Shown: positions 1 to 59,436 of the stretch, piece by piece
Layout of the letters: each line of letters starts with the position of its first letter
Position numbering within the stretch: the stretch's first letter is position 1
Virus record (IMG/VR): IMGVR_UViG_3300020161_000132
Location: 1-59,436 of that record
Strand: one strand, 5' to 3'
DNA length: 59,436 nucleotides
From: a virus
Taxonomy: Duplodnaviria; Caudoviricetes
Translations under genes and position numbers: made by a program
Notes under the pieces: model-generated
What the model was told of the DNA's origin: nothing
Seen by the model: only the letters and a program-made list of their open reading frames with translations
Database searches by the model: none

Positions 1-1
1 A

Positions 2-220
2 AAAAGCCCCTCTGGTGGTCTCAATGCCAAGGGTCGCGCATCCTACAACAAGGCCAATCCCGGTAAGCCGGGGCTGAAGGCTCCGCAGCCTGAAGGTGGG
101 TCGCGTAGGGACTCTTTTTGCGCCCGGATGACAGGTATGAAGAAGAAGCTTACCAGTGCGAAGACGGCTAACGACCCCAATAGCCGTATCAATAAGAGCC
201 TTCGGGCGTGGAAATGCTAG
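2..220 (+). CDS. Small basic phage protein, 5' truncated (DUF6321-like)
   Basis: Hand translation KSPSGGLNAKGRASYN...RRDSFCARM...DPNSRINKSLRAWKC*, a pattern common in uncultured podovirus-like phages. Confidence 0.7.
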   Translation, partial: KSPSGGLNAKGRASYNKANPGKPGLKAPQPEGGSRRDSFCARMTGMKKKLTSAKTANDPNSRINKSLRAWKC

Positions 221-229
221 GAGAGTAAG

Positions 230-553
230 ATGGCAATCGGTCGCGGCAGCATGATGAAAGAGCTCTTTGGCAATCGCCAAAAGGCTAAGAAAATGGCGAC
301 AGGTGGTACTCCTACTCCCACGGATACGATGAACCAGCGTGGGCGCGATATTGCTGAACAGGCGCAAGCAGGGGGTATGAAGATGGCTACGAACGCCCCT
401 TCGCGTATTACGCCACTCAATCCCGCGACTTATTCTCAGGGTACGCCCCCTATGCCCAGCATGAACGGCCCTGTGCGGACAATGAAAAAAGGCGGTTCTG
501 TGCGCGGCTGCGGCTGCGCTACTCGCGGTAAATCTGGCGCAAAGGTGTACTGA
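230..553 (+). CDS. Small basic virion-associated protein with MxxGG motifs
   Basis: GGAG RBS; C-terminus MKKGGSVRGCGCATRGKSGAKVY is paralogous to 1747..2226. Confidence 0.75.
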   Translation: MAIGRGSMMKELFGNRQKAKKMATGGTPTPTDTMNQRGRDIAEQAQAGGMKMATNAPSRITPLNPATYSQGTPPMPSMNGPVRTMKKGGSVRGCGCATRGKSGAKVY

Positions 554-726
554 TGGCAAAGAACTGGATCGCAGGCGCTATCAAAAAGCCCGGGGCCCTA
601 CGCTCCGCGTTGAAAGCTAAGCCGGGTGAACCCATCCCAGCAAAAAAGCTTGCTGCTGCGGCTAAGAAACCGGGTAAGTTGGGCCAACGCGCTCGCCTTG
701 CCGAGACCCTTAAGAAGATGAAGTGA
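553..726 (+). CDS. Small Lys-rich protein (57 aa)
   Basis: TGATG overlap with the previous stop; MAKNWIAGAIKKPGALRSAL...RARLAETLKKMK*; below the ORF-track length cutoff. Confidence 0.75.
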   Translation: MAKNWIAGAIKKPGALRSALKAKPGEPIPAKKLAAAAKKPGKLGQRARLAETLKKMK

Positions 727-733
727 GGCTACC

Positions 734-1417
734 ATGGCTGTTATCGTACCTGATCTGCCAGAGCTTTTTGAGGAAGCTTACGAACGCGCTGGTATTGAAA
801 TGCAGTCGGGTTACGACCTGAAAACGGCCCGCCGTAGCCTTAACCTGCTCACCCTAGAGTGGCAGAACCGGGGCTTAAACTTGTTTACGATTGAGTCAGG
901 CACGCAGGTTCTGACCGCGGGAACCGCCACGTACATCTTACCTACGGGCACGATTGATCTGATTGAGCACCAACTGCGTACAGGGAGTGGGACTTCTCAG
1001 GTAGATACCTACCTAGAGCGCATCAGCGTTTCCACCTATTCGCAGCAGACTAACAAGCTGATCACGGGCCGTCCCACACAGATCTTCGTGCAGCGCCTCG
1101 CTACCGAGACCAAGTTCACTCTGTGGCCCGTCCCAGATAATACGCAGACGTACACGGTTGCGTACTACCGCCTCAAGGGTATTGATGGTCTGGCCTCGGG
1201 TATTGGTGGTGATATGACCACGGTGCCACCGCGCTTCGTGCCTGCCCTCGTGGCAGGGTTGGCGTACTATATCGCCATGAAAAAACCCAAGTCTCAACCC
1301 TTGGTGCCGCAGCTCAAGGCCATCTACGATGAACAGTTTGAGCTCGCTGCTGATGAAGATCGTGACCGTTCTTCGGTTATGTTTGTTCCTTTCAACTCCA
1401 TGATGCTAGGTAACTGA
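734..1417 (+). CDS. Head-tail adaptor / tail tubular-like protein
   Basis: 227 aa with ARRSLNLLTLEWQNRG, GRP, LWPVPD and ALVAGLAYY pattern; position after the capsid module. Confidence 0.65.
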   Translation: MAVIVPDLPELFEEAYERAGIEMQSGYDLKTARRSLNLLTLEWQNRGLNLFTIESGTQVLTAGTATYILPTGTIDLIEHQLRTGSGTSQVDTYLERISVSTYSQQTNKLITGRPTQIFVQRLATETKFTLWPVPDNTQTYTVAYYRLKGIDGLASGIGGDMTTVPPRFVPALVAGLAYYIAMKKPKSQPLVPQLKAIYDEQFELAADEDRDRSSVMFVPFNSMMLGN

Positions 1418-1418
1418 A

Positions 1419-1736
1419 ATGCCCGCATACGCCCGTGGCAGTAAAGCTTTTGGATTCTGCGACCTCACTGGGTTTCGTTACCCTCTGAGCGAACTTGTCT
1501 GGGAAATAAAGCTTGGACGGCGCACTGGGTTTCGTGTCGGTAAAGATGTTGTCGATCCTGATCATCCGCAGTTGTATATCGGGCGTCTCAAGATCAATGA
1601 CCCGCAGGCGCTGAAAGACCCGCGTCCTGACACTGCAGAGGCCGCAGCAAACGCTATCTGGGGATGGAATCCGGTGTGGAATCCGCTGCAATATGCTGTA
1701 GGATCTGTTGGAACTGTAACTGTAACCACAACTTAA
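1419..1736 (+). CDS. Conserved virion-module hypothetical protein
   Basis: 105 aa; CDLTGFRYP and DPQALKDPRPD motifs; 1 nt after the previous stop. Confidence 0.7.
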   Translation: MPAYARGSKAFGFCDLTGFRYPLSELVWEIKLGRRTGFRVGKDVVDPDHPQLYIGRLKINDPQALKDPRPDTAEAAANAIWGWNPVWNPLQYAVGSVGTVTVTTT

Positions 1737-1746
1737 GGAGGCCGTC

Positions 1747-2226
1747 ATGGCTATGAAAATGAAAGAAGGCTCTGCTAAGGATATGCGCGAAGACAAGGCC
1801 ATGGCCAAGAAGCGCGGTATGCCTATGAAAATGTGGGAAAAATCGGCTGCTGACAAGAAGCACGATGCTCCCGAGAAAATGGCTAAGGGTGGCGCTGTCA
1901 AGAAGATGAACTACGGCGGTATGATGCCTCCTCCTCCTCCCGGTGGCGGTGGGGCTAAACAGTTGGGCGGTGACATTGCTTTTAGGTTTAAAGACCCCAG
2001 CGGCGATCGTACAATTGGCCCCGGTAAGTCGGGCCCCGGGCGGGACCGCGGCAATATGCCCCCTCCTCCTATGTTGCGTTCCCCCGGTGGCCCCGGTGCG
2101 CCTCCTCCTATGTTGCGTACCAGCGGCATGATGAAAAAGGGCGGCGCTGTTAAGAAGTCTATGGGCGGCACTGTTCGCGGTGCTGGTTGTGCTACCCGCG
2201 GTAAAACCGGGGCGAAGGAATACTAA
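1747..2226 (+). CDS. Basic Pro-rich protein with repeated MxxGG motifs
   Basis: AAGGAG RBS; MAKGG, MNYGG, MKKGG and SMGG repeats, polyproline runs, C-terminus VRGAGCATRGK. Confidence 0.7.
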   Translation: MAMKMKEGSAKDMREDKAMAKKRGMPMKMWEKSAADKKHDAPEKMAKGGAVKKMNYGGMMPPPPPGGGGAKQLGGDIAFRFKDPSGDRTIGPGKSGPGRDRGNMPPPPMLRSPGGPGAPPPMLRTSGMMKKGGAVKKSMGGTVRGAGCATRGKTGAKEY

Positions 2227-2229
2227 GCC

Positions 2230-2880
2230 ATGGACTACACGCAACTCAGCCAAGCGATACAGGACTACACGGAAAACACGGAAACCACTTTCGTGAGCAA
2301 TATTCCTACGTTTATTCGCCAGACTGAGGAACGTATTTATCGCTCCGTGATGATCCCGGAACTCCGTAAGAACGTCACAGGCGCTTTGACGAGCGGGAAT
2401 AAATACCTCGCTCGTCCTTCCGATTTCCTCTCCGTCTTCTCTCTTGCCGTGATTGACGGCACGGGGGAGTATCAATACCTCATCGACAAAGATGTGAACT
2501 TCATGCGTGAAGCATACCCGTCACCGTCAGTGACTGGGGTGCCAAAGTACTACGCTCAGTTCGACGGGGATATCGCATCCACAAGCTATGGTAACTTCAT
2601 TCTGGGCCCGACCCCAGATGCCGCGTATCAAGTAGAGCTGCATTACTACTACGACCCTGCCTCTATCGTGGATACTGGAACATCGTGGCTTGGTGAAAAC
2701 GCCGAGACTGTGCTCCTGTACGGTTGCTTGATTGAGGCTTATACCTTTATGAAGGGCGACAACGACCTCGCAGCTAAGTACACTGAGCGTTATCAGGGCG
2801 CACTAGCCAACCTTGGCCTCATTGATGTACGTAGTAAGCGTGATGATTATCGCGATGGGCAAATAAGGACGAACACATGA
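2230..2880 (+). CDS. Adaptor / tail tubular protein A-like
   Basis: 216 aa; GVPKYY, LGPTPD and LLYGCLIEA pattern of the adaptor-like family; operon position. Confidence 0.6.
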   Translation: MDYTQLSQAIQDYTENTETTFVSNIPTFIRQTEERIYRSVMIPELRKNVTGALTSGNKYLARPSDFLSVFSLAVIDGTGEYQYLIDKDVNFMREAYPSPSVTGVPKYYAQFDGDIASTSYGNFILGPTPDAAYQVELHYYYDPASIVDTGTSWLGENAETVLLYGCLIEAYTFMKGDNDLAAKYTERYQGALANLGLIDVRSKRDDYRDGQIRTNT

Positions 2881-3173
2881 ACGCTGGAGTTATGGATATC
2901 CCAAGGGATATCCCACTTGTGCAGGTGCATACAACGTCTGGTCGTGGATTCACGCCGGAAGAGATTGCAAAGCGCTGTGCTGATCGCCTGATGTATGTGG
3001 CTGACAGTGCGCCAATGGCTATCCGTGAACAGGCACTGGCGTTCAAAGATCACATCGAAAAGGTCGTCGCGCTCTATATGCACGAGGCTATCGCCAGTGA
3101 TCGCACAACTGTGTATAATGCGCTTAAAGATGCGGGTCACCCTGACCTTGCTGAACTGATCAGGAGGATCTGA
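2877..3173 (+). CDS. Conserved hypothetical protein
   Basis: ATGA overlap; 98 aa. Confidence 0.7.
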   Translation: MNAGVMDIPRDIPLVQVHTTSGRGFTPEEIAKRCADRLMYVADSAPMAIREQALAFKDHIEKVVALYMHEAIASDRTTVYNALKDAGHPDLAELIRRI

Positions 3174-3174
3174 C

Positions 3175-3633
3175 ATGGCTTTCACTGGAAACTTCATGGC
3201 TACGTCTTTCAAGACAGAACTCTTGAAAGGTTGTCACGACTTCACTCTCACCACTGGTGACGTATTCAAGCTTGCACTGTACACAAACTCTGCATCCTTC
3301 ACCGCTGCCACCACTGCATACACGGCGACCAACGAAGTGGCTGCTTCAGGCTCCTATGCCGCTGGTGGTGGTACTTTGACCAACATCACCGCAACAAACT
3401 CAGGGACCACGGCATTCACAGACTTTGCTGATGAGACCTTCACCACGGCAACCATCACTGCCCGTGGCGCTATGATCTACAACACCACTCCCAATACGAC
3501 TTCGTCGGCTGGCTTGACCAACCCCTGCGTTGTGATCTTGGACTTCGGTGCTGACAAGACCTCGACCGCTGGTGACTTCACCATCGTGTTCCCGACCGCT
3601 GATGCAACCAACGCCATCATTCGGATTGCATAA
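3175..3633 (+). CDS. Virion structural protein (Thr/Ala-rich, beta-rich)
   Basis: FKLALYT, YAAGG, ITARGAMIYN and LDFGADK pattern of a common phage structural family. Confidence 0.7.
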   Translation: MAFTGNFMATSFKTELLKGCHDFTLTTGDVFKLALYTNSASFTAATTAYTATNEVAASGSYAAGGGTLTNITATNSGTTAFTDFADETFTTATITARGAMIYNTTPNTTSSAGLTNPCVVILDFGADKTSTAGDFTIVFPTADATNAIIRIA

Positions 3634-3645
3634 GGTGATGCCACT

Positions 3646-3852
3646 ATGTCCACTGGATACTTCGCAAAAGTAGTCGATGGCATCGTAGAGGCTGTCATCA
3701 GGGCAGAGCCTGAGTACATCGCAGAGAACCCAACCTTCTTCCCAGAGAACTGGGTAGAGGTTCCTGACATGGATCAGTACCCAGCCATAGGGTACACATG
3801 GACCCAAGATGGCGGCTTTGTGCCGCCTCCAGTAGATGAAAGTGTAGTGTAA
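3646..3852 (+). CDS. Small tail-associated protein
   Basis: 68 aa; [13 protein letters not shown] and IGYTW..GGFVPP resemble small tail-fibre accessory proteins. Confidence 0.6.
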
Positions 3853-3854
3853 GA

Positions 3855-5201
3855 ATGGTCAAGTTCGTCAACAGAGCGAAGATGACCACATCCACCACTG
3901 GTACGGGGACTCTCACACTTGTCACGGCACTGTCTGGGTTTCAGTCCTTTGCAGCATCAGGCGTAGTCAACGCTGACATAGTCACATACGTCATTGAGGA
4001 CGGCACAGCTTGGGAGATAGGCAACGGGGTCTATACAAGCTCCGGCACGACCCTATCTCGCTCTCTCCTATCATCCAGCACAGGAAGCCTCTTGGTGCTG
4101 TCTGGCAACGCTGTGGTGTATGTGTCTGTGATCTCACAGACCATTGATGACCTGTATGCCACCAAGGCTGACCTAGCATCTCCCAGCTTCACTGGTCAGG
4201 CATCCTTCGCAGACGGCACAGCCGCCCTACCTTCGATCACCAACACGGGTGATACCAACACAGGAATACTTTTCCCCGCTGCGGATACCGTGGCTGTGTC
4301 TACGGCTGGCACTGAGCGTATGCGCGTTGATATTAACGGCAACGTGGGAATTGGAGGCACTGTTCCAGCAAGTCTTCCAAAGGTAGGCCTATATGGCGGC
4401 ATTCGCTTTTTGGCAACCGAAACTGCCGCTGCCACCTACACTGGGATTGGGTCAATTGCATTAGATACTGTAAGCATTAGCACGTCTGGCACTGAACGTA
4501 TGAACATCGGTACGGGGGGCAACATCTCGGCTGGGTCAGGCACTACAAATATTGCTTATACCATAGGCGGCGATATCTACCTACCAGCAGCCACTACGGA
4601 AGGCCGTGCTGTTCAGATTGGCAATGGAAGAACTGGAAACGGAAACGCATACATAGACTTTGTTGGTGACGCTACCTACACAGACTGGGGTCTACGCATC
4701 ATCCGCAACAACACGGGGGCTAATGCCAACAGTGAGATAAGTCATCGCGGCACAGGTGGACTTATCCTTAACGCTTTTGATAACTCATTTATCTATCTTC
4801 AGACAAACAACACTGTACGTTTTGTTGTTGGCTCTGCGGGCCAACTTGGCATTGGCGGCGCTACCTATGGCACATCTGGTCAAGTGATGACCTCTGGCGG
4901 CTCAGGTGCAGCGCCTTCGTGGAGTGATGTTGGCACGGCAATAGCGGGTCAATCTGGTGGAGGCGTTGGAACCTATCTATGGGCAAACACCAATAACTCA
5001 ACAACATATGCTCTCAATGCTACAATTGCTGGAAGTTCACTGTTGCCAACGGGCGCACAGACAAGTGATGGCGCTCCAGCTACTGCCCGCACTTCTGGAA
5101 ACGGCGCGGCTCCAGCCGGAACTTGGCAATGCATGGGAACACGGACAACCACTTCTGGAGCTATCACCAACAACGCAACACTTTGGTTGAGGATTTCGTG
5201 A
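3855..5201 (+). CDS. Tail fibre protein
   Basis: 448 aa; N-terminal [13 protein letters not shown]...WEIGNG anchor, repeated GTERMR/GNVGIG units, C-terminal GTWQCMG...TLWLRIS. Confidence 0.85.
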
Positions 5202-5599
5202 TGAACTACCGCAACGCAAAGCATATCAACAACAACCGCATTGACTGCGAGATAGAACATCCCGCCCACGGGTGGATACCATTCACTTGTGATCCAACCG
5301 ACACTGGCGCGGCGTTTGATGTTGTTGCATTGTATGATGCAATGGCCTCTGACCCCGTTACCGTTGCCTATATTCCGCCCACACAGGCAGAGCTTGACGC
5401 AGAGCAAGCTGGAGTGGTTCGTTTAACCCGTGACACCCTTCTTGCCAATGTGGTCGATCCCATTGTCTCCAACCCCTTGCGCTGGGCTGATCTGACAGCC
5501 GAAAAGCAAGCAGAGTGGGCTGCATATCGTCGCGCCTTGCTAGATGTTCCACAACAGTCTGGCTTCCCCAATGATGTTGTGTGGCCTATATCTCCATAG
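5201..5599 (+). CDS. Tail fibre assembly chaperone
   Basis: Start reassigned to ATG 5201 (TGATG overlap); EWAAYRRALLDVPQQSGFP..VVWP motif. Confidence 0.85.
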   Translation: MNYRNAKHINNNRIDCEIEHPAHGWIPFTCDPTDTGAAFDVVALYDAMASDPVTVAYIPPTQAELDAEQAGVVRLTRDTLLANVVDPIVSNPLRWADLTAEKQAEWAAYRRALLDVPQQSGFPNDVVWPISP

Positions 5600-5628
5600 C
5601 CACAATTTAACGTAGGAGGACTTGTGCT

Positions 5629-6312
5629 ATGCTTGGGTTCTTCCCTACCGCTTCAGCGCCGACAGCATCTATAGGCATACCGACAACGTATGTGTCGGTC
5701 ACTGGACTATCTGCCACAGGTTCCGTAGGAACCGTCACGGTTGTTGCTAAGGCAGTTGTCTCCGTCACTGGTGTATCCGCTACAGGCTCTTCAGGGTCTG
5801 TTACTGTCACTGCTGGAGCCAATGCTCCCGTAATAGGCGTTGAGGCTACAGGGCAGGTCGGAGCCGTCACTACTGTTGGCAAGGCCAACGTGTACCCGAC
5901 AGGGGTACAGGCAAGTGGCATAGTTAACGCCGTCACCACCACAGCAGGTGCAAACGTATACCCCGTAGGTGTGACTGCTACAGGCGCTGTCGGTACTGTC
6001 ACAACCACTGCTGGCGCAAACGCATATGTCATTGGAGTATCTGCAACAGGCTACGTTGGCTCCGTGACGTTCAAGATCTGGACAAGTATCGTTCCAGACC
6101 AAGCCCCCATCTATGGAGATATAACACCTGTGCAAAGCCCGTATTATACGGGCATACCGATATCTCAAAGCCCAAGCTACGCAAGCCTGACCCCAACCCA
6201 AGACCCTCAGTTTGTGCAGGTTCTGGAAGGGCCTTCTGCTGCATATAGCTCACTGACTCCAAGCCAGAACCCTAGCTGGGTTCAGATTGTTGCTGCGGGG
6301 TCTCCGCTATGA
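5629..6312 (+). CDS. Virion/tail protein with [11 protein letters not shown] repeats
   Basis: AGGAGG RBS; about six ~21-aa repeats followed by PxQxP repeats. Confidence 0.75.
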   Translation: MLGFFPTASAPTASIGIPTTYVSVTGLSATGSVGTVTVVAKAVVSVTGVSATGSSGSVTVTAGANAPVIGVEATGQVGAVTTVGKANVYPTGVQASGIVNAVTTTAGANVYPVGVTATGAVGTVTTTAGANAYVIGVSATGYVGSVTFKIWTSIVPDQAPIYGDITPVQSPYYTGIPISQSPSYASLTPTQDPQFVQVLEGPSAAYSSLTPSQNPSWVQIVAAGSPL

Positions 6313-7760
6313 CTCAAGCAACGGGCGGCATAATCACATCTGCCACGATTGGCGGAACCCTATATACCATCCACACCTTCACCACCTCTGGGAACCTTGT
6401 AGTCACCACGGGTGGCAGCGACATTGAGTACTTGCTTGTTGGTGGTGGTGGTACTGGTTTTAGATCAACAGCAGCAACGAGTACAGGCTGTGGAGGCGGC
6501 GGTGCTGGTGGCGTCCGAAGAAACATTGGGTCACCAATTTCCCTTACTGCGGCAACGTACCCTATCGTTGTTGGTGGAGGTGGCGCTGCTCCCGGATCCG
6601 GGTCAGCAAACAGCGGTGTAGCATCCACATTTAACGGCTTATCAGCCGTTGGCGGCGGCGGCGGTGGTGGTGGCAATGGCGCGGCTGGGGGTTCCGGCGG
6701 TGGTTCTGGCTCTAGTGGTAGCGCTGGTGCTGGGACAGCGGGTCAGGGATTTGCTGGTGGTGCTGGATATTTCTCCGTAATTGGCGGTAACGCCGCTGGG
6801 GGCGGAGGCGGTGCGTCTATTGCTGGGTCGGCTGGTACTTCTGGTGGGGCTGGTAAAGGTGGCAATGGCGTATCTCTAACATTTGCATCGGCTACTGCGA
6901 CAATTTATGGCGGTGGCGGAGGCGGATCTGGAGGCGGAACACTTAGCGTACCCCCTGCTGGAGCGGCAGGTACCGGCGGCGGAACGGCAGGTTCAAATAG
7001 CGGAACTACCACAGCAGGGACTGACGGACTAGGTGGTGGTTCTGGTGCCACAAGACTTGGTAGGAATGTCGGAAAGGGCGGTGATGGCGTTGTCATCATC
7101 AGATATGTAACAAACATTCCAGTATCCGTCCCTGTCACTGGTGTGTCCGCCACTGGCAATGTTGGCTCTGTAACCGTCACTGGAAAGGCAGTCGTCCCTG
7201 TCACTGGTGTGACGGCTACGGGTCAAGTCGGCACTGCAAGTGCATATCTTCAACAACGTGTTCTTGTTACAGGAGTCACTGCCACAGGCAATGTTGGCAC
7301 AGTAAATGTCAACGTCCCGACATATGTTACAGGGGTTTCAGCCACAGGTCAGGTCGGGGCTGTCACTGTCTATCTTAACCTTAACGTCCCCGTTACTGGT
7401 GTTGCGGCAGCAGGTCAAATTGGGACTGCCACTGTATACTTGAACCTAAATGTGCCTGTCACTGGTGTTGCAGCCACGGGGTTTGTTGGTTCCGTAACCA
7501 CAGTTGCAACAGCAAATGTTTATGTAGTTGGCCTGTTTGCAACTGGGCAGGTAGGAACTGTCAGCACTGTAGCAAAGGCTATAGTTTATCCAGTTGGCGT
7601 GTCCGCAATAGGCCAAGTCGGTTCTGTCACAGAGTTCCTTTGGACGAGCGTTTCTCCAGATCAAGCCCCCGATTACAGTCCGATTGCACCGATACAATCT
7701 TCAGGGTATAGTGCAGTAACTCCTACCCAGAACCCTATCTGGACCCCAGTTGTGACATAA
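6309..7760 (+). CDS. Glycine-rich-domain tail protein with VTGVxATG repeats
   Basis: [19 protein letters not shown] and [10 protein letters not shown] glycine-rich domain fused to a repeat region like 5629..6312. Confidence 0.8.
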
Positions 7761-7771
7761 GGTGGTGTACC

Positions 7772-10054
7772 ATGGCTAGCACATCTACTACGAATACCGG
7801 GATTGAAAAACCGGGGCTTGGGGAGCAAGCGGGTACTTGGGGTACCACTGCAAACACCGACTTCGACATTATTGACCGCGCCTTATCCGGGGTTACTTCG
7901 GTATCGCTGACGGGCTCTTCCGATAGCACCACCATCGTGACGACCAACAATGTGCTTTCAGTTGGGCAGAACCGGACTTTTGTCCTTACAGGTACCCCAA
8001 CAGGGACATTAGTTTCACCATTTGCGCTTACTGTGACGCCCTCAACGGCACAAAAGCTGTACTTTTTCCGCAACACGACTTCGGCCTATATCAATATTAT
8101 CCAAGGTACGGGGGCTACAAAGGCCCTGATCTACCCAAGCGCCACCGCTATCGTATACCTAGACGGCGCAAACAACGCCTTTGACGTAAGCACCGCGTTT
8201 AACTACCTGTCCACAATCAATGGCGGAACTGTCGCGGGCGCTGCTACGTTTAACGGTATTACAAACTTCACGAGCACCGTGGGTATCGGCTCTGCTGCAC
8301 CAACTGCCAGCCTAGAGCTCAAGGCTGACGATACGCCCGTAGCTCAGTTTACCGCGTATATCTCTGGCACCACGATGACTGTGTCGGGGGTAGCATCTGG
8401 CACTCTGGCAACTGGGCAATACATCTTCGGCGCAGGCGTATCTGCAAATACGTACATTACCACTGGGTCAGGCGGCGCGGGGACATATACGGTTAGCGCT
8501 TCACAGACTGTCGCCACCGTAGGTTCGCCAATCACAATGTACGCGATTGCTGCGACCAGCAACCGTATCCGCTTCACCGATTCCGATACCACTGTAGTGG
8601 CGGGCCAGCCGCTTGGTACGGTAGAGTTCTACACTTCAGACGCCTCCACTCCCGGCGCAGGTGTTGGCGCATTTGTCACCGCCATTTCCGAAACTGCTAC
8701 CCCAGACACGGCGATTGTTTTTGGTACCCGTAACGATACTGCGGGTGGTGTTGGTGCTGTTGAAGTCGCCCGCCTTACGAGCGGGGGGTACATGGGGCTA
8801 GGTACGGCTGCACCAGCAGCCCCGCTCCATCTCGTTACTACCGTAGCTGAAGCAGTTATCGTAGAAAATTCGGATGCTGGCGCTGCATCCGCGCCAGAAG
8901 TTGTCCTCTACCGTAATAGCGCGTCTCCTGCCGCCGCAGATGTTCTCGGAGCCGTGGTATTTAGGGGTAAAAATAGCCTCGCAGTTGATAAAGATTATGC
9001 TCAAATTGGGTCACGCATCGAAGATGCGACAACTGCCACTGAAGATGCGAGCGTCTATTTCCAAGCTATGAAGGCGGGCACGCTTACCGACCGCCTTGTT
9101 CTTGGATCGACTGCTATGCAGCTTGCAGTGGACTACAACCTCGGCATTGGCACCACATCTCCAGATACCGCTATTGAAGTTTCTGGGAGTACTTCGCCAA
9201 TCGGTGCCTACACGGGGTATATCTACGACGGCACCACCTCGGGAACTGCTGGCACTGTTCTTAACGTAACTGGGGTAACTTCCGGCACTCTTGCTGTTGG
9301 ACAGTATGTCTTTGCAGCTACCATAGACCCAAACACCTACATTACGGCGTTTATCACGGGTACTGGTGGCGTAGGCACATACCGCGTGAGCGTTTCGCAA
9401 GCCGCTGGTACCTCGGGCAGTCCAATTACCGTATCTACTATCGCCGCTTCCTCAAACCGTATTCGCATCACAGACACTGACACCGCAGTGCAAGCAGGGC
9501 AACCCGCGGGCACGCTTGAGTTCTACACCAACGATACCGATGCGCCCGGTGCAGGTGTTGGTGCTTTCGTATCCGCAGTCTACACAAGTACAACCCCCGA
9601 TATTGATCTAGTATTCGGTACTCGCGATAACCCCGCCGCAAACGCTGGGTCCGGCGCTACGGAGCGGATGCGTATTTCGCAGTCTCTGATTAGCTATACC
9701 ATCCCGCAGGCCATCTCCGGAGCTAGCTACCTCGCTGCGGGCGCAAGCATCACAGCTACTGCTGCTGACGATGGTACAAAGACTACAGGTACGTACTCTC
9801 CGACCCCTATCGGAGGAAACATGAAACGTATCATTAACCAAGGAACCTTCTCGATTGCGGCCCCCACAGCGGCTGGTGACTACACGATGATTATCCAGAT
9901 CACAAATGCTGCAACCCTTGCTGGCACGATTACCCTTACCGGGTTTTCTAAAACCACAGGCTCCGCACTAACTACTACAGCAAGTAATGACTTCCTCTTG
10001 TACATTACAAAACTCAATGGGTTTACTCTTGGAAACGTGGTGGCCCTGCAATGA
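7772..10054 (+). CDS. Long tail fibre with internal duplication
   Basis: 760 aa; N-terminal [13 protein letters not shown] anchor; two copies of an ~140-aa unit. Confidence 0.85.
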
Positions 10055-10680
10055 GCCTCCCTCTAATGCCTATGAGCAACCCTATCTCTACCGCACCAAC
10101 AGTAGCGTTTGGTAATGACTACTTTGGACGGCCAACAACCCTAACTGACTTAGGAGCTGACAATCCTAACCGCGTTGTAGTTCTCGCTGCATCTAGCGGT
10201 GGCCTCGGTACAAACACGATCTCCATCGGCGGCGTATCTCAGACTGTTTGGCATCCCCAGTCAAACGGCACTGTGCTTTCTAGCGGCACAAGCTACACCC
10301 AGTTTGCTATTGCGCGAGTTCCGACTGGAACATCCGTGTCTGCCTCTATCGCTAACGGCACTGTCTGTATGTGGTACACAATCATCGGGCTAAACGACCT
10401 TGTGCCGCGTTCGGGAACCCAAGATGCTTCTGGAACTCCCTCAGGGGGTGTCGTGATTATGGAAGAAGGCAGCGCTATTATTGCAAACCTATACGCAAGT
10501 AACGACAACAACTCCTTCACATGGACTTCGCCCATGATCCGCACGGTGAACAACACCTCACTTGGCCCATCCCGCGGTGCATCATCTGCGTATCTCCAAA
10601 ATTCATCCGCCGGGGCGTATACACTCACGTGTGCCATGGGGTCAGGAACTATGTACATGGGCGCTATAGTGCTAAGGTAG
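10051..10680 (+). CDS. Putative tail-tip / receptor-binding accessory protein
   Basis: ATGA overlap with the fibre gene; Ser/Thr/Gly-rich, 209 aa. Confidence 0.55.
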
Positions 10681-10689
10681 GAACTAGGA

Positions 10690-11274
10690 ATGCTTAACAG
10701 AGACCAGATCATCGTGGCCATGATCCTTGTCTTAGGGTTCCTGTTATCTATCGTCATCGCCAACGCACAGACTACACCGATAGACTGCCCCGAAGGTTAT
10801 ATCTGCACTTGGTCAGGGTCGGACGGCTCGGTCACCACCAATGGTGAGATGATTACCACGGTAATCTCTCCCCCGCCTACGGCTGTGTCCCCCCAATTCT
10901 CTGCGGGCAACGGCAATGACCTTTGCACTGTTGGTGTATCGGGGGCTGTGCAAACACAAATTCTTGGCCTGTCTGCTGGCAAAACTGTCCGCGATATGAA
11001 CTGTGAGCGCCTCAAGAACGCCAAGGCGCTCTACGATATGGGGATGAAAGTCGCCGCGGTGTCCACAATGTGCCAAGATGAGCGCGTCTTTCAGTCGATG
11101 TTAGACGCAGGAACACCGTGCCCTTACGACGGCATGATCGGCGAAGAGGCAAAAGCGGCGTGGGAAGCTGACCCTGATCGCGCCGAGGGCACAGCGAAAG
11201 GGCGGCTTAATGACAAAACAAAATTGGGTATTGGCGCTCTGCTTGGTGTCTTGGGCCTCCTTATCGCACTCTGA
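10690..11274 (+). CDS. Exported Cys-rich protein with C-terminal membrane anchor
   Basis: Signal peptide ending ANA-Q; six Cys; hydrophobic C-terminus LGIGALLGVLGLLIAL. Confidence 0.75.
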   Translation: MLNRDQIIVAMILVLGFLLSIVIANAQTTPIDCPEGYICTWSGSDGSVTTNGEMITTVISPPPTAVSPQFSAGNGNDLCTVGVSGAVQTQILGLSAGKTVRDMNCERLKNAKALYDMGMKVAAVSTMCQDERVFQSMLDAGTPCPYDGMIGEEAKAAWEADPDRAEGTAKGRLNDKTKLGIGALLGVLGLLIAL

Positions 11275-12079
11275 TCCGTACACCTACGGCGCAACCGATA
11301 ATGCGGCATCTGATGGCCTTTCTTGGGTCATGGCTAATGTGATTCCAGACATACCCGGGCTAGATATCAGCGGTGTTTTTTATCAATACACCATCGACAA
11401 AGACCCAGCCGCAGATGCCTTGGTCCATGTGCAGAATGAAAACGCCTTGGGCGATGGCTACATATTCCGCGAGACAGATGATTGGTCTGGTATCGCCGGA
11501 AACACAATCACAAAGGGCGTCCCTGTAGCTAACATCCCAATCGAGTATTGGGGACTTGGATCAATTGAGGTCGAAGGCGAAGGCACAATCTCTGACGCCT
11601 CTGTGGTCTACTCCTTTCGTGTTGACGAATGCGCTAATGCGCAGTCAAACCCTTCCTGCGATGGCTATGTGCCCCCAGTGACTCCTGTAACTTTTGACGA
11701 ACAGGAAACATACGATGCCTTGGAAGACGAGGCATACAAGATCGCAAGTCAAAAAACTGACCAAGAATATCAAGAGGATAAGGAATCCACAGAGGAGCAG
11801 AGCGACGACAAAGAGCGTAAAGCCCGGCTTGAACGTGGGTTAGCCGCTTCAAAAAACGCGCTGGCACTAGCCAACGGTGTTTCTCAGGATGCTATTATCG
11901 CCTCAATGAGTTATACTGATGATATGAACGCTTACTATGCTGCCGAACTTGATGGTGGCTCTTACGCAGATACAACCGTGCTAGTTGATGGAAAACTCCC
12001 CGAAAACCAGCGCGGGTTAAGGAACGGGCTAGCGCAGCAAGTTCTGTATGAGCAGATCATAGACCTGCAATACGAATAG
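11210..12079 (+). CDS. Exported protein (beta-rich domain, Cys pair, acidic helical tail)
   Basis: Signal peptide ending SHS-D; DECANAQSNPSCDGY; acidic coiled-coil-like segment. Confidence 0.7.
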   Translation: MTKQNWVLALCLVSWASLSHSDPYTYGATDNAASDGLSWVMANVIPDIPGLDISGVFYQYTIDKDPAADALVHVQNENALGDGYIFRETDDWSGIAGNTITKGVPVANIPIEYWGLGSIEVEGEGTISDASVVYSFRVDECANAQSNPSCDGYVPPVTPVTFDEQETYDALEDEAYKIASQKTDQEYQEDKESTEEQSDDKERKARLERGLAASKNALALANGVSQDAIIASMSYTDDMNAYYAAELDGGSYADTTVLVDGKLPENQRGLRNGLAQQVLYEQIIDLQYE

Positions 12080-12090
12080 GAGATGTCAAG

Positions 12091-12585
12091 ATGAAATACT
12101 TAGCAGTCGTTATTCTGGCCGCACTGCCCCATATGGCGTCCGCCGAGGGTGTCCAAATTGAAGGAAACGTCCAAGCAAAGTGCGTCATCCGCACGGATCG
12201 CACGGGCGTATATGGTAACCCCACAGCAAACAAACTGAGCGCAAGTCCCGCTGATGGCGGTGTCACCCCGATTATCCGGTATGATGTTGCTTTGGCGGGG
12301 TACTACGTTGCGCGTATCACGCATCCTACTGCGTTTTCAACAAGCCCCACTTTGACAGATACTGTCGAATGGACAGGCGGTGCATCCGTATCGAGTGTGT
12401 CAAACCCACAGATGTCAACATACGATGCGACGAAAGTTGAGTATGACTCGACGACCGAGTTTAACTTGGCTGTAGCTGGGACAACGTGGTTCAAAGTCGC
12501 TTCAACTGCGGAATACGGCTACAACAAGGCGTTTCCTGCTGGGACGTATCGCGCTGTCATTCAAGCGGACTGCATCGCAAAATGA
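12091..12585 (+). CDS. Fimbrial/Csu-type pilin-like exported protein
   Basis: AGGAG RBS; signal peptide ending ASA-E; VQIEGNVQAKC N-terminal strand; C-terminal FPAGTYRAVIQADC. Confidence 0.6.
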   Translation: MKYLAVVILAALPHMASAEGVQIEGNVQAKCVIRTDRTGVYGNPTANKLSASPADGGVTPIIRYDVALAGYYVARITHPTAFSTSPTLTDTVEWTGGASVSSVSNPQMSTYDATKVEYDSTTEFNLAVAGTTWFKVASTAEYGYNKAFPAGTYRAVIQADCIAK

Positions 12586-12962
12586 AGCTAGCAGTGGCAA
12601 TGATCTTGTTTGCAACGGGTGCGGGCGCACACGACATGACGCCCGCATACCCCATCCTGCATCAGTCTTCTGTGCCGCAGATCATGCAAGCCGATTTGTC
12701 ATTGTATAATGCCCGTGACGATGTTGAGTACTACTCCATTAGCGTCTTGGACGGTAACATGAACCCTATCCAATTCGCCTCGGCGCAGCGCGTAATGCAC
12801 GTCCCTCCGGGGAGCCGGAAAGACTTTGAAATTTATATCCGCGAAGCTGACGTAGAGCGTGTCGTCTACGTATGCACAACATCCATGCTTCGTGCGGGGG
12901 AAAAGAGCAACACTATCATATCGTCTCGCATCTGCTCACGTTTGGACGGTGAAAAGGCATGA
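12582..12962 (+). CDS. PapD-like single-domain periplasmic chaperone-like protein
   Basis: Start reassigned to ATG 12582 (ATGA overlap); signal peptide ending AGA-H; MTP, LSLYN and VPPGSRKDFEI resemble a pilus chaperone N-domain; Cys pair. Confidence 0.5.
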   Translation: MKLAVAMILFATGAGAHDMTPAYPILHQSSVPQIMQADLSLYNARDDVEYYSISVLDGNMNPIQFASAQRVMHVPPGSRKDFEIYIREADVERVVYVCTTSMLRAGEKSNTIISSRICSRLDGEKA

Positions 12963-13363
12963 AGAGGTTGGCTGTTATCTTGGTATTGGTTGGCGGGGCG
13001 GCACAGGCTGACAGCACTTCGCTGGCACTACAGCTCCCCACTGCGTCAATGAGCTATCAAAGCGACAGTTTCAGGGCCAATAACTTAGATTGCAGCATGG
13101 CAATCGGCGGCTCCACAAACCTAGAAATCGGTGTGATGGGTGGCGTCAACAATCTTGGCGGTGCGGAGCTTGCACCACAGACAAAAGACATCGGGATATT
13201 TGCAAGGATTGTCATCCCTCTTAATGCACCTAAGTCGCGGATTGACTGCAATCAGCTCTACCTGCTGGAACTGCAGCAGCGCCGACTAGAGATACAGCAA
13301 CTCCAAGCGGAACTTGACGCAATGAAAGCACTGCAAGACGAGCAGATGAATTTCGAACCATGA
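12959..13363 (+). CDS. Exported protein with amphipathic beta-hairpin and C-terminal coiled coil
   Basis: Signal peptide ending AQA-D; TNLEIGVMG and DIGIFARIVIPL strands; Cys pair; heptad-rich tail. Confidence 0.7.
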   Translation: MKRLAVILVLVGGAAQADSTSLALQLPTASMSYQSDSFRANNLDCSMAIGGSTNLEIGVMGGVNNLGGAELAPQTKDIGIFARIVIPLNAPKSRIDCNQLYLLELQQRRLEIQQLQAELDAMKALQDEQMNFEP

Positions 13364-13860
13364 CAGAAAGCCGTGATCTTGGGGAAGTGCTTGAAGAGGT
13401 TGAGGGCCTAAAAGATAAGGCTTTCACCATCCTCGGCCTTCGGATGACACCAACAACCATTGGTGCCGCTATCGCATTTCTATCCACTATCTGCGGTACG
13501 TTATACGGCGGGTTTGTCATGTACCAAAAGGTCGAAGAGGTCGCATCTATGGACCTTGGGGCCTACCAACAGCAGATGGAGGTCATGGACACCAAGGTGC
13601 AGGAGGCACTCGACTACGCCCGTGACATCAAGAACGGCTTGAAGGACGACATCATCAGGCTTGAAAAACAAGTCGATAGAGCAGAAGATGCTGTACGAAA
13701 TAACGAAGAAAAAGTAAGAGCTTTAATCGACGATGCTGAGACGCGGTTCGAGACAAGGCGTGACCAACTTCGTATGTCACAAGATCAGGACATGAAGGAG
13801 CTGGAGGACAGGCTAACGAACAAACTGCAGCGGGCCTTAGACAACCCGCTCGCCCAATAG
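13360..13860 (+). CDS. Membrane-anchored coiled-coil protein
   Basis: One hydrophobic segment (IGAAIAFLSTICGTLYGGFVMY), then ~100 aa of heptad pattern. Confidence 0.75.
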   Translation: MTESRDLGEVLEEVEGLKDKAFTILGLRMTPTTIGAAIAFLSTICGTLYGGFVMYQKVEEVASMDLGAYQQQMEVMDTKVQEALDYARDIKNGLKDDIIRLEKQVDRAEDAVRNNEEKVRALIDDAETRFETRRDQLRMSQDQDMKELEDRLTNKLQRALDNPLAQ

Positions 13861-13871
13861 AGGACGACGAA

Positions 13872-14060
13872 ATGAAAGAAAAACTACTTTGGCTGGTCTT
13901 CGTCGCTGCTATCGGTGCAGTTTTCTATTTTTCCGCGAACGGATTCTATCGTTACCCGTGCCAGAACCCAAGCAACTGGACTTTGTCCGAATGCCAACCG
14001 CCCCTTTGCACCGCTGCAAAGGAATGCCCTGAAGACTTGATAGGAGATGTAAATGGCTAA
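13872..14060 (+). CDS. Small membrane-anchored Cys-rich protein
   Basis: N-terminal TM; YRYPCQNP.NW...ECQPP.C....ECPEDL with four Cys. Confidence 0.7.
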   Translation: MKEKLLWLVFVAAIGAVFYFSANGFYRYPCQNPSNWTLSECQPPLCTAAKECPEDLIGDVNG

Positions 14061-14316
14061 GGAAGACGCAGCAGTTATGGAAGCCAAGCTTCGCTATTTC
14101 ATTGGCGTGGCTCTGACCGTCATCCTTGGCGGTACTATCTTTGTAATCTTGTACAGCTTGGTATTCGTGACCCAGCCCATGGGCGCATCCAGCGAAAATG
14201 ATCGCAAGTTCTTTGAGCTATTGACGCCCATCGCGTCATTCATCGTGGGTGCGCTCGGCGGTGTCCTTGCGGCCAGCAACAGCAAAGTCCAGCAGGACGA
14301 GGAGAAGGCAGAATGA
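14053..14316 (+). CDS. Putative holin (2 TM)
   Basis: Two hydrophobic helices, charged C-terminus, located upstream of the endolysin. Confidence 0.55.
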   Translation: MAKEDAAVMEAKLRYFIGVALTVILGGTIFVILYSLVFVTQPMGASSENDRKFFELLTPIASFIVGALGGVLAASNSKVQQDEEKAE

Positions 14317-14495
14317 TTGGTAAACTTGTCGGCGCTCTGATGGGGCGTAAGCTGAAAGAGAAGATGGCTGATGCTGTGCTGGACAAAGTCGATCTGCCTG
14401 ACCCAGTGGAGAATGCCATCAAAGTTGCAGTCACGGGTAACGTAGGCGACCTGCTTGGCGCGGTAGCAAAAGGCGTGGAGAAGAAAAAGAAATGA
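14313..14495 (+). CDS. Small lysis-region hypothetical protein
   Basis: ATGA overlaps at both ends; 60 aa. Confidence 0.6.
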   Translation: MIGKLVGALMGRKLKEKMADAVLDKVDLPDPVENAIKVAVTGNVGDLLGAVAKGVEKKKK

Positions 14496-15322
14496 CCCTG
14501 ACCAAAGACCACGTCATTCACATCCTGCATGGCAACGCAGATGCAGCGGCATGGGCAGATGCTGCTATGGAGATCTTGCCCAAGTATGAGATCAATACCC
14601 CCAACCGCATTGCTGGCTTCTTTGCCCAGTGTGGTCACGAGTCCATGAACTTCACGGCCTTGTCGGAGAACCTCAACTACCGCGCAGAGACCTTGGAAAA
14701 GTTGTTCTCCAAATACTTCTCAAAGGCTGGGCGCAACGCTGCAGACTACGCTAAGCAGCCTGAAAAGACCGCCAATATCATCTACGGGGGCCGTATGGGC
14801 AACGTGCAAGAAGGCGATGGCTACCGCTTTCGTGGGCGCGGCGTAATCCAATTGACCGGGCGCGACAACTATACTGCGTTTGGAAAAAGCGTTGGCATGT
14901 CGCCGGAACAAGTGATCGACTATGTGACCACCAAAAAAGGCGCGTTGGAATCGGCTTGCTGGTATTGGAACTCTCGCAACATCAACGCTGCGTGTGATGC
15001 CAATGACATCGTCAAGATGACCAAGCTGGTCAATGGTGGGACAATCGGCCTTGAAGATCGCCGCAAGCACTATGAGTCCGCTCTGGCCGTTCTTGGTGGC
15101 GCTACTCCTGCACCGATTACTAACGCTGCGGCCATCCCCGGCGTCTTGAAGAAGGGTTCTACGGGCGAAGCAGTCAAGCGGATGCAAGCTGAACTTGGCC
15201 TTGAGGATGACGGTGTATTCGGCCCCGGCACTGAGGCTGCTGTAAAAAAGTGGCAAGCTGCCAATGGCCTTGCCGCTGATGGTATAGTCGGACCAAAGAC
15301 ATTGGCTAAACTCTTGGCGTAA
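14492..15322 (+). CDS. Endolysin: glycoside hydrolase family 19 with C-terminal peptidoglycan-binding domain
   Basis: AQCGHES, ENLNY, FRGRGVIQLTGRDNY, VNGG..GL.DR; C-terminal DGVFGPGT...DGIVGPKT. Confidence 0.92.
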   Translation: MTLTKDHVIHILHGNADAAAWADAAMEILPKYEINTPNRIAGFFAQCGHESMNFTALSENLNYRAETLEKLFSKYFSKAGRNAADYAKQPEKTANIIYGGRMGNVQEGDGYRFRGRGVIQLTGRDNYTAFGKSVGMSPEQVIDYVTTKKGALESACWYWNSRNINAACDANDIVKMTKLVNGGTIGLEDRRKHYESALAVLGGATPAPITNAAAIPGVLKKGSTGEAVKRMQAELGLEDDGVFGPGTEAAVKKWQAANGLAADGIVGPKTLAKLLA

Positions 15323-15350
15323 GTTATAATCCCGGCAACAGGAGGCTGCT

Positions 15351-17558
15351 ATGCCGTTAATGAAGCTTCAGTTCCAGCCGGGACTTAACCGCGAAACCAC
15401 TGCTTACGCAAATGAAGGTGGTTGGTGGGACTCGGACAAGGTCCGTTTTCGTATGGGCTACCCAGAGAAAATTGGTGGTTGGGCTAAGAAAAACACTGCG
15501 GCCCTACTGGGGAGCTGCCGCGCCATCCATCCGTGGGTGGCGCTTGATAACAGTGAGTACATTGGGCTCGGTACTTCTCAGAAATACTATGTATACGGCA
15601 ACGGTACATACAACGACCTTACACCTATCCGGGCCACTACCACTGCAGGGGCGGTAACTTTTGCTGTCGCAAGGACTACACTAGCCGCTGCAATCACCAG
15701 CCCTAGTGCAACTTCACTTACGCTTACATCTGGCGCTACGTTTCCCTTGGGTACAAGTACACCTGCAGTTGGGGGGCTTATCCTCATCGACTCTGAGCAG
15801 ATTCGGTATACAGGTAAAAGCGGCAACACGCTTACGGGCCTTGTACGGGGCGTCAACGGTACAATTGCCACTACTCACACAAACGGCACTACAGTTTTTT
15901 GCGCCACCCTCACCGTGACAAACACAGGTCACGGCGCTGTGCAGAATGACTTTGTGACTTTTTCTGGTGCAGCGAGCCTCGGCGGTAACATGACTGCCGC
16001 AGTGCTAAACCAAGAATACCAGATCACCGATACCATTTCAGCTAGCGTCTACATGGTAGAAGCCCGCACTGCGGGTATAAGTATCGCGGCTGCAACAACC
16101 TCAACAGGGGTAAGTTCTGCCTATGCAGTATTCTGCAGTGCAGGAGATACTACGACTGGTGGGGCGTCGACGGTCGGCGTGTATCAGATTAACACGGGCC
16201 TAGGCACATCTCTAATCGGCGCTGGCTGGGGCGCAGGTACTTGGAGTGGTACAGCAACTGGAGGTTTTGCGGCCACAGGCTGGGGCGCTGCGGCTAGCTC
16301 TTCGATCACGGGGGCTTCGCTTCGTCTCTGGAGCCACGATAACTACGGCCAGAACTTGCTATTCAACGTGCGCGATGGGGGTATCTACTACTGGGATAAG
16401 AGCGGGGGTTATGCCCGCGGCACGGCAATATCGGCACTTATCGCTCCTTACTCACCTACAGGCGCTGTCGGCAAAGCCCCGACTATCGCTAAACAGGTTC
16501 TAGTCAGCGACAACGACCGCCACATCATTGCTTTCGGGTGCGACGACGAGTTCACCCTTGGAACGCAAGACCCGTTGCTGATCCGCTTTAGCGCGGCGGA
16601 AAGTATTACTGAGTGGCGTACACTGGCTACTACAGACGCAGGGTCTATCCGTATCGGTTCCGGTTCGCTTATCGTCACTGCGGTAGAAACTAAACAGCAG
16701 ATTATCGTCATCACGGATACTTCCGTGCACGCCATGCAGTACCTAGGGCCTCCGTTTACTTTTGGCCTGACGATGGTCTCCGACAACATCTCTATCTCCG
16801 GACCTAACGCGGCTATTGCAGTGGACGACTCGGTATACTGGATGGGTGAAGGCGACTTCTACATCTACAACGGTATTGTTTCGCAGGTACCGTGCGATGT
16901 GAAAGACTACATCTTCTCTCGTATTGACCCTACGCAGACGCAAAAAGTTACCGCTGGGGCGAATATCAACTACGGGGAAGTCTGGTGGTTCTATCAGAGC
17001 AATACCGAGGGCGTGACTGACAACGATTCCTATGTCGTTTACAACTACCAGCAGCGTATCTGGTATTACGGCTCATTGACCCGCACTGCTTGGACGCACA
17101 AGAACCTAGGCATTTTCCCAATTGCCGTTGGCACAGATAACTATGTCTACCTGCACGAGCAGGGCTTTGACGACGGCAGCACAGACCCTGTATCCGCTAT
17201 TGGCGCATATATCGAATCTTCTGGGCAAGACCTTGGGGATGGTGACTCGTTTGCCTTCATCTGGCGCGTCATTCCTGACCTTACATTCCGTAACTCTACG
17301 TCAGATATCCCCACCGCGTATATGACCGTGCAAATGTCTAACTTCCCCGGTGCAGATTTCACTGGCGCACCTGCAGGATACAGTAACGGCAGCACTATCA
17401 CACGGACAGCGACCTACCCAGTTGAACAATTTACAAATCAGGTCTTCACGCGCTTGCGGGGACGTAGCTTTACGTTCCGTATCGAAAGCAACCAAGTCGG
17501 AACTGGGTGGCGTCTCGGTGCCCCGCGCCTAGATATTCGCACTGATGGCAAGAGGTAG
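15351..17558 (+). CDS. Tail nozzle / stabilisation protein (tail tubular B-like)
   Basis: AGGAGG RBS; 735 aa, beta-rich; KVRFRMGYPEKIGGW near N-terminus and WRLG..RLD...DG.R at C-terminus; precedes the ejection genes. Confidence 0.65.
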   Translation: MPLMKLQFQPGLNRETTAYANEGGWWDSDKVRFRMGYPEKIGGWAKKNTAALLGSCRAIHPWVALDNSEYIGLGTSQKYYVYGNGTYNDLTPIRATTTAGAVTFAVARTTLAAAITSPSATSLTLTSGATFPLGTSTPAVGGLILIDSEQIRYTGKSGNTLTGLVRGVNGTIATTHTNGTTVFCATLTVTNTGHGAVQNDFVTFSGAASLGGNMTAAVLNQEYQITDTISASVYMVEARTAGISIAAATTSTGVSSAYAVFCSAGDTTTGGASTVGVYQINTGLGTSLIGAGWGAGTWSGTATGGFAATGWGAAASSSITGASLRLWSHDNYGQNLLFNVRDGGIYYWDKSGGYARGTAISALIAPYSPTGAVGKAPTIAKQVLVSDNDRHIIAFGCDDEFTLGTQDPLLIRFSAAESITEWRTLATTDAGSIRIGSGSLIVTAVETKQQIIVITDTSVHAMQYLGPPFTFGLTMVSDNISISGPNAAIAVDDSVYWMGEGDFYIYNGIVSQVPCDVKDYIFSRIDPTQTQKVTAGANINYGEVWWFYQSNTEGVTDNDSYVVYNYQQRIWYYGSLTRTAWTHKNLGIFPIAVGTDNYVYLHEQGFDDGSTDPVSAIGAYIESSGQDLGDGDSFAFIWRVIPDLTFRNSTSDIPTAYMTVQMSNFPGADFTGAPAGYSNGSTITRTATYPVEQFTNQVFTRLRGRSFTFRIESNQVGTGWRLGAPRLDIRTDGKR

Positions 17559-17560
17559 AT

Positions 17561-17794
17561 ATGGCTTCTCGTAACATACCAAGTATTACGTTTCCGGTAC
17601 CGCCAAAGGTATACGATCAGCGTTACATGGCTGAGATGACCCGTGTGTTCGCGCAATACCTACAGCAACTTCAGAACCCCGGTGAGGGGCGCAACACGAA
17701 TATCGTACTTACCGATGTGCCTACCAGCGCTACGGGGCTTAAGTCGGGCACTATCTACGTAGACGGGAGCGGGTTTCTAAAACTTGCCCCATAA
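17561..17794 (+). CDS. Small virion-module protein
   Basis: GAGG RBS; 77 aa; PTSATGLKSGTIY motif. Confidence 0.6.
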   Translation: MASRNIPSITFPVPPKVYDQRYMAEMTRVFAQYLQQLQNPGEGRNTNIVLTDVPTSATGLKSGTIYVDGSGFLKLAP

Positions 17795-17861
17795 ACTTCG
17801 TATGGAACTTATGCGCTAGTGTGTGCTAGTATGGATCAACTCACGGATAACGGAATACATC

Positions 17862-19391
17862 ATGTACTCTCCTCAGTTCCTTGCCCAGCTACGGGCATAT
17901 CTAGCTAGCGGCGGCAAAGAGAATTTTGGCGGCGGGATCAGCGCACTGTCGCCTACCCCCATGCCTGTCGCAGCCCCAGAGGAAGACGACCTGTCTAAAG
18001 GTATTACCGCGGGGCTGAACTCTTTCAAGCAGCACTCCGTGCCACAAGATACGAAGCTAAAGACCTACATCCCCGGCGGCGCTACACGTGAGCAGATGCC
18101 GATTCCTGTGGTGATGCGCCAACCCCCTGCGGGATACCGCCCCGGTATCGACCCTGAGTGGAACTATGGCATCGCAAATCCGCAATCCGCCACGGACATC
18201 AACTCCTACAATATCGAACGCACTAAGAATATGGTTGGCGGCGGTACAGTATCCACTGGAAACAAAGAAGCGGACCGCCGCATAGCGGCGGGTGACCAGC
18301 GCGTTATCAATAATCAAAAAGCCGCCGCTATGTACTCGGCGCAGGAAAACGCTCGGGACGGTACGCCAATTCCAGAGCATCTAAAGCGGTGGCTCCCCAG
18401 CGGGGGTGGGCGCGAAGTTAACCTGAACAAGCTTGTCTCTATCGCTAACCCTACCGCCCCCGGCAAGTACAAAAACTTCTGGGATCGTATCAATGGCGGC
18501 GGTCCCGGCGCGGGCTACACGGGCTTGTTCGATATGATTAACGGTGGGGGTATGGGCGGTTCCTATGCTAACCCCGGTACAAACATTCGTGGTCTTGGTG
18601 CAATTGTACGGGACTACCAGCTAGGCGGCATTGGTGCAATTGCCCGTGACGCTGTGAATGGCGGTGGTTTCGGCACTTTTGGGGATAACTTCCGCGGTGG
18701 TCGCCGTGCGATGATCTTGAACGCAGTCGGGGCTAACCCTGCAGGGTCGGAGCGCAGCATCTTTAACTTTATTCCTGAAGCTAACGAAGCCACAGTTGCG
18801 TGGTGGGAAGAGAACCAGCGTAAGAAAGACAAAGAGGCCGCGGAGACTGCGGGCACGCCGGGCACGCCGGAAGGCAAAGCTATGGGCGGTATTGTTGATA
18901 GCGGTGTGCCCGTTAACTTCGCCAAAGGTGGTATTGCGGATATCCCAGACCCTGCAACGCAGGCCCTCGCAGGCAACGAGAAAGACCTCATATCCGGCGC
19001 AATCGCAGCCATCAAAGGCGAAGTAGAAGACCCGCGCCCGATTCTGGGTGCCTTCCTCGCTAAGTATGGTGAGGACGCACTGCGTAACCTCGTAGATAAA
19101 GTTCAGTCTGGCGAGGTTGATGAGACCGCTGCGCGTAGCTCTGGGATGCTGAAAGGCCCCGGCGATGGTATGGATGACCGCATCCCCGCTAAAGTTGAGG
19201 GTGGGCAGGATGTACTTCTTGCAAATAATGAGTATGTTGTACCTGCAGACGTAGTGTCGGCTCTCGGTAATGGGTCTTCGGATGCAGGTGCCGAGCACAT
19301 GGACAAGATGCTAGAGCGTGTACGTACCGCCGCCCACGGCAAGTCTACACAGCAAAAGAAAGTCACAGCCGAAAAAGTACTTCCGGCATAA
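17862..19391 (+). CDS. Internal virion / ejection protein
   Basis: Start uncertain (17823 GTG or 17862 ATG); C-terminal GPGDGMDDRIPA...LANNEYVVPADVVS domain; AMGG and FAKGG motifs. Confidence 0.65.
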   Translation: MYSPQFLAQLRAYLASGGKENFGGGISALSPTPMPVAAPEEDDLSKGITAGLNSFKQHSVPQDTKLKTYIPGGATREQMPIPVVMRQPPAGYRPGIDPEWNYGIANPQSATDINSYNIERTKNMVGGGTVSTGNKEADRRIAAGDQRVINNQKAAAMYSAQENARDGTPIPEHLKRWLPSGGGREVNLNKLVSIANPTAPGKYKNFWDRINGGGPGAGYTGLFDMINGGGMGGSYANPGTNIRGLGAIVRDYQLGGIGAIARDAVNGGGFGTFGDNFRGGRRAMILNAVGANPAGSERSIFNFIPEANEATVAWWEENQRKKDKEAAETAGTPGTPEGKAMGGIVDSGVPVNFAKGGIADIPDPATQALAGNEKDLISGAIAAIKGEVEDPRPILGAFLAKYGEDALRNLVDKVQSGEVDETAARSSGMLKGPGDGMDDRIPAKVEGGQDVLLANNEYVVPADVVSALGNGSSDAGAEHMDKMLERVRTAAHGKSTQQKKVTAEKVLPA

Positions 19392-19403
19392 GGAGAGTCG
19401 AAC

Positions 19404-20447
19404 ATGAGTTTTCTTCCCGGTCTTTTTGGCGGCAATAAGCCCGCAAAGTCTACCCAGACAAACGAAATCCCGAAGGAATGGCAACCCTACTACGGGCGTA
19501 TGCTGGACCGTGCCGAAGCTGCATCACTTGCTCCGTACCAACCTTATGGCGGGCAGCGCCTAGCAGGCAATAACGCGGACATCTACGGCTCTCACGCTAT
19601 GATACGCAACATCGCTGGGCAGGGTATGCCGGGCACTCAAGAAGCCATGGACATGACCCGCAATGCCGCTGCGGGCGCAAACCAATTTACAAACGCCAAC
19701 CCCTACCAATACTCACAGTTTGACTACGGAGATGCGGGCGAGTTTGATGATTCCGCCGCCAAGAAATATATGTCGCCGTATATCCAGAACGTGCTGGACC
19801 TGCAGAAAGAGCAAGCAAACCGGGACTTTCAGACGCAAAACGCAGGTCGCGCTTCGCAAGCTATACAGTCCGGCGCTTTCGGTGGCTCTCGCCAAGCTGT
19901 GCAACAGGGCATGGCCGAAAATGACCTACTTAACCGCCAGAACATGACACAAGCCACGGGGCTGCAGAACGCATACATGAATGCACAGCAGATGTTTGGC
20001 GCAGACCGCCAAGCGCGTATGGCTAATGAACAGGCCCGCGCCGCAGAACTATCCCGCGTGCAAAGCGGGCAGGCTGGCGAAAACTTTAACCGCGACCGCC
20101 TCGGCCTCGAAGGACTGCAGTTCCAAAACGAGTCGGCGCAGCAGCTCTCCTCCTTGGAGGCTCGTGCCCGTGCAGGAGACATTCAGGCCGCACAGCTTCT
20201 CGAAGCTGCAGGTAAGCAAGAGCAAGGACAAGAGCAGGCTGGGTTGGATATCGGTTATCAAAACTTTCTGGACCAGCGGCAGTATCCGTGGCAGCAAATC
20301 CAAAACTACTCCGGCATTCTGCAGGGGCTTCCTGTTGGTAACGCAGGTACTCAGTCGGGTACTCAAACTGGCGCACAACCCGGCGGGCTTCAACAACTTG
20401 CTGGTTTGGGCATCTCCGCGCTCGGCCTCTACAATGCGTGGCAGTAA
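19404..20447 (+). CDS. Internal virion / DNA ejection protein
   Basis: AAGGAG RBS; Gln/Ala-rich helical; YQPYGGQR, YMSPY and GAFGGSR motifs. Confidence 0.75.
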   Translation: MSFLPGLFGGNKPAKSTQTNEIPKEWQPYYGRMLDRAEAASLAPYQPYGGQRLAGNNADIYGSHAMIRNIAGQGMPGTQEAMDMTRNAAAGANQFTNANPYQYSQFDYGDAGEFDDSAAKKYMSPYIQNVLDLQKEQANRDFQTQNAGRASQAIQSGAFGGSRQAVQQGMAENDLLNRQNMTQATGLQNAYMNAQQMFGADRQARMANEQARAAELSRVQSGQAGENFNRDRLGLEGLQFQNESAQQLSSLEARARAGDIQAAQLLEAAGKQEQGQEQAGLDIGYQNFLDQRQYPWQQIQNYSGILQGLPVGNAGTQSGTQTGAQPGGLQQLAGLGISALGLYNAWQ

Positions 20448-20450
20448 ATC

Positions 20451-22373
20451 ATGGCAATGAACATCATTCAGCTTCAGGACAACCTAAAGAACCTGTCTGA
20501 TCAGCAGCTTACTCAAGCCATGCAGATGCCATCACAGGACACGCCACCGTTCCTTGTTGTGTCGGAATTGAACCGCCGCAAGCAGATGCGCGACAGCTTT
20601 CAAGCGCAGCAAGCTAGCCAGAACCAAACTACAGTTGCACAGGATGTTGTTGCCGCTGCAGGAGTACCGCAGCAAGCTGCGTCAGATATGGCACAGTCCC
20701 TAGCTCCACAAACGGACATGGCTAATAACACTGGCATCATGTCTATCCCGCAGGGTGGCGAACCGCAGCAAATGGCTGCTGGCGGCATTGTGAAGATGGC
20801 CGAAGGCGGCGGTACTGCTAAAGCTAAGCCCTATATGCCCCGTACCGCTGCAGTGCTTAACGACCCCATCTTGATCACGATGGCAAGCCGCAAAGGCATG
20901 AGTGTCAACGACTATCTTCAGGCGATGTCTCCCGAAGAACGTAACCTAGTAGAATCGCAATCGGCAGCGCGTGCTAACCGGGACATAGGGGCAACCTTAG
21001 ACTTCTCGCAGATGGCTAACGCTAATATGAGCGAGGCCCCGTTTAATCCTTCAAGGTACACAGAGCAGCCCGTTAACCCTTCCTACGAAGAGCAGCTTAC
21101 GTCTGTGTTTCCGCCTGAGCCGGAACCTATTCGGGAACAGCGCCCCGATTTTGAAAGTTATGGGCGCGAAGGTGCTCCAACATCGCGAGAACGTGGGTAT
21201 GCTGCACGGTTGCCTTCGTTTGATGATATTCTTGCGCAAGGCTACGCCGCGCAAGACCAAGTCTCGGATAATAAACTTATTAAGCTTGCAAACCCCGCCC
21301 TGTTTGGAACGCAACTAGCGTATGACGCTATGGGTTCTGGCGAGTTTATGGAAGTCCCTACACTCACCGCTCAAGCGTATGATATGCTGGGGGTCGATCT
21401 ACCTAAGGTAGGTAGCAAGGTGGCTAGCGCTGCATCCACTGCATACGACGCCGTGTTTGGTACCAAGGGAGACCCCTATTCCGAGCTAACCCCCGACGAA
21501 TTGAACGCATTAGCTTCAGGTAAAATACCCCCCAAAGCCGCGGCTGCGCTGCAAGCCGCACGGATGAAACTGAAAACTGCACCGACGGATAAGCCCTCAC
21601 CGCCAGTGGGGGACCCTGCAAAAACTGCAGCGCAAGACAAAGCCGCAGACGCAAAACTTATCGCTCTTGCTAAAGCCGCTCCGGCAGCAGCCGCTGTCGC
21701 TGATAAAGCTGCCGCTAAAGCCGCGGCAGACGCCGCTGGTGGTTCCGGAGGAACGGGTGGTTCTGGTGGTTCCGGAGGAACGGGTGGCGGTGCGAGTGGC
21801 AAGCCTTCGACCTACGAGCAGATGCTCATGGATGCTATGACCAATGCCGACAAGAAAGCGAAGCAGGACAAGTGGCTTGCACTTGCTCAAATGGGTCTGT
21901 CTCTGATGTCCTCGGCACAGCCAAATATCGGCATGGCGCTCGGCGAAGCTGGGGCTAAAGGTATCGAAGCCCTGCAAGGCGCACGTGACCGGGCTGAATC
22001 GGAGAAGTTGGGCCTTAGCAAAGAACTATACGGTATCGACCTCATGCGCCAAAAGATGGCCGCTGCATCAGCAAAAGCAAACGCCGGAAGCTCGGGTCTC
22101 TCCGCAGCGGGCAAACGTACCATTGATGTAGCAAAACAAGCAGTCGATGCCGCCGCTGCGCGGTTAACTACGCTGGGGATTGATCCAAATATGGACCCTA
22201 ACGATCCTAACATACCGCCCACAATACGGATGGCGGCAGTGCAAGCGTTGAACGACTACAATACGTCTTATGGTAACTATCAATCGTTAATCGCTATGCT
22301 GAACTCTGGGATCAGCGCTATCCCCAGCGGCGCACCTACAGACCCAACTGCAGAAGTAGACGTAGCTGAGTAA
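20451..22373 (+). CDS. Internal virion / ejection protein
   Basis: 640 aa, Ala/Gln-rich; MAAGGIVKMAEGG; WLALAQMGLSLMS segment. Confidence 0.7.
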   Translation: MAMNIIQLQDNLKNLSDQQLTQAMQMPSQDTPPFLVVSELNRRKQMRDSFQAQQASQNQTTVAQDVVAAAGVPQQAASDMAQSLAPQTDMANNTGIMSIPQGGEPQQMAAGGIVKMAEGGGTAKAKPYMPRTAAVLNDPILITMASRKGMSVNDYLQAMSPEERNLVESQSAARANRDIGATLDFSQMANANMSEAPFNPSRYTEQPVNPSYEEQLTSVFPPEPEPIREQRPDFESYGREGAPTSRERGYAARLPSFDDILAQGYAAQDQVSDNKLIKLANPALFGTQLAYDAMGSGEFMEVPTLTAQAYDMLGVDLPKVGSKVASAASTAYDAVFGTKGDPYSELTPDELNALASGKIPPKAAAALQAARMKLKTAPTDKPSPPVGDPAKTAAQDKAADAKLIALAKAAPAAAAVADKAAAKAAADAAGGSGGTGGSGGSGGTGGGASGKPSTYEQMLMDAMTNADKKAKQDKWLALAQMGLSLMSSAQPNIGMALGEAGAKGIEALQGARDRAESEKLGLSKELYGIDLMRQKMAAASAKANAGSSGLSAAGKRTIDVAKQAVDAAAARLTTLGIDPNMDPNDPNIPPTIRMAAVQALNDYNTSYGNYQSLIAMLNSGISAIPSGAPTDPTAEVDVAE

Positions 22374-22430
22374 CCCTCTAGCCCAACACTACTAATGCAC
22401 GTATAGTATCTCCAACTATGGAGTTTGAGT

Positions 22431-25400
22431 ATGGGTAAGTTCCAAGCCCCCGGGCGCATGAGTGGTCGCACTTACAATTTTAACATCCGGGGTGACCTCC
22501 CAACTGAAGTTGAGCGTGGCCGTATCGCGCAGCATATCGCGGATAGCGAGACTGCATTTGCCCAGCAATACCAAGAGACTATGGGTCAGCCGCTTGCGGC
22601 TCCTGAAGATGATGGCACTGCAATCGGGCGCGGTTTTGAACTTGGCAAAGCTGGCGCTTACTCTCGCCTCGGCAGCGCCGCGGAGTATTTAGGCTCTGGA
22701 CTCGGCATTGATGCTCTGCGCGACTACGGCAAGGGTATGCGGCAATCTGGGGATACTGAAAGCTTCCTAGAAACCCTGCGGCAACCCGCCCCAACAGAAC
22801 TGAAAGATGTAAAAGGTCTTGGCAGTGCACTTACCTATCTTGGTGAAGGCGTGGGCCAAAGCGCTCCTGAGATGTTTGCACCTCTTGCTGCTACTGCAGT
22901 GGGTACAATGCTTGGAGGTCCAGTTGCGGGGGTAGGCGCGGGCGCAGCTACAGCCTTCCCGACCTTTTTCGGTGGTAACGTCCAACGGCAGGAAGCAGAA
23001 GTTGCGGCAGGCCGCAAGTCCGAAGTCGATGTTGCTTCCGCGGTAACTAGTGCAATCGGCCAGTCGGCGCTAAACGCCATTGGTGATAAACTGCTGCTTG
23101 GTGGGTTCCTGAAACCCGGCCAGAAATGGCTAACACGCACTGCGCTCGGCACTGTCGAAGGCGCTACGACCGAAATACCGACAGAAATCACGCAGCAAAT
23201 CCTTGAGCGCAAACAGGCGGGCCTGCCTCTTGATAGCGACGAAGCTATCAATGAGTACATAAACGCAGGTGTTCTTGGCGGCGTGTTGGGCGGCGGTGTT
23301 CGTGGCACTACGGCAATGTTCCAAGGCCAAGCAGCGGAAGATGATACGCCTCCGCCCCCCACAGAAGAAACGCAACTGGAGCTCCCGCTCGAGTACCGCC
23401 CCCAACTGCAACCGGGGCAAGAAGAAGGGGATTTATTTTCTATCGCCCCTCCGAAGCCCCGCGAGCCACAAACTGAAGAAGAAAAGTACGCAGAGTGGAA
23501 AGCTGAATCTGACGCAGCTAAAGCTAAAGTAGCTAAAGCTAAAGCCGATGCAGACGCCGCTCAAGCCGCCGCTGACGCTGCCAAAGGAACCCCCGATGCC
23601 CCCGCTGCGGCTAAAGCGGCTAAGCAAAAGAAGATCGTAGCAAGCCAAACAGAGAAGCAGGCAAACGCTGTCGATAAAAAGAAACCCGCCGAACCGTCAG
23701 TGGTAGTCGCACCGCCCGTAGAAGTGCAGCAAGAGTTGTTCCCAGAAACGCCTGCTGTTGAAACGCCTGCTGTTGAAACGCCTGCGCTAGAATTTTCTTA
23801 CGGAAAAGAGCGCGACAAAACCACGGCAGGAGAAGCTAGGCAAGTCATTGCTACTGGTAATAACGGCACTGTCGGGGCTGTAGAAGGTACAATTCTGAAG
23901 AATGCTGATGGAACCCCTTCATCGAAAATTCAAATCTATAACTCCAGCCTTGCAGACGAGCTTCGCGGTAATGGTCTTGGTACGCAAATGTATCAGGAGT
24001 TTATTTCCAAGGCGGCAAGCGAAGGACTCTCAGTAGTTTCGGATACGTCTGTAACTCCTCCCGCCGCCCGCGTTTATGCCGCGCTTGGAAAACTGGGCTA
24101 TGGGGTAAAGCAAGCTGAAAATACCGTGGCGGAGCCTGACGGACGCATCAAAACGCAAGATGGGTCGCCTGTATTTGAAATCGTGTCTACTCCAAATGAG
24201 GTGCAAAATGTCCAAGCTGTTAACCCTGAAGCAGTTGGAGCTAGCACTGAAGACGCTGGACTCAGCACGGAAACTGGAGGATCTGTCCCCGCTGCCGCTG
24301 GACCCGCCCAAGGGGCTGAAGAATCTGTCAATGGCGGAGTGGGCGAGCCTGCAGATGTTACTGACGGACTTGGAGAACCAACGAGCGAACAGCCCGCTGC
24401 ACTAAGCAAAAAAGTCGCGGACGTAGCTGATAAAATCCGTAATACCTACGGCATGGAGCTTACCCCTGCACAACTGCAAGAGCTGGAAGGCTACTTCGCT
24501 CCGGAACCAGAAGGCCCAAAAACTGATTGGGCTGCGTATGCTCGTAAAGCACCGGAGACAGCGGAAGAAGCGGGTAAGACTAAACTTGTCGATCTCACAC
24601 CGCGGCAAATCAATGACTTTGCGCAGAGCCTTGGGTCCACGGATCTTTCAGGGTTCCTCAACAAGCTGCTTACGACACCCACTGCCCCCACCGTAAGCAT
24701 GACAGAAACTAAGATACCGGGATACACGGAAATCCGCGAGCTGCAGCTTGTATTAGCGGAACGTCAAGCCATTGCAAACGACACCGCACAAGAAGCTTTG
24801 GAAATCGCTTGGAAGAACAGCGTACCAGAGGAGTTCATCGACGACTTTGAGACGTGGCAACCTGACGCGGAAATGCAGCGTAAACTGCCTGACATCACTA
24901 CGGCTGATGACAAAGGCAAAATCCTCGAACTTGTCCAGCGCACCACCAAGCAACTCGTAGGCGAAGCAAACAAGCCTGCAAGAAACGCACAGCTTTACTT
25001 CTCTCGGTTCCGCCGTCCGATAGACGCCATACAGTATATGGCCGAACTTATCCGTATGCAGGCACCTCAGTACAAGGCGCAGGAAATTGAAGGCGTAAAG
25101 CCAGAAGCTTCAGAGAAAGCTTTCAACCAAGGGCACGGTATGACTACTGCGCAAAATGCTTTGGATTGGGTTATGGCTAACCTTGATCCAAGCACACAGG
25201 CCCAAGTTGCGCTCTTAGTTTCCAAAGAACTAGCCCTAGCCCCTGCCGCTGCTGGGCGGGTATCGGCTTCTACACGCCGTATGGCTCAGTTCGACGAGGG
25301 CCGCGAAGCGTATCAAGGAGAAGTAGATACGCAGGTCGAAAAAGAAAGCGTAGAGGCGGCGCAAGCCAAACGCGAACTGCAAGCTGCTATCTCGGAAGCT

Positions 25401-28400
25401 AAAGCCAAGGCCAAAGCTATTGCAGATATCTCTCTGTACGAAGAGCAGATTGACCCAGAGTTGGTGATCAAACGGGCTGAAAAACGTGCTGCAGACACCG
25501 CCGCAGCAAAAGCTGCCGAAGATGCACGGATTGCCGCAGAAGAAGAAATGGAAGCTAACTTCTTCCGCAGGTTGCAGGAGATCGGCTTCAACCTGAAGCC
25601 CCGTATGTCTGACATTGCTAACCTGCTTGGGCAGCGTTTGGCTTCAGTTACGCAGAACCTACTGACTAACGGCAACCTGCGTACCGCCCTGTACAGCATC
25701 GCCGAAACCTCTTCGGAACCGCGCCTAGCCAAGCTGGCTATGAAGATGCGGGGGTTAGTCAAAGAGACTAAGGTGCGGATGGTAGACACTCTCTCCAGCC
25801 CTGACGGGCGCACCATGGCTGCGGCTTACGATCCGGCTACGGACACTATCTTGTTTAACCGCAGTGCCCCCGACTCCATGACTAACGTCACGGTGCTGCA
25901 CGAGGTGGCTCACGCCATCACTCATAAGGCGCTAAACAATCCCAGCCTACCTATCACACAGCAACTTACTAAGTTGTTTGAAGACGCTCAGAAGGCTATT
26001 GGGCCCGACACTATCGGCATGAACAACATCCATGAGTTCGTAGCGGAAGCGTTCACGAACAAGATGTTCCGCGATATGCTGCAAGCATCCTACCCGAACG
26101 GCGGTAAGTTCTCGGCTTGGCAACGGTTCAAGAATGCGGTGGGTAACTTCATCCGCCGTATCTTTGGGGCTCCTGCTAACGTGCTGGGCTCTCCGATGGA
26201 CGATCTGGATATGCACCTTGACCAACTGTTGGACACTTCGTCTGACGTTGTTGGCCCGCGCCCTGATCCTTCTCAGGGGCTCCTCTACCGTGCATCTAAT
26301 GACCCGAAAGAACTGACAGGCGTCATGGCGCGTATGTTCCGCGAGGAGCAGAAGTTTGGTGAACCCACCAAAGCTTTCCGTGACAACTGGGCTAACCGTG
26401 CCAAGGAACTGTACACAAACTCCAAGGGCCTGTTGTCTAAGGGCGTACTCGGCTTCAGTTCATTGCTGCAGTTGTCGGATGTGGCTACAGTTGCAGGGAT
26501 CAAGAACGCCCCCGACCTATATGATGCCGTGGCCAAGCTGGACGCTTCTACGATTGCCTCTGATCGCGAAGTTCAAGCAGCCTTGATACGTATGCAGGAG
26601 TGGGCCAAAAAGTTCCCAGAAAAGCGCTCGCTCTTGAACAAGATCGTAGCCTTCTCGACTATCAATCAAGTGGACCCCGAAAAGACTCGCGATGTCTACA
26701 CGCAGTACTGGCTCAAGTACGACCCGACCGGGAAGTTTGAAGATGGTATTAAGTACACAGGCTTTAAGACTGCAGCGGAGCGCGATGCTAAGCTGAAGGA
26801 GTTGCGGGACAAGTACGGCAAGGATAAAGCCAAATCCGCTGGTAATGCCAATATGGATAAGGCTGCTTTGCATGACGAGATGCAAGCAAGCTGGAAGGCT
26901 CTCGGGCCAGAAGGCCGCGCTATCTACAACCTGATGCGGATGACTTATCGTAAGCAGTTCATGGCTATGCGGGACGCTGTTGGTGGTAAAATCGACTTTG
27001 CGCTCGGAGCAAACTCTACGCTGGCAAACTCCGTCAAGAGCAACATCTACGAACGGTTCTTTGATTTCCGGTCGCTCGAACCCTACTTCCCGCTCGTCCG
27101 TAAGGGCGAGTTCTGGATGCAATACACTGTGCGTGACCCCGTAACCGGGGAAGATGAAGTGGTGAAGGAAGCCTTCGAGACTCGCGCAGAGCGGGATCGT
27201 GTGCGGTCTCTCCTGAAATCGGAAGTCCCGCAGGTCGCCCTAGACGCAAACGGCAACCCAGAAGTTCTTATGTATGAGAACAGCGGTCTAGAGCGCAGCC
27301 GTATCGGTGCGCCAGAGACTAAGTTTGTACGCGATGTGCTTAGTGCGCTTGTCGCAAACAAGGTAAGCGAAAAGGCTCAAAATGAAATCTCAGAGCTCTT
27401 CATCGACGCTTTGCCAGAAACAAGTTTTGCACGTGCTATCAAAGGCCGTAGCGGCGTGCGCGGGTTTGAATCTGACGCATTAGAAGCTTTCCGTCTTAAA
27501 GCCTTCACTCTTGGCCGTCAGGCCGCACGGTATCCGTTCATGCAGAAGGTGCAGGAAGAACGCGACAAGATCGCCGCACAGGGTACAGGGTCGGCCACTA
27601 ATGATCCTGTGCGTATGGCGTTGATCAAAGAACTTGTCATGCGTGCCGATACCGCTATGCACCCGCCGCAGGGCGCTTGGCAGGAAGTAGCCAAGGCAGC
27701 TAACCAGTTTGCCTTCACCTACACTCTCGGCCTGAACATCTCGTCTGCACTCGTCAACCTATCGGCAGTGCCGATTGTGATGGTCCCATATCTGTCTGGT
27801 AAGTATGGGTTGGCTAACACCACCCGCGCTACCCGTGCGGCTTACAAGCTGTTCTTGAACAGCGGGTTCAATACAACCCTCACTACGGCTACGAACGACG
27901 TGGTCAACGTGAAAGCTAGCCCATCTATCGACAACTACTTTGAGTTGAAGGACGTAAATGGCAAAATGGAGTACGTGCTGCGCACGGACTTGAACCTGTC
28001 TGACGCGCAGAAAAAACAAATGCAGGATATGCTGCCGCTGGTTAAGCTGGCTGCAGCGCAGGGACTCTTAAGCCGTTCCCTTACCTACGACACTCTCGGC
28101 GTAGAAAACTTCGGCCAAAATAAAACTATGTTGGATAAGCTGAGTATGCTGCAGGGGCTTCCATTCCACATGGTTGAACGGTCAAACCGTCAGGTCAGCT
28201 TGATGGCCTCTTACCAGATGGAACTTGATCGCCTGCGTAAGAACCCGACCGCAGCAGAGAAGTCTATGACTGACGCACAGAAGCAGGAACAGGCGGCGGA
28301 GAAGGCTGCGTACATGACTGCGGAGATGCACGGTACTCACACGCTATCTACTGCACCGCGCTACGCGCAGAGCGGTCTCGGGCGCATTGCGATGATGTTT

Positions 28401-29372
28401 AAAAGCTACGGCCTGAACATCGCCTATATGCAGTTTAAAATGCTGAAGCAGGGCTGCGAAAACTTGTTCCCCGGAAACGATGCAGAGGCACGGGCGCTGC
28501 GCAACACCGCCTTCAAGCAGCTTCTGGGGCTGCAACTCTCCACGGCTCTTATTGCAGGTGTGTCGGGTGTCCCGCTCTACGGCCTGTACCGCATGGTCGC
28601 CAATATGTTCCTTGGCGATGACGAAGAAGATGCCGATATGCTGACCCGTAAGGCTCTGGGGGAATGGGCATTCCGCGGCCCGCTAACAGAGGCACTGGGG
28701 ATCGACATCTCGTCGCGTACTGGTCTAAACGACCTGCTGTTCCGCGCTAACCCATATGCAAAGAACCAGTCAAATGCAGACTTCATCGCTGCGCTGATTG
28801 GAGGCCCTGCATGGTCTACAGGTAATCAGTTCTTGAGCGGCCTTAACGAGATGAAGCGGGCGGCGCTTGGTCAGGATGGAGACTTCCAACGCGGTCTGGA
28901 GAATATGCTGCCTCCGCTGCCGCGTAACGTCTTACAGTCTATTCGGTTTGAGGCTGAAGGGGCCCGTACTCGGCGTGGAGATGTGGTATTTAACGAGTTT
29001 TCGCTGGGTCAACTGCTGTGGAAAGTTACAGGCTTTAAACCCGCGGAACTCGCGCAGCGTGAAGAAATCACTCGCGGCGCTGCCCGTATGGATAAGGCTG
29101 TGGCGCAGGAGAAAACGCTGCTCTTGAACCGCCTCAATCTGGCAATGTCTCAGGGCGACCGCGGCGAGGAGCTTGAAGCTCGGAAGGACATCCAAGAGTA
29201 TAACGCAAAGGTTCGTGCAAAGTACCCCAATATGCAGATCACCCCAGAGACTATTAAGTCTTCAGGTACATCGTTCGAGCGTGTTTCGGCGCGTACCCAC
29301 AACGGCGTGACGTTCAACCCCGCTACGGAATCTTACTTTACCACTCTGCTCAGCGCCTACGGCGCAGACTAA
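22431..29372 (+). CDS. Large polyvalent ejection protein (~2313 aa) with GNAT-like and zincin metallopeptidase motifs
   Basis: ELRGNGLGTQMY acetyl-CoA-binding-like motif; VLHEVAH plus downstream HEFVAE; YFPLVRKG; last gene of the late block. Confidence 0.8.
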   Translation: MGKFQAPGRMSGRTYNFNIRGDLPTEVERGRIAQHIADSETAFAQQYQETMGQPLAAPEDDGTAIGRGFELGKAGAYSRLGSAAEYLGSGLGIDALRDYGKGMRQSGDTESFLETLRQPAPTELKDVKGLGSALTYLGEGVGQSAPEMFAPLAATAVGTMLGGPVAGVGAGAATAFPTFFGGNVQRQEAEVAAGRKSEVDVASAVTSAIGQSALNAIGDKLLLGGFLKPGQKWLTRTALGTVEGATTEIPTEITQQILERKQAGLPLDSDEAINEYINAGVLGGVLGGGVRGTTAMFQGQAAEDDTPPPPTEETQLELPLEYRPQLQPGQEEGDLFSIAPPKPREPQTEEEKYAEWKAESDAAKAKVAKAKADADAAQAAADAAKGTPDAPAAAKAAKQKKIVASQTEKQANAVDKKKPAEPSVVVAPPVEVQQELFPETPAVETPAVETPALEFSYGKERDKTTAGEARQVIATGNNGTVGAVEGTILKNADGTPSSKIQIYNSSLADELRGNGLGTQMYQEFISKAASEGLSVVSDTSVTPPAARVYAALGKLGYGVKQAENTVAEPDGRIKTQDGSPVFEIVSTPNEVQNVQAVNPEAVGASTEDAGLSTETGGSVPAAAGPAQGAEESVNGGVGEPADVTDGLGEPTSEQPAALSKKVADVADKIRNTYGMELTPAQLQELEGYFAPEPEGPKTDWAAYARKAPETAEEAGKTKLVDLTPRQINDFAQSLGSTDLSGFLNKLLTTPTAPTVSMTETKIPGYTEIRELQLVLAERQAIANDTAQEALEIAWKNSVPEEFIDDFETWQPDAEMQRKLPDITTADDKGKILELVQRTTKQLVGEANKPARNAQLYFSRFRRPIDAIQYMAELIRMQAPQYKAQEIEGVKPEASEKAFNQGHGMTTAQNALDWVMANLDPSTQAQVALLVSKELALAPAAAGRVSASTRRMAQFDEGREAYQGEVDTQVEKESVEAAQAKRELQAAISEAKAKAKAIADISLYEEQIDPELVIKRAEKRAADTAAAKAAEDARIAAEEEMEANFFRRLQEIGFNLKPRMSDIANLLGQRLASVTQNLLTNGNLRTALYSIAETSSEPRLAKLAMKMRGLVKETKVRMVDTLSSPDGRTMAAAYDPATDTILFNRSAPDSMTNVTVLHEVAHAITHKALNNPSLPITQQLTKLFEDAQKAIGPDTIGMNNIHEFVAEAFTNKMFRDMLQASYPNGGKFSAWQRFKNAVGNFIRRIFGAPANVLGSPMDDLDMHLDQLLDTSSDVVGPRPDPSQGLLYRASNDPKELTGVMARMFREEQKFGEPTKAFRDNWANRAKELYTNSKGLLSKGVLGFSSLLQLSDVATVAGIKNAPDLYDAVAKLDASTIASDREVQAALIRMQEWAKKFPEKRSLLNKIVAFSTINQVDPEKTRDVYTQYWLKYDPTGKFEDGIKYTGFKTAAERDAKLKELRDKYGKDKAKSAGNANMDKAALHDEMQASWKALGPEGRAIYNLMRMTYRKQFMAMRDAVGGKIDFALGANSTLANSVKSNIYERFFDFRSLEPYFPLVRKGEFWMQYTVRDPVTGEDEVVKEAFETRAERDRVRSLLKSEVPQVALDANGNPEVLMYENSGLERSRIGAPETKFVRDVLSALVANKVSEKAQNEISELFIDALPETSFARAIKGRSGVRGFESDALEAFRLKAFTLGRQAARYPFMQKVQEERDKIAAQGTGSATNDPVRMALIKELVMRADTAMHPPQGAWQEVAKAANQFAFTYTLGLNISSALVNLSAVPIVMVPYLSGKYGLANTTRATRAAYKLFLNSGFNTTLTTATNDVVNVKASPSIDNYFELKDVNGKMEYVLRTDLNLSDAQKKQMQDMLPLVKLAAAQGLLSRSLTYDTLGVENFGQNKTMLDKLSMLQGLPFHMVERSNRQVSLMASYQMELDRLRKNPTAAEKSMTDAQKQEQAAEKAAYMTAEMHGTHTLSTAPRYAQSGLGRIAMMFKSYGLNIAYMQFKMLKQGCENLFPGNDAEARALRNTAFKQLLGLQLSTALIAGVSGVPLYGLYRMVANMFLGDDEEDADMLTRKALGEWAFRGPLTEALGIDISSRTGLNDLLFRANPYAKNQSNADFIAALIGGPAWSTGNQFLSGLNEMKRAALGQDGDFQRGLENMLPPLPRNVLQSIRFEAEGARTRRGDVVFNEFSLGQLLWKVTGFKPAELAQREEITRGAARMDKAVAQEKTLLLNRLNLAMSQGDRGEELEARKDIQEYNAKVRAKYPNMQITPETIKSSGTSFERVSARTHNGVTFNPATESYFTTLLSAYGAD

Positions 29373-29404
29373 AGAAAAGGCCCCAGCGCTGCGAACGCTG
29401 GGGC
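29371..29404 (-). terminator. Rho-independent terminator ending the leftward transcription block
   Basis: 9-bp stem GCCCCAGCG/CGCTGGGGC followed on the - strand by CTTTTCTTT. Confidence 0.8.
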
Positions 29405-29455
29405 TAGTAGACGAGCAGTGGGTCTGGAGAACCCTGTGGCAGGGAGATCGCCACA
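29371..29455 (-). ncRNA. Candidate anti-Shine-Dalgarno small RNA (~85 nt)
   Basis: Hairpins UGUGGC-GAUCUCCCU-GCCACA and GGGU-UCUCCAG-ACCC, then the terminator; possible promoter TTCGCA-17-TATAGA at 29489-29461. Confidence 0.6.
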
Positions 29456-29466
29456 TCGGCTCTATA

Positions 29467-29724
29467 TCATGTGGTTCTCCATATGCGAAGCCCCAATTTG
29501 TAGTCTTCGATACAAACCCTAGTGGTCACTATCCAACCAAACATATCGGCTATTTCTATGACCTGCTTTTTGCAGGTGTCCACATTCATGCAGGGCACAA
29601 AGATAGACGCGCCGATATCCATATCCTCCCAGCTTACTGTGATAACTAAGCCGTCAGGTTCTAGATCACGTAATCTCCGCACCATCCACATGGTCCTTGA
29701 TTGCAAAATCCACGACGATAGCAT
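29467..29724 (-). CDS. Small hypothetical protein (start uncertain)
   Basis: Overlaps the primase 3' end; W..M..G.SIFVPC...LGLRIWR pattern. Confidence 0.65.
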   Translation of the reverse strand: MLSSWILQSRTMWMVRRLRDLEPDGLVITVSWEDMDIGASIFVPCMNVDTCKKQVIEIADMFGWIVTTRVCIEDYKLGLRIWRTT

Positions 29725-32476
29725 CAGCGGGCGGTAGGCTCATGTGAGTGCCTTTGCCCAGACGAACCTTAACCTTCTGTGCCCCCATCTTGTTTTTGAG
29801 TTCTTCGGTAAAGGAACTGTAGTTGATCTGCTGCTCAGTGCACCATTCCCGCAACGGTTTCGGCACAAGGAACAACTTCTGCAGGTCTGTCTCGTACCGT
29901 GCCACAAAGTTAAAGCGTGGGCGGGCTTCCGGCACAATGATACTATCCAGCCCATTGCCGTGCTTGCTGCGCAGGTCTTCTGTGCTCTTGATCTGCAGCA
30001 CTTGGTCGATGTGCTCCAGCACGTAGGAGTTCAAAATATCCGGCGCAGAGGCGGACATATCAGTCATCGCGCTGTTGTTTGACTTCAACAGATCATTCAC
30101 GAGGAACTTAAACATACCCTTGGGGTCATAGTTCAGAAGGCCGATCTTGTTGCAGATTAGCAGGGCTGTGAGGATGGCGGCAGCGCCCGCGGACCAGAAA
30201 CGATTAGCAGCGACGAGGTTTGCGGCACCGTCAATCTTCTCCTGCATCTTCTCGTAGAGACCACGCACTTCTTCACGATGCTCAATGACATACTGAGCAA
30301 ACACTGGACCCGCATGGCCGTAGGTATTCATAATCTTTTTAGCTAGCGCATCAGTCACGGGCTTGCTGATGTCTTTGTGCGGTTTCACACTGTGTTCAAG
30401 AATACGCATGGCCTCGGCGTTTGGGTCAGCCTTGATTGCACGTATCTTCTCAATGAGCGAGGCGTTCGCGGAGGTAACGCAAATAAGCTTCCAAGGCGCT
30501 CCGCGATGCCGTTCTGTGTTAGACCCAGAACTCATACGGGCCCGCTGCCGCCCACCGGACACTTGGTAAAGCAAATCCGAAAGTTCTTTCGGCGAAGCGT
30601 TGGTAAGTTCGTCGATAAGCAACGGCAGGTGCTGCCAGATCTCACCACGGCTCATCCTAGCATTCTGCGTATCGTTTTCCTGCAGGGTATACGCATCGGG
30701 GTTCCCCCAGACGGACGCCGCCGAAAACATTGCGGTACTCTTGCCAAGCCCTGATACGCCCATGAGGTGAATTGTCAGACAGTGCACCGCAGAGAACGGC
30801 ATAAGGATAGAGCCAAACCCTGACAAGAGCACCGCCTGATGGATCTCCATTCCGGGGCGGTTGTAGAATTCCATAAGCGTTACCCAATCAGCCAGCGTCC
30901 CGCGCTGCGTAAACACGTGGAAGTGTTCTGCGGTTGAGGATGATGGCGGATTGTAGTCCAGCCCTGTAGCGGTGATAGAAGTATCCCCGACAATAAACGC
31001 AGTCATGTCTTCGTCAGTCCAACCGAACTGCCGCCGTGCTTTGATAGCTTCGATGTTTGCTTGCAATTCATGTATCCACTGTGTTGTGTAAATCATAAGC
31101 GCTTCTAGGTCTTTACCCCACACAGTGATGCCCTGCTGAGATAGGTACTTCCTGAAGTCTTCCCGTGAGGTCACGGCAGTCAGGGGCACAGTAAACTCGC
31201 GGGGCACATCACGGGGAAGATGCAGCTTCATAGCCACAACCTCGCCAAGGTCGGGGTCATTCAGGCGGTGCGTAACGTACAGATCATTATGGTAGATGCA
31301 CCGTTCGACAATCTCGCCTTCATCATCGGTAGCGCGGATGTACACGCCGCCCTTGGCCCCACGGAAGTAAGGAGCAGGGTACTTAGGGACAACGTGTATC
31401 TTCTCACCAGCCTTAGTCCGCACGACTAACTGATTGTCTTTCTCTTCCGCTTCAACCACGTGCTGGCCTAGCGTGATGGGGGATTTGATCTTACCGAAAT
31501 GCGGGCAACCTTCGCAGCCGCCCGGATTGTATTCGTCGAAGCGAGTGCAAAGGTACGGCCCCTTGATGCGGTCCATCTTCTCTTCGGTTTCGACAGGGTC
31601 ATACTCAGGATGCCCAGAGGATATCTTATGCGCCGCCTTACCCCCATCGCTGCAGAACTTGGCAATCGACAACCCTGCCCGCCACATGGGCTCAGGAAGT
31701 TCAGCGCGGTTCTGGAAGATATAGGCAAGCTGAGCGCAGCCTTTACCCGCTGCGGTCTTAGCCATAATTGTCTTGAACACACTCTCGCGGTTGGCAAGTA
31801 GGGCGCTCATAACGGCATCGGTCTCACGGGGGGCATAGGCGCGGGGCGTAAACACGGGGGTATCAACGCCCGCCAAAATCCCCTCTATCTCACTTACTGA
31901 TACACTGTTTGCACTATCGGTCAGAAAATCCACGGGGAGTGCGGGGTCAGCCTTGTGGTTATGGGTGCTAGGGACACGCAATATGCGGGCACCATCGGCG
32001 GTCACAACAGGGTCGGCTTTGAGGTTTTGGGTAACGCAAGCCTGTTTAAGCTTAAGCGCCAGCTTATACCACTCGGTGTATACTAGCGGCGTAGTTAACA
32101 TCCAGTAAACGTGTACGCCACGCCCTGAGTTTATCATCACGGGCTTGGGCATCTTGGTAGCTTTGCAGAAGTCCCGCAAAGCCGAAATCGCTGCGGCCTG
32201 TGACGGATAGTCTTTCCCCGGACCACAGTCGAGGTCGAGGTACAGCGAATGCAGGGTGTCGATATTATCTACCTTGCGGGAGACAGCTTCCTTGAACGTA
32301 GCCAAGGCAAAATAGGCATCGTAACCCTCGGCGTCGAAGTTCGCCGCTGCGTCGATAATATCGCGCTTAGAAGTGTAGAACTTCTGTGTCTTCTTGCCAT
32401 CGCTAAGACGTGATGCAAAGACGCAGTAAAATCCTGTGTTCCCCAGAGCGCGTTCTAGAAATTCTAGTGTTTCCAT
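29666..32476 (-). CDS. Primase-helicase (AEP/RepB-like primase, DUF927-like region, P-loop ATPase)
   Basis: Start reassigned to METLEF; LYLDLDC, SGRGVHVYW, RILRVP; Cys cluster GPYLC...CEGCPH; Walker A GVSGLGKS; LLIDELT. Confidence 0.88.
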   Translation of the reverse strand: METLEFLERALGNTGFYCVFASRLSDGKKTQKFYTSKRDIIDAAANFDAEGYDAYFALATFKEAVSRKVDNIDTLHSLYLDLDCGPGKDYPSQAAAISALRDFCKATKMPKPVMINSGRGVHVYWMLTTPLVYTEWYKLALKLKQACVTQNLKADPVVTADGARILRVPSTHNHKADPALPVDFLTDSANSVSVSEIEGILAGVDTPVFTPRAYAPRETDAVMSALLANRESVFKTIMAKTAAGKGCAQLAYIFQNRAELPEPMWRAGLSIAKFCSDGGKAAHKISSGHPEYDPVETEEKMDRIKGPYLCTRFDEYNPGGCEGCPHFGKIKSPITLGQHVVEAEEKDNQLVVRTKAGEKIHVVPKYPAPYFRGAKGGVYIRATDDEGEIVERCIYHNDLYVTHRLNDPDLGEVVAMKLHLPRDVPREFTVPLTAVTSREDFRKYLSQQGITVWGKDLEALMIYTTQWIHELQANIEAIKARRQFGWTDEDMTAFIVGDTSITATGLDYNPPSSSTAEHFHVFTQRGTLADWVTLMEFYNRPGMEIHQAVLLSGFGSILMPFSAVHCLTIHLMGVSGLGKSTAMFSAASVWGNPDAYTLQENDTQNARMSRGEIWQHLPLLIDELTNASPKELSDLLYQVSGGRQRARMSSGSNTERHRGAPWKLICVTSANASLIEKIRAIKADPNAEAMRILEHSVKPHKDISKPVTDALAKKIMNTYGHAGPVFAQYVIEHREEVRGLYEKMQEKIDGAANLVAANRFWSAGAAAILTALLICNKIGLLNYDPKGMFKFLVNDLLKSNNSAMTDMSASAPDILNSYVLEHIDQVLQIKSTEDLRSKHGNGLDSIIVPEARPRFNFVARYETDLQKLFLVPKPLREWCTEQQINYSSFTEELKNKMGAQKVKVRLGKGTHMSLPPADAIVVDFAIKDHVDGAEIT

Positions 32477-32497
32477 GACCGCTTGTTCCCATCTACG

Positions 32498-32523
32498 AAA
32501 TGGGCGGGGATCGTCCCCGCCCA
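32498..32523 (-). terminator. Stem-loop, possible weak terminator between the SSB-like and primase genes
   Basis: TGGGCGGGGA-TCG-TCCCCGCCCA 10-bp stem; only TTT follows on the - strand. Confidence 0.5.
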
Positions 32524-32548
32524 CAATGCTTACCGAATCGTGAGAAGA

Positions 32549-33478
32549 TTAGTCATCCCACTCATCGACGATGCTTGCAAGATCATTGTCGGCGACCTCT
32601 GCTTTCGGTGCGGCCTTCTTGGCTGCGACCACAGGCTCTTCGATTTCTTCCTCAACCACGACAGGCTTTGCCTTGGCCTTCGGCTCTTCTTCGATCTCAA
32701 ACTTGTCCTTGTAGGCGTTGAACGGTTTGGACCCTTTCGGCTCGGCTTTCTTAACGCCATCAGTCTGCGAGACGGTCAGGGTGATTGCCTTGATAGCTTC
32801 GGGGCTATCTTTTGCATCCACGGCAACGCGCAGTTCTGCTTCGGTCAGGGGGCGCACGGGCTTAAAGAACAGTTTCGGCCCTTCAGAGTTTTCGTCGAAG
32901 GACATCTGTGTCACCACGGCGATAGCCGGAGTTTTGTGCGCCTGTAGGTGACGAGCGTAGGCTTGCATCCCCATCTGCGGACCCTTGGCTTCGCCAAAGA
33001 TCGACGTAGCCGGAAGCTGCAGTTGGTAGACCTTGTCCAGTTCACCTTCGATAGCCACAGCCAGACGCTGGTTAAAGCGGCAAGCACGGCCCGCACCTGC
33101 GCTAGCGGAGCCTTTGATGTTCATCGGGCAAGTAGCACACTTGTCAGACATACGCTGTGCAGCGGGAACTTCCGGCGCGGGGGTTTGGGTATCGGCGCTC
33201 CAGCAGGAGGGCGGTGCGGCTTTATCAGGGTCGTAAGTACCTTCGAAGTAGGTACGAGAGATACGCGCTGCGTTCAGGATAACGATGTTCATCGAATCAT
33301 CCTTCGACACAGCAACCTGCTCACCACCAGCATACTGACGGAAACGACCGCCGCGGATGCTGATACGATTGCCGCCACCGCCCACGCTCCCTGCGAGGTT
33401 GGTGTTCATATCCTGCAGGGATTTCAGCAGGTCAGAGTTGACGAGGCTGTTGCCTCCAAAGAGGGTCATCTCACTCAC
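32549..33478 (-). CDS. Putative single-stranded DNA-binding / recombination protein
   Basis: GTG start with AGGAG RBS; RISIRGG.FR; Cys4 set (PSCWS, CATCP, ACR); acidic C-terminus DEWDD. Confidence 0.6.
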   Translation of the reverse strand: MSEMTLFGGNSLVNSDLLKSLQDMNTNLAGSVGGGGNRISIRGGRFRQYAGGEQVAVSKDDSMNIVILNAARISRTYFEGTYDPDKAAPPSCWSADTQTPAPEVPAAQRMSDKCATCPMNIKGSASAGAGRACRFNQRLAVAIEGELDKVYQLQLPATSIFGEAKGPQMGMQAYARHLQAHKTPAIAVVTQMSFDENSEGPKLFFKPVRPLTEAELRVAVDAKDSPEAIKAITLTVSQTDGVKKAEPKGSKPFNAYKDKFEIEEEPKAKAKPVVVEEEIEEPVVAAKKAAPKAEVADNDLASIVDEWDD

Positions 33479-33495
33479 GGTGTTCTCCTAGATTT

Positions 33496-33696
33496 TTAGA
33501 CCGTTTGGTCGGGGGTTGTGCTCAGTGCTTCATCAATCATCGGGATGCGGAAACGATAGGTGTTCCCAACTTTGATGTAAGTAGTCTTGGGGATGTCCCC
33601 ATTGCGTATCCACGCACGGATGGTCGAGATGGATACGGTAAAATGCTTCGCCACTTCTTCAATCGTGGAGTAGGGGCTCTTTTCTTGGTCTGTCAT
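33496..33696 (-). CDS. Excisionase-family helix-turn-helix protein
   Basis: TIEEVAKHFTVSISTIRAWIRNGDIP...KVGNTYRF. Confidence 0.85.
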   Translation of the reverse strand: MTDQEKSPYSTIEEVAKHFTVSISTIRAWIRNGDIPKTTYIKVGNTYRFRIPMIDEALSTTPDQTV

Positions 33697-34082
33697 GCTT
33701 TCCTCACGGAGATGTTGTACTCCGCATCCACGTTAAGGCCGGGAGGCAGGAGATCAGGGTTTTGATCAAGGAACTCCTTCACTGCCGACTGGTTCAGACG
33801 CTTCTCAAAGAACTCAGGGACAGCGTGTTCCATGATGAACTTGTGCATGGACTCCCAATCGCCAGTCCAATAGCGCGTCTTAACAGTGCGATAGAAAAGG
33901 CCGTGCTGCGTCCTTACGCTCTCCACGCCGTGTTCCTTGCAGTACTCTAGCAGACCTTGCTTAACCTTATCAAGCTGTGCTTGCAGTTCTTTGTCTTGCT
34001 CATCAAATGCGGCTTTGATCTCTGCCCGTTTGTCGCGGATGCGGGTATAAATCTTAACCATGCTATCGACAGGTATTGCCAT
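33693..34082 (-). CDS. Conserved replication-module coiled-coil protein
   Basis: CTGGAG RBS; N-terminal coiled coil, SVRTQHG and PPGLNV motifs. Confidence 0.75.
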   Translation of the reverse strand: MAIPVDSMVKIYTRIRDKRAEIKAAFDEQDKELQAQLDKVKQGLLEYCKEHGVESVRTQHGLFYRTVKTRYWTGDWESMHKFIMEHAVPEFFEKRLNQSAVKEFLDQNPDLLPPGLNVDAEYNISVRKA

Positions 34083-34130
34083 GCGGTGTTCTCCAGTGGT
34101 GATTTGTTAGTTATAGTGACTAACTTTGTG

Positions 34131-35666
34131 TTAGTCAATCAGATCGTTATAGAGGTCGATAAGTTTTGAGTGCACGTCGATCTTCTGGTCCAGAAGTTGA
34201 TACACCCGCGCCTCTACGGGAGAACCTACCAACTGCACGATTGTGCATTTGTTTACTTGACCAGCGCGGTGGATACGGGCGTTGGCTTGCGCGTAGGTCT
34301 CTAGGGATGGGGTCGGGCCCCACCACACAATGGTATCGGCAGCGGTTAGCGTAACGCCGTGTGCAGCAGCTTGGGGTTGGATCACCAGCACACGGGGGCT
34401 CTTGGTAGATTGGAACCTGTTAATGATGTCAGTGCGTTTGCTGGCGGTTACATCCCCACGTATGATCTCGGCGTCGATACCGTCCTTACGAAGCTTCTCG
34501 GTGACAAGGTCGATGGCGTGTTTAAACGGCACAAAGATAAGTACTTTGTTGCTTGTCTCGTCGATCACTTCTTTGAGGACGTTGTAGCGGTTGGAGATGT
34601 CGAAGTTGATGGCATCCCCGTCCTCGTTGTACACCGCACCTGCAGAAATCTGGAGCAGCTTACTCATCGCCACTGCAGCGTTCACCGCGGTCACACGGGT
34701 CGAGGCCAACTCCATAGCCAAGTTCTTTTTGAGTAGTGTGTAGTAATGTTTCTGCTGTGCGGTGAGTTCGACTTTGCGCTTGATGTAGGACATGTCAGGC
34801 AGGTCGAGGCATTGGGACTTTAAGAACCTGATAGCAGGTTGCAGTATCCGATAAACTGTGTCCGTAGCCGTCTCCTTGGGTTCCCAGCGATACTGCGAGA
34901 CGCGCTGCATTACGGTGTCTTTGAAGACATTAAAATTGCGTGGCACGGACGTGCTGTCGATAAGCTTAGCCAAGCCGTAGGAATCAACGGGGCTCTGTGC
35001 TGCCGGAGTACCCGTCATAAGCCACAACCACGTGTCAGGGGTCACCAGCTTGTTCAGCACCTTCCACCGCTTGCTCTGCGCATTCTTATAGTGCGTAGCT
35101 TCATCGACGATGATCAGGTCGAACCCACCCTTGGCGATGTCATCCGCGACGACTTCTACGCCGTCATAGTTAATAACCACAAACTCAGTATTCTGTGCGA
35201 GGATGGCGCGGCGCTTCTTGGCTTCGCCGTGGGCAACAGCAATGGTGCGGTGCATCGCAACGCTGAACAAGTCGGCCCGCCATGCACTGTCCATAATAGA
35301 TAGTGGGCAGATAACCAGCACACGATGGACCTTGCCCTGCCGCATAAGAAAGTCTGCGGCCCAGATGGCGCTGGCGGTTTTGCCCGTGCCCTGCTCGTTA
35401 AAGCAGAAGGCGCGTTTGTTGAGGGTCAGGAAGCTAGCCGTAGTGCGTTGGTGCGCCATAGGCTTGTATTGGCCCGGCCAGTTGTAGCGTCCCTCAATCG
35501 GGGACGGTACTTTTATATTCATGTTCCGCAGGGCAAAGACTTCGTCTACGCCCCATTTGACCAGCACTTCGTGTTGGCTGACCTCGCGGCTCTTCGGGAT
35601 AACTGCAGTGACTTGTTTCGGGCTGCGTAGCTTAAGAAGCAACGCCTTGCCGTCGATGATCTTCAT
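34131..35666 (-). CDS. SNF2-family helicase
   Basis: EQGTGKT, VICP, IVDEAT, MTGTP, HGVTLTAA, QANARIHRAGQ. Confidence 0.92.
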   Translation of the reverse strand: MKIIDGKALLLKLRSPKQVTAVIPKSREVSQHEVLVKWGVDEVFALRNMNIKVPSPIEGRYNWPGQYKPMAHQRTTASFLTLNKRAFCFNEQGTGKTASAIWAADFLMRQGKVHRVLVICPLSIMDSAWRADLFSVAMHRTIAVAHGEAKKRRAILAQNTEFVVINYDGVEVVADDIAKGGFDLIIVDEATHYKNAQSKRWKVLNKLVTPDTWLWLMTGTPAAQSPVDSYGLAKLIDSTSVPRNFNVFKDTVMQRVSQYRWEPKETATDTVYRILQPAIRFLKSQCLDLPDMSYIKRKVELTAQQKHYYTLLKKNLAMELASTRVTAVNAAVAMSKLLQISAGAVYNEDGDAINFDISNRYNVLKEVIDETSNKVLIFVPFKHAIDLVTEKLRKDGIDAEIIRGDVTASKRTDIINRFQSTKSPRVLVIQPQAAAHGVTLTAADTIVWWGPTPSLETYAQANARIHRAGQVNKCTIVQLVGSPVEARVYQLLDQKIDVHSKLIDLYNDLID

Positions 35667-35690
35667 CGGATTCTCCAGATAGTTTTGTTT

Positions 35691-35945
35691 TTATTTCTTC
35701 TCGCCGGGGTTGTGCCCGTTACGTGCACGGTTCTTTGACGGCGCTTCGAGGATATATCCGTCCTTGTTGCGACCGCCTTTGGCGAGGGCTTTCTTGTGGC
35801 TCACATCTTTACCAGTGCGATCCACGCCCTTCTTGTCCAGTTCCCGCCGCGCACGTTGGCGCTCCATGCGGTCTTCATGTTCCCCACGCGACTTTTGCAT
35901 TTCGTATTCGTGCTTATACGGGCGAGGGGATTTTGTGTAAGGCAT
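35691..35945 (-). CDS. Small HNH-like protein
   Basis: Start reassigned to MPYTK; GKDVSHKKAL.KGG.N...NRARN. Confidence 0.65.
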   Translation of the reverse strand: MPYTKSPRPYKHEYEMQKSRGEHEDRMERQRARRELDKKGVDRTGKDVSHKKALAKGGRNKDGYILEAPSKNRARNGHNPGEKK

Positions 35946-35947
35946 GG

Positions 35948-36619
35948 CTAGTTCCTTCCGTTGTGCGGACATTCTAACACAGGACAGTGCTGCCGACAAA
36001 GCCCAGATGTCTTAGCATTCCAAACATTAGTATCGAAGGCTTTCTCCATCTGTTTGTACTTGCCGATCCACTTCCCCCAGAGGGCAGACTTGTCGTCAGT
36101 TTTATACGACTTCATCACAGACGCATTGGCAACTACGAACAGCAGTGCTGCACGGACCTTAGTTATGTTAGGGAAGTGCGCGAACACCGCCAAGGACATC
36201 AACTCAAGCTGCCCTTCGTCCGCATACTTAGCGCTCTTGCCTGTCTTGTAATCTATCACGTAAGCACTGGCATCGGCATGGTTGATGATCAACAAGTCGG
36301 CGATACCGCGGAACCAAACACGCTCTGATGAGAAGTCGCATGGTTCCAAGTCTGCGGTAAGGCCAAGTTTATACTCGCAGAGTTTCGCACCTTCCTTGGC
36401 GTTCAGTGCTTCAAGCAGCCCGCGGACGTATCCAAACTTCTCTGGAATCGGCACAGCACTCCCAATGAAATCCTCACACGCCTTGTGGAACTCCGTGCCA
36501 TACAGCATGGCTTCGGTCTCCTGCACGGGGTACTGCTTGAGTACCTTCTCGTGGTAGAACTGCTTCGGGCACTGCTCGAACGCTTTCAGCTTACTGAACG
36601 ACCAAGGGGCTACACTCAT
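35948..36619 (-). CDS. PD-(D/E)XK Cas4/RecB-like exonuclease
   Basis: SFSKL..FEQCP, GTEFH, GIADL, VIDYKTGK, QL, C-terminal LC..HCP...C. Confidence 0.9.
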   Translation of the reverse strand: MSVAPWSFSKLKAFEQCPKQFYHEKVLKQYPVQETEAMLYGTEFHKACEDFIGSAVPIPEKFGYVRGLLEALNAKEGAKLCEYKLGLTADLEPCDFSSERVWFRGIADLLIINHADASAYVIDYKTGKSAKYADEGQLELMSLAVFAHFPNITKVRAALLFVVANASVMKSYKTDDKSALWGKWIGKYKQMEKAFDTNVWNAKTSGLCRQHCPVLECPHNGRN

Positions 36620-37014
36620 TACATATCATCCCGCTGTACGTAGTACCCATCGGGGTAGTGAGTTTTGTTATTACAGTGCGCTACCCTGTGTGAAGGCGTG
36701 CCGTCTTCAGGCAAACTATGCCAATGCGGGCGCTTACACTTCGGGCAGGCAAAAATACCTGTCCCGTCCCCATCTGGGGTTATCATGTGTATCGTAAACT
36801 TATTTTCGCTATCCCACATCATGCGAGTGTTACCTTTGCGTTGCCATATTAATAGTTCCGGTGCGTTATTGCACCCTTCGCAATAGAAGTTGACACGTAT
36901 GCTTAGGTCATCTTTGCCTACGTCTACGATACGCTGGTGAAGATACGTACTGCCGCAATTTGGACAGGCTAACTCGTTGTGGCAGTCAATCGAAATACTA
37001 CGCTGCTCCATCAT
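36619..37014 (-). CDS. Hypothetical protein with zinc-ribbon motifs
   Basis: CPNC, CEGC, CPKC...HWH...AHC; overlaps both neighbours. Confidence 0.6.
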   Translation of the reverse strand: MMEQRSISIDCHNELACPNCGSTYLHQRIVDVGKDDLSIRVNFYCEGCNNAPELLIWQRKGNTRMMWDSENKFTIHMITPDGDGTGIFACPKCKRPHWHSLPEDGTPSHRVAHCNNKTHYPDGYYVQRDDM

Positions 37015-38834
37015 TCACAATCTCCATAATTCTTGCCTACACCTGCCTCGCAGTTCACGGGCAGACCCTTCGCCCAATCTGGAACCCAGCGCATCGACTC
37101 CTCAACCCAAGCCTTAGCTTCGGTCACCTCATCGTCGGGAACACAGCAGACAATCGAGTCATGTACAGTTAGCACGGCGCGGTGTTTCTTAGCAATACGC
37201 AACATCTGGTCCCCGATGATACACCTTGCTATCGCCTGACACACGTTTTCTATGACCTTGCCTCCGTAGATGCGACTCGGACCCTTGCGTGTTTGGTAAG
37301 TATACTCGGTGCCGTCAGCGTTCTGGTGGCCGCGTAATCCATCGTAACGAAGCAGCAAACCAGATGGCAGGATAACGCCGGGGCCAGTAGTATCGACACT
37401 GAGAACACCCGCACGACCGAACTCTTGGACCTCGCGGTTGGCTAAGGCGCGGAGCATATACCCTGCACGTTTCCACAGGTTGGTGATCTGGTCGTTCTCT
37501 TCGCGGTAGATAGTGATGATGCGCTTGGCTTCACCTTCTGTCACTTCCATCCCCTGCGTCAGCAGAGCAGCTTGAAACTTAGGCCCACCCATGCCGTAGC
37601 CAGCGCCTAGAATAGTTGTCTTGCCTACGAAGCGTTGCTCCTTCGTTACGTCAGCCTCTTCGACGCCGTAAATCTTCGCAGCCATCTTCTTATACACGTC
37701 TTTGCCTAGGGCGAAGGCTTCGACGAGATCGTCCTGCTCGGCCAACCATGCAAGCACCCGCGCTTCGATCTGCGCGGAGTCGGATTCGATAATTGTCATG
37801 CCCTCTGGTGCAATGATGGCCCGCTTAAGCACCTTCGCGTTAGGCCCACGGCTCGGCAGGTTCTGCAGGTTGATCTTATCGTCACCACCCCAGCGACCCG
37901 TATGGGCAGCGTAATACCGTACAGGGACGGGCAGAGCGCCCCGCTTGGAGATGTCTATGAAGCGTTGGGTGCGTGTCTCCTCAAGCGTGGACTTAGTGCC
38001 CAGCCGTGCAGCTATCGCAGCCTGTACGCGGAAGTCTTCATGCTCGGCTAGCGCCTTGAACTCCTCATCGTTCTTAGCCATGGCGTAGGTAAGTTTACCC
38101 GTTGTCGGGCTGATCTTCATGGGAACTTCTGCGCCGTATGACCGCAGCACCTCGGCCAGCTTGGCGTTGCTCATAAGGTCTTCCTTGCTCACGCCGGATG
38201 CGACGAGCAGGTCTTCTTTCATAAGCTTAGTTTTCTGCAGGTGCATCTCCAGCAGGTCGCCGTCTAGTTCTAGGATTGGGTCGATGAACATACGCAGCGT
38301 GTGGTCAATCAGCTTTAGTTCCTTCGTGGGGAACTTCTTTATCATTTGGTTGAAGATAGTGTAGGTCAGGTCCACATCGTTGCGGCAATACTCGCCGTAC
38401 CGATCCAATTCTTCCTTAGTGAAGTCGACTAACCGCTTCCCCAGTGCGTTGATGACCTCGTTGCCCTTCTCCCCTACCCCGTAGGATTCGGCTAAGGCTT
38501 TCAGGCTGGCGCTCTTCTCCACACCATGAATAGCCCGTGCCATGCACAGGGTATCGAACCAAGCCTTGGGCTTCACGCCGTAGCGCCACGACAGGATAGC
38601 ACCATCAAACATAGTGTTGTGGCACAGGATAGCGGACTTGGACCAATCAATACGCGACAGAGTATGCGCTACGCGCTTCTCTCCTGCCAACCAGTAGGTC
38701 GGCCCATCGTTCTTCTTGATGCCCAGCCCGATAGTCTCGAACAGGGGGCTCCGCACGTATTCTTCCGTGGTGATCTTGGACAGGGAAAAGTCTTTGTCGT
38801 AATAGGTTTCGAAGTCTAGCGTGTAGACATCCAT
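37011..38834 (-). CDS. polA: DNA polymerase family A with 3'-5' exonuclease
   Basis: Start reassigned to MDVYTLDFET; HNTMFD; HTGRWGG; NLQN; DSAQIEAR; KTTILGAGYG; TVHDS. Confidence 0.93.
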   Translation of the reverse strand: MDVYTLDFETYYDKDFSLSKITTEEYVRSPLFETIGLGIKKNDGPTYWLAGEKRVAHTLSRIDWSKSAILCHNTMFDGAILSWRYGVKPKAWFDTLCMARAIHGVEKSASLKALAESYGVGEKGNEVINALGKRLVDFTKEELDRYGEYCRNDVDLTYTIFNQMIKKFPTKELKLIDHTLRMFIDPILELDGDLLEMHLQKTKLMKEDLLVASGVSKEDLMSNAKLAEVLRSYGAEVPMKISPTTGKLTYAMAKNDEEFKALAEHEDFRVQAAIAARLGTKSTLEETRTQRFIDISKRGALPVPVRYYAAHTGRWGGDDKINLQNLPSRGPNAKVLKRAIIAPEGMTIIESDSAQIEARVLAWLAEQDDLVEAFALGKDVYKKMAAKIYGVEEADVTKEQRFVGKTTILGAGYGMGGPKFQAALLTQGMEVTEGEAKRIITIYREENDQITNLWKRAGYMLRALANREVQEFGRAGVLSVDTTGPGVILPSGLLLRYDGLRGHQNADGTEYTYQTRKGPSRIYGGKVIENVCQAIARCIIGDQMLRIAKKHRAVLTVHDSIVCCVPDDEVTEAKAWVEESMRWVPDWAKGLPVNCEAGVGKNYGDCE

Positions 38835-38860
38835 GTTAGTTCTCCAGATTAGTATTGTCG

Positions 38861-39064
38861 TTACTCGAAATAACCTTGAACTACTTCGTGAGTTGTTGCG
38901 AAAGCAGGGTCTGACGACATCATATGTACATCCCATGCCTTTATTGATTCACGAGGGTTCTCTAGGGCGAAAGTGCCGATACATATCATTTGCGCCAATT
39001 TGGCGCTGGTCGTTTCGACCTCACACATCTGGCCGCGATAAAGCCCGACATAGGTTCTTTTCAT
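38861..39064 (-). CDS. Hypothetical protein
   Basis: RBS lies within the palindrome at 39066; 67 aa. Confidence 0.65.
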   Translation of the reverse strand: MKRTYVGLYRGQMCEVETTSAKLAQMICIGTFALENPRESIKAWDVHMMSSDPAFATTHEVVQGYFE

Positions 39065-39086
39065 GTTAGTCCTCCAGACTAAGTTA

Positions 39087-39467
39087 TTATTTAGCGCGGT
39101 TGTCGTTCAGCTTCCCGTGCTTTTCGGCATCCAAGAGGATGTTGCAGCAAGCCATAACATGAGCAAGGTGCGGTAGCCCGCTCTCTGGGTCTAAGGTCTC
39201 CCCATTAAACCATGCCATCAGGTGGCGGAGCGCCGCATCGTAATACACAGTAGAGGACACCTGATGTTCGCGCCAGTTAAACCGCCCGTACTTGCTTGCC
39301 CCGTTGCTATGCACCTGACCAAGAAGTTGAATACCAATTGTCGGTGTGTCACTCAGTTTTGGCTTTGCCTCACCAAAGGCGGTCTTCGGGTTGTCGTCGG
39401 GGTACTCACTCATCTTTGGCGCGTCCGCCGATCCACCCATAACCATCATCTCACTCCACTTTGCCAT
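39087..39467 (-). CDS. dATP/dGTP diphosphohydrolase-domain protein (DUF5664-like)
   Basis: NPK...G..KP, GASKYGRFNWR, YYDAALRHL, GETLDPESGLPHLAH. Confidence 0.85.
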   Translation of the reverse strand: MAKWSEMMVMGGSADAPKMSEYPDDNPKTAFGEAKPKLSDTPTIGIQLLGQVHSNGASKYGRFNWREHQVSSTVYYDAALRHLMAWFNGETLDPESGLPHLAHVMACCNILLDAEKHGKLNDNRAK

Positions 39468-39621
39468 TGGATACCCCAGATATCTTAGATTGTTGGTGAG
39501 GGGCGATTGGGGAAATAGGCCGTAGCGCAGTCAGATTTCGACCAAAACAAAAACACCCGTTGCCGTTTGTTAGATTGTTTCACGCCCCTCACAGGTTTTG
39601 TAGCAGTAGCAGGTTTTAGCA

Positions 39622-39852
39622 TCAAGGGGCTTTCGCTGTCTTTTTCTTGCAAGCGGTGTAAGCAAACTGCCCATCGCCCAGCTTGCGTTGGTAAAGAAAA
39701 CATAGGCCCGCCTCGTATGCGTTTAGTGCATCGGCTTTGTGCGGACCCTTGGCATACGCACCTACACAATAAGTTATTGTGTCACCTACTGCGGCCTCGG
39801 CCAAGGTAATACCAAAGATGCCGCTACCCCCCTTTGTTATGTCATGGTTCAT
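39622..39852 (-). CDS. Hypothetical protein
   Basis: ATGA overlap within a tightly packed run; 76 aa. Confidence 0.65.
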   Translation of the reverse strand: MNHDITKGGSGIFGITLAEAAVGDTITYCVGAYAKGPHKADALNAYEAGLCFLYQRKLGDGQFAYTACKKKTAKAP

Positions 39853-40067
39853 TTACGATCCAGACGCTCCAGACGCTTTTCGTGATCCAGCAGGATCTGA
39901 TGCAGTTTCAGCCAGTTTTGGTGGTCGTTGCCATGTTCCATGCCAAGCGCGTCCTTTATGCGCTTCTGCTCTTGCCACATCGCCTCTTGCTCAGGCGTCC
40001 GCTGGTCGGTGATGTAGACCCGCAGGGGTTCTTCCTTGCCGAAAAATTTTTCCATTAGCCACTTCAT
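39849..40067 (-). CDS. Hypothetical protein
   Basis: CTGGAG RBS; ATGA overlaps. Confidence 0.65.
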   Translation of the reverse strand: MKWLMEKFFGKEEPLRVYITDQRTPEQEAMWQEQKRIKDALGMEHGNDHQNWLKLHQILLDHEKRLERLDRK

Positions 40068-40291
40068 TCTGTTTTCTCCAGTTCGTTAAGTACAACAGCA
40101 ATTGCCTCGGCATTGGCACGAGATAGGAAGGGTAGGCTGTGGGGCGGTACTGCCCCCTCTTTACATACCAGTGTGAGTGCTTCCTTTGTCTTGTTGCGGT
40201 CGGCGGGCTTATCATCGGTCAAATACCAAAAGCCCCAATCATCAGTTTTGTCAGACGCGGAACGCGCCCGCCACTTCCTAACGTCAGTCAT
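40064..40291 (-). CDS. Hypothetical protein
   Basis: GGAGG RBS; ATGA overlaps. Confidence 0.6.
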   Translation of the reverse strand: MTDVRKWRARSASDKTDDWGFWYLTDDKPADRNKTKEALTLVCKEGAVPPHSLPFLSRANAEAIAVVLNELEKTE

Positions 40292-40521
40292 CCCCCACCC
40301 TCCAGTTTTTCTTGAAGCCTACGCACTTTTTCTTGAAGCCTAAGCACATCGTTCCGAAGATGTTGCGTTTGGCCTTTGTAAATCTGTGCGATCTCTTGGA
40401 ACCTGTCTTCTGGCGCGATCCAATTATCCTTGATCAGATCATCCACAAGACTTGTGACACCGCATGGTGTCCAAGATTTCAATGGCGACCTGTTTGCAGG
40501 TCCAGACTTGTTGACAGTCAT
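40288..40521 (-). CDS. Hypothetical protein with C-terminal coiled coil
   Basis: Start reassigned to MTVNK (ATGA overlap with 40518..40706). Confidence 0.6.
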   Translation of the reverse strand: MTVNKSGPANRSPLKSWTPCGVTSLVDDLIKDNWIAPEDRFQEIAQIYKGQTQHLRNDVLRLQEKVRRLQEKLEGGG

Positions 40522-40706
40522 TTCTTCACCCACTTCACCCCAAAGCACAGCGACTGCATCCACCGATGGAACCAGTTTGGTTCGAGGCCATTTGCTGGCC
40601 TGAATATGACGCTTCCCCCTATGTTTGGCCCACCAAACAGATAGCAGGACCACTCTGAGTTTTTGGGGTAAGGTGTAATCCTAAGTACCTCTCTTGGGTC
40701 AGTCAT
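40518..40706 (-). CDS. Hypothetical protein
   Basis: ATGA overlaps; PNWFHRWMQ.LCFGVKW. Confidence 0.6.
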   Translation of the reverse strand: MTDPREVLRITPYPKNSEWSCYLFGGPNIGGSVIFRPANGLEPNWFHRWMQSLCFGVKWVKK

Positions 40707-41101
40707 TCGTCACACCCCTTCTTGCGGTAAAAAATGTGGTCGCCGTACATCCCCACGACTTGCATATCCTTGTCCTTAGCCCACCACGGGTGAGCATCGC
40801 GGGTGGCGTAGTGTGTCGCGCCTGTGCAGAAATCGCAGCCATAAAGAAGCGTCTCGTTGGCAATGATCTGGGCTTCCAGCCATGCCACGGTGTCCTTGGG
40901 GCGGTCGCTTTTGCCGTCTTCGGTCCAGCTAAACTGGCCCTTTTCCCAGACCACCTCACATACTTCTTTCGGATATCCTTCAGTGTTGACGCGCTCCATA
41001 GTGACTTCGGCTATCATCTTCTGCCCATCATAGTCTTCACCCCGTGCTTCAAAGTAGACGTTAAGGGCGAGGCACGTTGCTGCTGCCGTTGTTATGATCA
41101 T
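40703..41101 (-). CDS. SleB/Hydrolase_2-family cell wall hydrolase
   Basis: CLALNVYFEARGE, V.MER, QFSW, GATHY, DHIFY. Confidence 0.9.
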   Translation of the reverse strand: MIITTAAATCLALNVYFEARGEDYDGQKMIAEVTMERVNTEGYPKEVCEVVWEKGQFSWTEDGKSDRPKDTVAWLEAQIIANETLLYGCDFCTGATHYATRDAHPWWAKDKDMQVVGMYGDHIFYRKKGCDE

Positions 41102-41400
41102 TTCGTTTTCTCCTTATGTGCTGCCGCTGCGTCAGCTACCCGCTTGCGGGTGAAGTCTGTGCCGTGGCTAAGAACTTTACCAAGGTAGGTGCGGTTAAAC
41201 CCAAGCGTAACGCTTGCTGCCGATATGGACGGAAAGGTCAATCCATGCAGGGTTATAGGTTTCTTAGGGTTCTTGCCCGTACCGACAGCATCCATGTTAC
41301 CGCGATTGAGGGCGGAATAGATGGCGTCCATCGTCACGTTGTGTGCTTTTGCCGCTGCCCGTACTGAGGGGTACGTGACCCCCCGTATTTTAATCAGCAT
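41098..41400 (-). CDS. Tandem small DNA-binding-motif protein (NUMOD1-like)
   Basis: Two repeats of I.I.G.T(Y/F)PS..AA. Confidence 0.65.
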   Translation of the reverse strand: MLIKIRGVTYPSVRAAAKAHNVTMDAIYSALNRGNMDAVGTGKNPKKPITLHGLTFPSISAASVTLGFNRTYLGKVLSHGTDFTRKRVADAAAAHKEKTK

Positions 41401-42110
41401 TAAAGTTTCTCCGCTTTCGGCCCAATAGCGGCAATGATCCTGTTGAGGCGATCTTGGAGTTTCTTGACCTCATCGCGGTGCGCTTTCATGTGCGTCATCT
41501 CCACGCCTATGGTCACTAGATGATCGTCTACCTTCTTCATCCATGCTGCAACGTCAGCCGCAAGGCTACCCAACTCCTCATTGCCGTCAGGTCCAAACAT
41601 ATCTTCGCGCACGGCTGCAACCCAGCCCGCCATGATGCCATCTTCCAGCATATCGGCAATGCCTTTGTCGGTCTCAGTGCCTTTGTAACGCTGGTTCTTG
41701 GTGTCGTAGGACTCTTCCAAAGCCGCGACGATCAGGCGTTTCTGGTCCCGTGTGGGTTGCCGCAACGGCGGTGCGGGCGGCGGGGGGACGATGATTACAG
41801 TAGGTTCTTTAGCCATTGGTTTCTCCAGAGGGTTGGGGGTGTAAAAGTGGTGGTGCGGTTCAAGCGGCGCAAACGGGGAAGTACTTTCTAGGTTACAGGC
41901 GGGGCAGCGCAGAACTCCCTTGACGTAGGTCCACCCCGCTGCGTGTAGTTTCGGCATAACTTGAGACTTGTTGACCTCGGGACCACGCGCAGAGTTAGCC
42001 CGCGTGGCGAAGTTGCTTTTGACATTCGTTGAATGTCCGCACTTGGCGCAAGTGCATTTGGCGGTGGAGTTACCACGCGCATCTCTCATAGGTTCAAATG
42101 GCGCGTTCAT
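41400..42110 (-). CDS. Hypothetical protein (zinc-finger N-terminus, coiled-coil C-terminus)
   Basis: CAKC and CPAC; Pro linker; helical C-terminus. Confidence 0.7.
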   Translation of the reverse strand: MNAPFEPMRDARGNSTAKCTCAKCGHSTNVKSNFATRANSARGPEVNKSQVMPKLHAAGWTYVKGVLRCPACNLESTSPFAPLEPHHHFYTPNPLEKPMAKEPTVIIVPPPPAPPLRQPTRDQKRLIVAALEESYDTKNQRYKGTETDKGIADMLEDGIMAGWVAAVREDMFGPDGNEELGSLAADVAAWMKKVDDHLVTIGVEMTHMKAHRDEVKKLQDRLNRIIAAIGPKAEKL

Positions 42111-42274
42111 ATCGACACCAGTTTCTTGCTGCGCTGCAGCCGCTGCACCTTCTTACGCAACTCAATCATGTCGCGGGGGTGCTTAAGGAACGGTTCCAAC
42201 CCACGGCCCTTGGCCCTGCCGATACGATACAGGGCCAACACGTGCTTAGGTTTCATGTCATTCAGCGGGATCAT
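42107..42274 (-). CDS. Small basic protein (55 aa)
   Basis: Hand translation MIPLNDMKPKHVLAL...KKLVSI*; fills the gap, with an ATGA overlap into the next gene. Confidence 0.55.
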   Translation of the reverse strand: MIPLNDMKPKHVLALYRIGRAKGRGLEPFLKHPRDMIELRKKVQRLQRSKKLVSI

Positions 42275-42566
42275 TAGTTGCCCCCACTATGTAATCGGTC
42301 ATCAGTGCCACGTTCTCCTCGTTGACAACGATGGCAAAGCCCCCCGCTAGGCGGATGGCCTCTAGATTTATGTTCTGCAGAGTAGTTGGTTTGTTAGACC
42401 CAGCCTTGCACTCAAAGCCAAAGAACCTGCCTTTGTAGCAGCAGATCACATCGGGCACACCGCTTGTGCCGTAGCCGCCTGTCACGGGGTAGAAGTAGTA
42501 CGCGCTCAAGGCTTTAAGCTGCGCTACAAGTTTTTTCTTTACCTTAACCTCTGGCGTATCAGCCAT
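42258..42566 (-). CDS. VRR-NUC nuclease / Holliday junction resolvase-like
   Basis: TPE.KVK, SGVPD, FECKA, PTTLQ, AGG.AIVVNE. Confidence 0.9.
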   Translation of the reverse strand: MADTPEVKVKKKLVAQLKALSAYYFYPVTGGYGTSGVPDVICCYKGRFFGFECKAGSNKPTTLQNINLEAIRLAGGFAIVVNEENVALMTDYIVGATNDPAE

Positions 42567-43047
42567 AATTGTTCTCTCCTTTAGGTATCTCCAGCCAAAA
42601 CACGTACTTACTGATGCGGCGTCCTAAACCTTCTATGTGTTCAGTTGGCGCAGTATCATCTAACATAAGCATCACGTGCAGCTTCTCTTGCATCCACTTA
42701 GGCAGTCGTGAGAAGTCAGCATACACGCGGTCTGGTTCCATATCAACACGTTCCATGCCAATACTTACCACTTCGATATCATCCCTGTCGGGATGTAACG
42801 CCACACGATAAACTGTTGCGTGTTTTGGCAAAGCTTGGCCCCCATCTCTGTGATCGTGAACAAGCAGAGAGAGTTTAATTTCCGCTATGTACTGTTCGTG
42901 GTCATCCTTGGATACTCTCGCTGGCGCTGGGTATAGGTCTATGAGTTCGGCCAGCCGGAAGGAGTAAAGCCTTGGTCCTTGAGGGAACAGCGCATCCTCA
43001 ATCCGTTCGCCTGTGATCCCATTTTGATTTACGGTGCTTGCCATCAC
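42559..43047 (-). CDS. Hypothetical protein
   Basis: 162 aa; C-terminus EKLHVMLM...EGLGRR resembles the C-terminus of 43044..43958. Confidence 0.7.
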   Translation of the reverse strand: MMASTVNQNGITGERIEDALFPQGPRLYSFRLAELIDLYPAPARVSKDDHEQYIAEIKLSLLVHDHRDGGQALPKHATVYRVALHPDRDDIEVVSIGMERVDMEPDRVYADFSRLPKWMQEKLHVMLMLDDTAPTEHIEGLGRRISKYVFWLEIPKGENNYG

Positions 43048-43958
43048 ACCACCACAACGTAGCGATTGGTATCCAGCTTAACGCCCACGCCGTGGACGAA
43101 CTCAGGGGTCTGCATCATGTACAGCACGGACACGCGCTCTTTGATTGCCTCCATGTCCAACCCTGTCAGTGCGTCTATGTAACCCAAGGTCGGGTCTGTT
43201 GGTACTTTGAACCACGGCAACGAGCGGTTGACAGTGTTGTCCCACACAACTGGAACAGTGTCGTAAGTCGGTACGCCTAACCGCATATGAGGATGCACGT
43301 AGTACACCTTGCCTGAGAACTGCGACAGGCGAGAGAAGGCATCCTTAGCATCGAAGTAGTCGTTCACTTGCTGGTTGAAGCCGCTATCTCCAATAGTAAC
43401 TCCCTGCATACGCAGAATGGCGAAGGCGTTCTCCAAACCTGTCGGCAAGAACCTACCAAGTGTGGCAGTGTTCACGATGGCAGAGCAGGAAGTGGCTAGT
43501 TTCTTACTCACTTCTGCGTTGCTGACCATGAACGCCTCGTTCAGTTCGTGGATAGATGCCTTAGCCCCATCTACTTTCGGTATTGCACGTAGGTATTTCT
43601 TCACCAGCTTGACGGCTTTATCCACGTTATCAGTCATCGACATATTCCGCTGGTCGGAACCTTTGGCATACTTAGCATTGTCGATGTTGTGGCTGCTTAC
43701 AACGTAGCGGTTGCGGACTGACGCAGCGCGGGTGTAATCCCCAAAGCCAACCCAGCCCCATGCGAAGGCGTCACCCTCTCGGTACACGGCGACCTCATTG
43801 CGGTAGGTATCGACGCTGCGAAACTTCAGGTTGGGCATCTCTGCCAGTAGGGTAGAGCATAGCAAGTTTATCGCTTCCTTGTGTTGCCCACCCAGCCTCT
43901 TACTAAACTGATCTTCAGTCTGCTCTGCTTCCAGCTTTGCTACGGGTATGTGCTTCAT
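43044..43958 (-). CDS. Hypothetical early protein
   Basis: 304 aa; TCTGGAGAAC RBS with a palindrome just upstream. Confidence 0.8.
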   Translation of the reverse strand: MKHIPVAKLEAEQTEDQFSKRLGGQHKEAINLLCSTLLAEMPNLKFRSVDTYRNEVAVYREGDAFAWGWVGFGDYTRAASVRNRYVVSSHNIDNAKYAKGSDQRNMSMTDNVDKAVKLVKKYLRAIPKVDGAKASIHELNEAFMVSNAEVSKKLATSCSAIVNTATLGRFLPTGLENAFAILRMQGVTIGDSGFNQQVNDYFDAKDAFSRLSQFSGKVYYVHPHMRLGVPTYDTVPVVWDNTVNRSLPWFKVPTDPTLGYIDALTGLDMEAIKERVSVLYMMQTPEFVHGVGVKLDTNRYVVVV

Positions 43959-44000
43959 TTTAGTTCTCCAGATGTTAGTCTTTGCGACTAAGGGTTGTTG

Positions 44001-45011
44001 TTACTTCTCTTCCACAAGACCAAGGACTTGGTTCATGTGATAGTTGAACGCATTGAGGAACTTAGTCTTTGCTTCCTTCTCGGTGTGGCTCCCATTCTTG
44101 ACGTTCTGCTCTATGCGCCGCAGATCACAGGCATTGAGGATGAAGGTAGCCAAGACTACACGCAGCGGGTGCTGCTCGTTCTGCATGATTTGGCGGGTGA
44201 TCTTAGGTGGTATATGTTGGATGCCTATCCTGCCGTAGCCATTTGCTAGGCCCCACTGCTCTACTGCCCCTTCGTCGTTGCGGCGTTGCGTGACATAGGC
44301 GGTGTTCAAGGCTTCCTCTTGCTTAGTGTAGGGCCATGACCACGCAGGCTTTATGTTCAGCATGGGGGCCATGACCAGCGCCCACTCCCTGAATGCCTTG
44401 ATGTCGTTGCGCAGTTCGGCCTTGGCTTCCTTATCCACAACCTTCCTCGGCGCAGCGTATGGCTCACTAACCAGCGTGAACTGATCATTGCCTTTATGCT
44501 GGAATACAAGTTCAGGAGTTGTTGGTCCGTTTTTGTCGAAACTCTTAAAGGCTGTACTGTACGTGCCCCCCATCCACTTGTCTTTTGGCAGGTAGTGTTT
44601 AGTCAGATCATTGCGCCGAATGATGTATTGCTTGCCGTTTTGCGTGGCAAAGTTCAGACCATAAGGCAGTGCCTCCCACAGGAACCGAAAGTGCGTGATG
44701 TTCGAAGCGGTGAACCAACCATTACGCACGTGTACGAAGTCGCCCTTGTCGGTACGCTCCCACAGGATAGCCGCACGGATACGTGCTTCTTCCTTGTTAA
44801 AGGTTTCTATCTTCATCCACCAATGAGAGGACGGCCAAAACGCATAGTTGTTATCGTCGATCTTGACGATGCGCTCGGCATGGTTTGTTCTCCGACCCAA
44901 GGGGCGGATATCGTAGGGCGCATTCTTACCCTTGATAGGTGTGATTGAGTTGTAGATGGAAACCACGTGATCGAACGACGTAGGGGTTGTGATTGGATAT
45001 CCACTAGACAT
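44001..45011 (-). CDS. Hypothetical early protein
   Basis: 336 aa; AAGGAG RBS. Confidence 0.8.
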   Translation of the reverse strand: MSSGYPITTPTSFDHVVSIYNSITPIKGKNAPYDIRPLGRRTNHAERIVKIDDNNYAFWPSSHWWMKIETFNKEEARIRAAILWERTDKGDFVHVRNGWFTASNITHFRFLWEALPYGLNFATQNGKQYIIRRNDLTKHYLPKDKWMGGTYSTAFKSFDKNGPTTPELVFQHKGNDQFTLVSEPYAAPRKVVDKEAKAELRNDIKAFREWALVMAPMLNIKPAWSWPYTKQEEALNTAYVTQRRNDEGAVEQWGLANGYGRIGIQHIPPKITRQIMQNEQHPLRVVLATFILNACDLRRIEQNVKNGSHTEKEAKTKFLNAFNYHMNQVLGLVEEK

Positions 45012-45023
45012 TTTGTTTTCTCC

Positions 45024-46217
45024 TTAACGCATATCATACTGGTTGATGTGGACTGTCTGCCCACAGGAAGGATTGGCCGACTTGTTATCCAAGACGCACC
45101 ACAGGACGGGGCAGGACCACGTGCCCCACGTGCCGCCAAGATAGCCATCGGTGAGGACCACCACGGCTTGCGGGTTGATGTTATGCTCGGTCATGTATGC
45201 AGGGACACATACTACGTCAGTGCCGCCGCCACCCTTGGGCTTAGTCGTAGCGACTAAGTTTGCAATCTCGTCGCCCTCATACCGCTCGGCATGGCAGACC
45301 TTGGTATCCCAATAGATGATGTGCACCACATCGGGCTTGACCATATCGCACAGCGATTTGACTTCTGACATGAAGGTATCAAGAACCCCCGGCGCGTAGG
45401 TTGAGCCTGACGTATCAATCGCCAATACCAGTTCCCCGATCCGCTCGGTGATACCGCTCGGCATATAGATACCTGCGCCGACGAACCTGCGGTTGGGTTT
45501 GGTCCACGTGGAATAGTCTTTGCCAGCACAGTTGGCTGTGACAAACTCTCGCAACGCCTCGCGCCAATCGACCTGCGGTTCAAGCAGTTCACCAAAGATA
45601 CGATCACCACCGCTGCCTGTCTTGCCCGCAGTCAACGCGCCCTGACGCAGAGCCTCGTCGATATCCTGAGCAAGTTCGCGCTTCTCCTCGGCGGTCATCT
45701 CCTCGGCTTCTTCCCAGCCATGCTCGTCAAAGCCTTCGCCTTGACCCTTGCCCTTACCCCCGCCTTCCTCTTGGTCCTTACGCAGCAAGTTGAATACTTG
45801 TGCTGCATCCATGCCACGATACTTGAAGTCGAGCAGCCCCATCTTAGGCATGACCAAGAACTCATCACCCGCATCGGCGTCAACAATCTTACAGTTGATC
45901 ACATAGTCACAGGCCATGTTGGCAAGTTGCGGGTCAATGTCCCACATCCACTTCCACGTAGTCAGATGCTTATACATCTTGTGGTATTGCTCGTGCACAT
46001 CGACAAAGCGCAGGTTGGCATCGGTCAGGTCGGTAAAGAACTTGCGACCAAACACTACGTTGACGCCATCGGTATACGCAGTCGGTGCAGTCTCGGACAC
46101 GCTGCGCTTGCCGATCATAATGATACCCGCAAGCGGGGCCCACTTGGGGCTAGCCATGATAGCCATAGCAGACTTCTGAATACGCTGTTCCAGCGTAAGC
46201 GGTGCAGTCATAAACAT
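45024..46217 (-). CDS. Metallopeptidase-like plus VWA domain protein (DUF2201-like)
   Basis: PTAYTDG, HEQYH, ANMACDYVIN; MIDAS-like IDTSGS, GGGGT, LTDG. Confidence 0.88.
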   Translation of the reverse strand: MFMTAPLTLEQRIQKSAMAIMASPKWAPLAGIIMIGKRSVSETAPTAYTDGVNVVFGRKFFTDLTDANLRFVDVHEQYHKMYKHLTTWKWMWDIDPQLANMACDYVINCKIVDADAGDEFLVMPKMGLLDFKYRGMDAAQVFNLLRKDQEEGGGKGKGQGEGFDEHGWEEAEEMTAEEKRELAQDIDEALRQGALTAGKTGSGGDRIFGELLEPQVDWREALREFVTANCAGKDYSTWTKPNRRFVGAGIYMPSGITERIGELVLAIDTSGSTYAPGVLDTFMSEVKSLCDMVKPDVVHIIYWDTKVCHAERYEGDEIANLVATTKPKGGGGTDVVCVPAYMTEHNINPQAVVVLTDGYLGGTWGTWSCPVLWCVLDNKSANPSCGQTVHINQYDMR

Positions 46218-46262
46218 ATTAGTTCTCCAGAGGTTAGTCGGGGCGACTAAGCGCCCCTGTTG

Positions 46263-47354
46263 TTAGACTTTATCGGCGCTGAACATATAGCCGTTAGCTG
46301 TGGCCCAAGCCCCAAACTTGCGGTTGTTCATCACGATGTCTTTCTTCTTGTAGCTGGGGTTACGTGCGCCATTGGCGAACATACCCTGTGCCTCTTTGTC
46401 GAGGCGACCCATGTAGGTCATCCACGCATCCGCCCAATCGTATTCGATAGCGGCTAGCGCACGATAGACCACCATGCAGATAGCTGCTGCACTTGTTGGC
46501 ACGTTAGCATTGGCGGGGTCATCCTTGATAGATTGCAAGGACGGAAGCTGATCACCGATACGCACGTGCGCCATGATATCCGCAGCGGCAGGACCACCCA
46601 CAGTGCCGACAGCCATAGCCATAGTCAGGTCTTCGCCCATCAGCTTACGCTTCTTGAGGATGTGGGACAGCTTCTCCAACGAGCGGCCCGTGATGAATGA
46701 GGTGCGGCCCGCAGCCTTGGGGTGGAAGATGTAGGGGTTATCCTTGGGGTCGTTGACATCTTCGAAGGATGCGAAGGCATGGGGGTTATCCTTGCACCAG
46801 CCCAACAGGGCGTAGTCGATGCCGTTGTTGATTGCCCACTCAATCCACTCCATGTTGGTAGCCTTACGCAGGGGCAGGATAGTGATGCGGTTACGCGCAT
46901 GGGGCTTGAGGATATCGCCCACCCCCTCGCTGCCCTTGTTAGTAGTCGCGAACACAATGGTTTCGGGGTGTAGCTTGTGGCTACCCGCCTGACGTTCTTG
47001 CATCAGTCGCAGCAAGCCGTTCTGCACGGACGGGTTAGCCTTACCCAGTTCGTCGATCATAATGATCAGCTTCTTGCCAACAAGGTGCACACCAAGTTCC
47101 TCGTTAGGAGCCATGTGCACGTAGTCTACGCCATCCTCGGTCTTGCGGATCATCGGGATAGCAAGGTCACCCAAGTCTTTGACAGTGCAGTCAAAGTAAA
47201 TCGGGATGTAGTCGGGCAGTTGTTCTGCCAACATCTTGAGGATGCTGGTCTTGCCCCAGCCCATGTCACCCTGCACGAGGGTGGTGATCTCACCCGCAGT
47301 GGCGCGGATAGCAAGGGCGGCTTCGTTCAGGGATACGTTGTAGAGTGCAGACAT
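46263..47354 (-). CDS. AAA+ ATPase (MoxR/CbbQ-like)
   Basis: GDMGWGKT, MIDELGKA, FATTN, ARNR, TGRS. Confidence 0.88.
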   Translation of the reverse strand: MSALYNVSLNEAALAIRATAGEITTLVQGDMGWGKTSILKMLAEQLPDYIPIYFDCTVKDLGDLAIPMIRKTEDGVDYVHMAPNEELGVHLVGKKLIIMIDELGKANPSVQNGLLRLMQERQAGSHKLHPETIVFATTNKGSEGVGDILKPHARNRITILPLRKATNMEWIEWAINNGIDYALLGWCKDNPHAFASFEDVNDPKDNPYIFHPKAAGRTSFITGRSLEKLSHILKKRKLMGEDLTMAMAVGTVGGPAAADIMAHVRIGDQLPSLQSIKDDPANANVPTSAAAICMVVYRALAAIEYDWADAWMTYMGRLDKEAQGMFANGARNPSYKKKDIVMNNRKFGAWATANGYMFSADKV

Positions 47355-47420
47355 TGTTAGTCCTCCAGACTAAGTTGTGGTTTTGTTTTTAGTGTAGTCG
47401 TTAGGTGAGAGCTTGTGCTC

Positions 47421-48344
47421 TCACCAATTATCAAGCGAAGGCAGCGAAGCGATAACCTCGTCCACTTTCTTCTTGGTTTCGCGGCGCAGGTAGTCATCTT
47501 CGCGCAGCGCATCGGGCGTGATGCCGTCCATAACTTGTTGCAGCTTGAACCGCACATCGCGCAGGGTCGGGTCGTTGGTGATGTTGTATGTTTCCAAGCG
47601 GTCGATCATGTTGACCACATTCTCCACCAAGCTATCGCGGAAAGTCTTGATGCCACGGCTGTTTGCTTTGTCGCCAGCCACAGGGTCGGCCAGCTTCTCG
47701 GACATACGCAGCAGAGGGTCGAGGGTCTGTGCTACCAGCGTGGCAGCAAGACCGCGTTTCTGATCCTCATAGTAATCGGCGTAGTGTTTGGACAAGACAT
47801 CAACAGTGTCGCGGCCCATGTCCACGCGCCAATCGCCAACCTCGGGCACGGGCACATAGTTAACCACGAACCGAAACTTGCGGGCCAGCACATCGGCGGT
47901 CGGATACTCGTTATCGTTGAACAGGGAACCAAGCGCAGCCTTAGCCTCGGCACGTGCCCACTCGTAAGACAGCAAGAACTCTTTAACAAGTTCGGCAAAC
48001 TTGCCCTGCTTGGCGGTGACATCGGCTTGGTAGTCAAAGAACTTGGCAGTTGGCAGCAAGCGCAGCCCGCTGTTGGACCAAGGCATAGTCATCTCGTGGT
48101 GCGTCCCTGTGCGGACCATCGCAACAAAGTCGCTGATCGCTTTGAGTTCGGGGCAATCACCAAGAAGTTTCTTAGTCACGCTGGCTACGCCACGTTTCGC
48201 GCCGTTGTCGTCGGCCACCTTGGCAGACGCAGCCTTGTCGCGGCGGATGCCCGACCACTGGCTGATGGACAGGTCAACCAGCATAGCTGCGGACGCGATG
48301 GACGGCACGGAAATGCTCGGTGCGTTGAAGTTTAGTGCGTTCAT
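47421..48344 (-). CDS. DUF3150-like protein
   Basis: Start reassigned to MNALNF; LVDLSISQWSG, KKLL, TMPW...GLRLLP, YP...L.RKF. Confidence 0.7.
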   Translation of the reverse strand: MNALNFNAPSISVPSIASAAMLVDLSISQWSGIRRDKAASAKVADDNGAKRGVASVTKKLLGDCPELKAISDFVAMVRTGTHHEMTMPWSNSGLRLLPTAKFFDYQADVTAKQGKFAELVKEFLLSYEWARAEAKAALGSLFNDNEYPTADVLARKFRFVVNYVPVPEVGDWRVDMGRDTVDVLSKHYADYYEDQKRGLAATLVAQTLDPLLRMSEKLADPVAGDKANSRGIKTFRDSLVENVVNMIDRLETYNITNDPTLRDVRFKLQQVMDGITPDALREDDYLRRETKKKVDEVIASLPSLDNW

Positions 48345-48462
48345 TTTAGTTCTCCAGATGTTAGTCGTTGCGACTAAGGGGTTTGCTTCACGATGCTTAA
48401 CCATCGCTTACTACAATACTACACCATTTGATAGCGTAGTTCCACTATTTTGAGCAAAATAG

Positions 48463-48744
48463 TTATTTATTTTCTGCGTAGTCACTACGCCATTTATAGA
48501 TAGTGCCCGCAGCCACTTTGCACTCTTTCGCAGCGGCTTTTACCCCAGAGGTTTCGGCGATGCGCAGGGCGCGGATGCGCGTGTCATCTGTTAGCCCGTA
48601 TGCGGGGTGGTAGGGCGAAAGCGAAGTGTTGGGGGTTGGTGTGTTGCTTGCAATGCTAGTTCCCTGTTTATAGTTGTGAAGGGCGTTATACAGCGCGTGA
48701 TACAGGTTGTGGCGTAGCACGGCGGTTTTCATTTCTTCTGTCAT
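48463..48744 (-). CDS. Helix-turn-helix DNA-binding protein
   Basis: Start reassigned to MTEEMK; GVKAAAKECKVAAGTIYKWR; RBS lies inside the palindrome at 48746. Confidence 0.7.
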   Translation of the reverse strand: MTEEMKTAVLRHNLYHALYNALHNYKQGTSIASNTPTPNTSLSPYHPAYGLTDDTRIRALRIAETSGVKAAAKECKVAAGTIYKWRSDYAENK

Positions 48745-48745
48745 A

Positions 48746-48949
48746 TTAGTCCTCCAGACTAAGCGCCATCGTGAGCGCACGTGAGTGGTCAAAGTCAAAG
48801 CCGTTAGCAACATCGCACCCGATATCGTAAGCCTGTTCAAGCTTGATGTTGTCCTTGTAGAGCGAAGTGATTTGCTCATTGGTGAGCGGGCATGAGGTGA
48901 ACCCATGCTTAGCGAAGTCGCGTTGCAGCGTAGCAATATACCATTTCAT
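48746..48949 (-). CDS. Hypothetical early protein
   Basis: GGAG RBS; stop codon lies within the palindrome. Confidence 0.7.
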   Translation of the reverse strand: MKWYIATLQRDFAKHGFTSCPLTNEQITSLYKDNIKLEQAYDIGCDVANGFDFDHSRALTMALSLED

Positions 48950-48950
48950 C

Positions 48951-49481
48951 TTAGTTCTCCATTACCCATTGCTTGAATGCAGCGAACTGCTCGGCGGTCA
49001 TGTTGATATCGGCGAAGTGCTCCCCATTCTTGTTAGCCGCGGCTACGTGAAACCCGCCGTCAGCCATCTTCTCGAACTCGGCCACGTTGTCTCCGTTGCC
49101 CCAAGGTGCGGTTTCCTGCACACAAAAATACTTGTTAGTCGGTTGGACTAAGGGGATCGTTGCTGTCTTTCCCCAGCCCATCTGCGGGTTCCCCACTCTA
49201 GCGATTACTTCTTGTATCACTTCAGCTTTTCCTGCGCCCATGCACGGGGCTTTCTCTAATGCTCTCGGCATCTCGAACTGCACGGGCCGCTCGGGGTCGG
49301 GCGTGTATATAAATGCCTCGGCAGCTTGCTGCGCTAGCAGTTCTTTATAGATGCGCTTGGCCTTCTTGCGCTTGGCCTTCTTGGGCTGTGCCCACAGCAT
49401 ATCAAGCAGGGCGCGGTTCATCTCCACATCAAGCGCGTATTCGTCCGCGATCCAGATCGGGTTCTTGTTCTTCTTAGGCAT
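48951..49481 (-). CDS. Hypothetical early protein
   Basis: AAGGAG RBS; 176 aa. Confidence 0.7.
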   Translation of the reverse strand: MPKKNKNPIWIADEYALDVEMNRALLDMLWAQPKKAKRKKAKRIYKELLAQQAAEAFIYTPDPERPVQFEMPRALEKAPCMGAGKAEVIQEVIARVGNPQMGWGKTATIPLVQPTNKYFCVQETAPWGNGDNVAEFEKMADGGFHVAAANKNGEHFADINMTAEQFAAFKQWVMEN

Positions 49482-49505
49482 CTTCTTTCTCCTTAGTCGT
49501 GCCGA

Positions 49506-49715
49506 CTAATCGACAATTTGTTTTGGGTTGATGTTCCGCAGGTATTGCGGGTCGGTGATCAGTGTGTAGCCTTGCTTGTGCCCTGCTGGTGCGATGCACC
49601 ATGTCGTGCGGGCCGCACGGGCTTCCTTGTCGCCACAGGCGAGGCATAGGCGATAACCCAAAGCGAAGCGGCGGGCGGGTATACCCTCGCCACATTCGGC
49701 GCACTCATAGGCCAT
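49506..49715 (-). CDS. TraR/DksA-type C4 zinc-finger protein
   Basis: CAECGEGIPARR.ALG..LCLAC. Confidence 0.75.
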   Translation of the reverse strand: MAYECAECGEGIPARRFALGYRLCLACGDKEARAARTTWCIAPAGHKQGYTLITDPQYLRNINPKQIVD

Positions 49716-49815
49716 GCGCACTCATCTCCTCTACCGCTTCCATGCGGCGCAGCAGCGCGGCGCGTAGTTGCAGTGCCAAGGCACGTAGTAGGGCGATGTC
49801 AGTTTCTTTTTTCAT
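49705..49815 (-). CDS. Small helical protein (36 aa), first ORF of the early operon
   Basis: CTGGAGAACC RBS; MKKETDIALLRALALQLRAALLRRMEAVEEMSAHGL*. Confidence 0.6.
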   Translation of the reverse strand: MKKETDIALLRALALQLRAALLRRMEAVEEMSAHGL

Positions 49816-49903
49816 GGTGGTTCTCCAGTTGGTGTTGTGGGCGGCATTGCCGCAAGTGGTTAGTCGCGGTGACTAAAACCAAACGAATAACTAAACTATA
49901 ACT

Positions 49904-50390
49904 TAAAGCTCAGGATGGGCGGTGTGTCGCACGGGTAGCCCGTGGGGTGATTGGTTCACCATGTGCAACGCCCATCCTATTGGTGTGTGTATGCTTTGCC
50001 GTGGGCTGTTAGCCCCTTCGGATATCGACAGTTTGGCAATGGGCGTGATGGCCCTTTTATCTTTGGTTCCCTTCCGCGAGGCGCGTGTTAACGCGTTACT
50101 GTGTCGCCCCAAGCGGGGGGCTGATAGCGGCATCTACTTTTCTGGGAGAACCTTGCACCTCCCACTTGCGTGGTGTGTCTTTAGTCAACGTAACTAAGGA
50201 CGCGGTTTAGTTCTTTTCTCCATACTCGGTGGACCTACTCTGTCACACAGCGGCTTAGGTTAGCATCGGACCATCTGGCTACGGGGTGCAAAGCCCGCAC
50301 TTCCAGATGCAACTACTCCTGTCGCTCCCCTTGCTTTGATGCTGATCCCACTGGTTCGGGCACACGTGTCGCCAAGGGGCAAGCGGCGTG
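49904..50390 (+). ncRNA. Candidate large structured non-coding RNA (unknown family)
   Basis: At least seven helices; G-U pairs favour the + strand; possible promoter GTGACT-17-TAAACT at 49869-49897. Confidence 0.45.
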
Positions 50391-50403
50391 TTCAGCTATT
50401 CGA

Positions 50404-50416
50404 TTGTCAAAGAGCG
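50404..50416 (-). promoter_or_regulatory. boxA-like antitermination signal
   Basis: CGCTCTTTGACAA on the - strand, close to the rrn/nut boxA consensus GCTCTTTAACA; lies in the early leader. Confidence 0.6.
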
Positions 50417-50489
50417 GTTAGTCAGCGCGACTAACGGGGTCGTCAGGCCCGAAGGCAGGAAGTCAAATTCAATTCTGGGCCGTCTTCGT

Positions 50490-50498
50490 ACCATAGCA
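50490..50498 (-). promoter_or_regulatory. Possible extended -10 early promoter
   Basis: TG-C-TATGGT facing the early operon; -35 element poor. Confidence 0.35.
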
Positions 50499-50628
50499 CA
50501 TTCGGAGGGCGTCCGCCACAAAACTGAGTAAAATAGTTAGTTTTTTAGTAAAATATATCAGGCCGTGGTGAATCTTAGTTAAGCTAACTAAAACGTGGTA
50601 AAGCATGGGAAAAAAGTGAATGTAATGT

Positions 50629-50891
50629 AATGTTCTTAAAGTTCTTTTTAGATACTCTTATAAGCCTTTGTTTTTATTGCAATGTTCCTAATGTTCGTAA
50701 TGTTCGGGGGGTAACGGGGTTTTCGGGATTTATTTTTTTTGGGGTAATGTTCTTGCCGTCCCTGCCCGCTCGTGGGGAAAAAATTTAGGTGGAGAGTCTA
50801 TGGTGGAACATTAGAACATTAGAACATTACTGCAATATCAATGACTTACGAAGAGGCAAAAAAGAACATTACCCACAAAATCAGGAACATT
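50629..50891. repeat. AT-rich inverted array of AATGTTC/GAACATT heptamers (candidate replication origin)
   Basis: AATGTTC at 50629, 50681, 50690, 50699, 50746; GAACATT at 50806, 50814, 50822, 50864, 50885. Confidence 0.7.
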
Positions 50892-50986
50892 GCATGGGTG
50901 TTGTATTCTGACAATCGCACCGTTACATAGTGTGAATACGCCACCGTGGCGTATTGTGAATACCAACCTTGGAGAGGTGACATATT

Positions 50987-51289
50987 GTGGCTACGCGCCT
51001 TCAGCGCCTACGGGCAGAAGTTATCGAAAAACGTGGGCGTCATTGCTCGTATTGTGGGGCTGGCCCACTCTATAAACGCGCCCTGCATCTTGACCATGTT
51101 ACGCCGCAGAAGTTAGGCGGTAAGACTGAGTTCGCCAACCTGCGTCCCGCCTGTAGCCACTGCAACACTAAGAAAAGTTCTAGGCGTTTATCTGACTACA
51201 TCGTTATTCGTTTGGCTGAGATTGACCGCGAGCGTAGTAAACTTGTTGCCATCGGGACGAAGCTGGGGGTGGTTAGTCACGCAGACTAA
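50987..51289 (+). CDS. HNH endonuclease
   Basis: GAGG RBS, GTG start; CSYCG, LDHVTP...GG, NL..ACSHCN.KK. Confidence 0.9.
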   Translation: MATRLQRLRAEVIEKRGRHCSYCGAGPLYKRALHLDHVTPQKLGGKTEFANLRPACSHCNTKKSSRRLSDYIVIRLAEIDRERSKLVAIGTKLGVVSHAD

Positions 51290-51292
51290 CGT

Positions 51293-51503
51293 GCTAGATG
51301 CGGGAGCGGGAACTGGCATTGGCGGGGTTAGTCTTGGCGACTAACGGGCTAGCTGCTGCGCTGCACAACACCGAAACCTCTTGGCTAGATGCGGGAGCGA
51401 GAACTGGCCTCGGTGCTGCGTGGCGTTAGTCTGGCTGACTAAGGTGCAGGGCGTGGCAATCAAGGGGTCAACCTCTTGGCTAGATGCGGGAGCGAGAACT
51501 GGC
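51293..51503 (+). repeat. Three direct repeats interleaved with palindromes
   Basis: AACCTCTTGGCTAGATGCGGGAGCGAGAACTGGC at 51375-51408 and 51470-51503; 25-bp partial copy at 51293-51317. Confidence 0.9.
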
Positions 51504-51531
51504 GTCAGCGGCCCCGCCAAACGCAGGGCAT

Positions 51532-51562
51532 AAAAAAACCCCGCAACCTTTCGGCTGCGGGG
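51532..51562 (-). terminator. Rho-independent terminator
   Basis: CCCCGCAGCC-GAAA-GGTTGCGGGG-TTTTTTT on the - strand. Confidence 0.9.
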
Positions 51563-51569
51563 TGAGGTG

Positions 51570-51662
51570 TCAAAGGCCAAAGCCGAAACCGAGCACAGCG
51601 ATCACAAGCACAGCGATCACAAACAAGGCCAGCGTCACGATATCTTCAAACCATTCGTTCAT
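51570..51662 (-). CDS. 30-aa single-pass membrane peptide
   Basis: CTGGAG RBS; MNEWFEDIVTLALFVIAVLVIAVLGFGFGL*; followed directly by a terminator. Confidence 0.7.
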   Translation of the reverse strand: MNEWFEDIVTLALFVIAVLVIAVLGFGFGL

Positions 51663-51715
51663 TTTGTTTCTCCAGTGTTGGGGGAAGAAGGGGCGCTTTC
51701 GCGCCCCGTCCAGTG

Positions 51716-52381
51716 TCACTTGGCCTTGGTCTTGTCGCCAGTCTTGATCTGGCCTTCTTTGCCAGTGAAGGCGAAGGCCGCAAGATGCAGCGCCTTCTTG
51801 AAGGCATCGTCGTCATTGCACTTGAACGCTGCCTTTTGCGTCTTGTCGTACATGGTCTGCAGCGCCTTCAACATGATTTCTTCCGGCGTGCTTTCAGTCT
51901 TGGTGACTGTTGCCTTGTCGGCAGGTGCTTCAAGGTCTGCAAGGTAAGTTGCATACCCTTTGCTCAAACCCGACAAGACCGTGCCGATTTGGCTGCGCCA
52001 GTTGGTGACTGTTGCGCCTTTGGGCTGCGCCTTTGGTCTGCCCAAGATCAGATGCGCATTGCCAAGTGCATCGTCGTTATATTCAGCGACAAGCTCGGGT
52101 GTCAGATATTGAATGTTCGTGCCTTTGCCGATTGGCGTGGCATATGCCGCAAGATTGTGCAGGAAGGCGTTGATAGTTTCGTGCAGGTTGTCACCTGCTT
52201 TCGCCTTCTTGAAGTGCTTGAGCTCAATCCCCTGCGCCTTCCAATCGCCAAAGATTGCGGCGCGTGCTTCCTTGCGGGAAACCTCAATCTTTGCCATTGC
52301 GTTGACGGCTTTCGCTTCGCTGGCAACGAAACCCAAGACGGCGCGGATACGATCCGCGGTAACAAGATATTGTTCGATCAT
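51716..52381 (-). CDS. Hypothetical protein (Ala/Lys-rich), possibly immediate-early
   Basis: 221 aa; separate short transcription unit divergent from TerS. Confidence 0.75.
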   Translation of the reverse strand: MIEQYLVTADRIRAVLGFVASEAKAVNAMAKIEVSRKEARAAIFGDWKAQGIELKHFKKAKAGDNLHETINAFLHNLAAYATPIGKGTNIQYLTPELVAEYNDDALGNAHLILGRPKAQPKGATVTNWRSQIGTVLSGLSKGYATYLADLEAPADKATVTKTESTPEEIMLKALQTMYDKTQKAAFKCNDDDAFKKALHLAAFAFTGKEGQIKTGDKTKAK

Positions 52382-52816
52382 AGTAAATCCCTTTCTAGGA
52401 TTGAGGTTGAAGTCTTACTGTTTTGCTTCAACCTCTACTTTATGCCATGCCCAAAAAACCAAAACAATGGATGTTTTGTCATTAGTCACTAAGACTAACC
52501 ACCAAACGGCATGAAACGACACAAAACGGGCCTAGGCTGGACCCCACCTAGGGGCCACCCCCCTTGGGGGCAGGCATGGGCATCGCGCTTACAGTATACT
52601 ATTCCGCACAAACATTTCTAAAAAGAACGAAAACAGAACACCTACTCCGGGACAAAAATATCCCGGAAAAAATACCCCCCACCCCCCAAGCATTTTCGGC
52701 CCGGCCAAGCCCCACCCCCTGCAACCATGAAAACGTAGGAAAACACCCCATTTGCAAACTAGGGGGGTATAGTTGTATAGTTAACCAACATCTACCTTCG
52801 CACGGAGTGCGCACCA

Positions 52817-53413
52817 ATGACTTTAAATATCGAACCTGAGTTTGACATCCCGCTGCCGGGGATGGACACAGAAGATGTATCAAAGAAGCACCTACAGGCT
52901 CGGTTGAACGCCGCTGCAATGACGGCTGCAATGCTGGCCCAGCATGGTCTTAAGATAGAAGAGCCGACCCGAGAGGATAGGAATACCGCTGCGGGGGTAG
53001 CTGCATCTTACGCAAACAACCCCCTGCATACATCTAAGAACACATCTACAACACGGATGACGCCCTCGGCGCTGATCCTGACACAGCAGATTCTAGACGA
53101 CTACGCACATCAGATTGTGCAGAGTTCTGTACAGATACGTCACCTCGTCACTAATAAGCTGCTGCAGGAGACCGAGAACCCTGATGCAAAGATTCGCCTG
53201 CGTGCATTGGAGCTCTTAGGTAAGCAGGCAGACGTAGGTCTGTTTAGCGAGAAGCAAGAGATTACAGTGACCCACCAGACCACGGATGATTTGAAAATAA
53301 AGTTAAGGGAAAAGCTGCTGCGCTTACGGGACGTAACCCCGGGGGAAGAAAACAAGCCGCTCACTCTCAGCGGAGAGATCGTAGACCTCGACGAGGTGCT
53401 GGGGGAAGAATGA
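52817..53413 (+). CDS. terS: Terminase small subunit (probable)
   Basis: RLRALELLGK...VGLF.E..E pattern; ATGA overlap with TerL. Confidence 0.7.
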   Translation: MTLNIEPEFDIPLPGMDTEDVSKKHLQARLNAAAMTAAMLAQHGLKIEEPTREDRNTAAGVAASYANNPLHTSKNTSTTRMTPSALILTQQILDDYAHQIVQSSVQIRHLVTNKLLQETENPDAKIRLRALELLGKQADVGLFSEKQEITVTHQTTDDLKIKLREKLLRLRDVTPGEENKPLTLSGEIVDLDEVLGEE

Positions 53414-54975
53414 CAAACCAATCCCACGACTTCACTCCCGAAGAAATCGACGAGCTCCTCAAGAACATTGACAAGTTCTCCGCTGCCGAGGCTGCAGAGA
53501 TAGAGAAGATGGTAGATGAACTTACCACGCGCAGGGAGCGTGAGGGTGCACGGGACGACTTGATTAAATTTTGCTTATACGTCGATCCGACGTATAAGGT
53601 TGGGCGGCACCACCGCATCCTTGCGGATATGCTCATGGACCTTGAACGTGGGACTAAGGACCGTGGGTGCGTCAACATTCCGCCGCGTCACGGCAAATCT
53701 CAGCTCGTTTCCATCTACTTCCCCGCGTGGTTTATTGGGCGTAATCCGGCTAAGAAGGTAATGATGGTGTCCCACACCACAGACCTTGCAGTGGACTTCG
53801 GGCGTAAGGTCCGAAACCTCGTGGACACGGCGCAGTATAAGAACATCTTCCCGACCGTGAGCATTGCCACAGACAACAAGTCTGCAGGGCGGTGGAACAC
53901 TAACTTTGGCGGTGAGTACTTCGCCTGTGGTATCGGTAGCTCTATCGCGGGCCGCGGTGCTGACCTGCTGTTGGTGGACGACCCTCACTCAGAACAAGAC
54001 GTGCTGAATGGTAACTTTGAGGTGTTCCAGAAGGCATATGAGTGGTTCACATACGGTGCGCGTACTCGTCTGATGCCCGGTGGGCGTGTAGCTATCGTGC
54101 AAACCCGTTGGCACATGGACGACCTGACAGGGCGCGTGATCCGCGACATGACCCAGAATGATGGGTCTGACCAATACGAGGTGATTGAGTTCCCTGCTAT
54201 CTTCGAGAAGGAAGTGTTCAACGAGAACACCGGAGATATGGATATCGTCCAGAAGCCGCTCTGGCCGGAGTTCTTTGATCTGCCCGCTCTCCTGCGGACT
54301 AAGGCGTCAATGCCTGTGTTTCAATGGAACTCACAGTACCAGCAGCAGCCCACAGCCGAAGAGGCTGCAATCGTCAAGCGCGATTGGTGGCAGTGGTGGG
54401 AAGATGAAGATCCGCCGAAGTGCGAGTACATCATTATGTCCTTGGACGCCGCTGCCGAGACTAATAATCGTGCCGACTTCACGGCCCTCACAACGTGGGG
54501 CATATTTACGAATGAGAACGCACGGGACGAGAAGCACATCATCCTGCTGAACTCTATCAAACGGCGCATGGAGTTCCCTGAGCTCAAGGCCCTGTGCCTT
54601 GAGGAAAACAGTGCGTGGGAGCCCGATGCCTTCATCGTCGAGAAAAAGTCCGCCGGGACTGCTATATATCAGGAACTTCGGCGTATGGGCATCCTCGTGC
54701 AGGAGTTTACGCCGCACCGCGGCACGGGCGACAAGATGGCTCGCTTGAACTCTGTAGCAGACATCATCTCTTCGGGGCTTGTTTGGGTGCCTCAGACCCG
54801 CTGGGCAGAGGAAGTTGTCGAGGAAATCGCGGGATTTCCGTTTTCCAGCCACGATGACTTGGTGGATAGCACGGTGATGGCGCTATTGCGCTTCCGCCAA
54901 GGTGGATTTATCCGTCTACCTACGGATGAACGGGACGAAGAGCTGCCGTACCGCCCGAAAGTCGAGTACTATTGA
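53410..54975 (+). CDS. terL: Terminase large subunit
   Basis: PPRHGKS, GRGADLLLVDDP, TRWHMDDL, YQQQP, SLDAA, HDDLVDS. Confidence 0.96.
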   Translation: MTNQSHDFTPEEIDELLKNIDKFSAAEAAEIEKMVDELTTRREREGARDDLIKFCLYVDPTYKVGRHHRILADMLMDLERGTKDRGCVNIPPRHGKSQLVSIYFPAWFIGRNPAKKVMMVSHTTDLAVDFGRKVRNLVDTAQYKNIFPTVSIATDNKSAGRWNTNFGGEYFACGIGSSIAGRGADLLLVDDPHSEQDVLNGNFEVFQKAYEWFTYGARTRLMPGGRVAIVQTRWHMDDLTGRVIRDMTQNDGSDQYEVIEFPAIFEKEVFNENTGDMDIVQKPLWPEFFDLPALLRTKASMPVFQWNSQYQQQPTAEEAAIVKRDWWQWWEDEDPPKCEYIIMSLDAAAETNNRADFTALTTWGIFTNENARDEKHIILLNSIKRRMEFPELKALCLEENSAWEPDAFIVEKKSAGTAIYQELRRMGILVQEFTPHRGTGDKMARLNSVADIISSGLVWVPQTRWAEEVVEEIAGFPFSSHDDLVDSTVMALLRFRQGGFIRLPTDERDEELPYRPKVEYY

Positions 54976-54983
54976 GGTGAAAA

Positions 54984-55124
54984 ATGGCCGGATTTATGAA
55001 ACCTACCCGCGTCACAAAGGGCACAAAGCCCACAAAGGTGCCGCGTAAGCCCAAAATGAACGTCACGAAGCCTACGTTTATGACGGCGGGGACAAATATG
55101 CGAAAAACTCGCCCCAATGCTTGA
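54984..55124 (+). CDS. Small basic Lys/Pro/Thr-rich peptide (46 aa)
   Basis: GAGGTG RBS; MAGFMKPTRVTKGTKPTKVPRKPK... Confidence 0.5.
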   Translation: MAGFMKPTRVTKGTKPTKVPRKPKMNVTKPTFMTAGTNMRKTRPNA

Positions 55125-55311
55125 AGAACTCGTCCCTTCGCCGCCGACAGAGATGCGTGAAGAGTATGTGCGCATGAAAAAGCGGCTAGCTGTCGTGAAA
55201 GAGGGCATTATGCGCCGCGGAAAGAACATCCCCTACGATCTGAAAGTCGAGGAAGAGATTCTGAGGGCAAATATTGCCCATTACGCGCTTCTCTGGGGCT
55301 TTACAGAGTAA
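55117..55311 (+). CDS. Hypothetical protein
   Basis: 64 aa; overlaps the previous stop. Confidence 0.5.
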   Translation: MLEELVPSPPTEMREEYVRMKKRLAVVKEGIMRRGKNIPYDLKVEEEILRANIAHYALLWGFTE

Positions 55312-55333
55312 TTTTGGCTTGCTAGAAATTAGG

Positions 55334-55408
55334 TGCGGGGTAGAGAAGCGGCATCTCGATTGGCTCATACCCAGTAAATCGCAGGTTCAAGTCCTGCCCC
55401 CGCGACCA
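55334..55408 (+). tRNA. tRNA with CAT anticodon (Met, initiator-like)
   Basis: Acceptor TGCGGGG/CCCCGCG plus ACCA; D stem GAGA/TCTC; anticodon arm ATTGG-CTCATAC-CCAGT; T arm GCAGG-TTCAAGT-CCTGC. Confidence 0.9.
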
Positions 55409-55479
55409 ATCACCATCCCCCTTCCTTAAACATACTAATTACTGCTATAGTGTCCCCAAACCTGTAGGGAGATGCTTAC

Positions 55480-57951
55480 ATGGCTATTTCTAAGCCGATG
55501 ACGCCGTCAGATATTGAGCTCATGGACCCCAACGATGGTGGTATGGAAGTCGATCTTGAGACTGGAGAGACTTCTCCGGCAGAAACCACCGTCACCGAGA
55601 CTGAAGATGGCGGAGTAGTCATTGATTTTGGCGGCGGCATGGATGCCGAGGGCGCTACAGACCACGATGCAAACCTTGCGGAGTTCTTAGAGGATTCTGA
55701 TCTTGGCACACTTGCCAATGAGCTCGTGGATGGGTTCTTAGCCGACCAGAATAGCCGCAAAGAGTGGTCTATGGCCTATGTGAAGGGTCTAGACCTGCTG
55801 GGTATGAAGATTGAGGACCGCACGCAGCCGTGGGCTGGTGCATCAGGGGTCTACCACCCGATGCTGTCTGAAGCTGTGGTTCGCTTCCAAGCACAGGCCA
55901 TGGGCGAGCTTATGCCCGCCAGCGGGCCCGCACGCACTAAGATCGTAGGCAAGATCACCCCCGAGAAAACGCGCCAAGCGTACCGGGTCGAGCAAGAAAT
56001 GAACTACCAGATCACGGAGGAGATGCCGGACTACCGCAACGAGATGGAGCAGATGCTGTTTCGCCTGCCCTTGGCGGGTTCAGCGTTCAAAAAGCTGTAC
56101 TTTGACCCCCTCGAGAAGCGCCCGGTGTCTATTTTCGTTCCCGCAGAGGACTTTGTAGTCTCTTATGGGGCTTCTAACCTGCGTACTTGCCCCCGCTACA
56201 CCCATTTGATGCGCAAAACGGCCAACGAAATCGCAAAATTGCAGTCTGTAAGCTTCTATCGAGACGTAGATTTGCCTGATCCTGAGCCAGATCGCAGCGA
56301 TATCCATGAGAAATACGACGAAATTGACGGCCAAGATCCGACGTATCTGACCGATGACACCCGCTATATCATCCTAGAAATGCACGTGGATGTTGATTTG
56401 CCGGGCGAATTTGCCTCTGAAGACGGGATTGCGCTGCCTTATGTCATAACTATCGACAAGAGTTCTAAGACAATTCTCTCTATCCGCCGTAATTGGTACG
56501 CTGATGACGAAGTCAAAAAGAAGCGTATGCACGTGGTGCACTACCCCTACCTGCCCGGAATGGGGTTTTACGGCACAGGTTTGATCCACCTGATTGGTGG
56601 ACTCGCGAAGTCGGCTACGTCGATCCTACGGCAGCTCATCGACGCTGGCACCCTGTCTAACCTCCCAGCAGGGCTTAAGTCGCGCTCACTGCGTATCAAA
56701 GGGGACAATACTCCTCTGATGCCCGGCGAGTGGCGCGATGCAGACGTTGCAGGCGGTACGCTCCGCGACTCACTATTCCCAATGCCGTATAAGGAGCCTT
56801 CCTCGGTTCTCTATACTCTTCTGGGTAACGTGGTCGATGAAGGACGGCGTATCGGTTCCGTAGCCGACATTGCTATCAGCGACATGGGGGGCCAAGCCCC
56901 TGTAGGCACAACGCTTGCTATCTTAGAACGTAGCCTGAAGGTTATGTCTGGGGTGCAAGCCCGCCTGCACGCCGCTATGAAGGATGAGCTCCGCCTGCTG
57001 GCAAACATCATCAAAGAGTATATGCCCGCTGAATACGACTACGAGGTCGAAGGCGACTTTAACCGTCAGGAAGACTTTGGCGGGCCTGTGGACATCATCC
57101 CAGTGTCTGATCCGAACGCTGCAACCATGGCGCAGCGCGTCATGCAGTACCAAGCGGCGCTCCAACTCGCACAACAGGCCCCACAACTCTACGACCTTGG
57201 AAAGCTCCATCAGCAGATGCTGGAAGTTCTTGGCATCAAGGACGCGGATAGCATCATCAAGCTGCCGGAAGACATGAAGCCGAAAGATCCGGTCACGGAG
57301 AACATGGCGATGCTCAAGCAGGAGCCCATCACGGCATTCCTGTATCAAGACCACGAGGCTCACATCTCGGTTCACCAAGCCGCAATGCAAGACCCGAAGC
57401 TGCAGCAAATGATTGGCCAGTCCCCGTTTGCGCAAGCTATTCAGGCGGCAATGACTTCTCACATCAACGAGCACGTGGCTATGGCGTACCGCAAGGAGAT
57501 CGAGAAGCAACTCGGTGTACCGCTGCCTGCAGAGGGTGAACCGCTTCCCGAGGATGTTGAATTCCAATTGTCTCAACTTATGGCACAAGCGGCGCAGAAA
57601 CTGCTCCAGCAGAGCCAAGCCGAAATGGCCCAGCAGGAAGCACAACAGCAAGCACAAGACCCGCTGACTCAAATGCAGCAAAAAGAGTTGCAGATCAAAG
57701 AGATGCAGGTCCAAGGCAAGCTGCAGCTTGAAGAGAAGAAGCTTCAGGTCACCGCCCAGAACAATCAGGCAAACATCGAATTGCAGCGCCAGCGTATTCA
57801 ATCTGAAGACAAGCGTGCTGGTGCCCAGATTGGGGCTCGCATCGCCACACAGCTTGATACCAATAACCGCAAGGACAAGCTCGAAGGCACACGCCTAGGA
57901 ATCCAGATCGCGCAAAGCCTCTCGGGTAAGGGTAAGTCCAATGGAGAGTGA
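55480..57951 (+). CDS. Portal protein
   Basis: 823 aa; HPMLSEAVVRFQA, LPLAGSAFKK, GFYG.GL, QLIDAGTLSN; long Gln-rich C-terminal helix; follows TerL. Confidence 0.9.
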   Translation: MAISKPMTPSDIELMDPNDGGMEVDLETGETSPAETTVTETEDGGVVIDFGGGMDAEGATDHDANLAEFLEDSDLGTLANELVDGFLADQNSRKEWSMAYVKGLDLLGMKIEDRTQPWAGASGVYHPMLSEAVVRFQAQAMGELMPASGPARTKIVGKITPEKTRQAYRVEQEMNYQITEEMPDYRNEMEQMLFRLPLAGSAFKKLYFDPLEKRPVSIFVPAEDFVVSYGASNLRTCPRYTHLMRKTANEIAKLQSVSFYRDVDLPDPEPDRSDIHEKYDEIDGQDPTYLTDDTRYIILEMHVDVDLPGEFASEDGIALPYVITIDKSSKTILSIRRNWYADDEVKKKRMHVVHYPYLPGMGFYGTGLIHLIGGLAKSATSILRQLIDAGTLSNLPAGLKSRSLRIKGDNTPLMPGEWRDADVAGGTLRDSLFPMPYKEPSSVLYTLLGNVVDEGRRIGSVADIAISDMGGQAPVGTTLAILERSLKVMSGVQARLHAAMKDELRLLANIIKEYMPAEYDYEVEGDFNRQEDFGGPVDIIPVSDPNAATMAQRVMQYQAALQLAQQAPQLYDLGKLHQQMLEVLGIKDADSIIKLPEDMKPKDPVTENMAMLKQEPITAFLYQDHEAHISVHQAAMQDPKLQQMIGQSPFAQAIQAAMTSHINEHVAMAYRKEIEKQLGVPLPAEGEPLPEDVEFQLSQLMAQAAQKLLQQSQAEMAQQEAQQQAQDPLTQMQQKELQIKEMQVQGKLQLEEKKLQVTAQNNQANIELQRQRIQSEDKRAGAQIGARIATQLDTNNRKDKLEGTRLGIQIAQSLSGKGKSNGE

Positions 57952-58129
57952 TATCTTTCTGGCGCTGCTGCGGCGCATCAACGAGCGCAAAGAACACATA
58001 GAACAAGGTCTCGCCCTCGGCGGGGCCAAAAACTTCGAGGATTACTGCCGTTTGGTGGGCGAATACGCCGCATTGAACGATACGGAAGCAGATATCAAAG
58101 ACCTTGAGAAAAGGTATGTTGAACTGTAG
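57941..58129 (+). CDS. Small conserved head-module protein
   Basis: 62 aa; L..GG..NFEDY..LVG pattern; lies between portal and GroES. Confidence 0.7.
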   Translation: MESDIFLALLRRINERKEHIEQGLALGGAKNFEDYCRLVGEYAALNDTEADIKDLEKRYVEL

Positions 58130-58214
58130 GATAACTTAGCTTACTACTTAACGACATCGTGGAGTAGTTCCACGCAAGGTAACGACAGTACCTAAAACTG
58201 TTGCGGAGATTGAA

Positions 58215-58583
58215 ATGTATACGGCTGATAAAGTCGAAGACGAAGAAGTCCTTGCAAAACTTCCTAACCCAGTTGGCTACCACATCCTGATCGCGGTATC
58301 TGAGCTAAGTGAAACCACCAAGGGCGGCGTGTTTATTCCCGACAAACTCAAGCGTGAAGAAGAAACGGCCTCCGTTGTGGGGTACGTGATCAAGCTTGGC
58401 TCAGAGTGCTACGTGGACAAGAATAAGTTCCCGAATGGCCCGTACTGTGCTGAAGGCGACTTCATCATCTTTCGCTCGTACTCCGGCACTCGCTTCAAGG
58501 TGCTGGGTAAAGAGTTCCGTCTCATCAATGACGACACCGTGGAAGCGGTTGTCGAAGATCCACGGGGGTATAGCCGCGCATGA
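58215..58583 (+). CDS. groES: Co-chaperonin GroES-like protein
   Basis: PVGYHILI, TKGGVFIP, VIKLG, EGDFIIF..YSGT, FRLINDD. Confidence 0.9.
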   Translation: MYTADKVEDEEVLAKLPNPVGYHILIAVSELSETTKGGVFIPDKLKREEETASVVGYVIKLGSECYVDKNKFPNGPYCAEGDFIIFRSYSGTRFKVLGKEFRLINDDTVEAVVEDPRGYSRA

Positions 58584-59436
58584 GTGACGAAAATCAAACC
58601 GACGACGAAGGCGAAATTGAGCTGGAAATCGTTGACGATACTCCAGAACCTGACCGCGGTAAGCCGAAAGCTACGGATACGCAGGCCGCTGCAGCTTCTG
58701 ACGATGACGACGACCTTGAAGGGTACTCCGACAAGGTTAAGAAGCGCATCAACAAGCTGAAGTACGACTACCACGCCGAGCGCCGTGCTCGCGAAGAAAA
58801 TGATCGTCTCAAGGAAGAGGCCATCAACATCGCGGTCAAGCTGAAGGAAGAACGGGACCAGATGGCCCGCCGTCTGGAAGCGACCGAGGATGTATCGGTT
58901 GGTCAGGCTAAGCAACGCATCACCACGGAGCTCGAACAGGCTAAGGCCCAGTTCAAGGCAGCTTACGAAGCTGGTGACGGTGATGCCCTTGCTGACGCTC
59001 AGATGCGCATGACAGAGCTCAAGAACGAGGAGTCTCGCGTCAACTCATTCCGTCCGCAACGTCAACAGCCGCAGGAAACGCAGGTACAACAGCCTGCCCC
59101 CCGCCCTGCAAGCCCGCCGCCTCCGTCTAACCGCGCAACCACATGGGCCCAACAAAACCCATGGTTCGGCAAGGACGAGGAGATGACGGGGTACGCTTAC
59201 GGCGTGCATGAACGCCTCATTAAGCAAGGTGTTGCGCCAGATAGCGAAGAATACTATAATCAAATAAACACATCGGTTCGCCGTGTGTTTGCAGAGAAGT
59301 TTGACGGTGGGAATACTGAGGACAAGACCCCTCGCCGTCAGACGAGTTCCGTGGTGGCTCCTGCTGGTCGTCAGACCAATATTGCACCACGCAAAGTTGT
59401 CTTGACCTCCACTCAGGTCGCACTCGCCAAGCGTCT
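58580..59436 (+). CDS. Scaffold protein, 3' truncated
   Basis: Frame open to the window end; acidic N-terminus, YSDKVKKRINKL coiled coil, WAQQNPWFG. Confidence 0.7.
   Translation, partial: MSDENQTDDEGEIELEIVDDTPEPDRGKPKATDTQAAAASDDDDDLEGYSDKVKKRINKLKYDYHAERRAREENDRLKEEAINIAVKLKEERDQMARRLEATEDVSVGQAKQRITTELEQAKAQFKAAYEAGDGDALADAQMRMTELKNEESRVNSFRPQRQQPQETQVQQPAPRPASPPPPSNRATTWAQQNPWFGKDEEMTGYAYGVHERLIKQGVAPDSEEYYNQINTSVRRVFAEKFDGGNTEDKTPRRQTSSVVAPAGRQTNIAPRKVVLTSTQVALAKR

Follow-up and report, generated by a model that had tools for sequence, protein, structure and literature searches.

A set of six genes for exported proteins, o1 to o6, constitutes a widespread and undescribed module of uncultured aquatic phages, in which it usually lies beside the lysis genes. 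It was analysed here in the DNA of a freshwater phage, a stretch of 59,436 nucleotides (the window), where the cassette occupies positions 10690-13860 of the + strand. The cassette is real, far beyond chance, as o3 has 569 database homologues (87 representatives) and the genes stay in order even where identity between loci falls to 27-60%. This order is kept in all related viral contigs with enough sequence (39/39 and 51/51), which upholds the first-pass annotation of this DNA as far as conserved synteny is concerned. Relatives of o1 are encoded on 584 of 599 matched viral-contig stretches, and both o1 and o3 retain 50-88% identity across otherwise unrelated contigs.

Searches of Pfam, NCBIfam and PDB profiles assigned none of the six proteins to a described family. 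The matches of o1 to phrog_20531 (E 1.3e-12) and of o5 to phrog_37374 (E 4.5e-10) are to families of unknown function, and all homologues seen in GenBank are annotated as hypothetical or misnamed. The o1 domain is found in 13 GenBank phage records, including pelagiphages, roseophages and Ralstonia phage RSP15. Cellular homologues of the module were not detected among the genome collections, where all 21 matches are to MAG contigs, with phage genes on each of those that were inspected.

Genomic setting and modularity

As the first-pass annotation had proposed, the six genes overlap or are closely spaced and lie between tail-fibre-like genes (3855-10680) and a lysis block comprising s62, a holin-like gene, p60 and an endolysin. 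Tail fibres, o1-o6 and endolysin form one unbroken + strand run, in which promoter-like and terminator-like signals did not rise above shuffled sequence in the window. Overlaps of 4 nt (ATGA) join o3 to o4, o4 to o5 and o5 to o6, and among o3-o6 only o3 has a Shine-Dalgarno-like site of its own. Within the lysis block, all on the + strand, s62 (13872-14060) consists of an N-terminal TM/signal segment and a Cys/Pro-rich peptide of ~38 aa (YRYPCQ[ND]P...EC.PP.CTA); its homologue in contig L056 bears a lipobox (LLVGC) and the s62 proteins of the window clade do not. The two-TM protein that follows (14053-14316; phrog_25359, E 3.9e-13, function unnamed) is, from its topology and position, a putative holin. 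The 60-aa p60 (14313-14495) is amphipathic with a Lys-rich tail, is kept beside the endolysin in relatives and could be a disruptin-like candidate. The endolysin itself (14492-15322) combines a GH19 catalytic domain with PG_binding_1 (Glyco_hydro_19, 2.7e-6; PG_binding_1, 4e-17; phrog_181 endolysin, 8.5e-74).

The association with endolysin genes extends well beyond the window. Among the 34 related contigs with at least 2.5 kb of sequence after o6, an endolysin starts within 2.5 kb of o6 in 21, and in 18 of 27 clusters after dereplication; these counts rest on a panel of seven endolysin members, which makes them lower bounds, and carry no matched random-gene control. The endolysins in the 18 clusters are of the GH19, GH24 or GH108 type. 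Taken by locus, GH19 adjoins the module in the window, L042 and L053, GH108 in L034 and L060, Phage_lysozyme in L049 and MW202481 and Peptidase_M15_3 in HTVC023P, so that four endolysin families swap beside the module while the adjacency persists. Interspersed genes encode holin-like TM proteins, a Lipase_3 protein and a protein that combines an EF hand with a TM segment. A quick tree of o3 requires only five changes of the label 'next to endolysin', at least three of them forced by supported branches, and the adjacency is therefore largely inherited and does not represent 18 independent events.

In the remaining nine of the 27 clusters, mostly contigs of 80-119 kb, replication and auxiliary genes surround the module and no endolysin of the panel lies near it. 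Where T4-type replication genes are present, the module forms a separate operon on the opposite strand among these genes. In 11 of 16 such loci NATAAATA, which we take to be a late-promoter motif, lies no more than 130 nt upstream of o1 (chance 2.7% per locus; approximately three independent groups). The genes upstream of the module also vary, being tail-fibre genes in podovirus-like contigs and capsid or other genes in HTVC023P and L042.

The cassette is modular, and o3-o5 are a lineage-specific insert. A core trio of o1, o2 and o6 occurs without o3-o5 in L045, L049, L050, L053, L059, L060 and HTVC115P, with positional analogues in HTVC023P, Mosig, CRP-810 and MW202675, and in this form the module reaches cultured pelagiphages and a roseophage. 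In the CRP-810/MW202675 variant an 80-aa TM-coiled-coil protein and a lipoprotein of 71-86 aa lie directly beside the module. This pair looks like an ordinary spanin pair, which suggests that the module is no replacement for spanins there.

Predicted export and architecture of the six proteins

The first-pass annotation had attributed Sec-type signal peptides and even numbers of Cys in the mature chain to five of the proteins, and a TM-anchored coiled coil to the sixth, and all three statements are borne out across the family. A crude script of our own, which differs from SignalP and looks for an N-terminal hydrophobic segment followed by small residues at -3 and -1, was positive for nearly all homologues of o1 (12/13), o2 (13/13), o3 (30/31), o4 (28/30) and o5 (15/15), the four misses being rows with a short or aberrant N-terminus. 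Only two of 14 o6 homologues scored, as expected for a non-cleaved anchor. Judged by eye, the likely cleavage sites of o1 to o5 are ANA|Q, SHS|D, ASA|E, AGA|H and AQA|D. In the homologue alignments the conserved Cys of o1-o5 occur in pairs: C79, C105, C128 and C144 are invariant in o1, with C33 and C39 added in the window clade, and single pairs are conserved in o2 (C141/C150), o3 (C31/C161), o4 (C98/C118) and o5 (C45/C97). Because they are exported and have paired conserved Cys, we infer that o1-o5 act in the oxidising periplasm. The possibility that the products of o1-o6 are virion or tail-accessory components whose hydrophobic N-termini are not cleaved export signals is very remote: the genes do lie inside the structural region directly after the tail-fibre genes and are conserved to a degree comparable with structural genes, but N-region, h-region and small -3/-1 residues are kept in five consecutive proteins while their signal sequences drift, the paired Cys argue for the periplasm and the module sits among replication genes in T4-type contigs.

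The first protein, o1 (10690-11274, +; 194 aa), is composed of a signal peptide, a Cys-x5-Cys and S,T-rich N-terminal stretch, a PPPTA motif, a four-Cys domain of ~100 aa that hardly varies within the family, and, at the C-terminus, a hydrophobic tail that is likely to be an inner-membrane anchor. Its alignment has 65 invariant columns in 13 sequences of 51-88% identity. The second, o2 (11210-12079, +; 289 aa), has a signal peptide, a beta-rich N-domain, one C-x8-C-x-G-Y unit, an acidic helical linker and a conserved C-terminal domain ending in ...LAQQVLYEQIIDLQYE. This domain recurs in 'big o2' proteins, which are much longer; against nine of their C-termini hhalign gave 84% (E 7e-6), and individually 90% for L053 and 60% for HTVC115P. 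The N-domain of o2 is variable, and its C-terminus is conserved, as are o1 and o6. The two genes share 65 nt (11210-11274, +) that are read in two frames, as the hydrophobic tail of o1 and the signal peptide of o2. This shared stretch measures exactly 65 nt both in the window and in L005, L013, L019, L024, L028, L030, L037 and L045, and 71 and 74 nt in L060 and L059, respectively; in L053 and L049 the overlap is absent and so is the o1 tail. As an example of hydrophobic targeting segments encoded in overlapping frames, the pair is unusually clean.

Signal peptides are also predicted for o3 (12091-12585, +; 164 aa), with a beta-rich domain of ~146 aa, and for o4 (12582-12962, +; 126 aa), a single beta-rich domain of ~107 aa with one Cys pair, whose mature N-terminus is an invariant His (H-E/D/Q-M/F-x-P-x-Y-P). 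Both are probably Ig-like. The product of o5 (12959-13363, +; 134 aa) has a signal peptide, a beta-rich part of ~75 aa with one Cys pair and a C-terminal heptad helix of ~35 aa. Outer-membrane barrels carry a C-terminal aromatic residue, and none of this kind was found on inspection of the o5 alignment. Finally, o6 (13360-13860, +; 166 aa) has an N-tail, one TM span (about residues 31-55), a heptad-rich coiled-coil domain of ~110 aa and an invariant C-terminal ..A-[LI]-D-N-P-L motif. Homologues of o6 are present in variants that lack o3-o5 (HTVC115P, 36% identity, E 6e-17; CRP-810 gp51, hhalign 82%). With a cytoplasmic N-tail the topology of o6 would resemble that of an i-spanin, defined in the part of Kongari (2018) drawn on here by an N-terminal TM domain, N-in/C-out orientation and a periplasmic domain dominated by helices or coiled coil. 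The positive-inside count of the window copy (+3 before the span, +1 after) is a weak basis for this orientation and is ambiguous in other clades.

Possible roles of the module

We suggest, tentatively and with some way to go before it could be called probable, that o1-o6 serve as an accessory to lysis, exported by Sec and spanning the envelope, with an action like that of a spanin. The six genes would be a late-expressed accessory module of the phage lysis region, whose core, o1, o2 and o6, would form a complex reaching from the inner membrane through the periplasm. To this complex o1 would contribute its four-Cys domain, tail-anchored in the inner membrane, o2 a variable beta-rich head, a long flexible linker and a conserved C-terminal domain, and o6 an N-in/C-out membrane anchor with a periplasmic coiled coil and the invariant C-terminal DNPL motif. 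The window lineage would add three periplasmic subunits, the beta-rich and probably Ig-like o3 and o4 and, with a beta domain and coiled coil, o5. The complex might act while the neighbouring endolysin breaks down peptidoglycan, or afterwards, and breach or detach the outer membrane, a job done elsewhere by lipoprotein spanins, for which the window phage has no recognisable gene. Envelope remodelling before lysis was one of several options in the first-pass annotation and is the one that best matches the genomic context, in that a holin-like gene and an endolysin adjoin; the mechanism, on the other hand, is one that we infer.

A lipobox regex scan of the whole window in six frames gave only two antisense chance matches, at 27.5 and 42.2 kb and none near the cassette, and a canonical o-spanin or u-spanin is thus not recognisable in the window. 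Neither a lipobox nor a protein ending in an aromatic residue provides an evident outer-membrane anchor in the window cassette. A spanin-like reading is favoured by the adjacency to endolysin and holin-like genes, the anatomy of o6, the lack of a lipoprotein spanin in the window, the exported Cys-paired proteins, tight packing on the + strand, NATAAATA upstream of o1 and the recurring core trio. Against it stand the missing outer-membrane anchor, the spanin-like pair in CRP-810/MW202675, the nine of 27 clusters without an endolysin nearby, the largely inherited adjacency and the weak topology count of o6. Spanins are far less conserved than o1 and o3, and the conservation of these two proteins accords better with an enzymatic role or with binding to a host target that is itself conserved.

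It is also possible, if rather doubtful, that the core of o1, o2 and o6 is a hitherto unrecognised envelope machine made of several proteins, without a lipoprotein and unrelated to spanins, pili and curli, which opens or re-models the Gram-negative envelope. In such a machine o1 would bind a universally conserved envelope target of the host, o2 would make the host-specific contact, and o3, o4 and o5 would be a new periplasmic sub-assembly, possibly a strand-exchanged Ig-like polymer; the cassette would be exchanged among aquatic phages that belong to several morphotypes and include relatives of abundant pelagiphages.

T4 has periplasmic proteins for exclusion and for lysis inhibition, among them RI, which regulates the holin by sensing the periplasm. 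A role of the cassette in superinfection exclusion, receptor masking or lysis-timing control, in which an exported envelope complex blocks entry or adsorption of other phages (the o2 head binding a host surface or periplasmic component) or, like RI, senses the periplasm to regulate the holin, is unlikely in our view. The variable o2 N-domain on a conserved o2 C-terminus, o1 and o6 would suit host-specific binding on a common chassis, and the strong conservation of o1 suggests a host target that is itself conserved; podovirus-like contigs have tail-fibre genes immediately upstream, and in large contigs the module is among accessory genes. However, PADLOC models gave no match beyond weak coiled-coil noise, and exclusion genes are usually single, small and early, whereas the module comprises three to six genes, tightly coupled and placed where late genes would be expected. 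What persists across variants is, moreover, the adjacency to endolysins and not to tail fibres, the upstream genes being different in HTVC023P and L042.

The first-pass annotation had likened the cassette to a minimal chaperone-pilin system, with o3 as a pilin-like subunit polymerising by donor-strand exchange and o4 as a minimal PapD-like chaperone. The product would be a fibre, in the periplasm or on the surface, whose export needs no usher and perhaps runs via o5, and which would be functionally comparable to pelagiphage curli modules; we consider this reading improbable. The motifs from which the proposal arose are present in o3 and conserved among its homologues: an alternating N-terminal strand (VQIEGNVQAKC) and a C-terminal PAGTYRAVIQADC strand (P-x-G-x-Y, with Gly at -14) in a beta-rich protein. 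The separate ribosome-binding-like site of o3, with o4-o6 translationally coupled, would fit a more abundant subunit, and a fibre-secretion module common to myo- and podovirus pelagiphages offers a precedent (Wittmers et al. 2022, PMC9599517, in the part drawn on here). The sole positive lead to SCPU pilins is an ESM-Atlas feature match of o3 (rank 23, score 0.95, 182 shared features) to a cluster with SCPU in 15%. None of the 31 o3-family members tested matched SCPU (PF05229) at E up to 10, and the o3 alignment gave an hhalign value of 0.4% against 20 natural SCPU domains, the aligned part being only the C-terminal P-x-G-x-Y strand, whereas one SCPU half against the other gave 100%. The single Cys pair of o3 links the two terminal strands (residues 31 and 161 of 164), as against Cys ~25-35 residues apart near the N-terminus in the natural SCPU domains fetched, and a disulfide joining first and last strands suggests a closed, self-complemented sandwich.

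A resemblance of o4 to the PapD N-domain, also claimed, is weak. Against 13 natural PapD_N domains o4 gave an hhalign value of 34% (E 4e-4) and the other five cassette proteins 0.1%, but the match covers 54 columns of generic Ig-like strands, o4 lacks a Pfam match (E up to 1) and a PDB-profile match, and its one domain departs from the two-Ig-domain architecture of PapD. Judged by ORF sizes, the absence of an usher of ~800 aa was noted correctly: neither the cassette and its flanks nor the related loci that were inspected contain an ORF of that size. Relatives of CsgG and CsgF were not found either, the six alignments giving hhalign values of at most 0.8% against 13 natural CsgG domains and one CsgF, with no Pfam match. 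Since o3-o5 are also dispensable across the module family, the chaperone-pilin identity of o3 and o4 is weakly supported.

Whichever role applies, SAR11 and Roseobacter phages are poorly annotated in exactly this region, and the module provides concrete genes in cultivable systems (CRP-810, HTVC115P and HTVC023P). About 15% of phages (about one in seven of those of Gram-negative hosts) are reported, in the part of 10.1101/515445 drawn on here, to be without spanins or recognisable outer-membrane disruption. Part of this gap would be filled by a conserved module of exported proteins that phages can exchange and that occurs on at least 584 viral-contig stretches; should the module serve some other end than lysis, it would represent a widespread phage route to re-engineer the host envelope.

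Comparison with known systems

Likeness to chaperone-usher pili of the archaic Csu/SCPU type, with PapD-like chaperones, consists in o3 being a secreted, beta-rich protein of ~150 aa with alternating N-terminal and G-x-Y C-terminal strands, adjoined by a small, secreted and probably Ig-like o4, together with the weak PapD_N match and the Atlas lead. Unlike those systems the cassette has no usher and a putative chaperone of one domain; o3 differs from SCPU pilins in lacking an HMM or profile match and in its Cys pattern, and the o3/o4 pair is an optional insert in a larger module. With the pelagiphage curli (T8SS) modules, as described in the part of Wittmers et al. 2022 (PMC9599517) drawn on here, the cassette shares a multi-gene set of exported proteins in abundant aquatic phages and a gene order that is conserved in large T4-type as well as small podovirus-type genomes. 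It differs in having no homology to CsgG, CsgF or curlin, in its occurrence in lysis regions and in that no cellular homologues were detected.

Two-component spanins (lambda Rz/Rz1, T4 PseT.3/PseT.2) resemble the cassette in their place in the lysis region, in the predicted single-span inner-membrane topology, coiled-coil ectodomain and conserved C-terminus of o6, and in partners that are exported with conserved Cys, in a window otherwise lacking a recognisable gene for outer-membrane disruption. They differ in that the window has no outer-membrane lipoprotein partner, three to six proteins are involved where spanins have two, similarity to any PHROG named as spanin is absent, sequence conservation of the cassette is much higher, and CRP-810 and MW202675 carry a spanin-like pair alongside the module. 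The phiKT gp28 disruptin and the T1 gp11 u-spanin are examples, in the parts of 10.1101/515445 and Kongari (2018) drawn on here, of other lysis-region genes that serve the last step of lysis in phages without Rz/Rz1. Each of these is a single small protein, a cationic peptide and a lipoprotein with a C-terminal TM, respectively, whereas the cassette is a multi-protein exported set.

Organisation and conservation of the cassette

On the plus strand of the window, positions 10690-13860 hold six ORFs, o1 (10690-11274), o2 (11210-12079), o3 (12091-12585), o4 (12582-12962), o5 (12959-13363) and o6 (13360-13860), laid out as the first-pass annotation had proposed. The first two overlap by 65 nt, o3/o4, o4/o5 and o5/o6 by 4 nt each, and a gap of 11 nt separates o2 from o3. 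A crude script of our own recognised signal peptides in 12/13 homologues of o1, 13/13 of o2, 30/31 of o3, 28/30 of o4 and 15/15 of o5, the four misses being rows with a short or aberrant N-terminus; 2/14 homologues of o6 scored. The signal sequences drift without constraint, yet their n-, h- and c-regions are retained, as is typical of genuine signal peptides. Conserved cysteines are paired in every one of o1-o5, and o6 has a single hydrophobic span, a helical heptad-rich domain and an invariant A-[LI]-D-N-P-L terminus (secondary structure was estimated with a crude Chou-Fasman/hydrophobic-moment script). The signal-peptide predictions, the cysteine pairs and the anatomy of o6 confirm a cassette of exported proteins with a membrane-anchored coiled coil. 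A promoter and terminator scan gave no signal above shuffles. Within o3-o6 a Shine-Dalgarno-like site is found only at o3 and o4-o6 are translationally coupled, so that o3 is probably the most abundant subunit.

Two features of the coding sequence deserve mention. At 11210-11274 a stretch of 65 nt is read in two frames, as the hydrophobic C-terminal tail in o1 and as the signal peptide in o2, and an overlap of the same length occurs in related contigs (L005, L013, L019, L024, L028, L030, L037 and L045) whose proteins are only about 50% identical; in L053 and L049 both the overlap and the o1 tail are absent. Many o2 signal peptides have an odd 'SYSYS' c-region, which mirrors 'LLLLL' in o1. Residue 17 of o4, its predicted mature N-terminus, is an invariant histidine within H-[EDQ]-[MF]-x-P-x-Y-P in 30/30 aligned homologues and also in divergent loci. 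An N-terminal histidine after signal cleavage is a hallmark of copper 'histidine brace' or CopC-type sites.

A set of 5.8 billion proteins contained 569 homologues of o3, most of them exactly 162-167 aa long and 60-99% identical, with 87 representatives at the 50% clustering level, and 73 homologues of o4. The conserved synteny that the first-pass annotation had named as a check was found: a viral-contig scan seeded with o3 gave 39 loci, all 39 with the order o1-o6 kept and genes absent only at contig ends, and one seeded with the o1 alignment matched at least 599 stretches, at least 584 encoding o1 relatives, of which 80 loci were kept; all 51 whose contig extends 3.6 kb or more past the start of o1 had the six genes in order. 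In the divergent loci L019, L024, L027, L028, L030 and L039, nothing within ±6 kb outside the cassette resembled any of the 79 window ORFs. It follows that the cassette is either conserved far beyond the level of its surroundings or passed between phage lineages. Compared with one another by profile (hhalign), the six alignments gave no indication of paralogy outside their signal peptides. Signal-peptide phylogeny dominates the mutual-information contacts computed for o3 (143 sequences, Neff 53), and these were dropped.

A conserved core and its variants

When one genome per prokaryote species was scanned with the o1 alignment, 21 loci were recovered, all on MAG contigs labelled with many phyla, including an archaeon, and none in an isolate genome. 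Longer contigs carry phage genes, so we read these loci as phage contigs binned with cells. Six of the 21 (L045, L049, L050, L053, L059 and L060) lack o3-o5 and consist of o1, a 'big o2' of 484-713 aa, zero to four small transmembrane or secreted proteins, and o6. The N-terminal domain of big o2 differs from that of the window protein and its long linker is acidic or rich in Ser/Thr; the C-terminal domain is common to both forms (hhalign against nine big-o2 C-termini, 84%, E 7e-6). Single comparisons with o2 gave 90% for L053, 85% for L050 (over the N-domain) and 60% for pelagiphage HTVC115P; no relation to o2 was detectable for the second genes of HTVC023P, Mosig and MW202481, which are positional analogues only. 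Since the trio recurs where o3-o5 are missing, the conserved unit of what we term the module (the cassette and its variants) is o1, o2 and o6, and o3-o5 form an insert that only the window-type version has. The big o2 of L053 (L053:8465-10606) contains, by eye, up to about 15 C-x8-C-x-G-Y units in tandem, written more fully as C-x(3)-[NDS]-P-L-x(4)-C-x-G-Y, a repeat without a match among the families searched; window o2 has one such unit only. A search for fused forms of o1 gave 558 longer proteins with extended N-termini of low complexity and without an informative domain, thiolase and ammonium-transporter Pfam matches on three rows being taken as gene-call artefacts.

A tblastn search also located the o1 core domain in phages of GenBank, in 13 records: six pelagiphages (HTVC115P, HTVC202P, HTVC033P, HTVC023P, Baldr and the myophage Mosig), roseophages CRP-207 and CRP-810, Ralstonia phage RSP15 (two records) and three metagenomic phages. 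All matches are annotated 'hypothetical' except that in CRP-810, an 'OmpA family protein', and that in MW202481, which extends into an adjoining 'transport protein tonB' gene. The same search with o3, o6 and o2 gave no match in GenBank phages. An o6 homologue in HTVC115P is 36% identical to the L060 copy (E 6e-17), and gp51 of CRP-810, a transmembrane coiled-coil protein annotated 'lysozyme', is another (hhalign 82%). Several annotations in these records look like errors, namely the 'lysozyme' label of gp51 (L089, CRP-810, 5213-5635) and the uncalled 86-aa lipoprotein ORF beside it (3609-3869), and, in MW202675 (L001), an uncalled 254-aa signal-peptide protein (1639-2403) and uncalled holin-like and p60 genes (3013-3440).

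The window comprises an entire IMG/VR virus record (59,436 bp, completeness estimate 99%). Large terminase and portal genes, a family-A-type DNA polymerase, a primase-helicase, tail-fibre-like genes (3855-10680) and ejection or internal-virion-type genes (after 15351) mark it as a lytic, podovirus-like phage. A 2315-aa ORF at 22425-29372, after the ejection-protein-like genes, presumably encodes a giant protein of the internal-virion or ejection type. Near-identical DNA occurs in DNA runs from 13 studies, mostly with freshwater or riverine labels and also wastewater, aquatic and marine ones, with no RNA run among the matches listed; two of the runs may come from the sample in which the record originated. 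The closest GenBank record, the spring-water metagenome phage MW202675, covers 25% of 10000-15400 at 70% identity, in the lysis genes.

The lysis region and a possible role in the envelope

The window cassette runs directly into s62 (13872-14060), a two-TM holin-like protein (14053-14316), the 60-aa p60 (14313-14495) and a GH19 endolysin (14492-15322). In 34 related loci the contig continues for 2.5 kb or more past o6, and an endolysin starts within 2.5 kb in 21 of these (16 GH19, 2 GH24 and 3 GH108), counts that are lower bounds given the seven-member endolysin panel; after dereplication at 85% nucleotide identity this holds for 18/27 clusters, a figure that has no random-gene baseline. Four Pfam-confirmed endolysin families lie beside module variants: GH19 (window, L042 and L053), GH108 (L034 and L060), Phage_lysozyme (L049 and MW202481) and Peptidase_M15_3 (HTVC023P). 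A quick tree of 51 distinct o3 rows requires 5 changes of the 'endolysin-adjacent' label, at least three of them forced, against a shuffled mean of 16.4, and adjacency is thus largely inherited within clades. Even so, the adjacency outlasts exchanges of the endolysin family, as would be expected for a component of the lysis region.

Nine of the clusters have no panel endolysin nearby. Most of them are contigs of 80-119 kb, where the module neighbours a DnaB-like helicase, sugar and radical-SAM enzymes, long tail fibres or a 2OG-Fe oxygenase. The module of L039 and L027 is encoded on the opposite strand, surrounded by genes for a UvsX-like recombinase, a ligase and a family-B DNA polymerase. 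Upstream of o1 in such T4-type contexts, NATAAATA, which we take to be a late-promoter motif, lies within 130 nt in 11 of 16 loci (chance 2.7% per locus), and these loci form only about three independent groups.

Interspersed in module regions are genes for holin-like transmembrane proteins and for an EF-hand-plus-TM protein and, in L049, a Lipase_3 gene. The lipase (L049:10962-11696; Pfam E 1e-16), between the module and a phage lysozyme on a MAG-binned phage contig, may be an outer-membrane-directed lysis enzyme. The small protein with an N-terminal EF-hand followed by a transmembrane segment recurs within or just 3' of the module in lysis regions (L034:7770-8081, the one copy scanned with Pfam, EF-hand_5 at E 2e-7; L053:10616-11059; L045:5222-5569; L042:11062-11352) and could be a calcium-responsive holin or antiholin.

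Our best reading, which we put forward tentatively, is that the module forms an exported, envelope-spanning lysis accessory. In such a scheme o1, tail-anchored, and o6, N-anchored, would both sit in the inner membrane, and the conserved C-terminus of o6 would bind the conserved C-terminal domain of o2 or the o1 core. The linker and variable head of o2 might then extend through the peptidoglycan toward the outer membrane, with o3, o4 and o5 in the window type as added periplasmic beta-rich and coiled-coil subunits, and removal of the wall by the endolysin would let the complex collapse or act on the outer membrane. A role in superinfection exclusion or in the control of lysis timing seems to us rather unlikely.

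Alternative interpretations and known systems

Less probable again is a strand-exchanged fibre, the model of the first-pass annotation, in which o3 is a pilin and o4 its PapD-like chaperone in a system lacking an usher. No credible match to o1-o6 was found in Pfam, NCBIfam, PADLOC or PDB profiles (the last searched with alignments of o3, o1, o2, o5 and o4); PHROG matches were to families of unknown function only, and an Atlas search with the o1 core returned unnamed viral clusters only. Direct comparisons were made by local profile-profile alignment (hhalign) with natural members fetched from gammaproteobacterial genomes. Against 20 SCPU domains o3 reached 0.4% over 16 columns, covering the final P-x-G-x-Y strand only, with 100% in a split-half SCPU control, and its identity as an SCPU-type pilin is not borne out by profile. 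Cysteines 31 and 161 of its 164 residues tie the first strand to the last, which hints at a closed, self-complemented sandwich and not a donor-strand groove. In favour of the fibre, an ESM-Atlas feature search with o3 placed at rank 23 (score 0.95) a cluster with 15% SCPU carriers, a lead only, and o4 matched 13 PapD_N domains at 34% (E 4e-4, 54 columns) where the other five proteins gave 0.1%. The strands aligned in o4, 'L.L.N....V' and 'P....V.PG....F.IYI', are generic to PapD-like, MSP and E-set Ig domains, and o4 is single-domain. Comparison of o1-o6 with 13 CsgG domains and one CsgF gave at most 0.8%. A virion role is very improbable.

Some matches were set aside: that of the o1 linker to antibody light chains (PDB profile, E 1.3e-4) is compositional; a Pfam Inhibitor_I36 match (22.1 bits, cut-off 21.1) extends no further than the CPEGYIC segment in the window clade; and P0263, P0273 and P0274, long proteins that match o3 repeatedly, are DUF11/Ig-repeat proteins whose similarity we read as compositional.

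Returning to the envelope-spanning lysis accessory, the anatomy of o6 resembles that described for i-spanins (Kongari 2018, PMC6139136). Scanned in every frame for a lipobox, the window gave no candidate o-spanin or u-spanin; the only two matches were antisense ORFs at 27.5 and 42.2 kb. Adjoining o6, s62 belongs to a family of small Cys/Pro-rich lysis-region peptides (YRYPCQ[ND]P..W...EC.PP.CTA) whose window-clade members have a TM tether or a signal segment but no lipobox; the L056 homologue (L056:363-617) has a classical lipobox, LLVGC. The family may be o-spanin-like with lipidation lost or gained. Immediately upstream of o1, the CRP-810/MW202675 variant encodes a TM-coiled-coil protein of 80 aa and a lipoprotein of 71-86 aa that look like an ordinary spanin pair. 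Given this pair and the lipobox variation of s62, it would be too simple to call the module 'the spanin' in every carrier; it may be an elaboration able to work with or without a lipoprotein, or may have another envelope role at lysis.

Our literature searches found no description of the module; supplements of pelagiphage papers may list expression classes for homologues. The accessible text of the CRP-810 paper (PMC11288001) does not describe it or mention OmpA, lysozyme, spanin or holin, and that of the HTVC027P transcriptome paper (PMC12753301) does not describe it either, with no per-gene data in the main text. As a kind of system, the closest precedent is the curli T8SS cassette, reported as common to myo- and podovirus pelagiphages (PMC9599517), to which the module is unrelated.

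Follow-up and report, generated by a model that had tools for sequence, protein, structure and literature searches.

Related podophages carry differing private palindromes along their early genes, predicted to be sites of a symmetric phage protein

A short exact palindrome repeated along one part of a phage genome raises the question of what recognizes it, and whether it is recognized as duplex DNA or as RNA. The case considered here is TTAGTC-N5-GACTAA in the window, a stretch of 59,436 nucleotides that constitutes the whole record of an uncultured podophage. The phage has no cultured close relative: its DNA polymerase is 36.5% identical to the nearest cultured one, which is not that of a mycobacteriophage. 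The cultured phage HTVC027P, whose terminase is 43% identical, has no palindrome of this kind, so that its published transcriptome is uninformative here. Searches of the literature on HTVC023P and on conserved intergenic phage palindromes turned up no description of the feature, the passages of the pelagiphage literature retrieved by term look-ups hold nothing on such promoters, palindromes or hairpins, and the ESAS and RNA-seq literature holds nothing relevant. A few actinobacteriophage clusters are known to have dispersed dyad repeats, which were left unexplained.

Results

An exact palindrome with a fixed spacer

Exact matches to TTAGTC-N5-GACTAA number 17 in the window, whereas 100 dinucleotide-preserving shuffles average 0.01 and never exceed 1; every copy listed in the initial annotation was recovered at its coordinate, and none had been missed. 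Relaxing the inner pair to TTAGTY-N5-RACTAA gives 20 matches (17 perfect and 3 variant, 0 expected), and allowing up to two mismatches gives 24 where 1.24 are expected. The 6-nt arms are perfectly two-fold symmetric in all 17 copies, the window has 23 TTAGTC hexamers, 17 of which belong to full palindromes, and the everted arrangement of the arms occurs only once. A scan of spacer lengths from 0 to 14 finds length 5 alone (17 copies), confirming the fixed spacer claimed earlier. The companion claim that spacers are not self-complementary is true of most copies, but 4 of the 17 spacers start with G and end with C and lengthen the palindrome. Sixteen perfect copies fall within 31.4–52.5 kb, late genes of the window are free of them and, as had been noted, positions 1–25754 and 52499–59436 hold none. 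When contigs of four DNA runs were compared with the window, one contig insert contained a further TTAGTT..AACTAA variant; the strain differences listed (40 of 684) all lie at 43.9–47.0 kb.

Copies at gene junctions

The initial annotation placed most copies just upstream of early genes. This describes 7 of the 17, which end 1–16 nt before a minus-strand start, and an eighth, which ends 44 nt before one, but 5 lie in a control region and 4 are intragenic. Two of the junction copies (43975..43991 and 48361..48377) are followed by CATCTGGAGAACTAAA-ATG, of p304 and of a DUF3150-like gene, respectively, and the copy at 46234..46250 by CCTCTGGAGAACTAAT-ATG of DUF2201. Three copies share a longer unit of 37–47 nt (palindrome plus CATCTGGAGAACTAA-ATG) with 89–91% identity. 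In three copies the spacer is itself the Shine-Dalgarno sequence (TGGAG): at 39066..39082, with the p67b ATG 1 nt on; at 47357..47373, with the ATG of an AAA ATPase 2 nt on; and at 48746..48762, which contains the last codons and TAA of p67 together with the Shine-Dalgarno of the HTH_23-like gene p93, whose ATG is 1 nt on. The copy at 49493..49509 overlaps the TAG stop of a TraR-like gene, 11 nt ahead of the p176 ATG; palindrome arms are in this way a source of stop codons for upstream genes. The first early ORF (p36) begins 44 nt beyond the copy at 49860..49876, and p129 begins 24 nt beyond an intergenic variant (TTAGTT..GACTAA, 34107..34123).

Similar designs occur in relatives. Shine-Dalgarno spacers are found in 3 of 11 copies in the relative G003, the ATG following 1–4 nt on in all such cases in both genomes (in G003 the spacer is AGGA and the ATG lies 3–4 nt on), and in G005 5 of 11 copies lie 11–12 nt ahead of an ATG and adjoin AAGGAGA. 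A related cassette, TCTGGAG[AG]ACTAA followed by 1–2 nt and ATG, occurs eight times between 38.8 and 49 kb, each time on the sense strand of the early/middle unit. This accounts for one of five near copies reported earlier. Those at 34107, 38416 and 50181 (one mismatch each) and 50575 (two mismatches) stand, but the element at 38836 has more than two mismatches; it comprises the right arm only (38836..38845, minus strand) within the cassette GGAGAACTAA, a ribosome-binding cassette reading TCTGGAGAACTAA-C-ATG at the DNA polymerase start, 1 nt on. A second right arm (48951..48960, minus strand) lies in the same cassette, GGAGAACTAA, preceding the p67 ATG.

Copies in the control region

One of the five control-region copies (51273..51289) contains the last codons and stop of an HNH gene on the plus strand, and the other four are non-coding. 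A 1.1-kb non-coding segment holds the perfect copy at 50418..50434, of which 17 of 17 nucleotides are the same in the relative G007, the variant TTAGTC..AACTAA at 50181..50197, and the double variant TTAGTT..AACTAA at 50575..50591, in which both inner positions differ and symmetry is retained. Further on, the copies at 51328..51344 and 51426..51442 are each flanked by two GCCAGTT-box repeats, which belong to three direct repeats of 91–95 bp with one box each (51284..51506, minus strand). The last copy (52482..52498) occupies the divergent non-coding region between the pre-early gene p221 (51716..52381, minus strand) and a terS-like late operon (plus strand), and its aligned counterpart in G007 reads TTAGTT..AACTAA. 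Downstream of p221 lie a membrane peptide of 30 aa and a strong terminator (51538–51563).

The GCCAGTT box is retained in relatives that have other palindromes. A sigma-54 reading of this box was rejected by eye, the −12 element being absent. Between 38 and 53 kb, 9 sigma-70-like promoters were found against 11.0 expected, none of them beside a copy, although the host consensus may differ. A tRNA-Met is the sole Rfam match in the window, with none in 49.7–52.7 kb at E values up to 1. Readings of the palindrome as a CtrA, CcrM (GANTC) or type I restriction site were dropped for a mismatch of sequence or spacing.

Copies inside genes

Four perfect copies lie deep within genes, and all read TTA GTC NNN NNG ACT AAN, as described previously. 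The common frame is forced, since either alternative frame would run into TAG or TAA. They encode L-V-K-E-T-K in the gene of a giant virion protein (25755..25771), L-V-V-R-T-K in a primase-helicase gene (31413..31429), L-V-A-T-T-K in a DUF2201/VWA gene (45241..45257), where orthologues read L-[VIL]-x-[ST]-T-K, and L-V-Q-P-T-N in p176 (49135..49151). A one-mismatch copy (38416..38432) encodes L-V-D-F-T-K in the DNA polymerase gene, with a more decayed copy at the same place in G007. In real genes, the motif or a one-mismatch copy encodes every one of the five peptides of the form L-V-x-x-T-[KN], where codon usage would lead to about 0.1%; TTA makes up 4.9% of Leu codons. The intragenic motif is built through rare-codon choice, with selection at the nucleotide level. 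In the relative G004, 6 of 13 copies lie within long open frames, including those of the DNA polymerase (2 copies) and a helicase.

Private palindromes in related lineages

In the initial annotation, the lack of an equivalent dispersed palindrome in related phages was to count against the motif. The outcome is in its favour, as related phages have equivalents, and the sequence is different in each: relatives bear differing private palindromes of 14–18 bp (mostly 17) at equal genome positions, an observation that is new here. IMG/VR contains 584 relatives. Among 43 related loci of at least 9 kb, 12 have a palindrome of their own with at least 5 copies. Private versions, each with at most 0.004 copies expected by chance, include GTAGTG-N3-CACTAC (9 copies, G001), GTTAGGC-N3-GCCTAAC (5 copies, G002), TTAACA-N2-TGTTAA (7 copies, G003), GTTAGC-N6-GCTAAC (13 copies, G004), GTTATAC-N3-GTATAAC (11 copies, G005) and TCTAGTCG-N-CGACTAGA (4 copies, G008), and at least nine different motifs occur among phages with polymerases 57–71% identical. 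The window and its relatives have in common a unit of about 17 bp in which the inverted arms are invariant and the spacer varies in sequence but not in length. In every genome the copies are limited to the control region and the early/middle unit, with one in the divergent region ahead of the pre-early gene and one just ahead of the DUF3150-like gene. An outer TTAG/CTAA is common to many lineages, the gap between the two varying from 7 to 9 bp. The relatives come from freshwater, river and marine runs, the habitat being known for part of them.

One relative, G007, keeps the motif of the window, its aligned pieces, 25.2 kb in total, having a mean nucleotide identity of 80.6%. The alignment covers 15 window copies, 12 of which have a counterpart at the aligned place, and in these 12 pairs identity is 138/144 (96%) in the arms, 41/60 (68%) in the spacers and 339/480 (71%) in the 20-nt flanks. 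Judged from these pairs, sequence-specific selection is limited to the arms. Where the two genomes differ in their small genes, each has copies at its own junctions. A second pair, G005 and L034 (∼80–82% nucleotide identity), reveals a concerted switch: all three orthologous junctions differ, carrying GTTATAC-NNN-GTATAAC in one genome and GTTATTAC-N-GTAATAAC in the other. The sites of a genome covary between lineages.

Duplex DNA or RNA hairpin

Symmetric sites of a dimeric DNA-binding protein, as proposed in the initial annotation, remain the favoured reading, based on the arm-only constraint, the concerted switch, the extent of the symmetry and the variants. The alternative that deserves most attention, although it is on balance unlikely, is a hairpin in early and middle mRNA, factor-recognized or autonomous, that would set translation, stability or processing at gene junctions. 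Such an element would amount to a start-associated signal, carrying the stop codon of the gene upstream, as the arms indeed do, and presenting the Shine-Dalgarno of the next gene. It would explain why 7 of 17 copies lie 1–16 nt ahead of a start, three of them with the TGGAG spacer at the optimal Shine-Dalgarno distance, as well as the like designs in G003 (AGGA spacer) and G005 (adjoining AAGGAGA) and the eight TCTGGAG[AG]ACTAA-N-ATG cassettes, which are on the sense strand throughout. The minimum-energy fold, computed with ±30 nt of context, contains the hairpin in 62 of 73 copies, and stem and loop lengths vary by lineage around a common TTAG/CTAA base.

Several properties of the sites argue against pairing in RNA. 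The outer bases of the spacer are complementary in G008 (4/4), L034 (3/3), L008 (7/7), G002 (4/5) and G005 (7/11), although in none of the 9 copies of G001; this complementarity yields an 8+1+8 symmetry, whose pairing a loop of 1 nt would not permit. The spacer varies freely in sequence, and asymmetric spacers run both ways within one transcription direction (AAA five times and TTT twice in G001; GCC and GGC twice each in G008; CTG/CAG and AAT/ATT elsewhere). Inner-pair variants on the sense strand (three T·G and six C·A) show no preference for the G·U wobble, stem covariation is never seen within a genome, and half-sites vary independently, with 3 double variants where 1.6 are expected and 9 single variants where 11.9 are expected. 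The hairpin of G003 is nearly unstable, being worth only −0.8 kcal/mol. Placement adds to these difficulties: copies are selected within coding regions that are essential, where harm would be expected from a regulatory or cleavable hairpin, they occur in the non-coding control region upstream of the first early ORFs, and late genes lack the element. Taken as sequence patterns, these properties speak more for a symmetric phage protein that recognizes duplex DNA than for a hairpin.

Promoters, mobile cassettes and host proteins

The palindromes could also be promoters, or N4-like promoter hairpins, of an unrecognized phage-encoded or virion RNA polymerase, with transcription starting just past the 3′ arm, which we consider very unlikely. 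Phage-polymerase promoters typically have a private sequence and 5–20 copies placed before one temporal class of genes, and the palindromes conform to this pattern, with one private sequence of about 17 bp per lineage in 5–20 copies ahead of one temporal class and also within the upstream coding sequence. The early region is headed by three tandem copies that follow a terminator. The hairpin promoters of the N4 virion RNA polymerase are few, with a 5–7-bp stem and a 3-nt loop, a geometry resembled by the 7-bp arms and three central bases of several lineages; N4, however, has a virion polymerase and none was found here. No RNA polymerase, integrase, ParB or Cro/CI-type family was recognized in 54 ORFs searched with PHROGs or in 92 window ORF translations searched with Pfam. 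A giant virion protein is encoded, but it contains GNAT and LPD39 (Pfam) and an HExxH motif, a pattern search found no T7-type motif B in it, and it has no PDB sequence match. A symmetric site would moreover fire both ways, and a site with an internal Shine-Dalgarno must be part of the translated mRNA. Finally, an early gene with a weak match to TraR/DksA suggests that the host polymerase is in use.

Equally improbable, in our judgement, is a reading of the repeats as mainly recombination junctions, or as cassettes copied and pasted along with gene modules, that have no dedicated binder. The PeSL cassettes of T4-type phages, in which an early promoter is joined to a stem-loop, have been proposed to spread in this manner; they resemble the palindromes as repeats at early-gene junctions and differ in that no sigma-70-like promoter was found beside the window copies. 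Such spread fits the 37–47-nt unit common to three copies and the junction copies that the window and G007 each have where their small genes differ, and indels of Cluster O mycobacteriophages are flanked by the repeats of that cluster, as described in excerpts of PMC4351075. Gene conversion would nonetheless homogenize spacers and flanks, and the arms alone are kept; copies within conserved genes arise by codon choice rather than by insertion, and orthologous sites of close relatives switch together.

The origin of the relatives from different waters might suggest that a host protein reads the sites and that lineages differ because their hosts do, but this is hardly credible given at least nine motifs among phages with 57–71% identical polymerases, different motifs in G005 and L034 at ∼80% identity, and the rarity of such fast site change for host regulators.

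Candidate binding proteins

No binder of the palindrome was found among the candidates examined. The HTH_17 protein (33496–33696) was rejected, since its recognition helix is nearly invariant across lineages of differing motif and is identical in G005 and L034 despite the motif switch. The candidacy of the HTH_23-like p93 is weakened: a homologue is present in G007, but L069, which has the TAGTC core too, lacks one within 8.5 kb upstream of its polymerase gene. Repressor and partition families gave no profile match in the same 54 ORFs and 92 translations, where a novel repressor might escape profiles.

The pre-early protein p221 is an unproven candidate binder. It has positional orthologues in six of seven relatives examined (G001–G003 and G005; G007 by tblastn; G008 by ORF listing); the G004 contig ends at this position and offers a 74-aa ORF only. 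A structural model of p221 (pLDDT 72) gave no match to known folds with Foldseek or VIA-align, the best Z score of 5.1 being noise for helical models, and a metagenome scan with p221 returned one 2.7-kb locus. For other proteins, the ESM Atlas provided a DUF3150 lead for p307 only and nothing for p304, and an NCBIfam scan added no assignment.

Discussion

We propose, with about even confidence and on the strength of comparative sequence patterns, that the palindromes are duplex-DNA sites of a phage-encoded symmetric dimer, or higher symmetric oligomer, whose specificity co-evolves with the sites and which likely times the early-middle unit. Joint evolution of protein and sites would leave each lineage with its private site of about 17 bp. 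Besides the control region, the sites would mark the early-to-middle leftward transcription unit, presumably transcribed by the host RNA polymerase, since no phage polymerase was found. Timed control would be the most likely effect of binding, in the form of shut-off, an elongation roadblock, or a means of coordinating the unit with the divergent promoters of the pre-early and late genes; shut-off and roadblock are suggested by the placement of the sites. Against recognition by a protein on duplex DNA stand the failure to find a binder among the candidates and the close tie of the sites to translation starts, which a role at the RNA level fits too. The varying distance of 7–9 bp between TTAG and CTAA is also awkward for one conserved dimer geometry.

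Several known systems share part of this design. Lambdoid operators are 17-bp dyads of similar geometry; lambdoid operators and Mu C/Mor sites, unlike the palindromes, are grouped at a small number of promoters. Nearest among known systems are two elements of mycobacteriophages, both unexplained: the Cluster O repeats, which are 17-bp dyads, and the SAS/ESAS elements of Cluster K. According to excerpts of the Cluster O report (Cresawn et al. 2015, PMC4351075), the repeat TGTTCGG-N3-CCGAACA is a 17-bp unit with invariant inverted arms and, as here, a free spacer in both orientations; tens of copies lie in short intergenic gaps, at 5′ gene ends and in gene interiors, mostly in the non-structural operon, and the repeat is absent from the host. 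Its authors suspect a dimeric regulator and assign no function (PMC4351075). The Cluster O phages are actinobacterial siphoviruses and the sequences are unrelated, which makes this an analogy and not a homology; one motif serves the whole cluster, whereas here nearly each lineage has its own, and a spacer-embedded Shine-Dalgarno is not described in those excerpts (PMC4351075).

As excerpts of Pope et al. 2011 (PMC3203893) describe it, the Cluster K SAS is a conserved Shine-Dalgarno cassette a few bases (3–7 nt) before the ATG, confined to the non-structural half of the genome. The window cassette likewise lies close to the ATG of non-structural genes, 1–2 nt before it, and its sequence is unrelated to SAS. 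ESAS are 17-bp inverted repeats that precede about half of the SAS and whose consensus varies by subcluster, and the authors lean to DNA-binding sites (PMC3203893, excerpts). In contrast to the asymmetric SAS and to the imperfect ESAS repeats, which lie 4–13 bp apart (PMC3203893, excerpts), the window palindrome is short and exact, can hold the Shine-Dalgarno itself and also occurs far from starts. The initial annotation had likened the palindromes to the stoperators of Cluster A. Stoperators are indeed short sites in many copies in small intergenic gaps along operons, with a motif that diverges by subcluster along with the binding protein (excerpts of PMC9283540 and PMC6550527). The comparison nevertheless fails on the traits that define them: stoperators are asymmetric 13-mers in one orientation only, bound by the monomeric immunity repressor of temperate phages (PMC9283540, excerpts), whereas the window sites are symmetric in 17 of 17 cases, asymmetric spacers of relatives occur in both orientations, and repressor and integrase families were not found in the ORFs searched. 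The other possibility raised in the initial annotation, loading sites for a protein that would organize or protect the DNA injected first, is neither favoured nor disfavoured by these results.

To the few clusters with dispersed dyad repeats, this clade adds many natural ‘specificity swaps', with at least nine motifs on a conserved gene order. One pair of phages at ∼80% identity has all examined sites switched, so that the protein changing with the sites should be findable by comparison. If the binder were found, the clade would provide a set of orthogonal protein–operator pairs and would reveal how early genes are timed or insulated by a lytic phage that relies on host RNA polymerase; if the sites act in RNA instead, they would represent a start-associated signal of a new type. 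A bolder view, which we regard as speculative and quite unlikely, is that this clade of lytic podophages of freshwater and marine origin controls all of its early-middle expression through a private ‘address code', in which a fast-evolving binder, possibly the pre-early protein, which is universal though strongly diverged, co-evolves with 5–20 symmetric 17-bp sites and neither of two co-infecting relatives could read the genes of the other or shut them off. If true, the address code would be an immunity-like specificity outside lysogeny, written in sites that double as stop-codon and ribosome-binding junctions.

Genome organization and relatives

The window, a single IMG/VR virus record of 59,436 bases with a completeness estimate of 99%, carries plus-strand structural and lysis genes at 1–29.4 kb, an early/middle unit running leftward from ~49.8 to 29.5 kb, a mostly non-coding control region (49.9–52.8 kb) and, rightwards from 52.8 kb, a terS-like gene, terminase and portal genes. 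The early/middle unit (minus strand) comprises, in order, small early genes, a DUF3150-like/AAA/DUF2201-VWA trio, a resolvase-like nuclease, a family A DNA polymerase, an exonuclease, an SNF2 helicase, an excisionase-type HTH_17 protein and a primase-helicase. The terminase is 43–46% identical to its counterparts in phage 023Pt_psg01, HTVC023P-type pelagiphages and DSL-LC04, and the top cultured match of the DNA polymerase reaches 36.5% identity, so that the close relatives are all uncultured. A related polymerase is encoded in 584 IMG/VR stretches, of which the best 80 (57–71% identity) were retained.

The start and end of the record (2–220 and 58580–59434) both lie within one DUF6321-containing gene, and the related uncultured records G006 and G007 hold ~4 kb between the sequences matching the two ends. 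The last gene of the structural block (22425–29372, plus strand) encodes a 2315-residue virion protein with GNAT (residues 472–555) and LPD39 (1379–1528) domains and a HEVAH zincin-like motif near residue 1160; its C-terminal 800 residues are kin to phage proteins of 2900–3400 residues without known function. The product of 39087–39467 (minus strand) is labelled 'endolysin; inhibits RNA polymerase' in PHROGs, whereas Pfam assigns PF18909, a dATP/dGTP diphosphohydrolase N-terminal domain (E = 9.6e-27). The DUF3150-like, AAA ATPase and DUF2201 metallopeptidase-like/VWA trio (45024–48344, minus strand) was found in all seven relatives searched (G001–G005, G007 and G008), with an altered gene order in G003. 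In G005 (L099) and the related locus L034 the polymerase match spans ~2.67 kb as against 1.83 kb (889 residues), which suggests that an element, for instance an intein, has been inserted.

Palindromes at gene junctions and within genes

The palindrome TTAGTC-N5-GACTAA and its equivalents in relatives form a genuine system of sites, private to each lineage and under strong selection. All 17 perfect copies reported in the initial annotation were recovered at the same positions, where 0.01 are expected, and five bases is indeed the sole spacer length found. Relaxing the inner pair (TTAGTY-N5-RACTAA) yields 20 copies against none expected. A supposed near copy at 38836 is instead a ribosome-binding cassette in which just the right arm is present. 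The description of the copies as lying just upstream of early genes holds for 8 of the 17, but the control region holds five, including one that overlaps the end of an HNH gene, and the remaining four lie deep within genes. In the control region, palindromes are interspersed with three 91–95-bp direct repeats. One copy occupies the divergent gap between the pre-early gene p221 and the late operon; next after p221 come a small membrane peptide and a strong terminator.

On the sense (minus) strand, the usual order at a junction is stop codon, palindrome, Shine-Dalgarno sequence and ATG, and the stop codon of the upstream gene is often supplied by the arms (TAG in the left, TAA in the right). Three copies with the spacer TGGAG contain the Shine-Dalgarno sequence, with the ATG 1–2 nt further; in another three, CATCTGGAGAACTAA(A/T)ATG comes directly after the palindrome. 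A cassette TCTGGAG[AG]ACTAA plus 1–2 nt and ATG occurs eight times between 38836 and 49000 (minus strand), restricted to early/middle genes; Cluster K mycobacteriophages have an analogous element in their 'start-associated sequences'.

The common reading frame noted for the four intragenic copies is forced, since TAG or TAA occurs in both other frames. All five L-V-x-x-T-[K/N] peptides in real genes are specified by the motif itself or by a copy one mismatch away, where codon usage predicts ~0.1%, TTA being a rare leucine codon (4.9%). DUF2201 orthologues carry L-[VIL]-x-[ST]-T-K at the place of the intragenic copy, so that this site arose by codon choice where the protein permitted. G004 likewise has copies by codon choice within its polymerase and helicase genes.

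Conservation of arms and positions in G007

The same motif recurs in G007 (40.7 kb), which is collinear with the window (mean identity of 80.6% over aligned pieces) and holds seven perfect copies and nine inner-pair variants. In the aligned part, 12 of 15 window copies are matched by a G007 copy at the aligned place; the other three fall where the two differ in small genes, and G007 has copies there at its own junctions. Over the 12 pairs, 138 of 144 arm positions are identical, compared with 41/60 in spacers and 339/480 in flanks (79/84, 18/35 and 195/280 in the non-coding control region), although the arm figure is inflated by selecting pairs with a copy in both genomes, which leaves positional retention and the free spacers unaffected.

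Lineage-private palindromes

The window's motif is absent from all 80 related loci (the best 80 of 584), many of which have private palindromes of their own. Equivalent dispersed palindromes are thus present in related phages, each lineage with its own sequence, and they are key evidence for our reading of the window's sites. Counted in whole or long records (≤0.004 expected for each), they are GTAGTG-N3-CACTAC in G001 (nine copies), GTTAGGC-N3-GCCTAAC in G002 (five), TTAACA-N2-TGTTAA in G003 (seven; 11 of the looser TTAAC-N4-GTTAA), GTTAGC-N6-GCTAAC in G004 (13), GTTATAC-N3-GTATAAC in G005 (11) and TCTAGTCG-N-CGACTAGA in G008 (four). Other versions occur in L008, L042, L050 and L069; the cultured, more distant HTVC027P has no such palindrome. 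The private palindromes all map to the control region and the early/middle unit, often at stop/Shine-Dalgarno junctions.

G005 and L034 are collinear and ~80–82% identical, and at three of three orthologous junctions one member of the pair has GTTATAC-NNN-GTATAAC and the other GTTATTAC-N-GTAATAAC. Since all these sites switched together, the comparison of the two sequences calls for a single putative reader protein whose specificity changed.

Duplex DNA or hairpin

The sites might act as hairpins rather than as duplex DNA: they are tightly linked to ribosome-binding sites, the minimum-energy fold has the hairpin in 62 of 73 copies, and the shared outer TTAG/CTAA stand 7–9 bp apart, varying by lineage. 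Four tests nevertheless point to duplex DNA recognized by a putative symmetric protein. In the 7+3+7 lineages the first and last spacer bases complement each other (G008 4/4, L034 3/3, L008 7/7, G002 4/5, G005 7/11), so that symmetry extends down to one central base and a loop is impossible; G001 is the exception (0/9, with A/T-rich spacers). Where spacers are asymmetric, either orientation can be found among sites transcribed in one direction. Among inner-pair variants, sense-strand G·U is not preferred (three T·G, six C·A), and their frequencies are consistent with independent half-sites. Finally, the RNA hairpins are predicted to be weak (−0.8 to −7.8 kcal/mol, G003 having −0.8).

Other elements of the control region

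The three direct repeats (51284–51506) each contain GCCAGTT(C)TCGCTCCCGCATCTAGC, with minus-strand boxes at 51497–51503, 51402–51408 and 51311–51317. A '(GAT)GCCAGTT' box after the pre-early terminator is also found in G001, G002, G004, G005, G007, G008 and L069 despite their differing palindromes; an early promoter kept across these genomes is one possible role, part of an origin another, and others are conceivable. Non-coding DNA at 50600–50900 holds about eleven copies of the heptamer AATGTTC/GAACATT, some in each orientation, and the heptamer is seen again close to the control region in G001, G002, G004, G008, L008 and L069. The copies resemble iterons and could be a mark of the origin. 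The HNH endonuclease gene (50987–51289, plus strand), on the opposite strand within the early control region, has its last codons and stop in the palindrome at 51273 and looks like a mobile insertion. The adjoining 1.1 kb (49877–50986) has no convincing ORF, is ~76% identical to G007 and gave no Rfam match. Locus L084 has a tandem array (1618–2450) of a 36-bp unit (AACGAGTCA ... AGTCACCCA), its first half present 16 times, with GANTC in each.

Putative function and relation to known repeats

The sites are restricted to the early/middle unit, the control region and the divergent pre-early/late gap, with the highest density at the head of the unit, and this placement leads us to favour timed repression or a roadblock. 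The early/middle unit would need turning down once the late genes take over, and a phage protein at the sites could provide this. Neither an RNA polymerase nor an integrase, and no protein of the ParB or Cro/CI type, came up when the window's ORFs were scanned against PHROGs and Pfam profiles. One small early protein with a C4 zinc finger (49509–49715, minus strand; homologues in G001, G003, G004 and L008) matches TraR/DksA weakly (E = 0.02) and may modulate host RNA polymerase, which fits reliance on the host enzyme. As binders, the HTH_17 protein is too highly conserved, and the HTH_23-like p93, which G007 also has, is absent from the 8.5 kb upstream of the L069 polymerase gene. The pre-early protein (p221 in the window), universal and very divergent, is by position the best remaining candidate; its predicted model matched no known fold.

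Of known repeats, the 17-bp dyad of Cluster O mycobacteriophages comes closest: it has 34 copies with invariant 7-bp arms and a free 3-bp spacer, at intergenic and intragenic sites, and its spacer is found in both orientations, as are asymmetric spacers in relatives of the window; its authors assign it no function (PMC4351075). Cluster K phages combine a Shine-Dalgarno-containing start cassette (SAS/ESAS) with subcluster-specific inverted repeats, to which no role has been assigned by their authors either (PMC3203893). Stoperators, proposed as a parallel in the initial annotation, are likewise dispersed in intergenic gaps and diverge together with their repressor, but are described as asymmetric, monomer-bound, oriented and part of lysogeny (PMC9283540, PMC6550527). 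Our literature search for this phage group found no account of the palindromes. The system belongs with the known, still unexplained dispersed repeats, as a new form. What makes it valuable are the natural specificity swaps among relatives, through which the reader protein becomes discoverable.

Follow-up and report, generated by a model that had tools for sequence, protein, structure and literature searches.

The window analysed here is the whole 59,436-nt stretch of a Caudoviricetes virus record (IMG/VR IMGVR_UViG_3300020161_000132). It carries a candidate RNA element on its - strand, flanked by two convergent genes and situated where the replication-gene block ends (Table 1). The convergent giant gene ends at 29372, and its stop codon overlaps the terminator tail. 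The presence of an intrinsic terminator at the 3' end of the predicted RNA is as expected of a trans-acting base-pairing sRNA, and compensatory changes occur in 7 of the 10 predicted terminator pairs among 21 sequences. When the - strand coordinates were checked, all the sequence features that an earlier note on this DNA had described were found where it had placed them. In RNA form the loop of hairpin 1 is GAUCUCCCU, between GUGGC and GCCAC, and is the second CU-rich loop of the element.

Table 1. Features of the candidate element and of the ribosome sites complementary or nearly complementary to its seed, in coordinates of the window.
Feature	Position	Strand	Remarks
Predicted RNA, about 83 nt	29372..29454	-	order: 5' hairpin, seed hairpin, linker, terminator
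Conserved 72-aa gene, function not assigned	29467..29685	-	always precedes the element; stop TGA 29469-29467
TTCGCA, -35-like hexamer within coding sequence	29484..29489	-	17-nt spacer, then TATAGA at 29466-29461
TGATATAGA	29461..29469	-	stop TGA of the 72-aa gene fused with the -10-like hexamer; resembles extended -10 (TGnTAnnnT)
Hairpin 1 (5' stem-loop)	29436..29454	-	GTGGC (29454-29450), loop GATCTCCCT, GCCAC (29440-29436)
Hairpin 2, seed carrier	29420..29434	-	GGGT (29434-29431), loop TCTCCAG, ACCC (29423-29420)
Seed GUUCUCCAGA	29432-29423	-	within hairpin 2; complement of UCUGGAGAAC
Intrinsic terminator and U-rich tail	29370..29404	-	stem 29404-29380, 11 pairs, 8 G-C; tail CTTTTCTTTA
One-mismatch target ACUGGAGAAC	34088..34097	-	ribosome site, 129-aa gene, start 34082
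Similar site	35670-35679	-	SNF2 helicase gene, start 35666
Exact target	38839..38848	-	ribosome site, DNA polymerase A gene, start 38834
Similar site	41820-41829	-	gene start 41816
Exact target	43963..43972	-	ribosome site, gene start 43958 (304 aa)
Exact target	46222..46231	-	ribosome site, gene start 46217 (397 aa; PHROG family labelled HNH endonuclease)
Hairpin cassette	47357..47373	-	UGGAG ribosome site is the loop of UUAGUC/GACUAA; two more at 39066-39082 and 48746-48762
Exact target UCUGGAGAAC	48349..48358	-	ribosome site, gene start 48344 (307 aa); hairpin 48361-48377 precedes
Similar site	49820-49829	-	gene start 49815

The protein encoded by the 72-aa gene has no family match in Pfam or PHROG, and its Atlas clusters are all viral hypothetical proteins. 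Synonymous third positions of the gene vary in only one of the last seven codons versus 18 of the 28 earlier ones (p 0.03). TGATA follows the gene in 43 of 57 distinct sequences, compared with 2 of 480 further genes from the same loci, the longer TGATAnnnT is present in 38 of the 57, and seven bases past it a G is found in 36 of 47 cases, at the predicted +1, which is the first base of the hairpin or, in one group (L147), of the seed itself. The family-wide TGATAnnnT and the G at +1 suggest a promoter, and from this G, located at position 16 after the stop codon, the 5' end of the predicted RNA would be placed at 29454. The earlier note had called a possible promoter here: the hexamers and their spacer are present and the -10 is conserved in the family, with a G at the predicted start, but the signal overlaps the last codons and the stop of a real gene and is not called in the window by a consensus scan, the -10 of the window's clade ending in A where the conserved T is missing. 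The TTCGCA hexamer is unchanged in 6/6 close relatives and is a poor match in distant clades.

The 106-nt region folds with an energy of -41.2 kcal/mol (z -3.58), which was equalled by none of 200 shuffles. In the window RNA the minimum-energy fold pairs the seed in part, through a GGGUU/GACCC stem closing the loop CUCCA. Only CUCCA is looped here, and UUCUCC is unpaired throughout with a probability of 0.009; the median of this value in the predicted family folds is 0.12, which makes the predicted seed accessibility modest. A 5' stem-loop is found in all 27 distinct family sequences with arms that differ among them (GUGGC/GCCAC, GACAAC/GUUGUU, ACGACA/UGUUGU, ACAUG/CAUGU, GACAG/CUGUC); the median z-score of this hairpin is -2.46, with 15 of the 27 below -2 and the window's own at only -0.98. 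Since the arms are out of register between clades, hairpin 1 was judged from single-sequence folds and not with a covariance model, and MAFFT with RNAalifold on 21 sequences recovered the terminator only.

The complement of the seed recurs at ribosome sites of the replication module. In the window TCTGGAGAAC occurs exactly in five copies, four of which are on the - strand, each 4 nt before an ATG (38834, 43958, 46217 and 48344), confirming the exact 10-mer complementarity claimed for these ribosome sites; the fifth, on the + strand at 29423-29432, is the complement lying inside the candidate RNA. Allowing one mismatch, 19 sites are observed versus 2.8 expected, a number reached by none of 100 shuffles. 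Beyond the four exact sites the seed is near-complementary to about eight further ribosome sites of the replication module, and the one-mismatch and G-U sites at 34088, 35670, 49820, 39069, 47360 and 48749 agree with those listed in the earlier note. The ribosome site is in turn part of a larger repeated cassette including a hairpin (17 perfect copies versus 0.01 expected). In particular, the three UUAGUC/GACUAA cassettes can pair with the RNA at 11 positions, one of them G-U, and a loop-loop contact may form between their UGGAG and the CUCCA of hairpin 2.

The distribution of the site follows the division into early and late genes. In the window GGAGAAC is the ribosome site of 6/35 early-strand versus 0/43 late genes and GGAGAA of 13/35 versus 2/43, and in the relatives GGAGAAC is used by 38/213 early versus 0/63 late genes, the gene starts behind these counts coming from a simple rule of our own and not from a gene finder; the late + strand genes mostly use other Shine-Dalgarno variants, as had been remarked before. 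Pairing energies give a similar picture for the 19-nt seed segment, which pairs with the start regions of early genes at a median of -14.2 kcal/mol and with those of late genes at -9.75 (p 2e-5), with values of -16 or lower in 13/29 early versus 0/36 late genes; shuffled segments are as good in 0/300 cases on early genes and in 170/300 on late ones. When the whole 50-nt body is used, duplex energies fail to separate early (-19.4) from late (-18.2) genes (p 0.16).

Relatives were found through the adjacent 72-aa gene alone: of 149 metagenome and 135 viral-contig relatives, the best 80 in each set were read. In both viral and metagenome contigs the family layout is the 72-aa gene, TGATAnnnT, G, the 5' hairpin, GUUCUCC and the terminator. 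TTCTCC lies within 115 nt past the stop codon in 48 of 81 loci, GTTCTCC is the commonest 7-mer downstream of the 72-aa gene (34/57 distinct sequences), and in 6/6 close relatives GGGTTCTCCAGACC is unchanged while its flanks vary and carry indels. These comparisons support the view that the element is a conserved non-coding unit, whose invariant core GUUCUCC is the complement of GGAGAAC, the ribosome-site consensus of early-strand and not of late genes.

The flanks of the seed track the ribosome sites of each phage, which is the co-variation between loop and ribosome site that the earlier note had proposed to look for. Ribosome sites are matched over 8.67 nt by the phage's own seed and over 7.45 nt by the seeds of other clades, with 14 clade units and 0/100,000 permutations as good, in tests that take clades as independent although several have the GUC flank in common. 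Clade-specific flank pairs are GUUGUUCUCC with GGAGAACAACA and GUCGUUCUCC with GGAGAACGACA, to which AUGUUCUCC with GGAGAACAU, GGUUCUCCAU with AUGGAGAACC and UGGGUUCUCC with GGAGAACCCA can be added; the own seed ranks only 8th of 14 for one clade unit (L128) and 11th of 14 for another (L126). In several distant clades the targets with the best match are the orthologous helicase and 129-137-aa genes. In a 62-kb relative (G001) the cassette hairpin is replaced, with 0 TTAGTC versus 9 CTAGTG hairpins, and (A/U)CUGGAGAAC and the seed are kept.

Seed and site also tend to occur together, GGAGAAC being used by 70/382 genes in seed-bearing loci versus 0/96 and 2/112 in seedless loci, a link that is confounded by ancestry, as these approximately 600 genes are not independent; a tree of 51 primases shows only four changes of the seed label, and the four independent pairs (p 0.5-1) have no power. 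In the 10 kb read, the GGAGAAC ribosome site is absent from some seed-bearing clades (0/34 genes in L154, L156, L172 and L173; 0/7 in L122). A relocated element was sought in 12 seedless loci and none was found. The element occurs in no cultured relative: it is missing from the nearest cultured phages, Rollin and RHph_TM3_14A (23-30% primase identity), where at the same place the convergent genes overlap in the former and only a terminator is present in the latter; blastn against a phage collection gave no match, and tblastn with three primases gave distant cultured phages only. A scan of a genome collection returned one 7.6-kb contig binned in a Parvibaculum MAG, which is too weak for naming the host. 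Two freshwater metatranscriptome runs contain 0.10 and 0.08 of the sampled words, and their contigs (about 160 nt, one per run) span 29822-29981 and 29459-29614, neither over the RNA, and cannot show transcript ends.

The reading preferred here, to which a probability of roughly 55% is given, is that of a phage RNA that would occlude the ribosome sites of early genes, whether it is transcribed separately as a small RNA or forms the 3' end of the operon transcript. In the first case it would come from its own extended -10, which uses the stop codon of the 72-aa gene, with a start at about 29454; in the second it would be a stable 3'-terminal part of the replication-operon transcript. Either way it would end at the intrinsic terminator. 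GUUCUCC and its clade-specific flanks would pair with the extended ribosome site, GGAGAAC and flanks, of early and replication genes including those of the DNA polymerase, the SNF2 helicase and the 129-aa protein; the pairing would mask the ribosome site, in some cases extending as far as the start codon, and would lower translation, while late structural genes would escape through canonical sites. The likely effect would be a negative feedback on the replication module or its timed shut-down. What the sequences show is the anatomy of the element, its conservation, its complementarity to the sites, the restriction of these to early genes and the co-variation of the flanks; a small transcript, its base-pairing inside the cell and a repressing effect are what we infer. 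The proposal of the earlier note, an sRNA that shuts off early-gene translation as a group or is aimed at host mRNAs, is supported in part.

A different explanation, considered unlikely, sees in the element nothing more than the 3' untranslated region of the replication operon with its terminator. Its role would be confined to cis, through stabilisation of the 3' end or a helix with the last part of the 72-aa gene, and it would have no effect in trans on ribosome sites. The element is located directly after the last gene of the operon and ahead of the terminator, and the last codons W-R-T of the 72-aa gene read UGGAGAACC (29481-29473), the perfect 9-nt complement of GGUUCUCCA (29433-29425). 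TGGAGAAC is found at the gene end in 18/34 seed-bearing versus 1/24 seedless distinct sequences, and the Arg codon there is AGA in 22/34 versus 4/24, while the other conserved Arg is CGN in 54/58. However, TGGAGAAC is missing in the other 16/34 seed-bearing sequences, and changes in the cis partner are uncompensated: the close relatives L095 and L096 read UGGCGCACC and UGGCGUACC yet keep the seed. Moreover, a role in cis leaves unexplained both the match of the seed flanks to the flanks of ribosome sites kilobases upstream and the TGATAnnnT that resembles a promoter and has G at +1. Roles of the element in cis and in trans are compatible with each other.

A general anti-Shine-Dalgarno RNA with host mRNAs as its targets, or one that imitates the tail of the 16S rRNA, for which the early-gene match would be a by-product of CU-rich composition, appears quite improbable. 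It would fit the two CU-rich motifs of the element, one clade in which CCUCCU motifs stand in place of GUUCUCC, and the loop of hairpin 1, which on canonical late-type sites beats shuffles (only 1/300 as good), with energies of -12 or lower in 19/36 late versus 5/29 early genes. This loop had been linked to the portal ribosome site, a link that turns out not to be portal-specific: the motif is not enriched (5 sites versus 3.6 expected, 25/100 shuffles equal), the loop differs from relative to relative, and its pairing is about equally good with many canonical late ribosome sites. In Rfam 15 a tRNA is the only match of the whole window at gathering thresholds, and over 29340-29500 the weak resemblances are all to sRNAs with a stem-loop followed by a terminator and all below threshold: NsiR1 (18.0 bits versus 39 needed, E 0.15), mmgR/suhB (15.0 versus 41) and anti-hemB (13.6 versus 49.5). 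The invariant part is nevertheless GUUCUCC and not CCUCC, and its GUU extension fits the early-specific AAC, for which the universal 16S tail, carrying the anti-Shine-Dalgarno sequence, does not account. Furthermore, the seed segment has no excess of pairing to late sites, and its flanks co-vary with the phage's own sites.

A repeat that matters as DNA, for instance a site for protein binding or recombination inverted by chance relative to the ribosome-site cassettes, is very improbable: the repeated hairpin cassettes are compatible with it, as is the fact that an RNA complement on the same strand is an inverted repeat at the DNA level, but the motif contains GGAG and lies at a fixed 3-5 nt from start codons, the inverted copy is always between hairpin and terminator on the transcribed strand, and the G-U-tolerant variants GGAGGAC (window) and GUUCUCU (L112 group) keep RNA pairing and not DNA identity. 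Finally, the reading of TCTGGAGAAC on the + strand as the ordinary ribosome site of a small gene (GTG 29436, 28 codons) antisense to the end of the 72-aa gene was rejected as hardly credible, given that, despite a start codon 2-3 nt past the motif in the window's clade, a frame open through 3-nt indels in L003, L005 and L006 and a strong nucleotide conservation of the overlapped codons that would fit dual coding, the frame is interrupted by TAG at its fifth codon in the closest relative (L002, with a 100% identical primase), the reverse complements of distant clades have no start codon or conserved frame after the motif, and late + strand genes never use the site.

A literature search, supplements aside, returned no description of the element or of GGAGAAC as an early ribosome site. 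In alphaproteobacteria, AbcR1/2 and the cuckoo family act on multiple targets via ribosome sites by means of CU-rich loops or linkers. The candidate has in common with anti-Shine-Dalgarno sRNAs (AbcR1/2, cuckoo, mmgR, anti-hemB and a toxic sRNA of Betaproteobacteria) a CU-rich loop or linker followed by an intrinsic terminator; unlike them, its core is GUUCUCC instead of CCUCC, and it is encoded by a phage, to whose own genes it is matched.

The c4 RNA of phages P1 and P7 is located upstream of its target in the same operon, is released by processing, and its two loops pair with two target boxes. A review places this phage-encoded RNA in the operon of its targets, with loops that block translation by pairing around a ribosome site (PMC12197685). 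The candidate would likewise be a phage RNA from the operon of its targets that pairs with ribosome sites; however, c4 acts in the immunity of temperate phages on one antirepressor operon, whereas here no integrase is seen and the standardised site of about a dozen genes would be recognised. Unlike c4, the element is downstream of all candidate targets, at the 3' end of the operon, has only one conserved seed across the family and bears no sequence or structure likeness to it.

RegA is a repressor protein of phage T4, and RegB is a T4 endoribonuclease that works with S1. Both RegA and RegB are proteins, while the recogniser would be an RNA in the present case; among the window proteins scanned, which include only some early genes, no match was labelled RegB or RegA. 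The RegB/S1 target in early transcripts is GGA followed by a degenerate A-rich stretch, 11 nt in total (PMC1702504). The parallel lies in the marking of early mRNAs via their ribosome sites, with an early-specific extension permitting group shut-off.

Among RNAs derived from 3' UTRs, CisR is reported to be a host-encoded sRNA acting on CTX-phi mRNA. The candidate resembles such RNAs in its position at the 3' end of a coding transcript, in having a terminator in common with the mRNA and in a possible promoter inside the upstream gene, and differs in that both RNA and targets would be phage-encoded. In the virulent Pseudomonas phage PAK_P3, sRNA1 and sRNA2 are abundant, intergenic RNAs of about 100 nt proposed as translation silencers (PMC4933390). 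The element proposed for them is a T-psi-C-loop-like 11-mer, and the RNA described here differs in its anti-ribosome-site seed.

A more elaborate version of the reading as an RNA acting on early ribosome sites is put forward only tentatively. These uncultured aquatic phages, a widespread group, might have a private, extended ribosome-site code, GGAGAAC with its clade-specific flanks, for early and replication genes and a small operon-end RNA that reads it, switching the whole early class off by occlusion of the sites as the RNA accumulates while late genes with canonical sites stay on; this would represent an RNA counterpart of T4 RegA/RegB. The masking partner UGGAGAAC in the upstream gene might silence the seed in the full-length mRNA, whereas in the short RNA the seed would be free.

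The timing of gene expression in lytic phages is for the most part explained by transcription factors, changes of RNA polymerase and a few RNA-binding proteins. The sequence comparisons suggest an RNA brake on early protein synthesis not described before for this kind of phage; class-specific recognition of ribosome sites by a conserved phage RNA would add a translational, RNA-based layer of control. The brake would also explain the near-identical ribosome-site cassettes of early genes. Because seed and sites co-vary, the family offers matched pairs of RNA and ribosome site for reporter tests and for orthogonal translational switches, and, since it is common in freshwater and marine metagenomes, the mechanism would concern abundant environmental viruses.

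The window's record, rated nearly complete (99%; 59,436 bases), is organised in two convergent gene blocks separated by 94 bases, which hold the minus-strand candidate RNA element (Table). The sequence features named for it in the earlier note were all found at their positions, and the candidate element is borne out by its matching features, fold and seed complement: hairpin 1, hairpin 2 bearing the seed (GUUCUCC core), and a terminator of 11 pairs followed by a U-rich tail, the whole region folding at -41.2 kcal/mol, a value that none of 200 shuffles reached. The claimed exact complement of the seed, TCTGGAGAAC, is present five times in the window, four copies lying 4 nt 5' of the starts at 38834, 43958, 46217 and 48344 and the fifth on the opposite strand within the candidate RNA; at one mismatch there are 19 sites vs 2.8 expected. 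A small plus-strand gene after the inverted motif is ruled out by an in-frame TAG in the closest relative.

Table. Positions of the element and of the surrounding features in the window
Feature	Position	Strand	Remarks
Giant polyvalent protein, 2,313 aa	22431-29372	+	End of the late block, stop at 29372; LPD39 and GNAT acetyltransferase domains, weak metallopeptidase-like matches
Candidate RNA element	~29454-29372	-	Hairpin 1, hairpin 2 with seed, terminator
Terminator	29404-29380	-
Fifth TCTGGAGAAC copy	29423-29432		Inverted
Hairpin-1 loop GAUCUCCCU	29441-29449	-	Unconserved across the family
UGGAGAACC	29481-29473	-	W-R-T last codons of the 72-aa gene; 9-nt complement of seed segment GGUUCUCCA
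72-aa protein gene	29685-29467	-	Upstream of the element; conserved, substitutions among relatives coding-like
Replication module	~51,700 down to 29,467	-	DNA polymerase A, SNF2 helicase, PD-(D/E)XK nuclease, DUF927 primase-helicase
TTAGTC hairpins	39066-52498; 25755-25771; 31413-31429		Mostly either 5' of early genes or within the gene-poor 49,900-51,600 stretch; candidate roles: promoter, processing site or 5' stabiliser
Second GGTTCTCCCAG	50133-50160	-	Directly 5' of a doubtful 76-codon ORF, gene-poor early head
CCAGTTC(T/C)CGCTCCCGCATCTAGC... unit, three copies	~51505-51290	-	Each copy by a TTAGTC hairpin; early-region head, 3' of a small gene and terminator (51563-51538)
Terminase large subunit	53410	+	Late
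tRNA-Met gene	55334-55408	+	Directly upstream of the portal gene
Portal	55480	+	Late
Tail-fibre-like and virion proteins; DNA-ejection protein		+	Late

The 2,313-aa protein is considered polyvalent because of its domain matches; it matched no RNA polymerase family, and its sole PHROG matches are families of unknown function.

The sites complementary to the seed are concentrated in the early genes. In the window the GGAGAAC ribosome site precedes 6 of 35 early vs 0 of 43 late genes, and the shorter GGAGAA 13 of 35 vs 2 of 43; among 33 seed-bearing relatives, GGAGAAC accounts for 38 of 213 distinct early sites and for none of 63 late ones. The universal 16S tail has no complementarity to the AAC extension, which therefore calls for another explanation. 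The predicted pairing of a 19-nt seed segment with the start regions has a median of -14.2 kcal/mol in early and -9.75 kcal/mol in late genes (p 2e-5), with values of -16 kcal/mol or lower in 13/29 early and 0/36 late genes, and shuffled segments equalled the real one in 0/300 cases on early genes and in 170/300 on late genes; energies calculated for the RNA body as a whole show no such gap between early and late genes (p 0.16). The proposed link between hairpin 1 and the portal ribosome site proved unspecific, as the motif is unenriched (5 sites vs 3.6 expected) and, since the hairpin-1 loop, which resembles the 16S tail, prefers canonical late sites (-12 kcal/mol or lower in 19/36 late vs 5/29 early genes), the portal match is one among many.

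The ribosome site of the window belongs to a larger cassette, and in one class of it C(A/C)-UCUGGAGAAC-UAAn-AUG comes after a hairpin. Perfect TTAGTC-N5-GACTAA hairpins number 17 in the window vs 0.01 expected, and almost every one lies in the early region; in three genes (starts 39064, 47354 and 48744) UGGAG is the hairpin loop itself, which could form a kissing contact with the hairpin-2 loop CUCCA, extendable to 11 pairs including one G-U. In G001, a complete relative of 62 kb, the layout matches: the early strand has four exact TCTGGAGAAC ribosome sites, and a single copy stands inverted at the element. This relative (L174, C1:30000-49900) contains no TTAGTC hairpin and carries at equivalent places nine CTAGTG-N5-CACTAG hairpins, each set before the (A/T)CTGGAGAAC sites that the window also has; (A/U)CUGGAGAAC is unaltered, as is the seed. 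The hairpins have thus been replaced as a set, with ribosome site and seed retained.

Conservation follows the same parts of the element. Five viral contigs encode a primase 82-100% identical to that of the window, and GGGTTCTCCAGACC is invariant in 6/6 aligned close relatives, among which the hairpin-1 loop and linker are variable and indel-bearing, the hairpin-1 stem is still paired and compensatory changes occur in the terminator. A wider search used the 72-aa protein alone as query, and hence was unbiased as to RNA; it retrieved 149 relatives from metagenome contigs and 135 from viral contigs. From each of these overlapping sets the best 80 were examined; the analysis set consisted of the viral-contig relatives with flanks of 10 kb and comprised, together with the window, 81 loci. 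TTCTCC lies within 115 nt downstream of the 72-aa gene in 48/81 loci, and the top 7-mer after this gene is GTTCTCC (34/57 distinct sequences), a frequency equal to that of the most conserved 7-mer in the coding sequence of the adjacent gene; other clades have GUUCUCU, CCUCCU motifs or the terminator alone. In single-sequence folds a 5' stem-loop is predicted in 27/27 distinct sequences and a terminator in 25/27, the segments of L172 and L173 having been cut too early. The stem arms differ by clade (GUGGC/GCCAC, GACAAC/GUUGUU, ACGACA/UGUUGU, ACAUG/CAUGU, GACAG/CUGUC, GACGAG/CUUGUC), and the 5' hairpin has a median z-score of -2.46, with 15/27 below -2 and the window's own at -0.98. These comparisons confirm, at the level of sequence and predicted folds, that the window's element belongs to a conserved family of RNA elements.

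One clade (loci L130, L131, L133, L139, L153, L163, L167, L169 and L171) has at this place a GACAG/CUGUC hairpin whose loop is CCUCCUUCUC, and after it AUCCUCCUGCUC and a terminator; it has an additional plus-strand gene after the element position, and GGAGAAC occurs in 0/96 of its early ribosome sites. The sole match in species genomes, L175, is a contig of 7.6 kb that was assigned to a MAG of the alphaproteobacterium Parvibaculum and carries an element of the type found in locus L147; as a lead to the host this is weak at most.

The flanks of GUUCUCC vary by clade, and so do those of GGAGAAC. The matched pairs of seed and site comprise GUUCUCCAGA with UCUGGAGAAC (four times in the window), GUUGUUCUCC with ...GGAGAACAACAug at the helicase of L115 and L119, UGUCGUUCUCC(A) with (U)GGAGAACGACAug in L125, L138 and L149 (the L125 ribosome sites being GGAGAACGACA), AUGUUCUCC with GGAGAACAU in L124 and L157, GGUUCUCCAU with AUGGAGAACC in L147, and UGGGUUCUCC with GGAGAACCCA in L095; the recurrent best-matched targets are the SNF2 helicase and the next gene (129-137 aa). 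When matches are scored by their longest exact stretch anchored at GGAG, own seeds vs foreign seeds on own sites reach 8.27 vs 7.27 nt in 17 representatives (0/10,000 permutations) and 8.67 vs 7.45 nt in 14 clade units (0/100,000), permutation values that are optimistic because the clades are related. The own seed ranks poorly in two clades, 8th of 14 in L128 and 11th of 14 in L126, and in the L154 group, which bears the seed, the 10 kb that were read contain no GGAGAAC site. GGAGAAC sites precede 70/382 genes in loci with GTTCTCC and 6/44 in those with GUUCUCU/A, the GUUCUCU form still pairing through G-U, and 0/17, 0/96 and 2/112 genes in three other locus groups. Since the seed label changes only four times on the primase tree and an independent-pairs test is without power, this presence/absence pattern is consistent with the pairing hypothesis and is no proof of it.

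The promoter proposed in the earlier note stood in part: its hexamers are present, overlapping the end of the real 72-aa gene, and a consensus scan calls no promoter at the element. Across the family, TA directly follows the stop codon of the 72-aa gene in 43/57 distinct sequences vs 2/480 other genes of the same loci, and TGATAnnnT, which fits an extended -10 pattern, is found in 38/57; a G stands seven positions past it in 36/47, and with this G begins the 5' hairpin or, in the L147 group, the seed. In the window's clade the candidate -10 sequence (TGATATAGA in the window) has A as final hexamer base, and synonymous variation is 1/7 in the last codons vs 18/28 in earlier ones (p 0.03); TTCGCA at 17 nt, together with this low variation, may compensate for the window's A. 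The family-wide TGATAnnnT and G signal makes an independent transcription start at ~29454 plausible.

The same gene end offers the seed a second partner, UGGAGAACC. At this position TGGAGAAC occurs in 18/34 seed-bearing vs 1/24 seedless distinct sequences, and the Arg codon is AGA in 22/34 vs 4/24, the other conserved Arg being CGN in 54/58; compensation of the UGGAGAACC-seed pairing was not found in L095 and L096. As UGGAGAACC lies upstream of the predicted RNA start, it could keep the seed masked as long as the mRNA is full-length, and the seed of a short RNA would then be free.

No Rfam family matched the element, the literature searched contains no description of it, and none of the cultured phages examined carries it. 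Its nearest analogues are the c4 RNA of P1/P7 and T4 RegB/S1, an early shut-off directed at ribosome sites, as well as 3'-UTR-derived sRNAs and bacterial anti-Shine-Dalgarno sRNAs. Early-gene specificity and co-variation support a predicted pairing of the element RNA with early-gene ribosome sites, and the best explanation, given a probability of roughly 0.55, is a putative phage regulatory RNA that would occlude the ribosome sites of the early genes.
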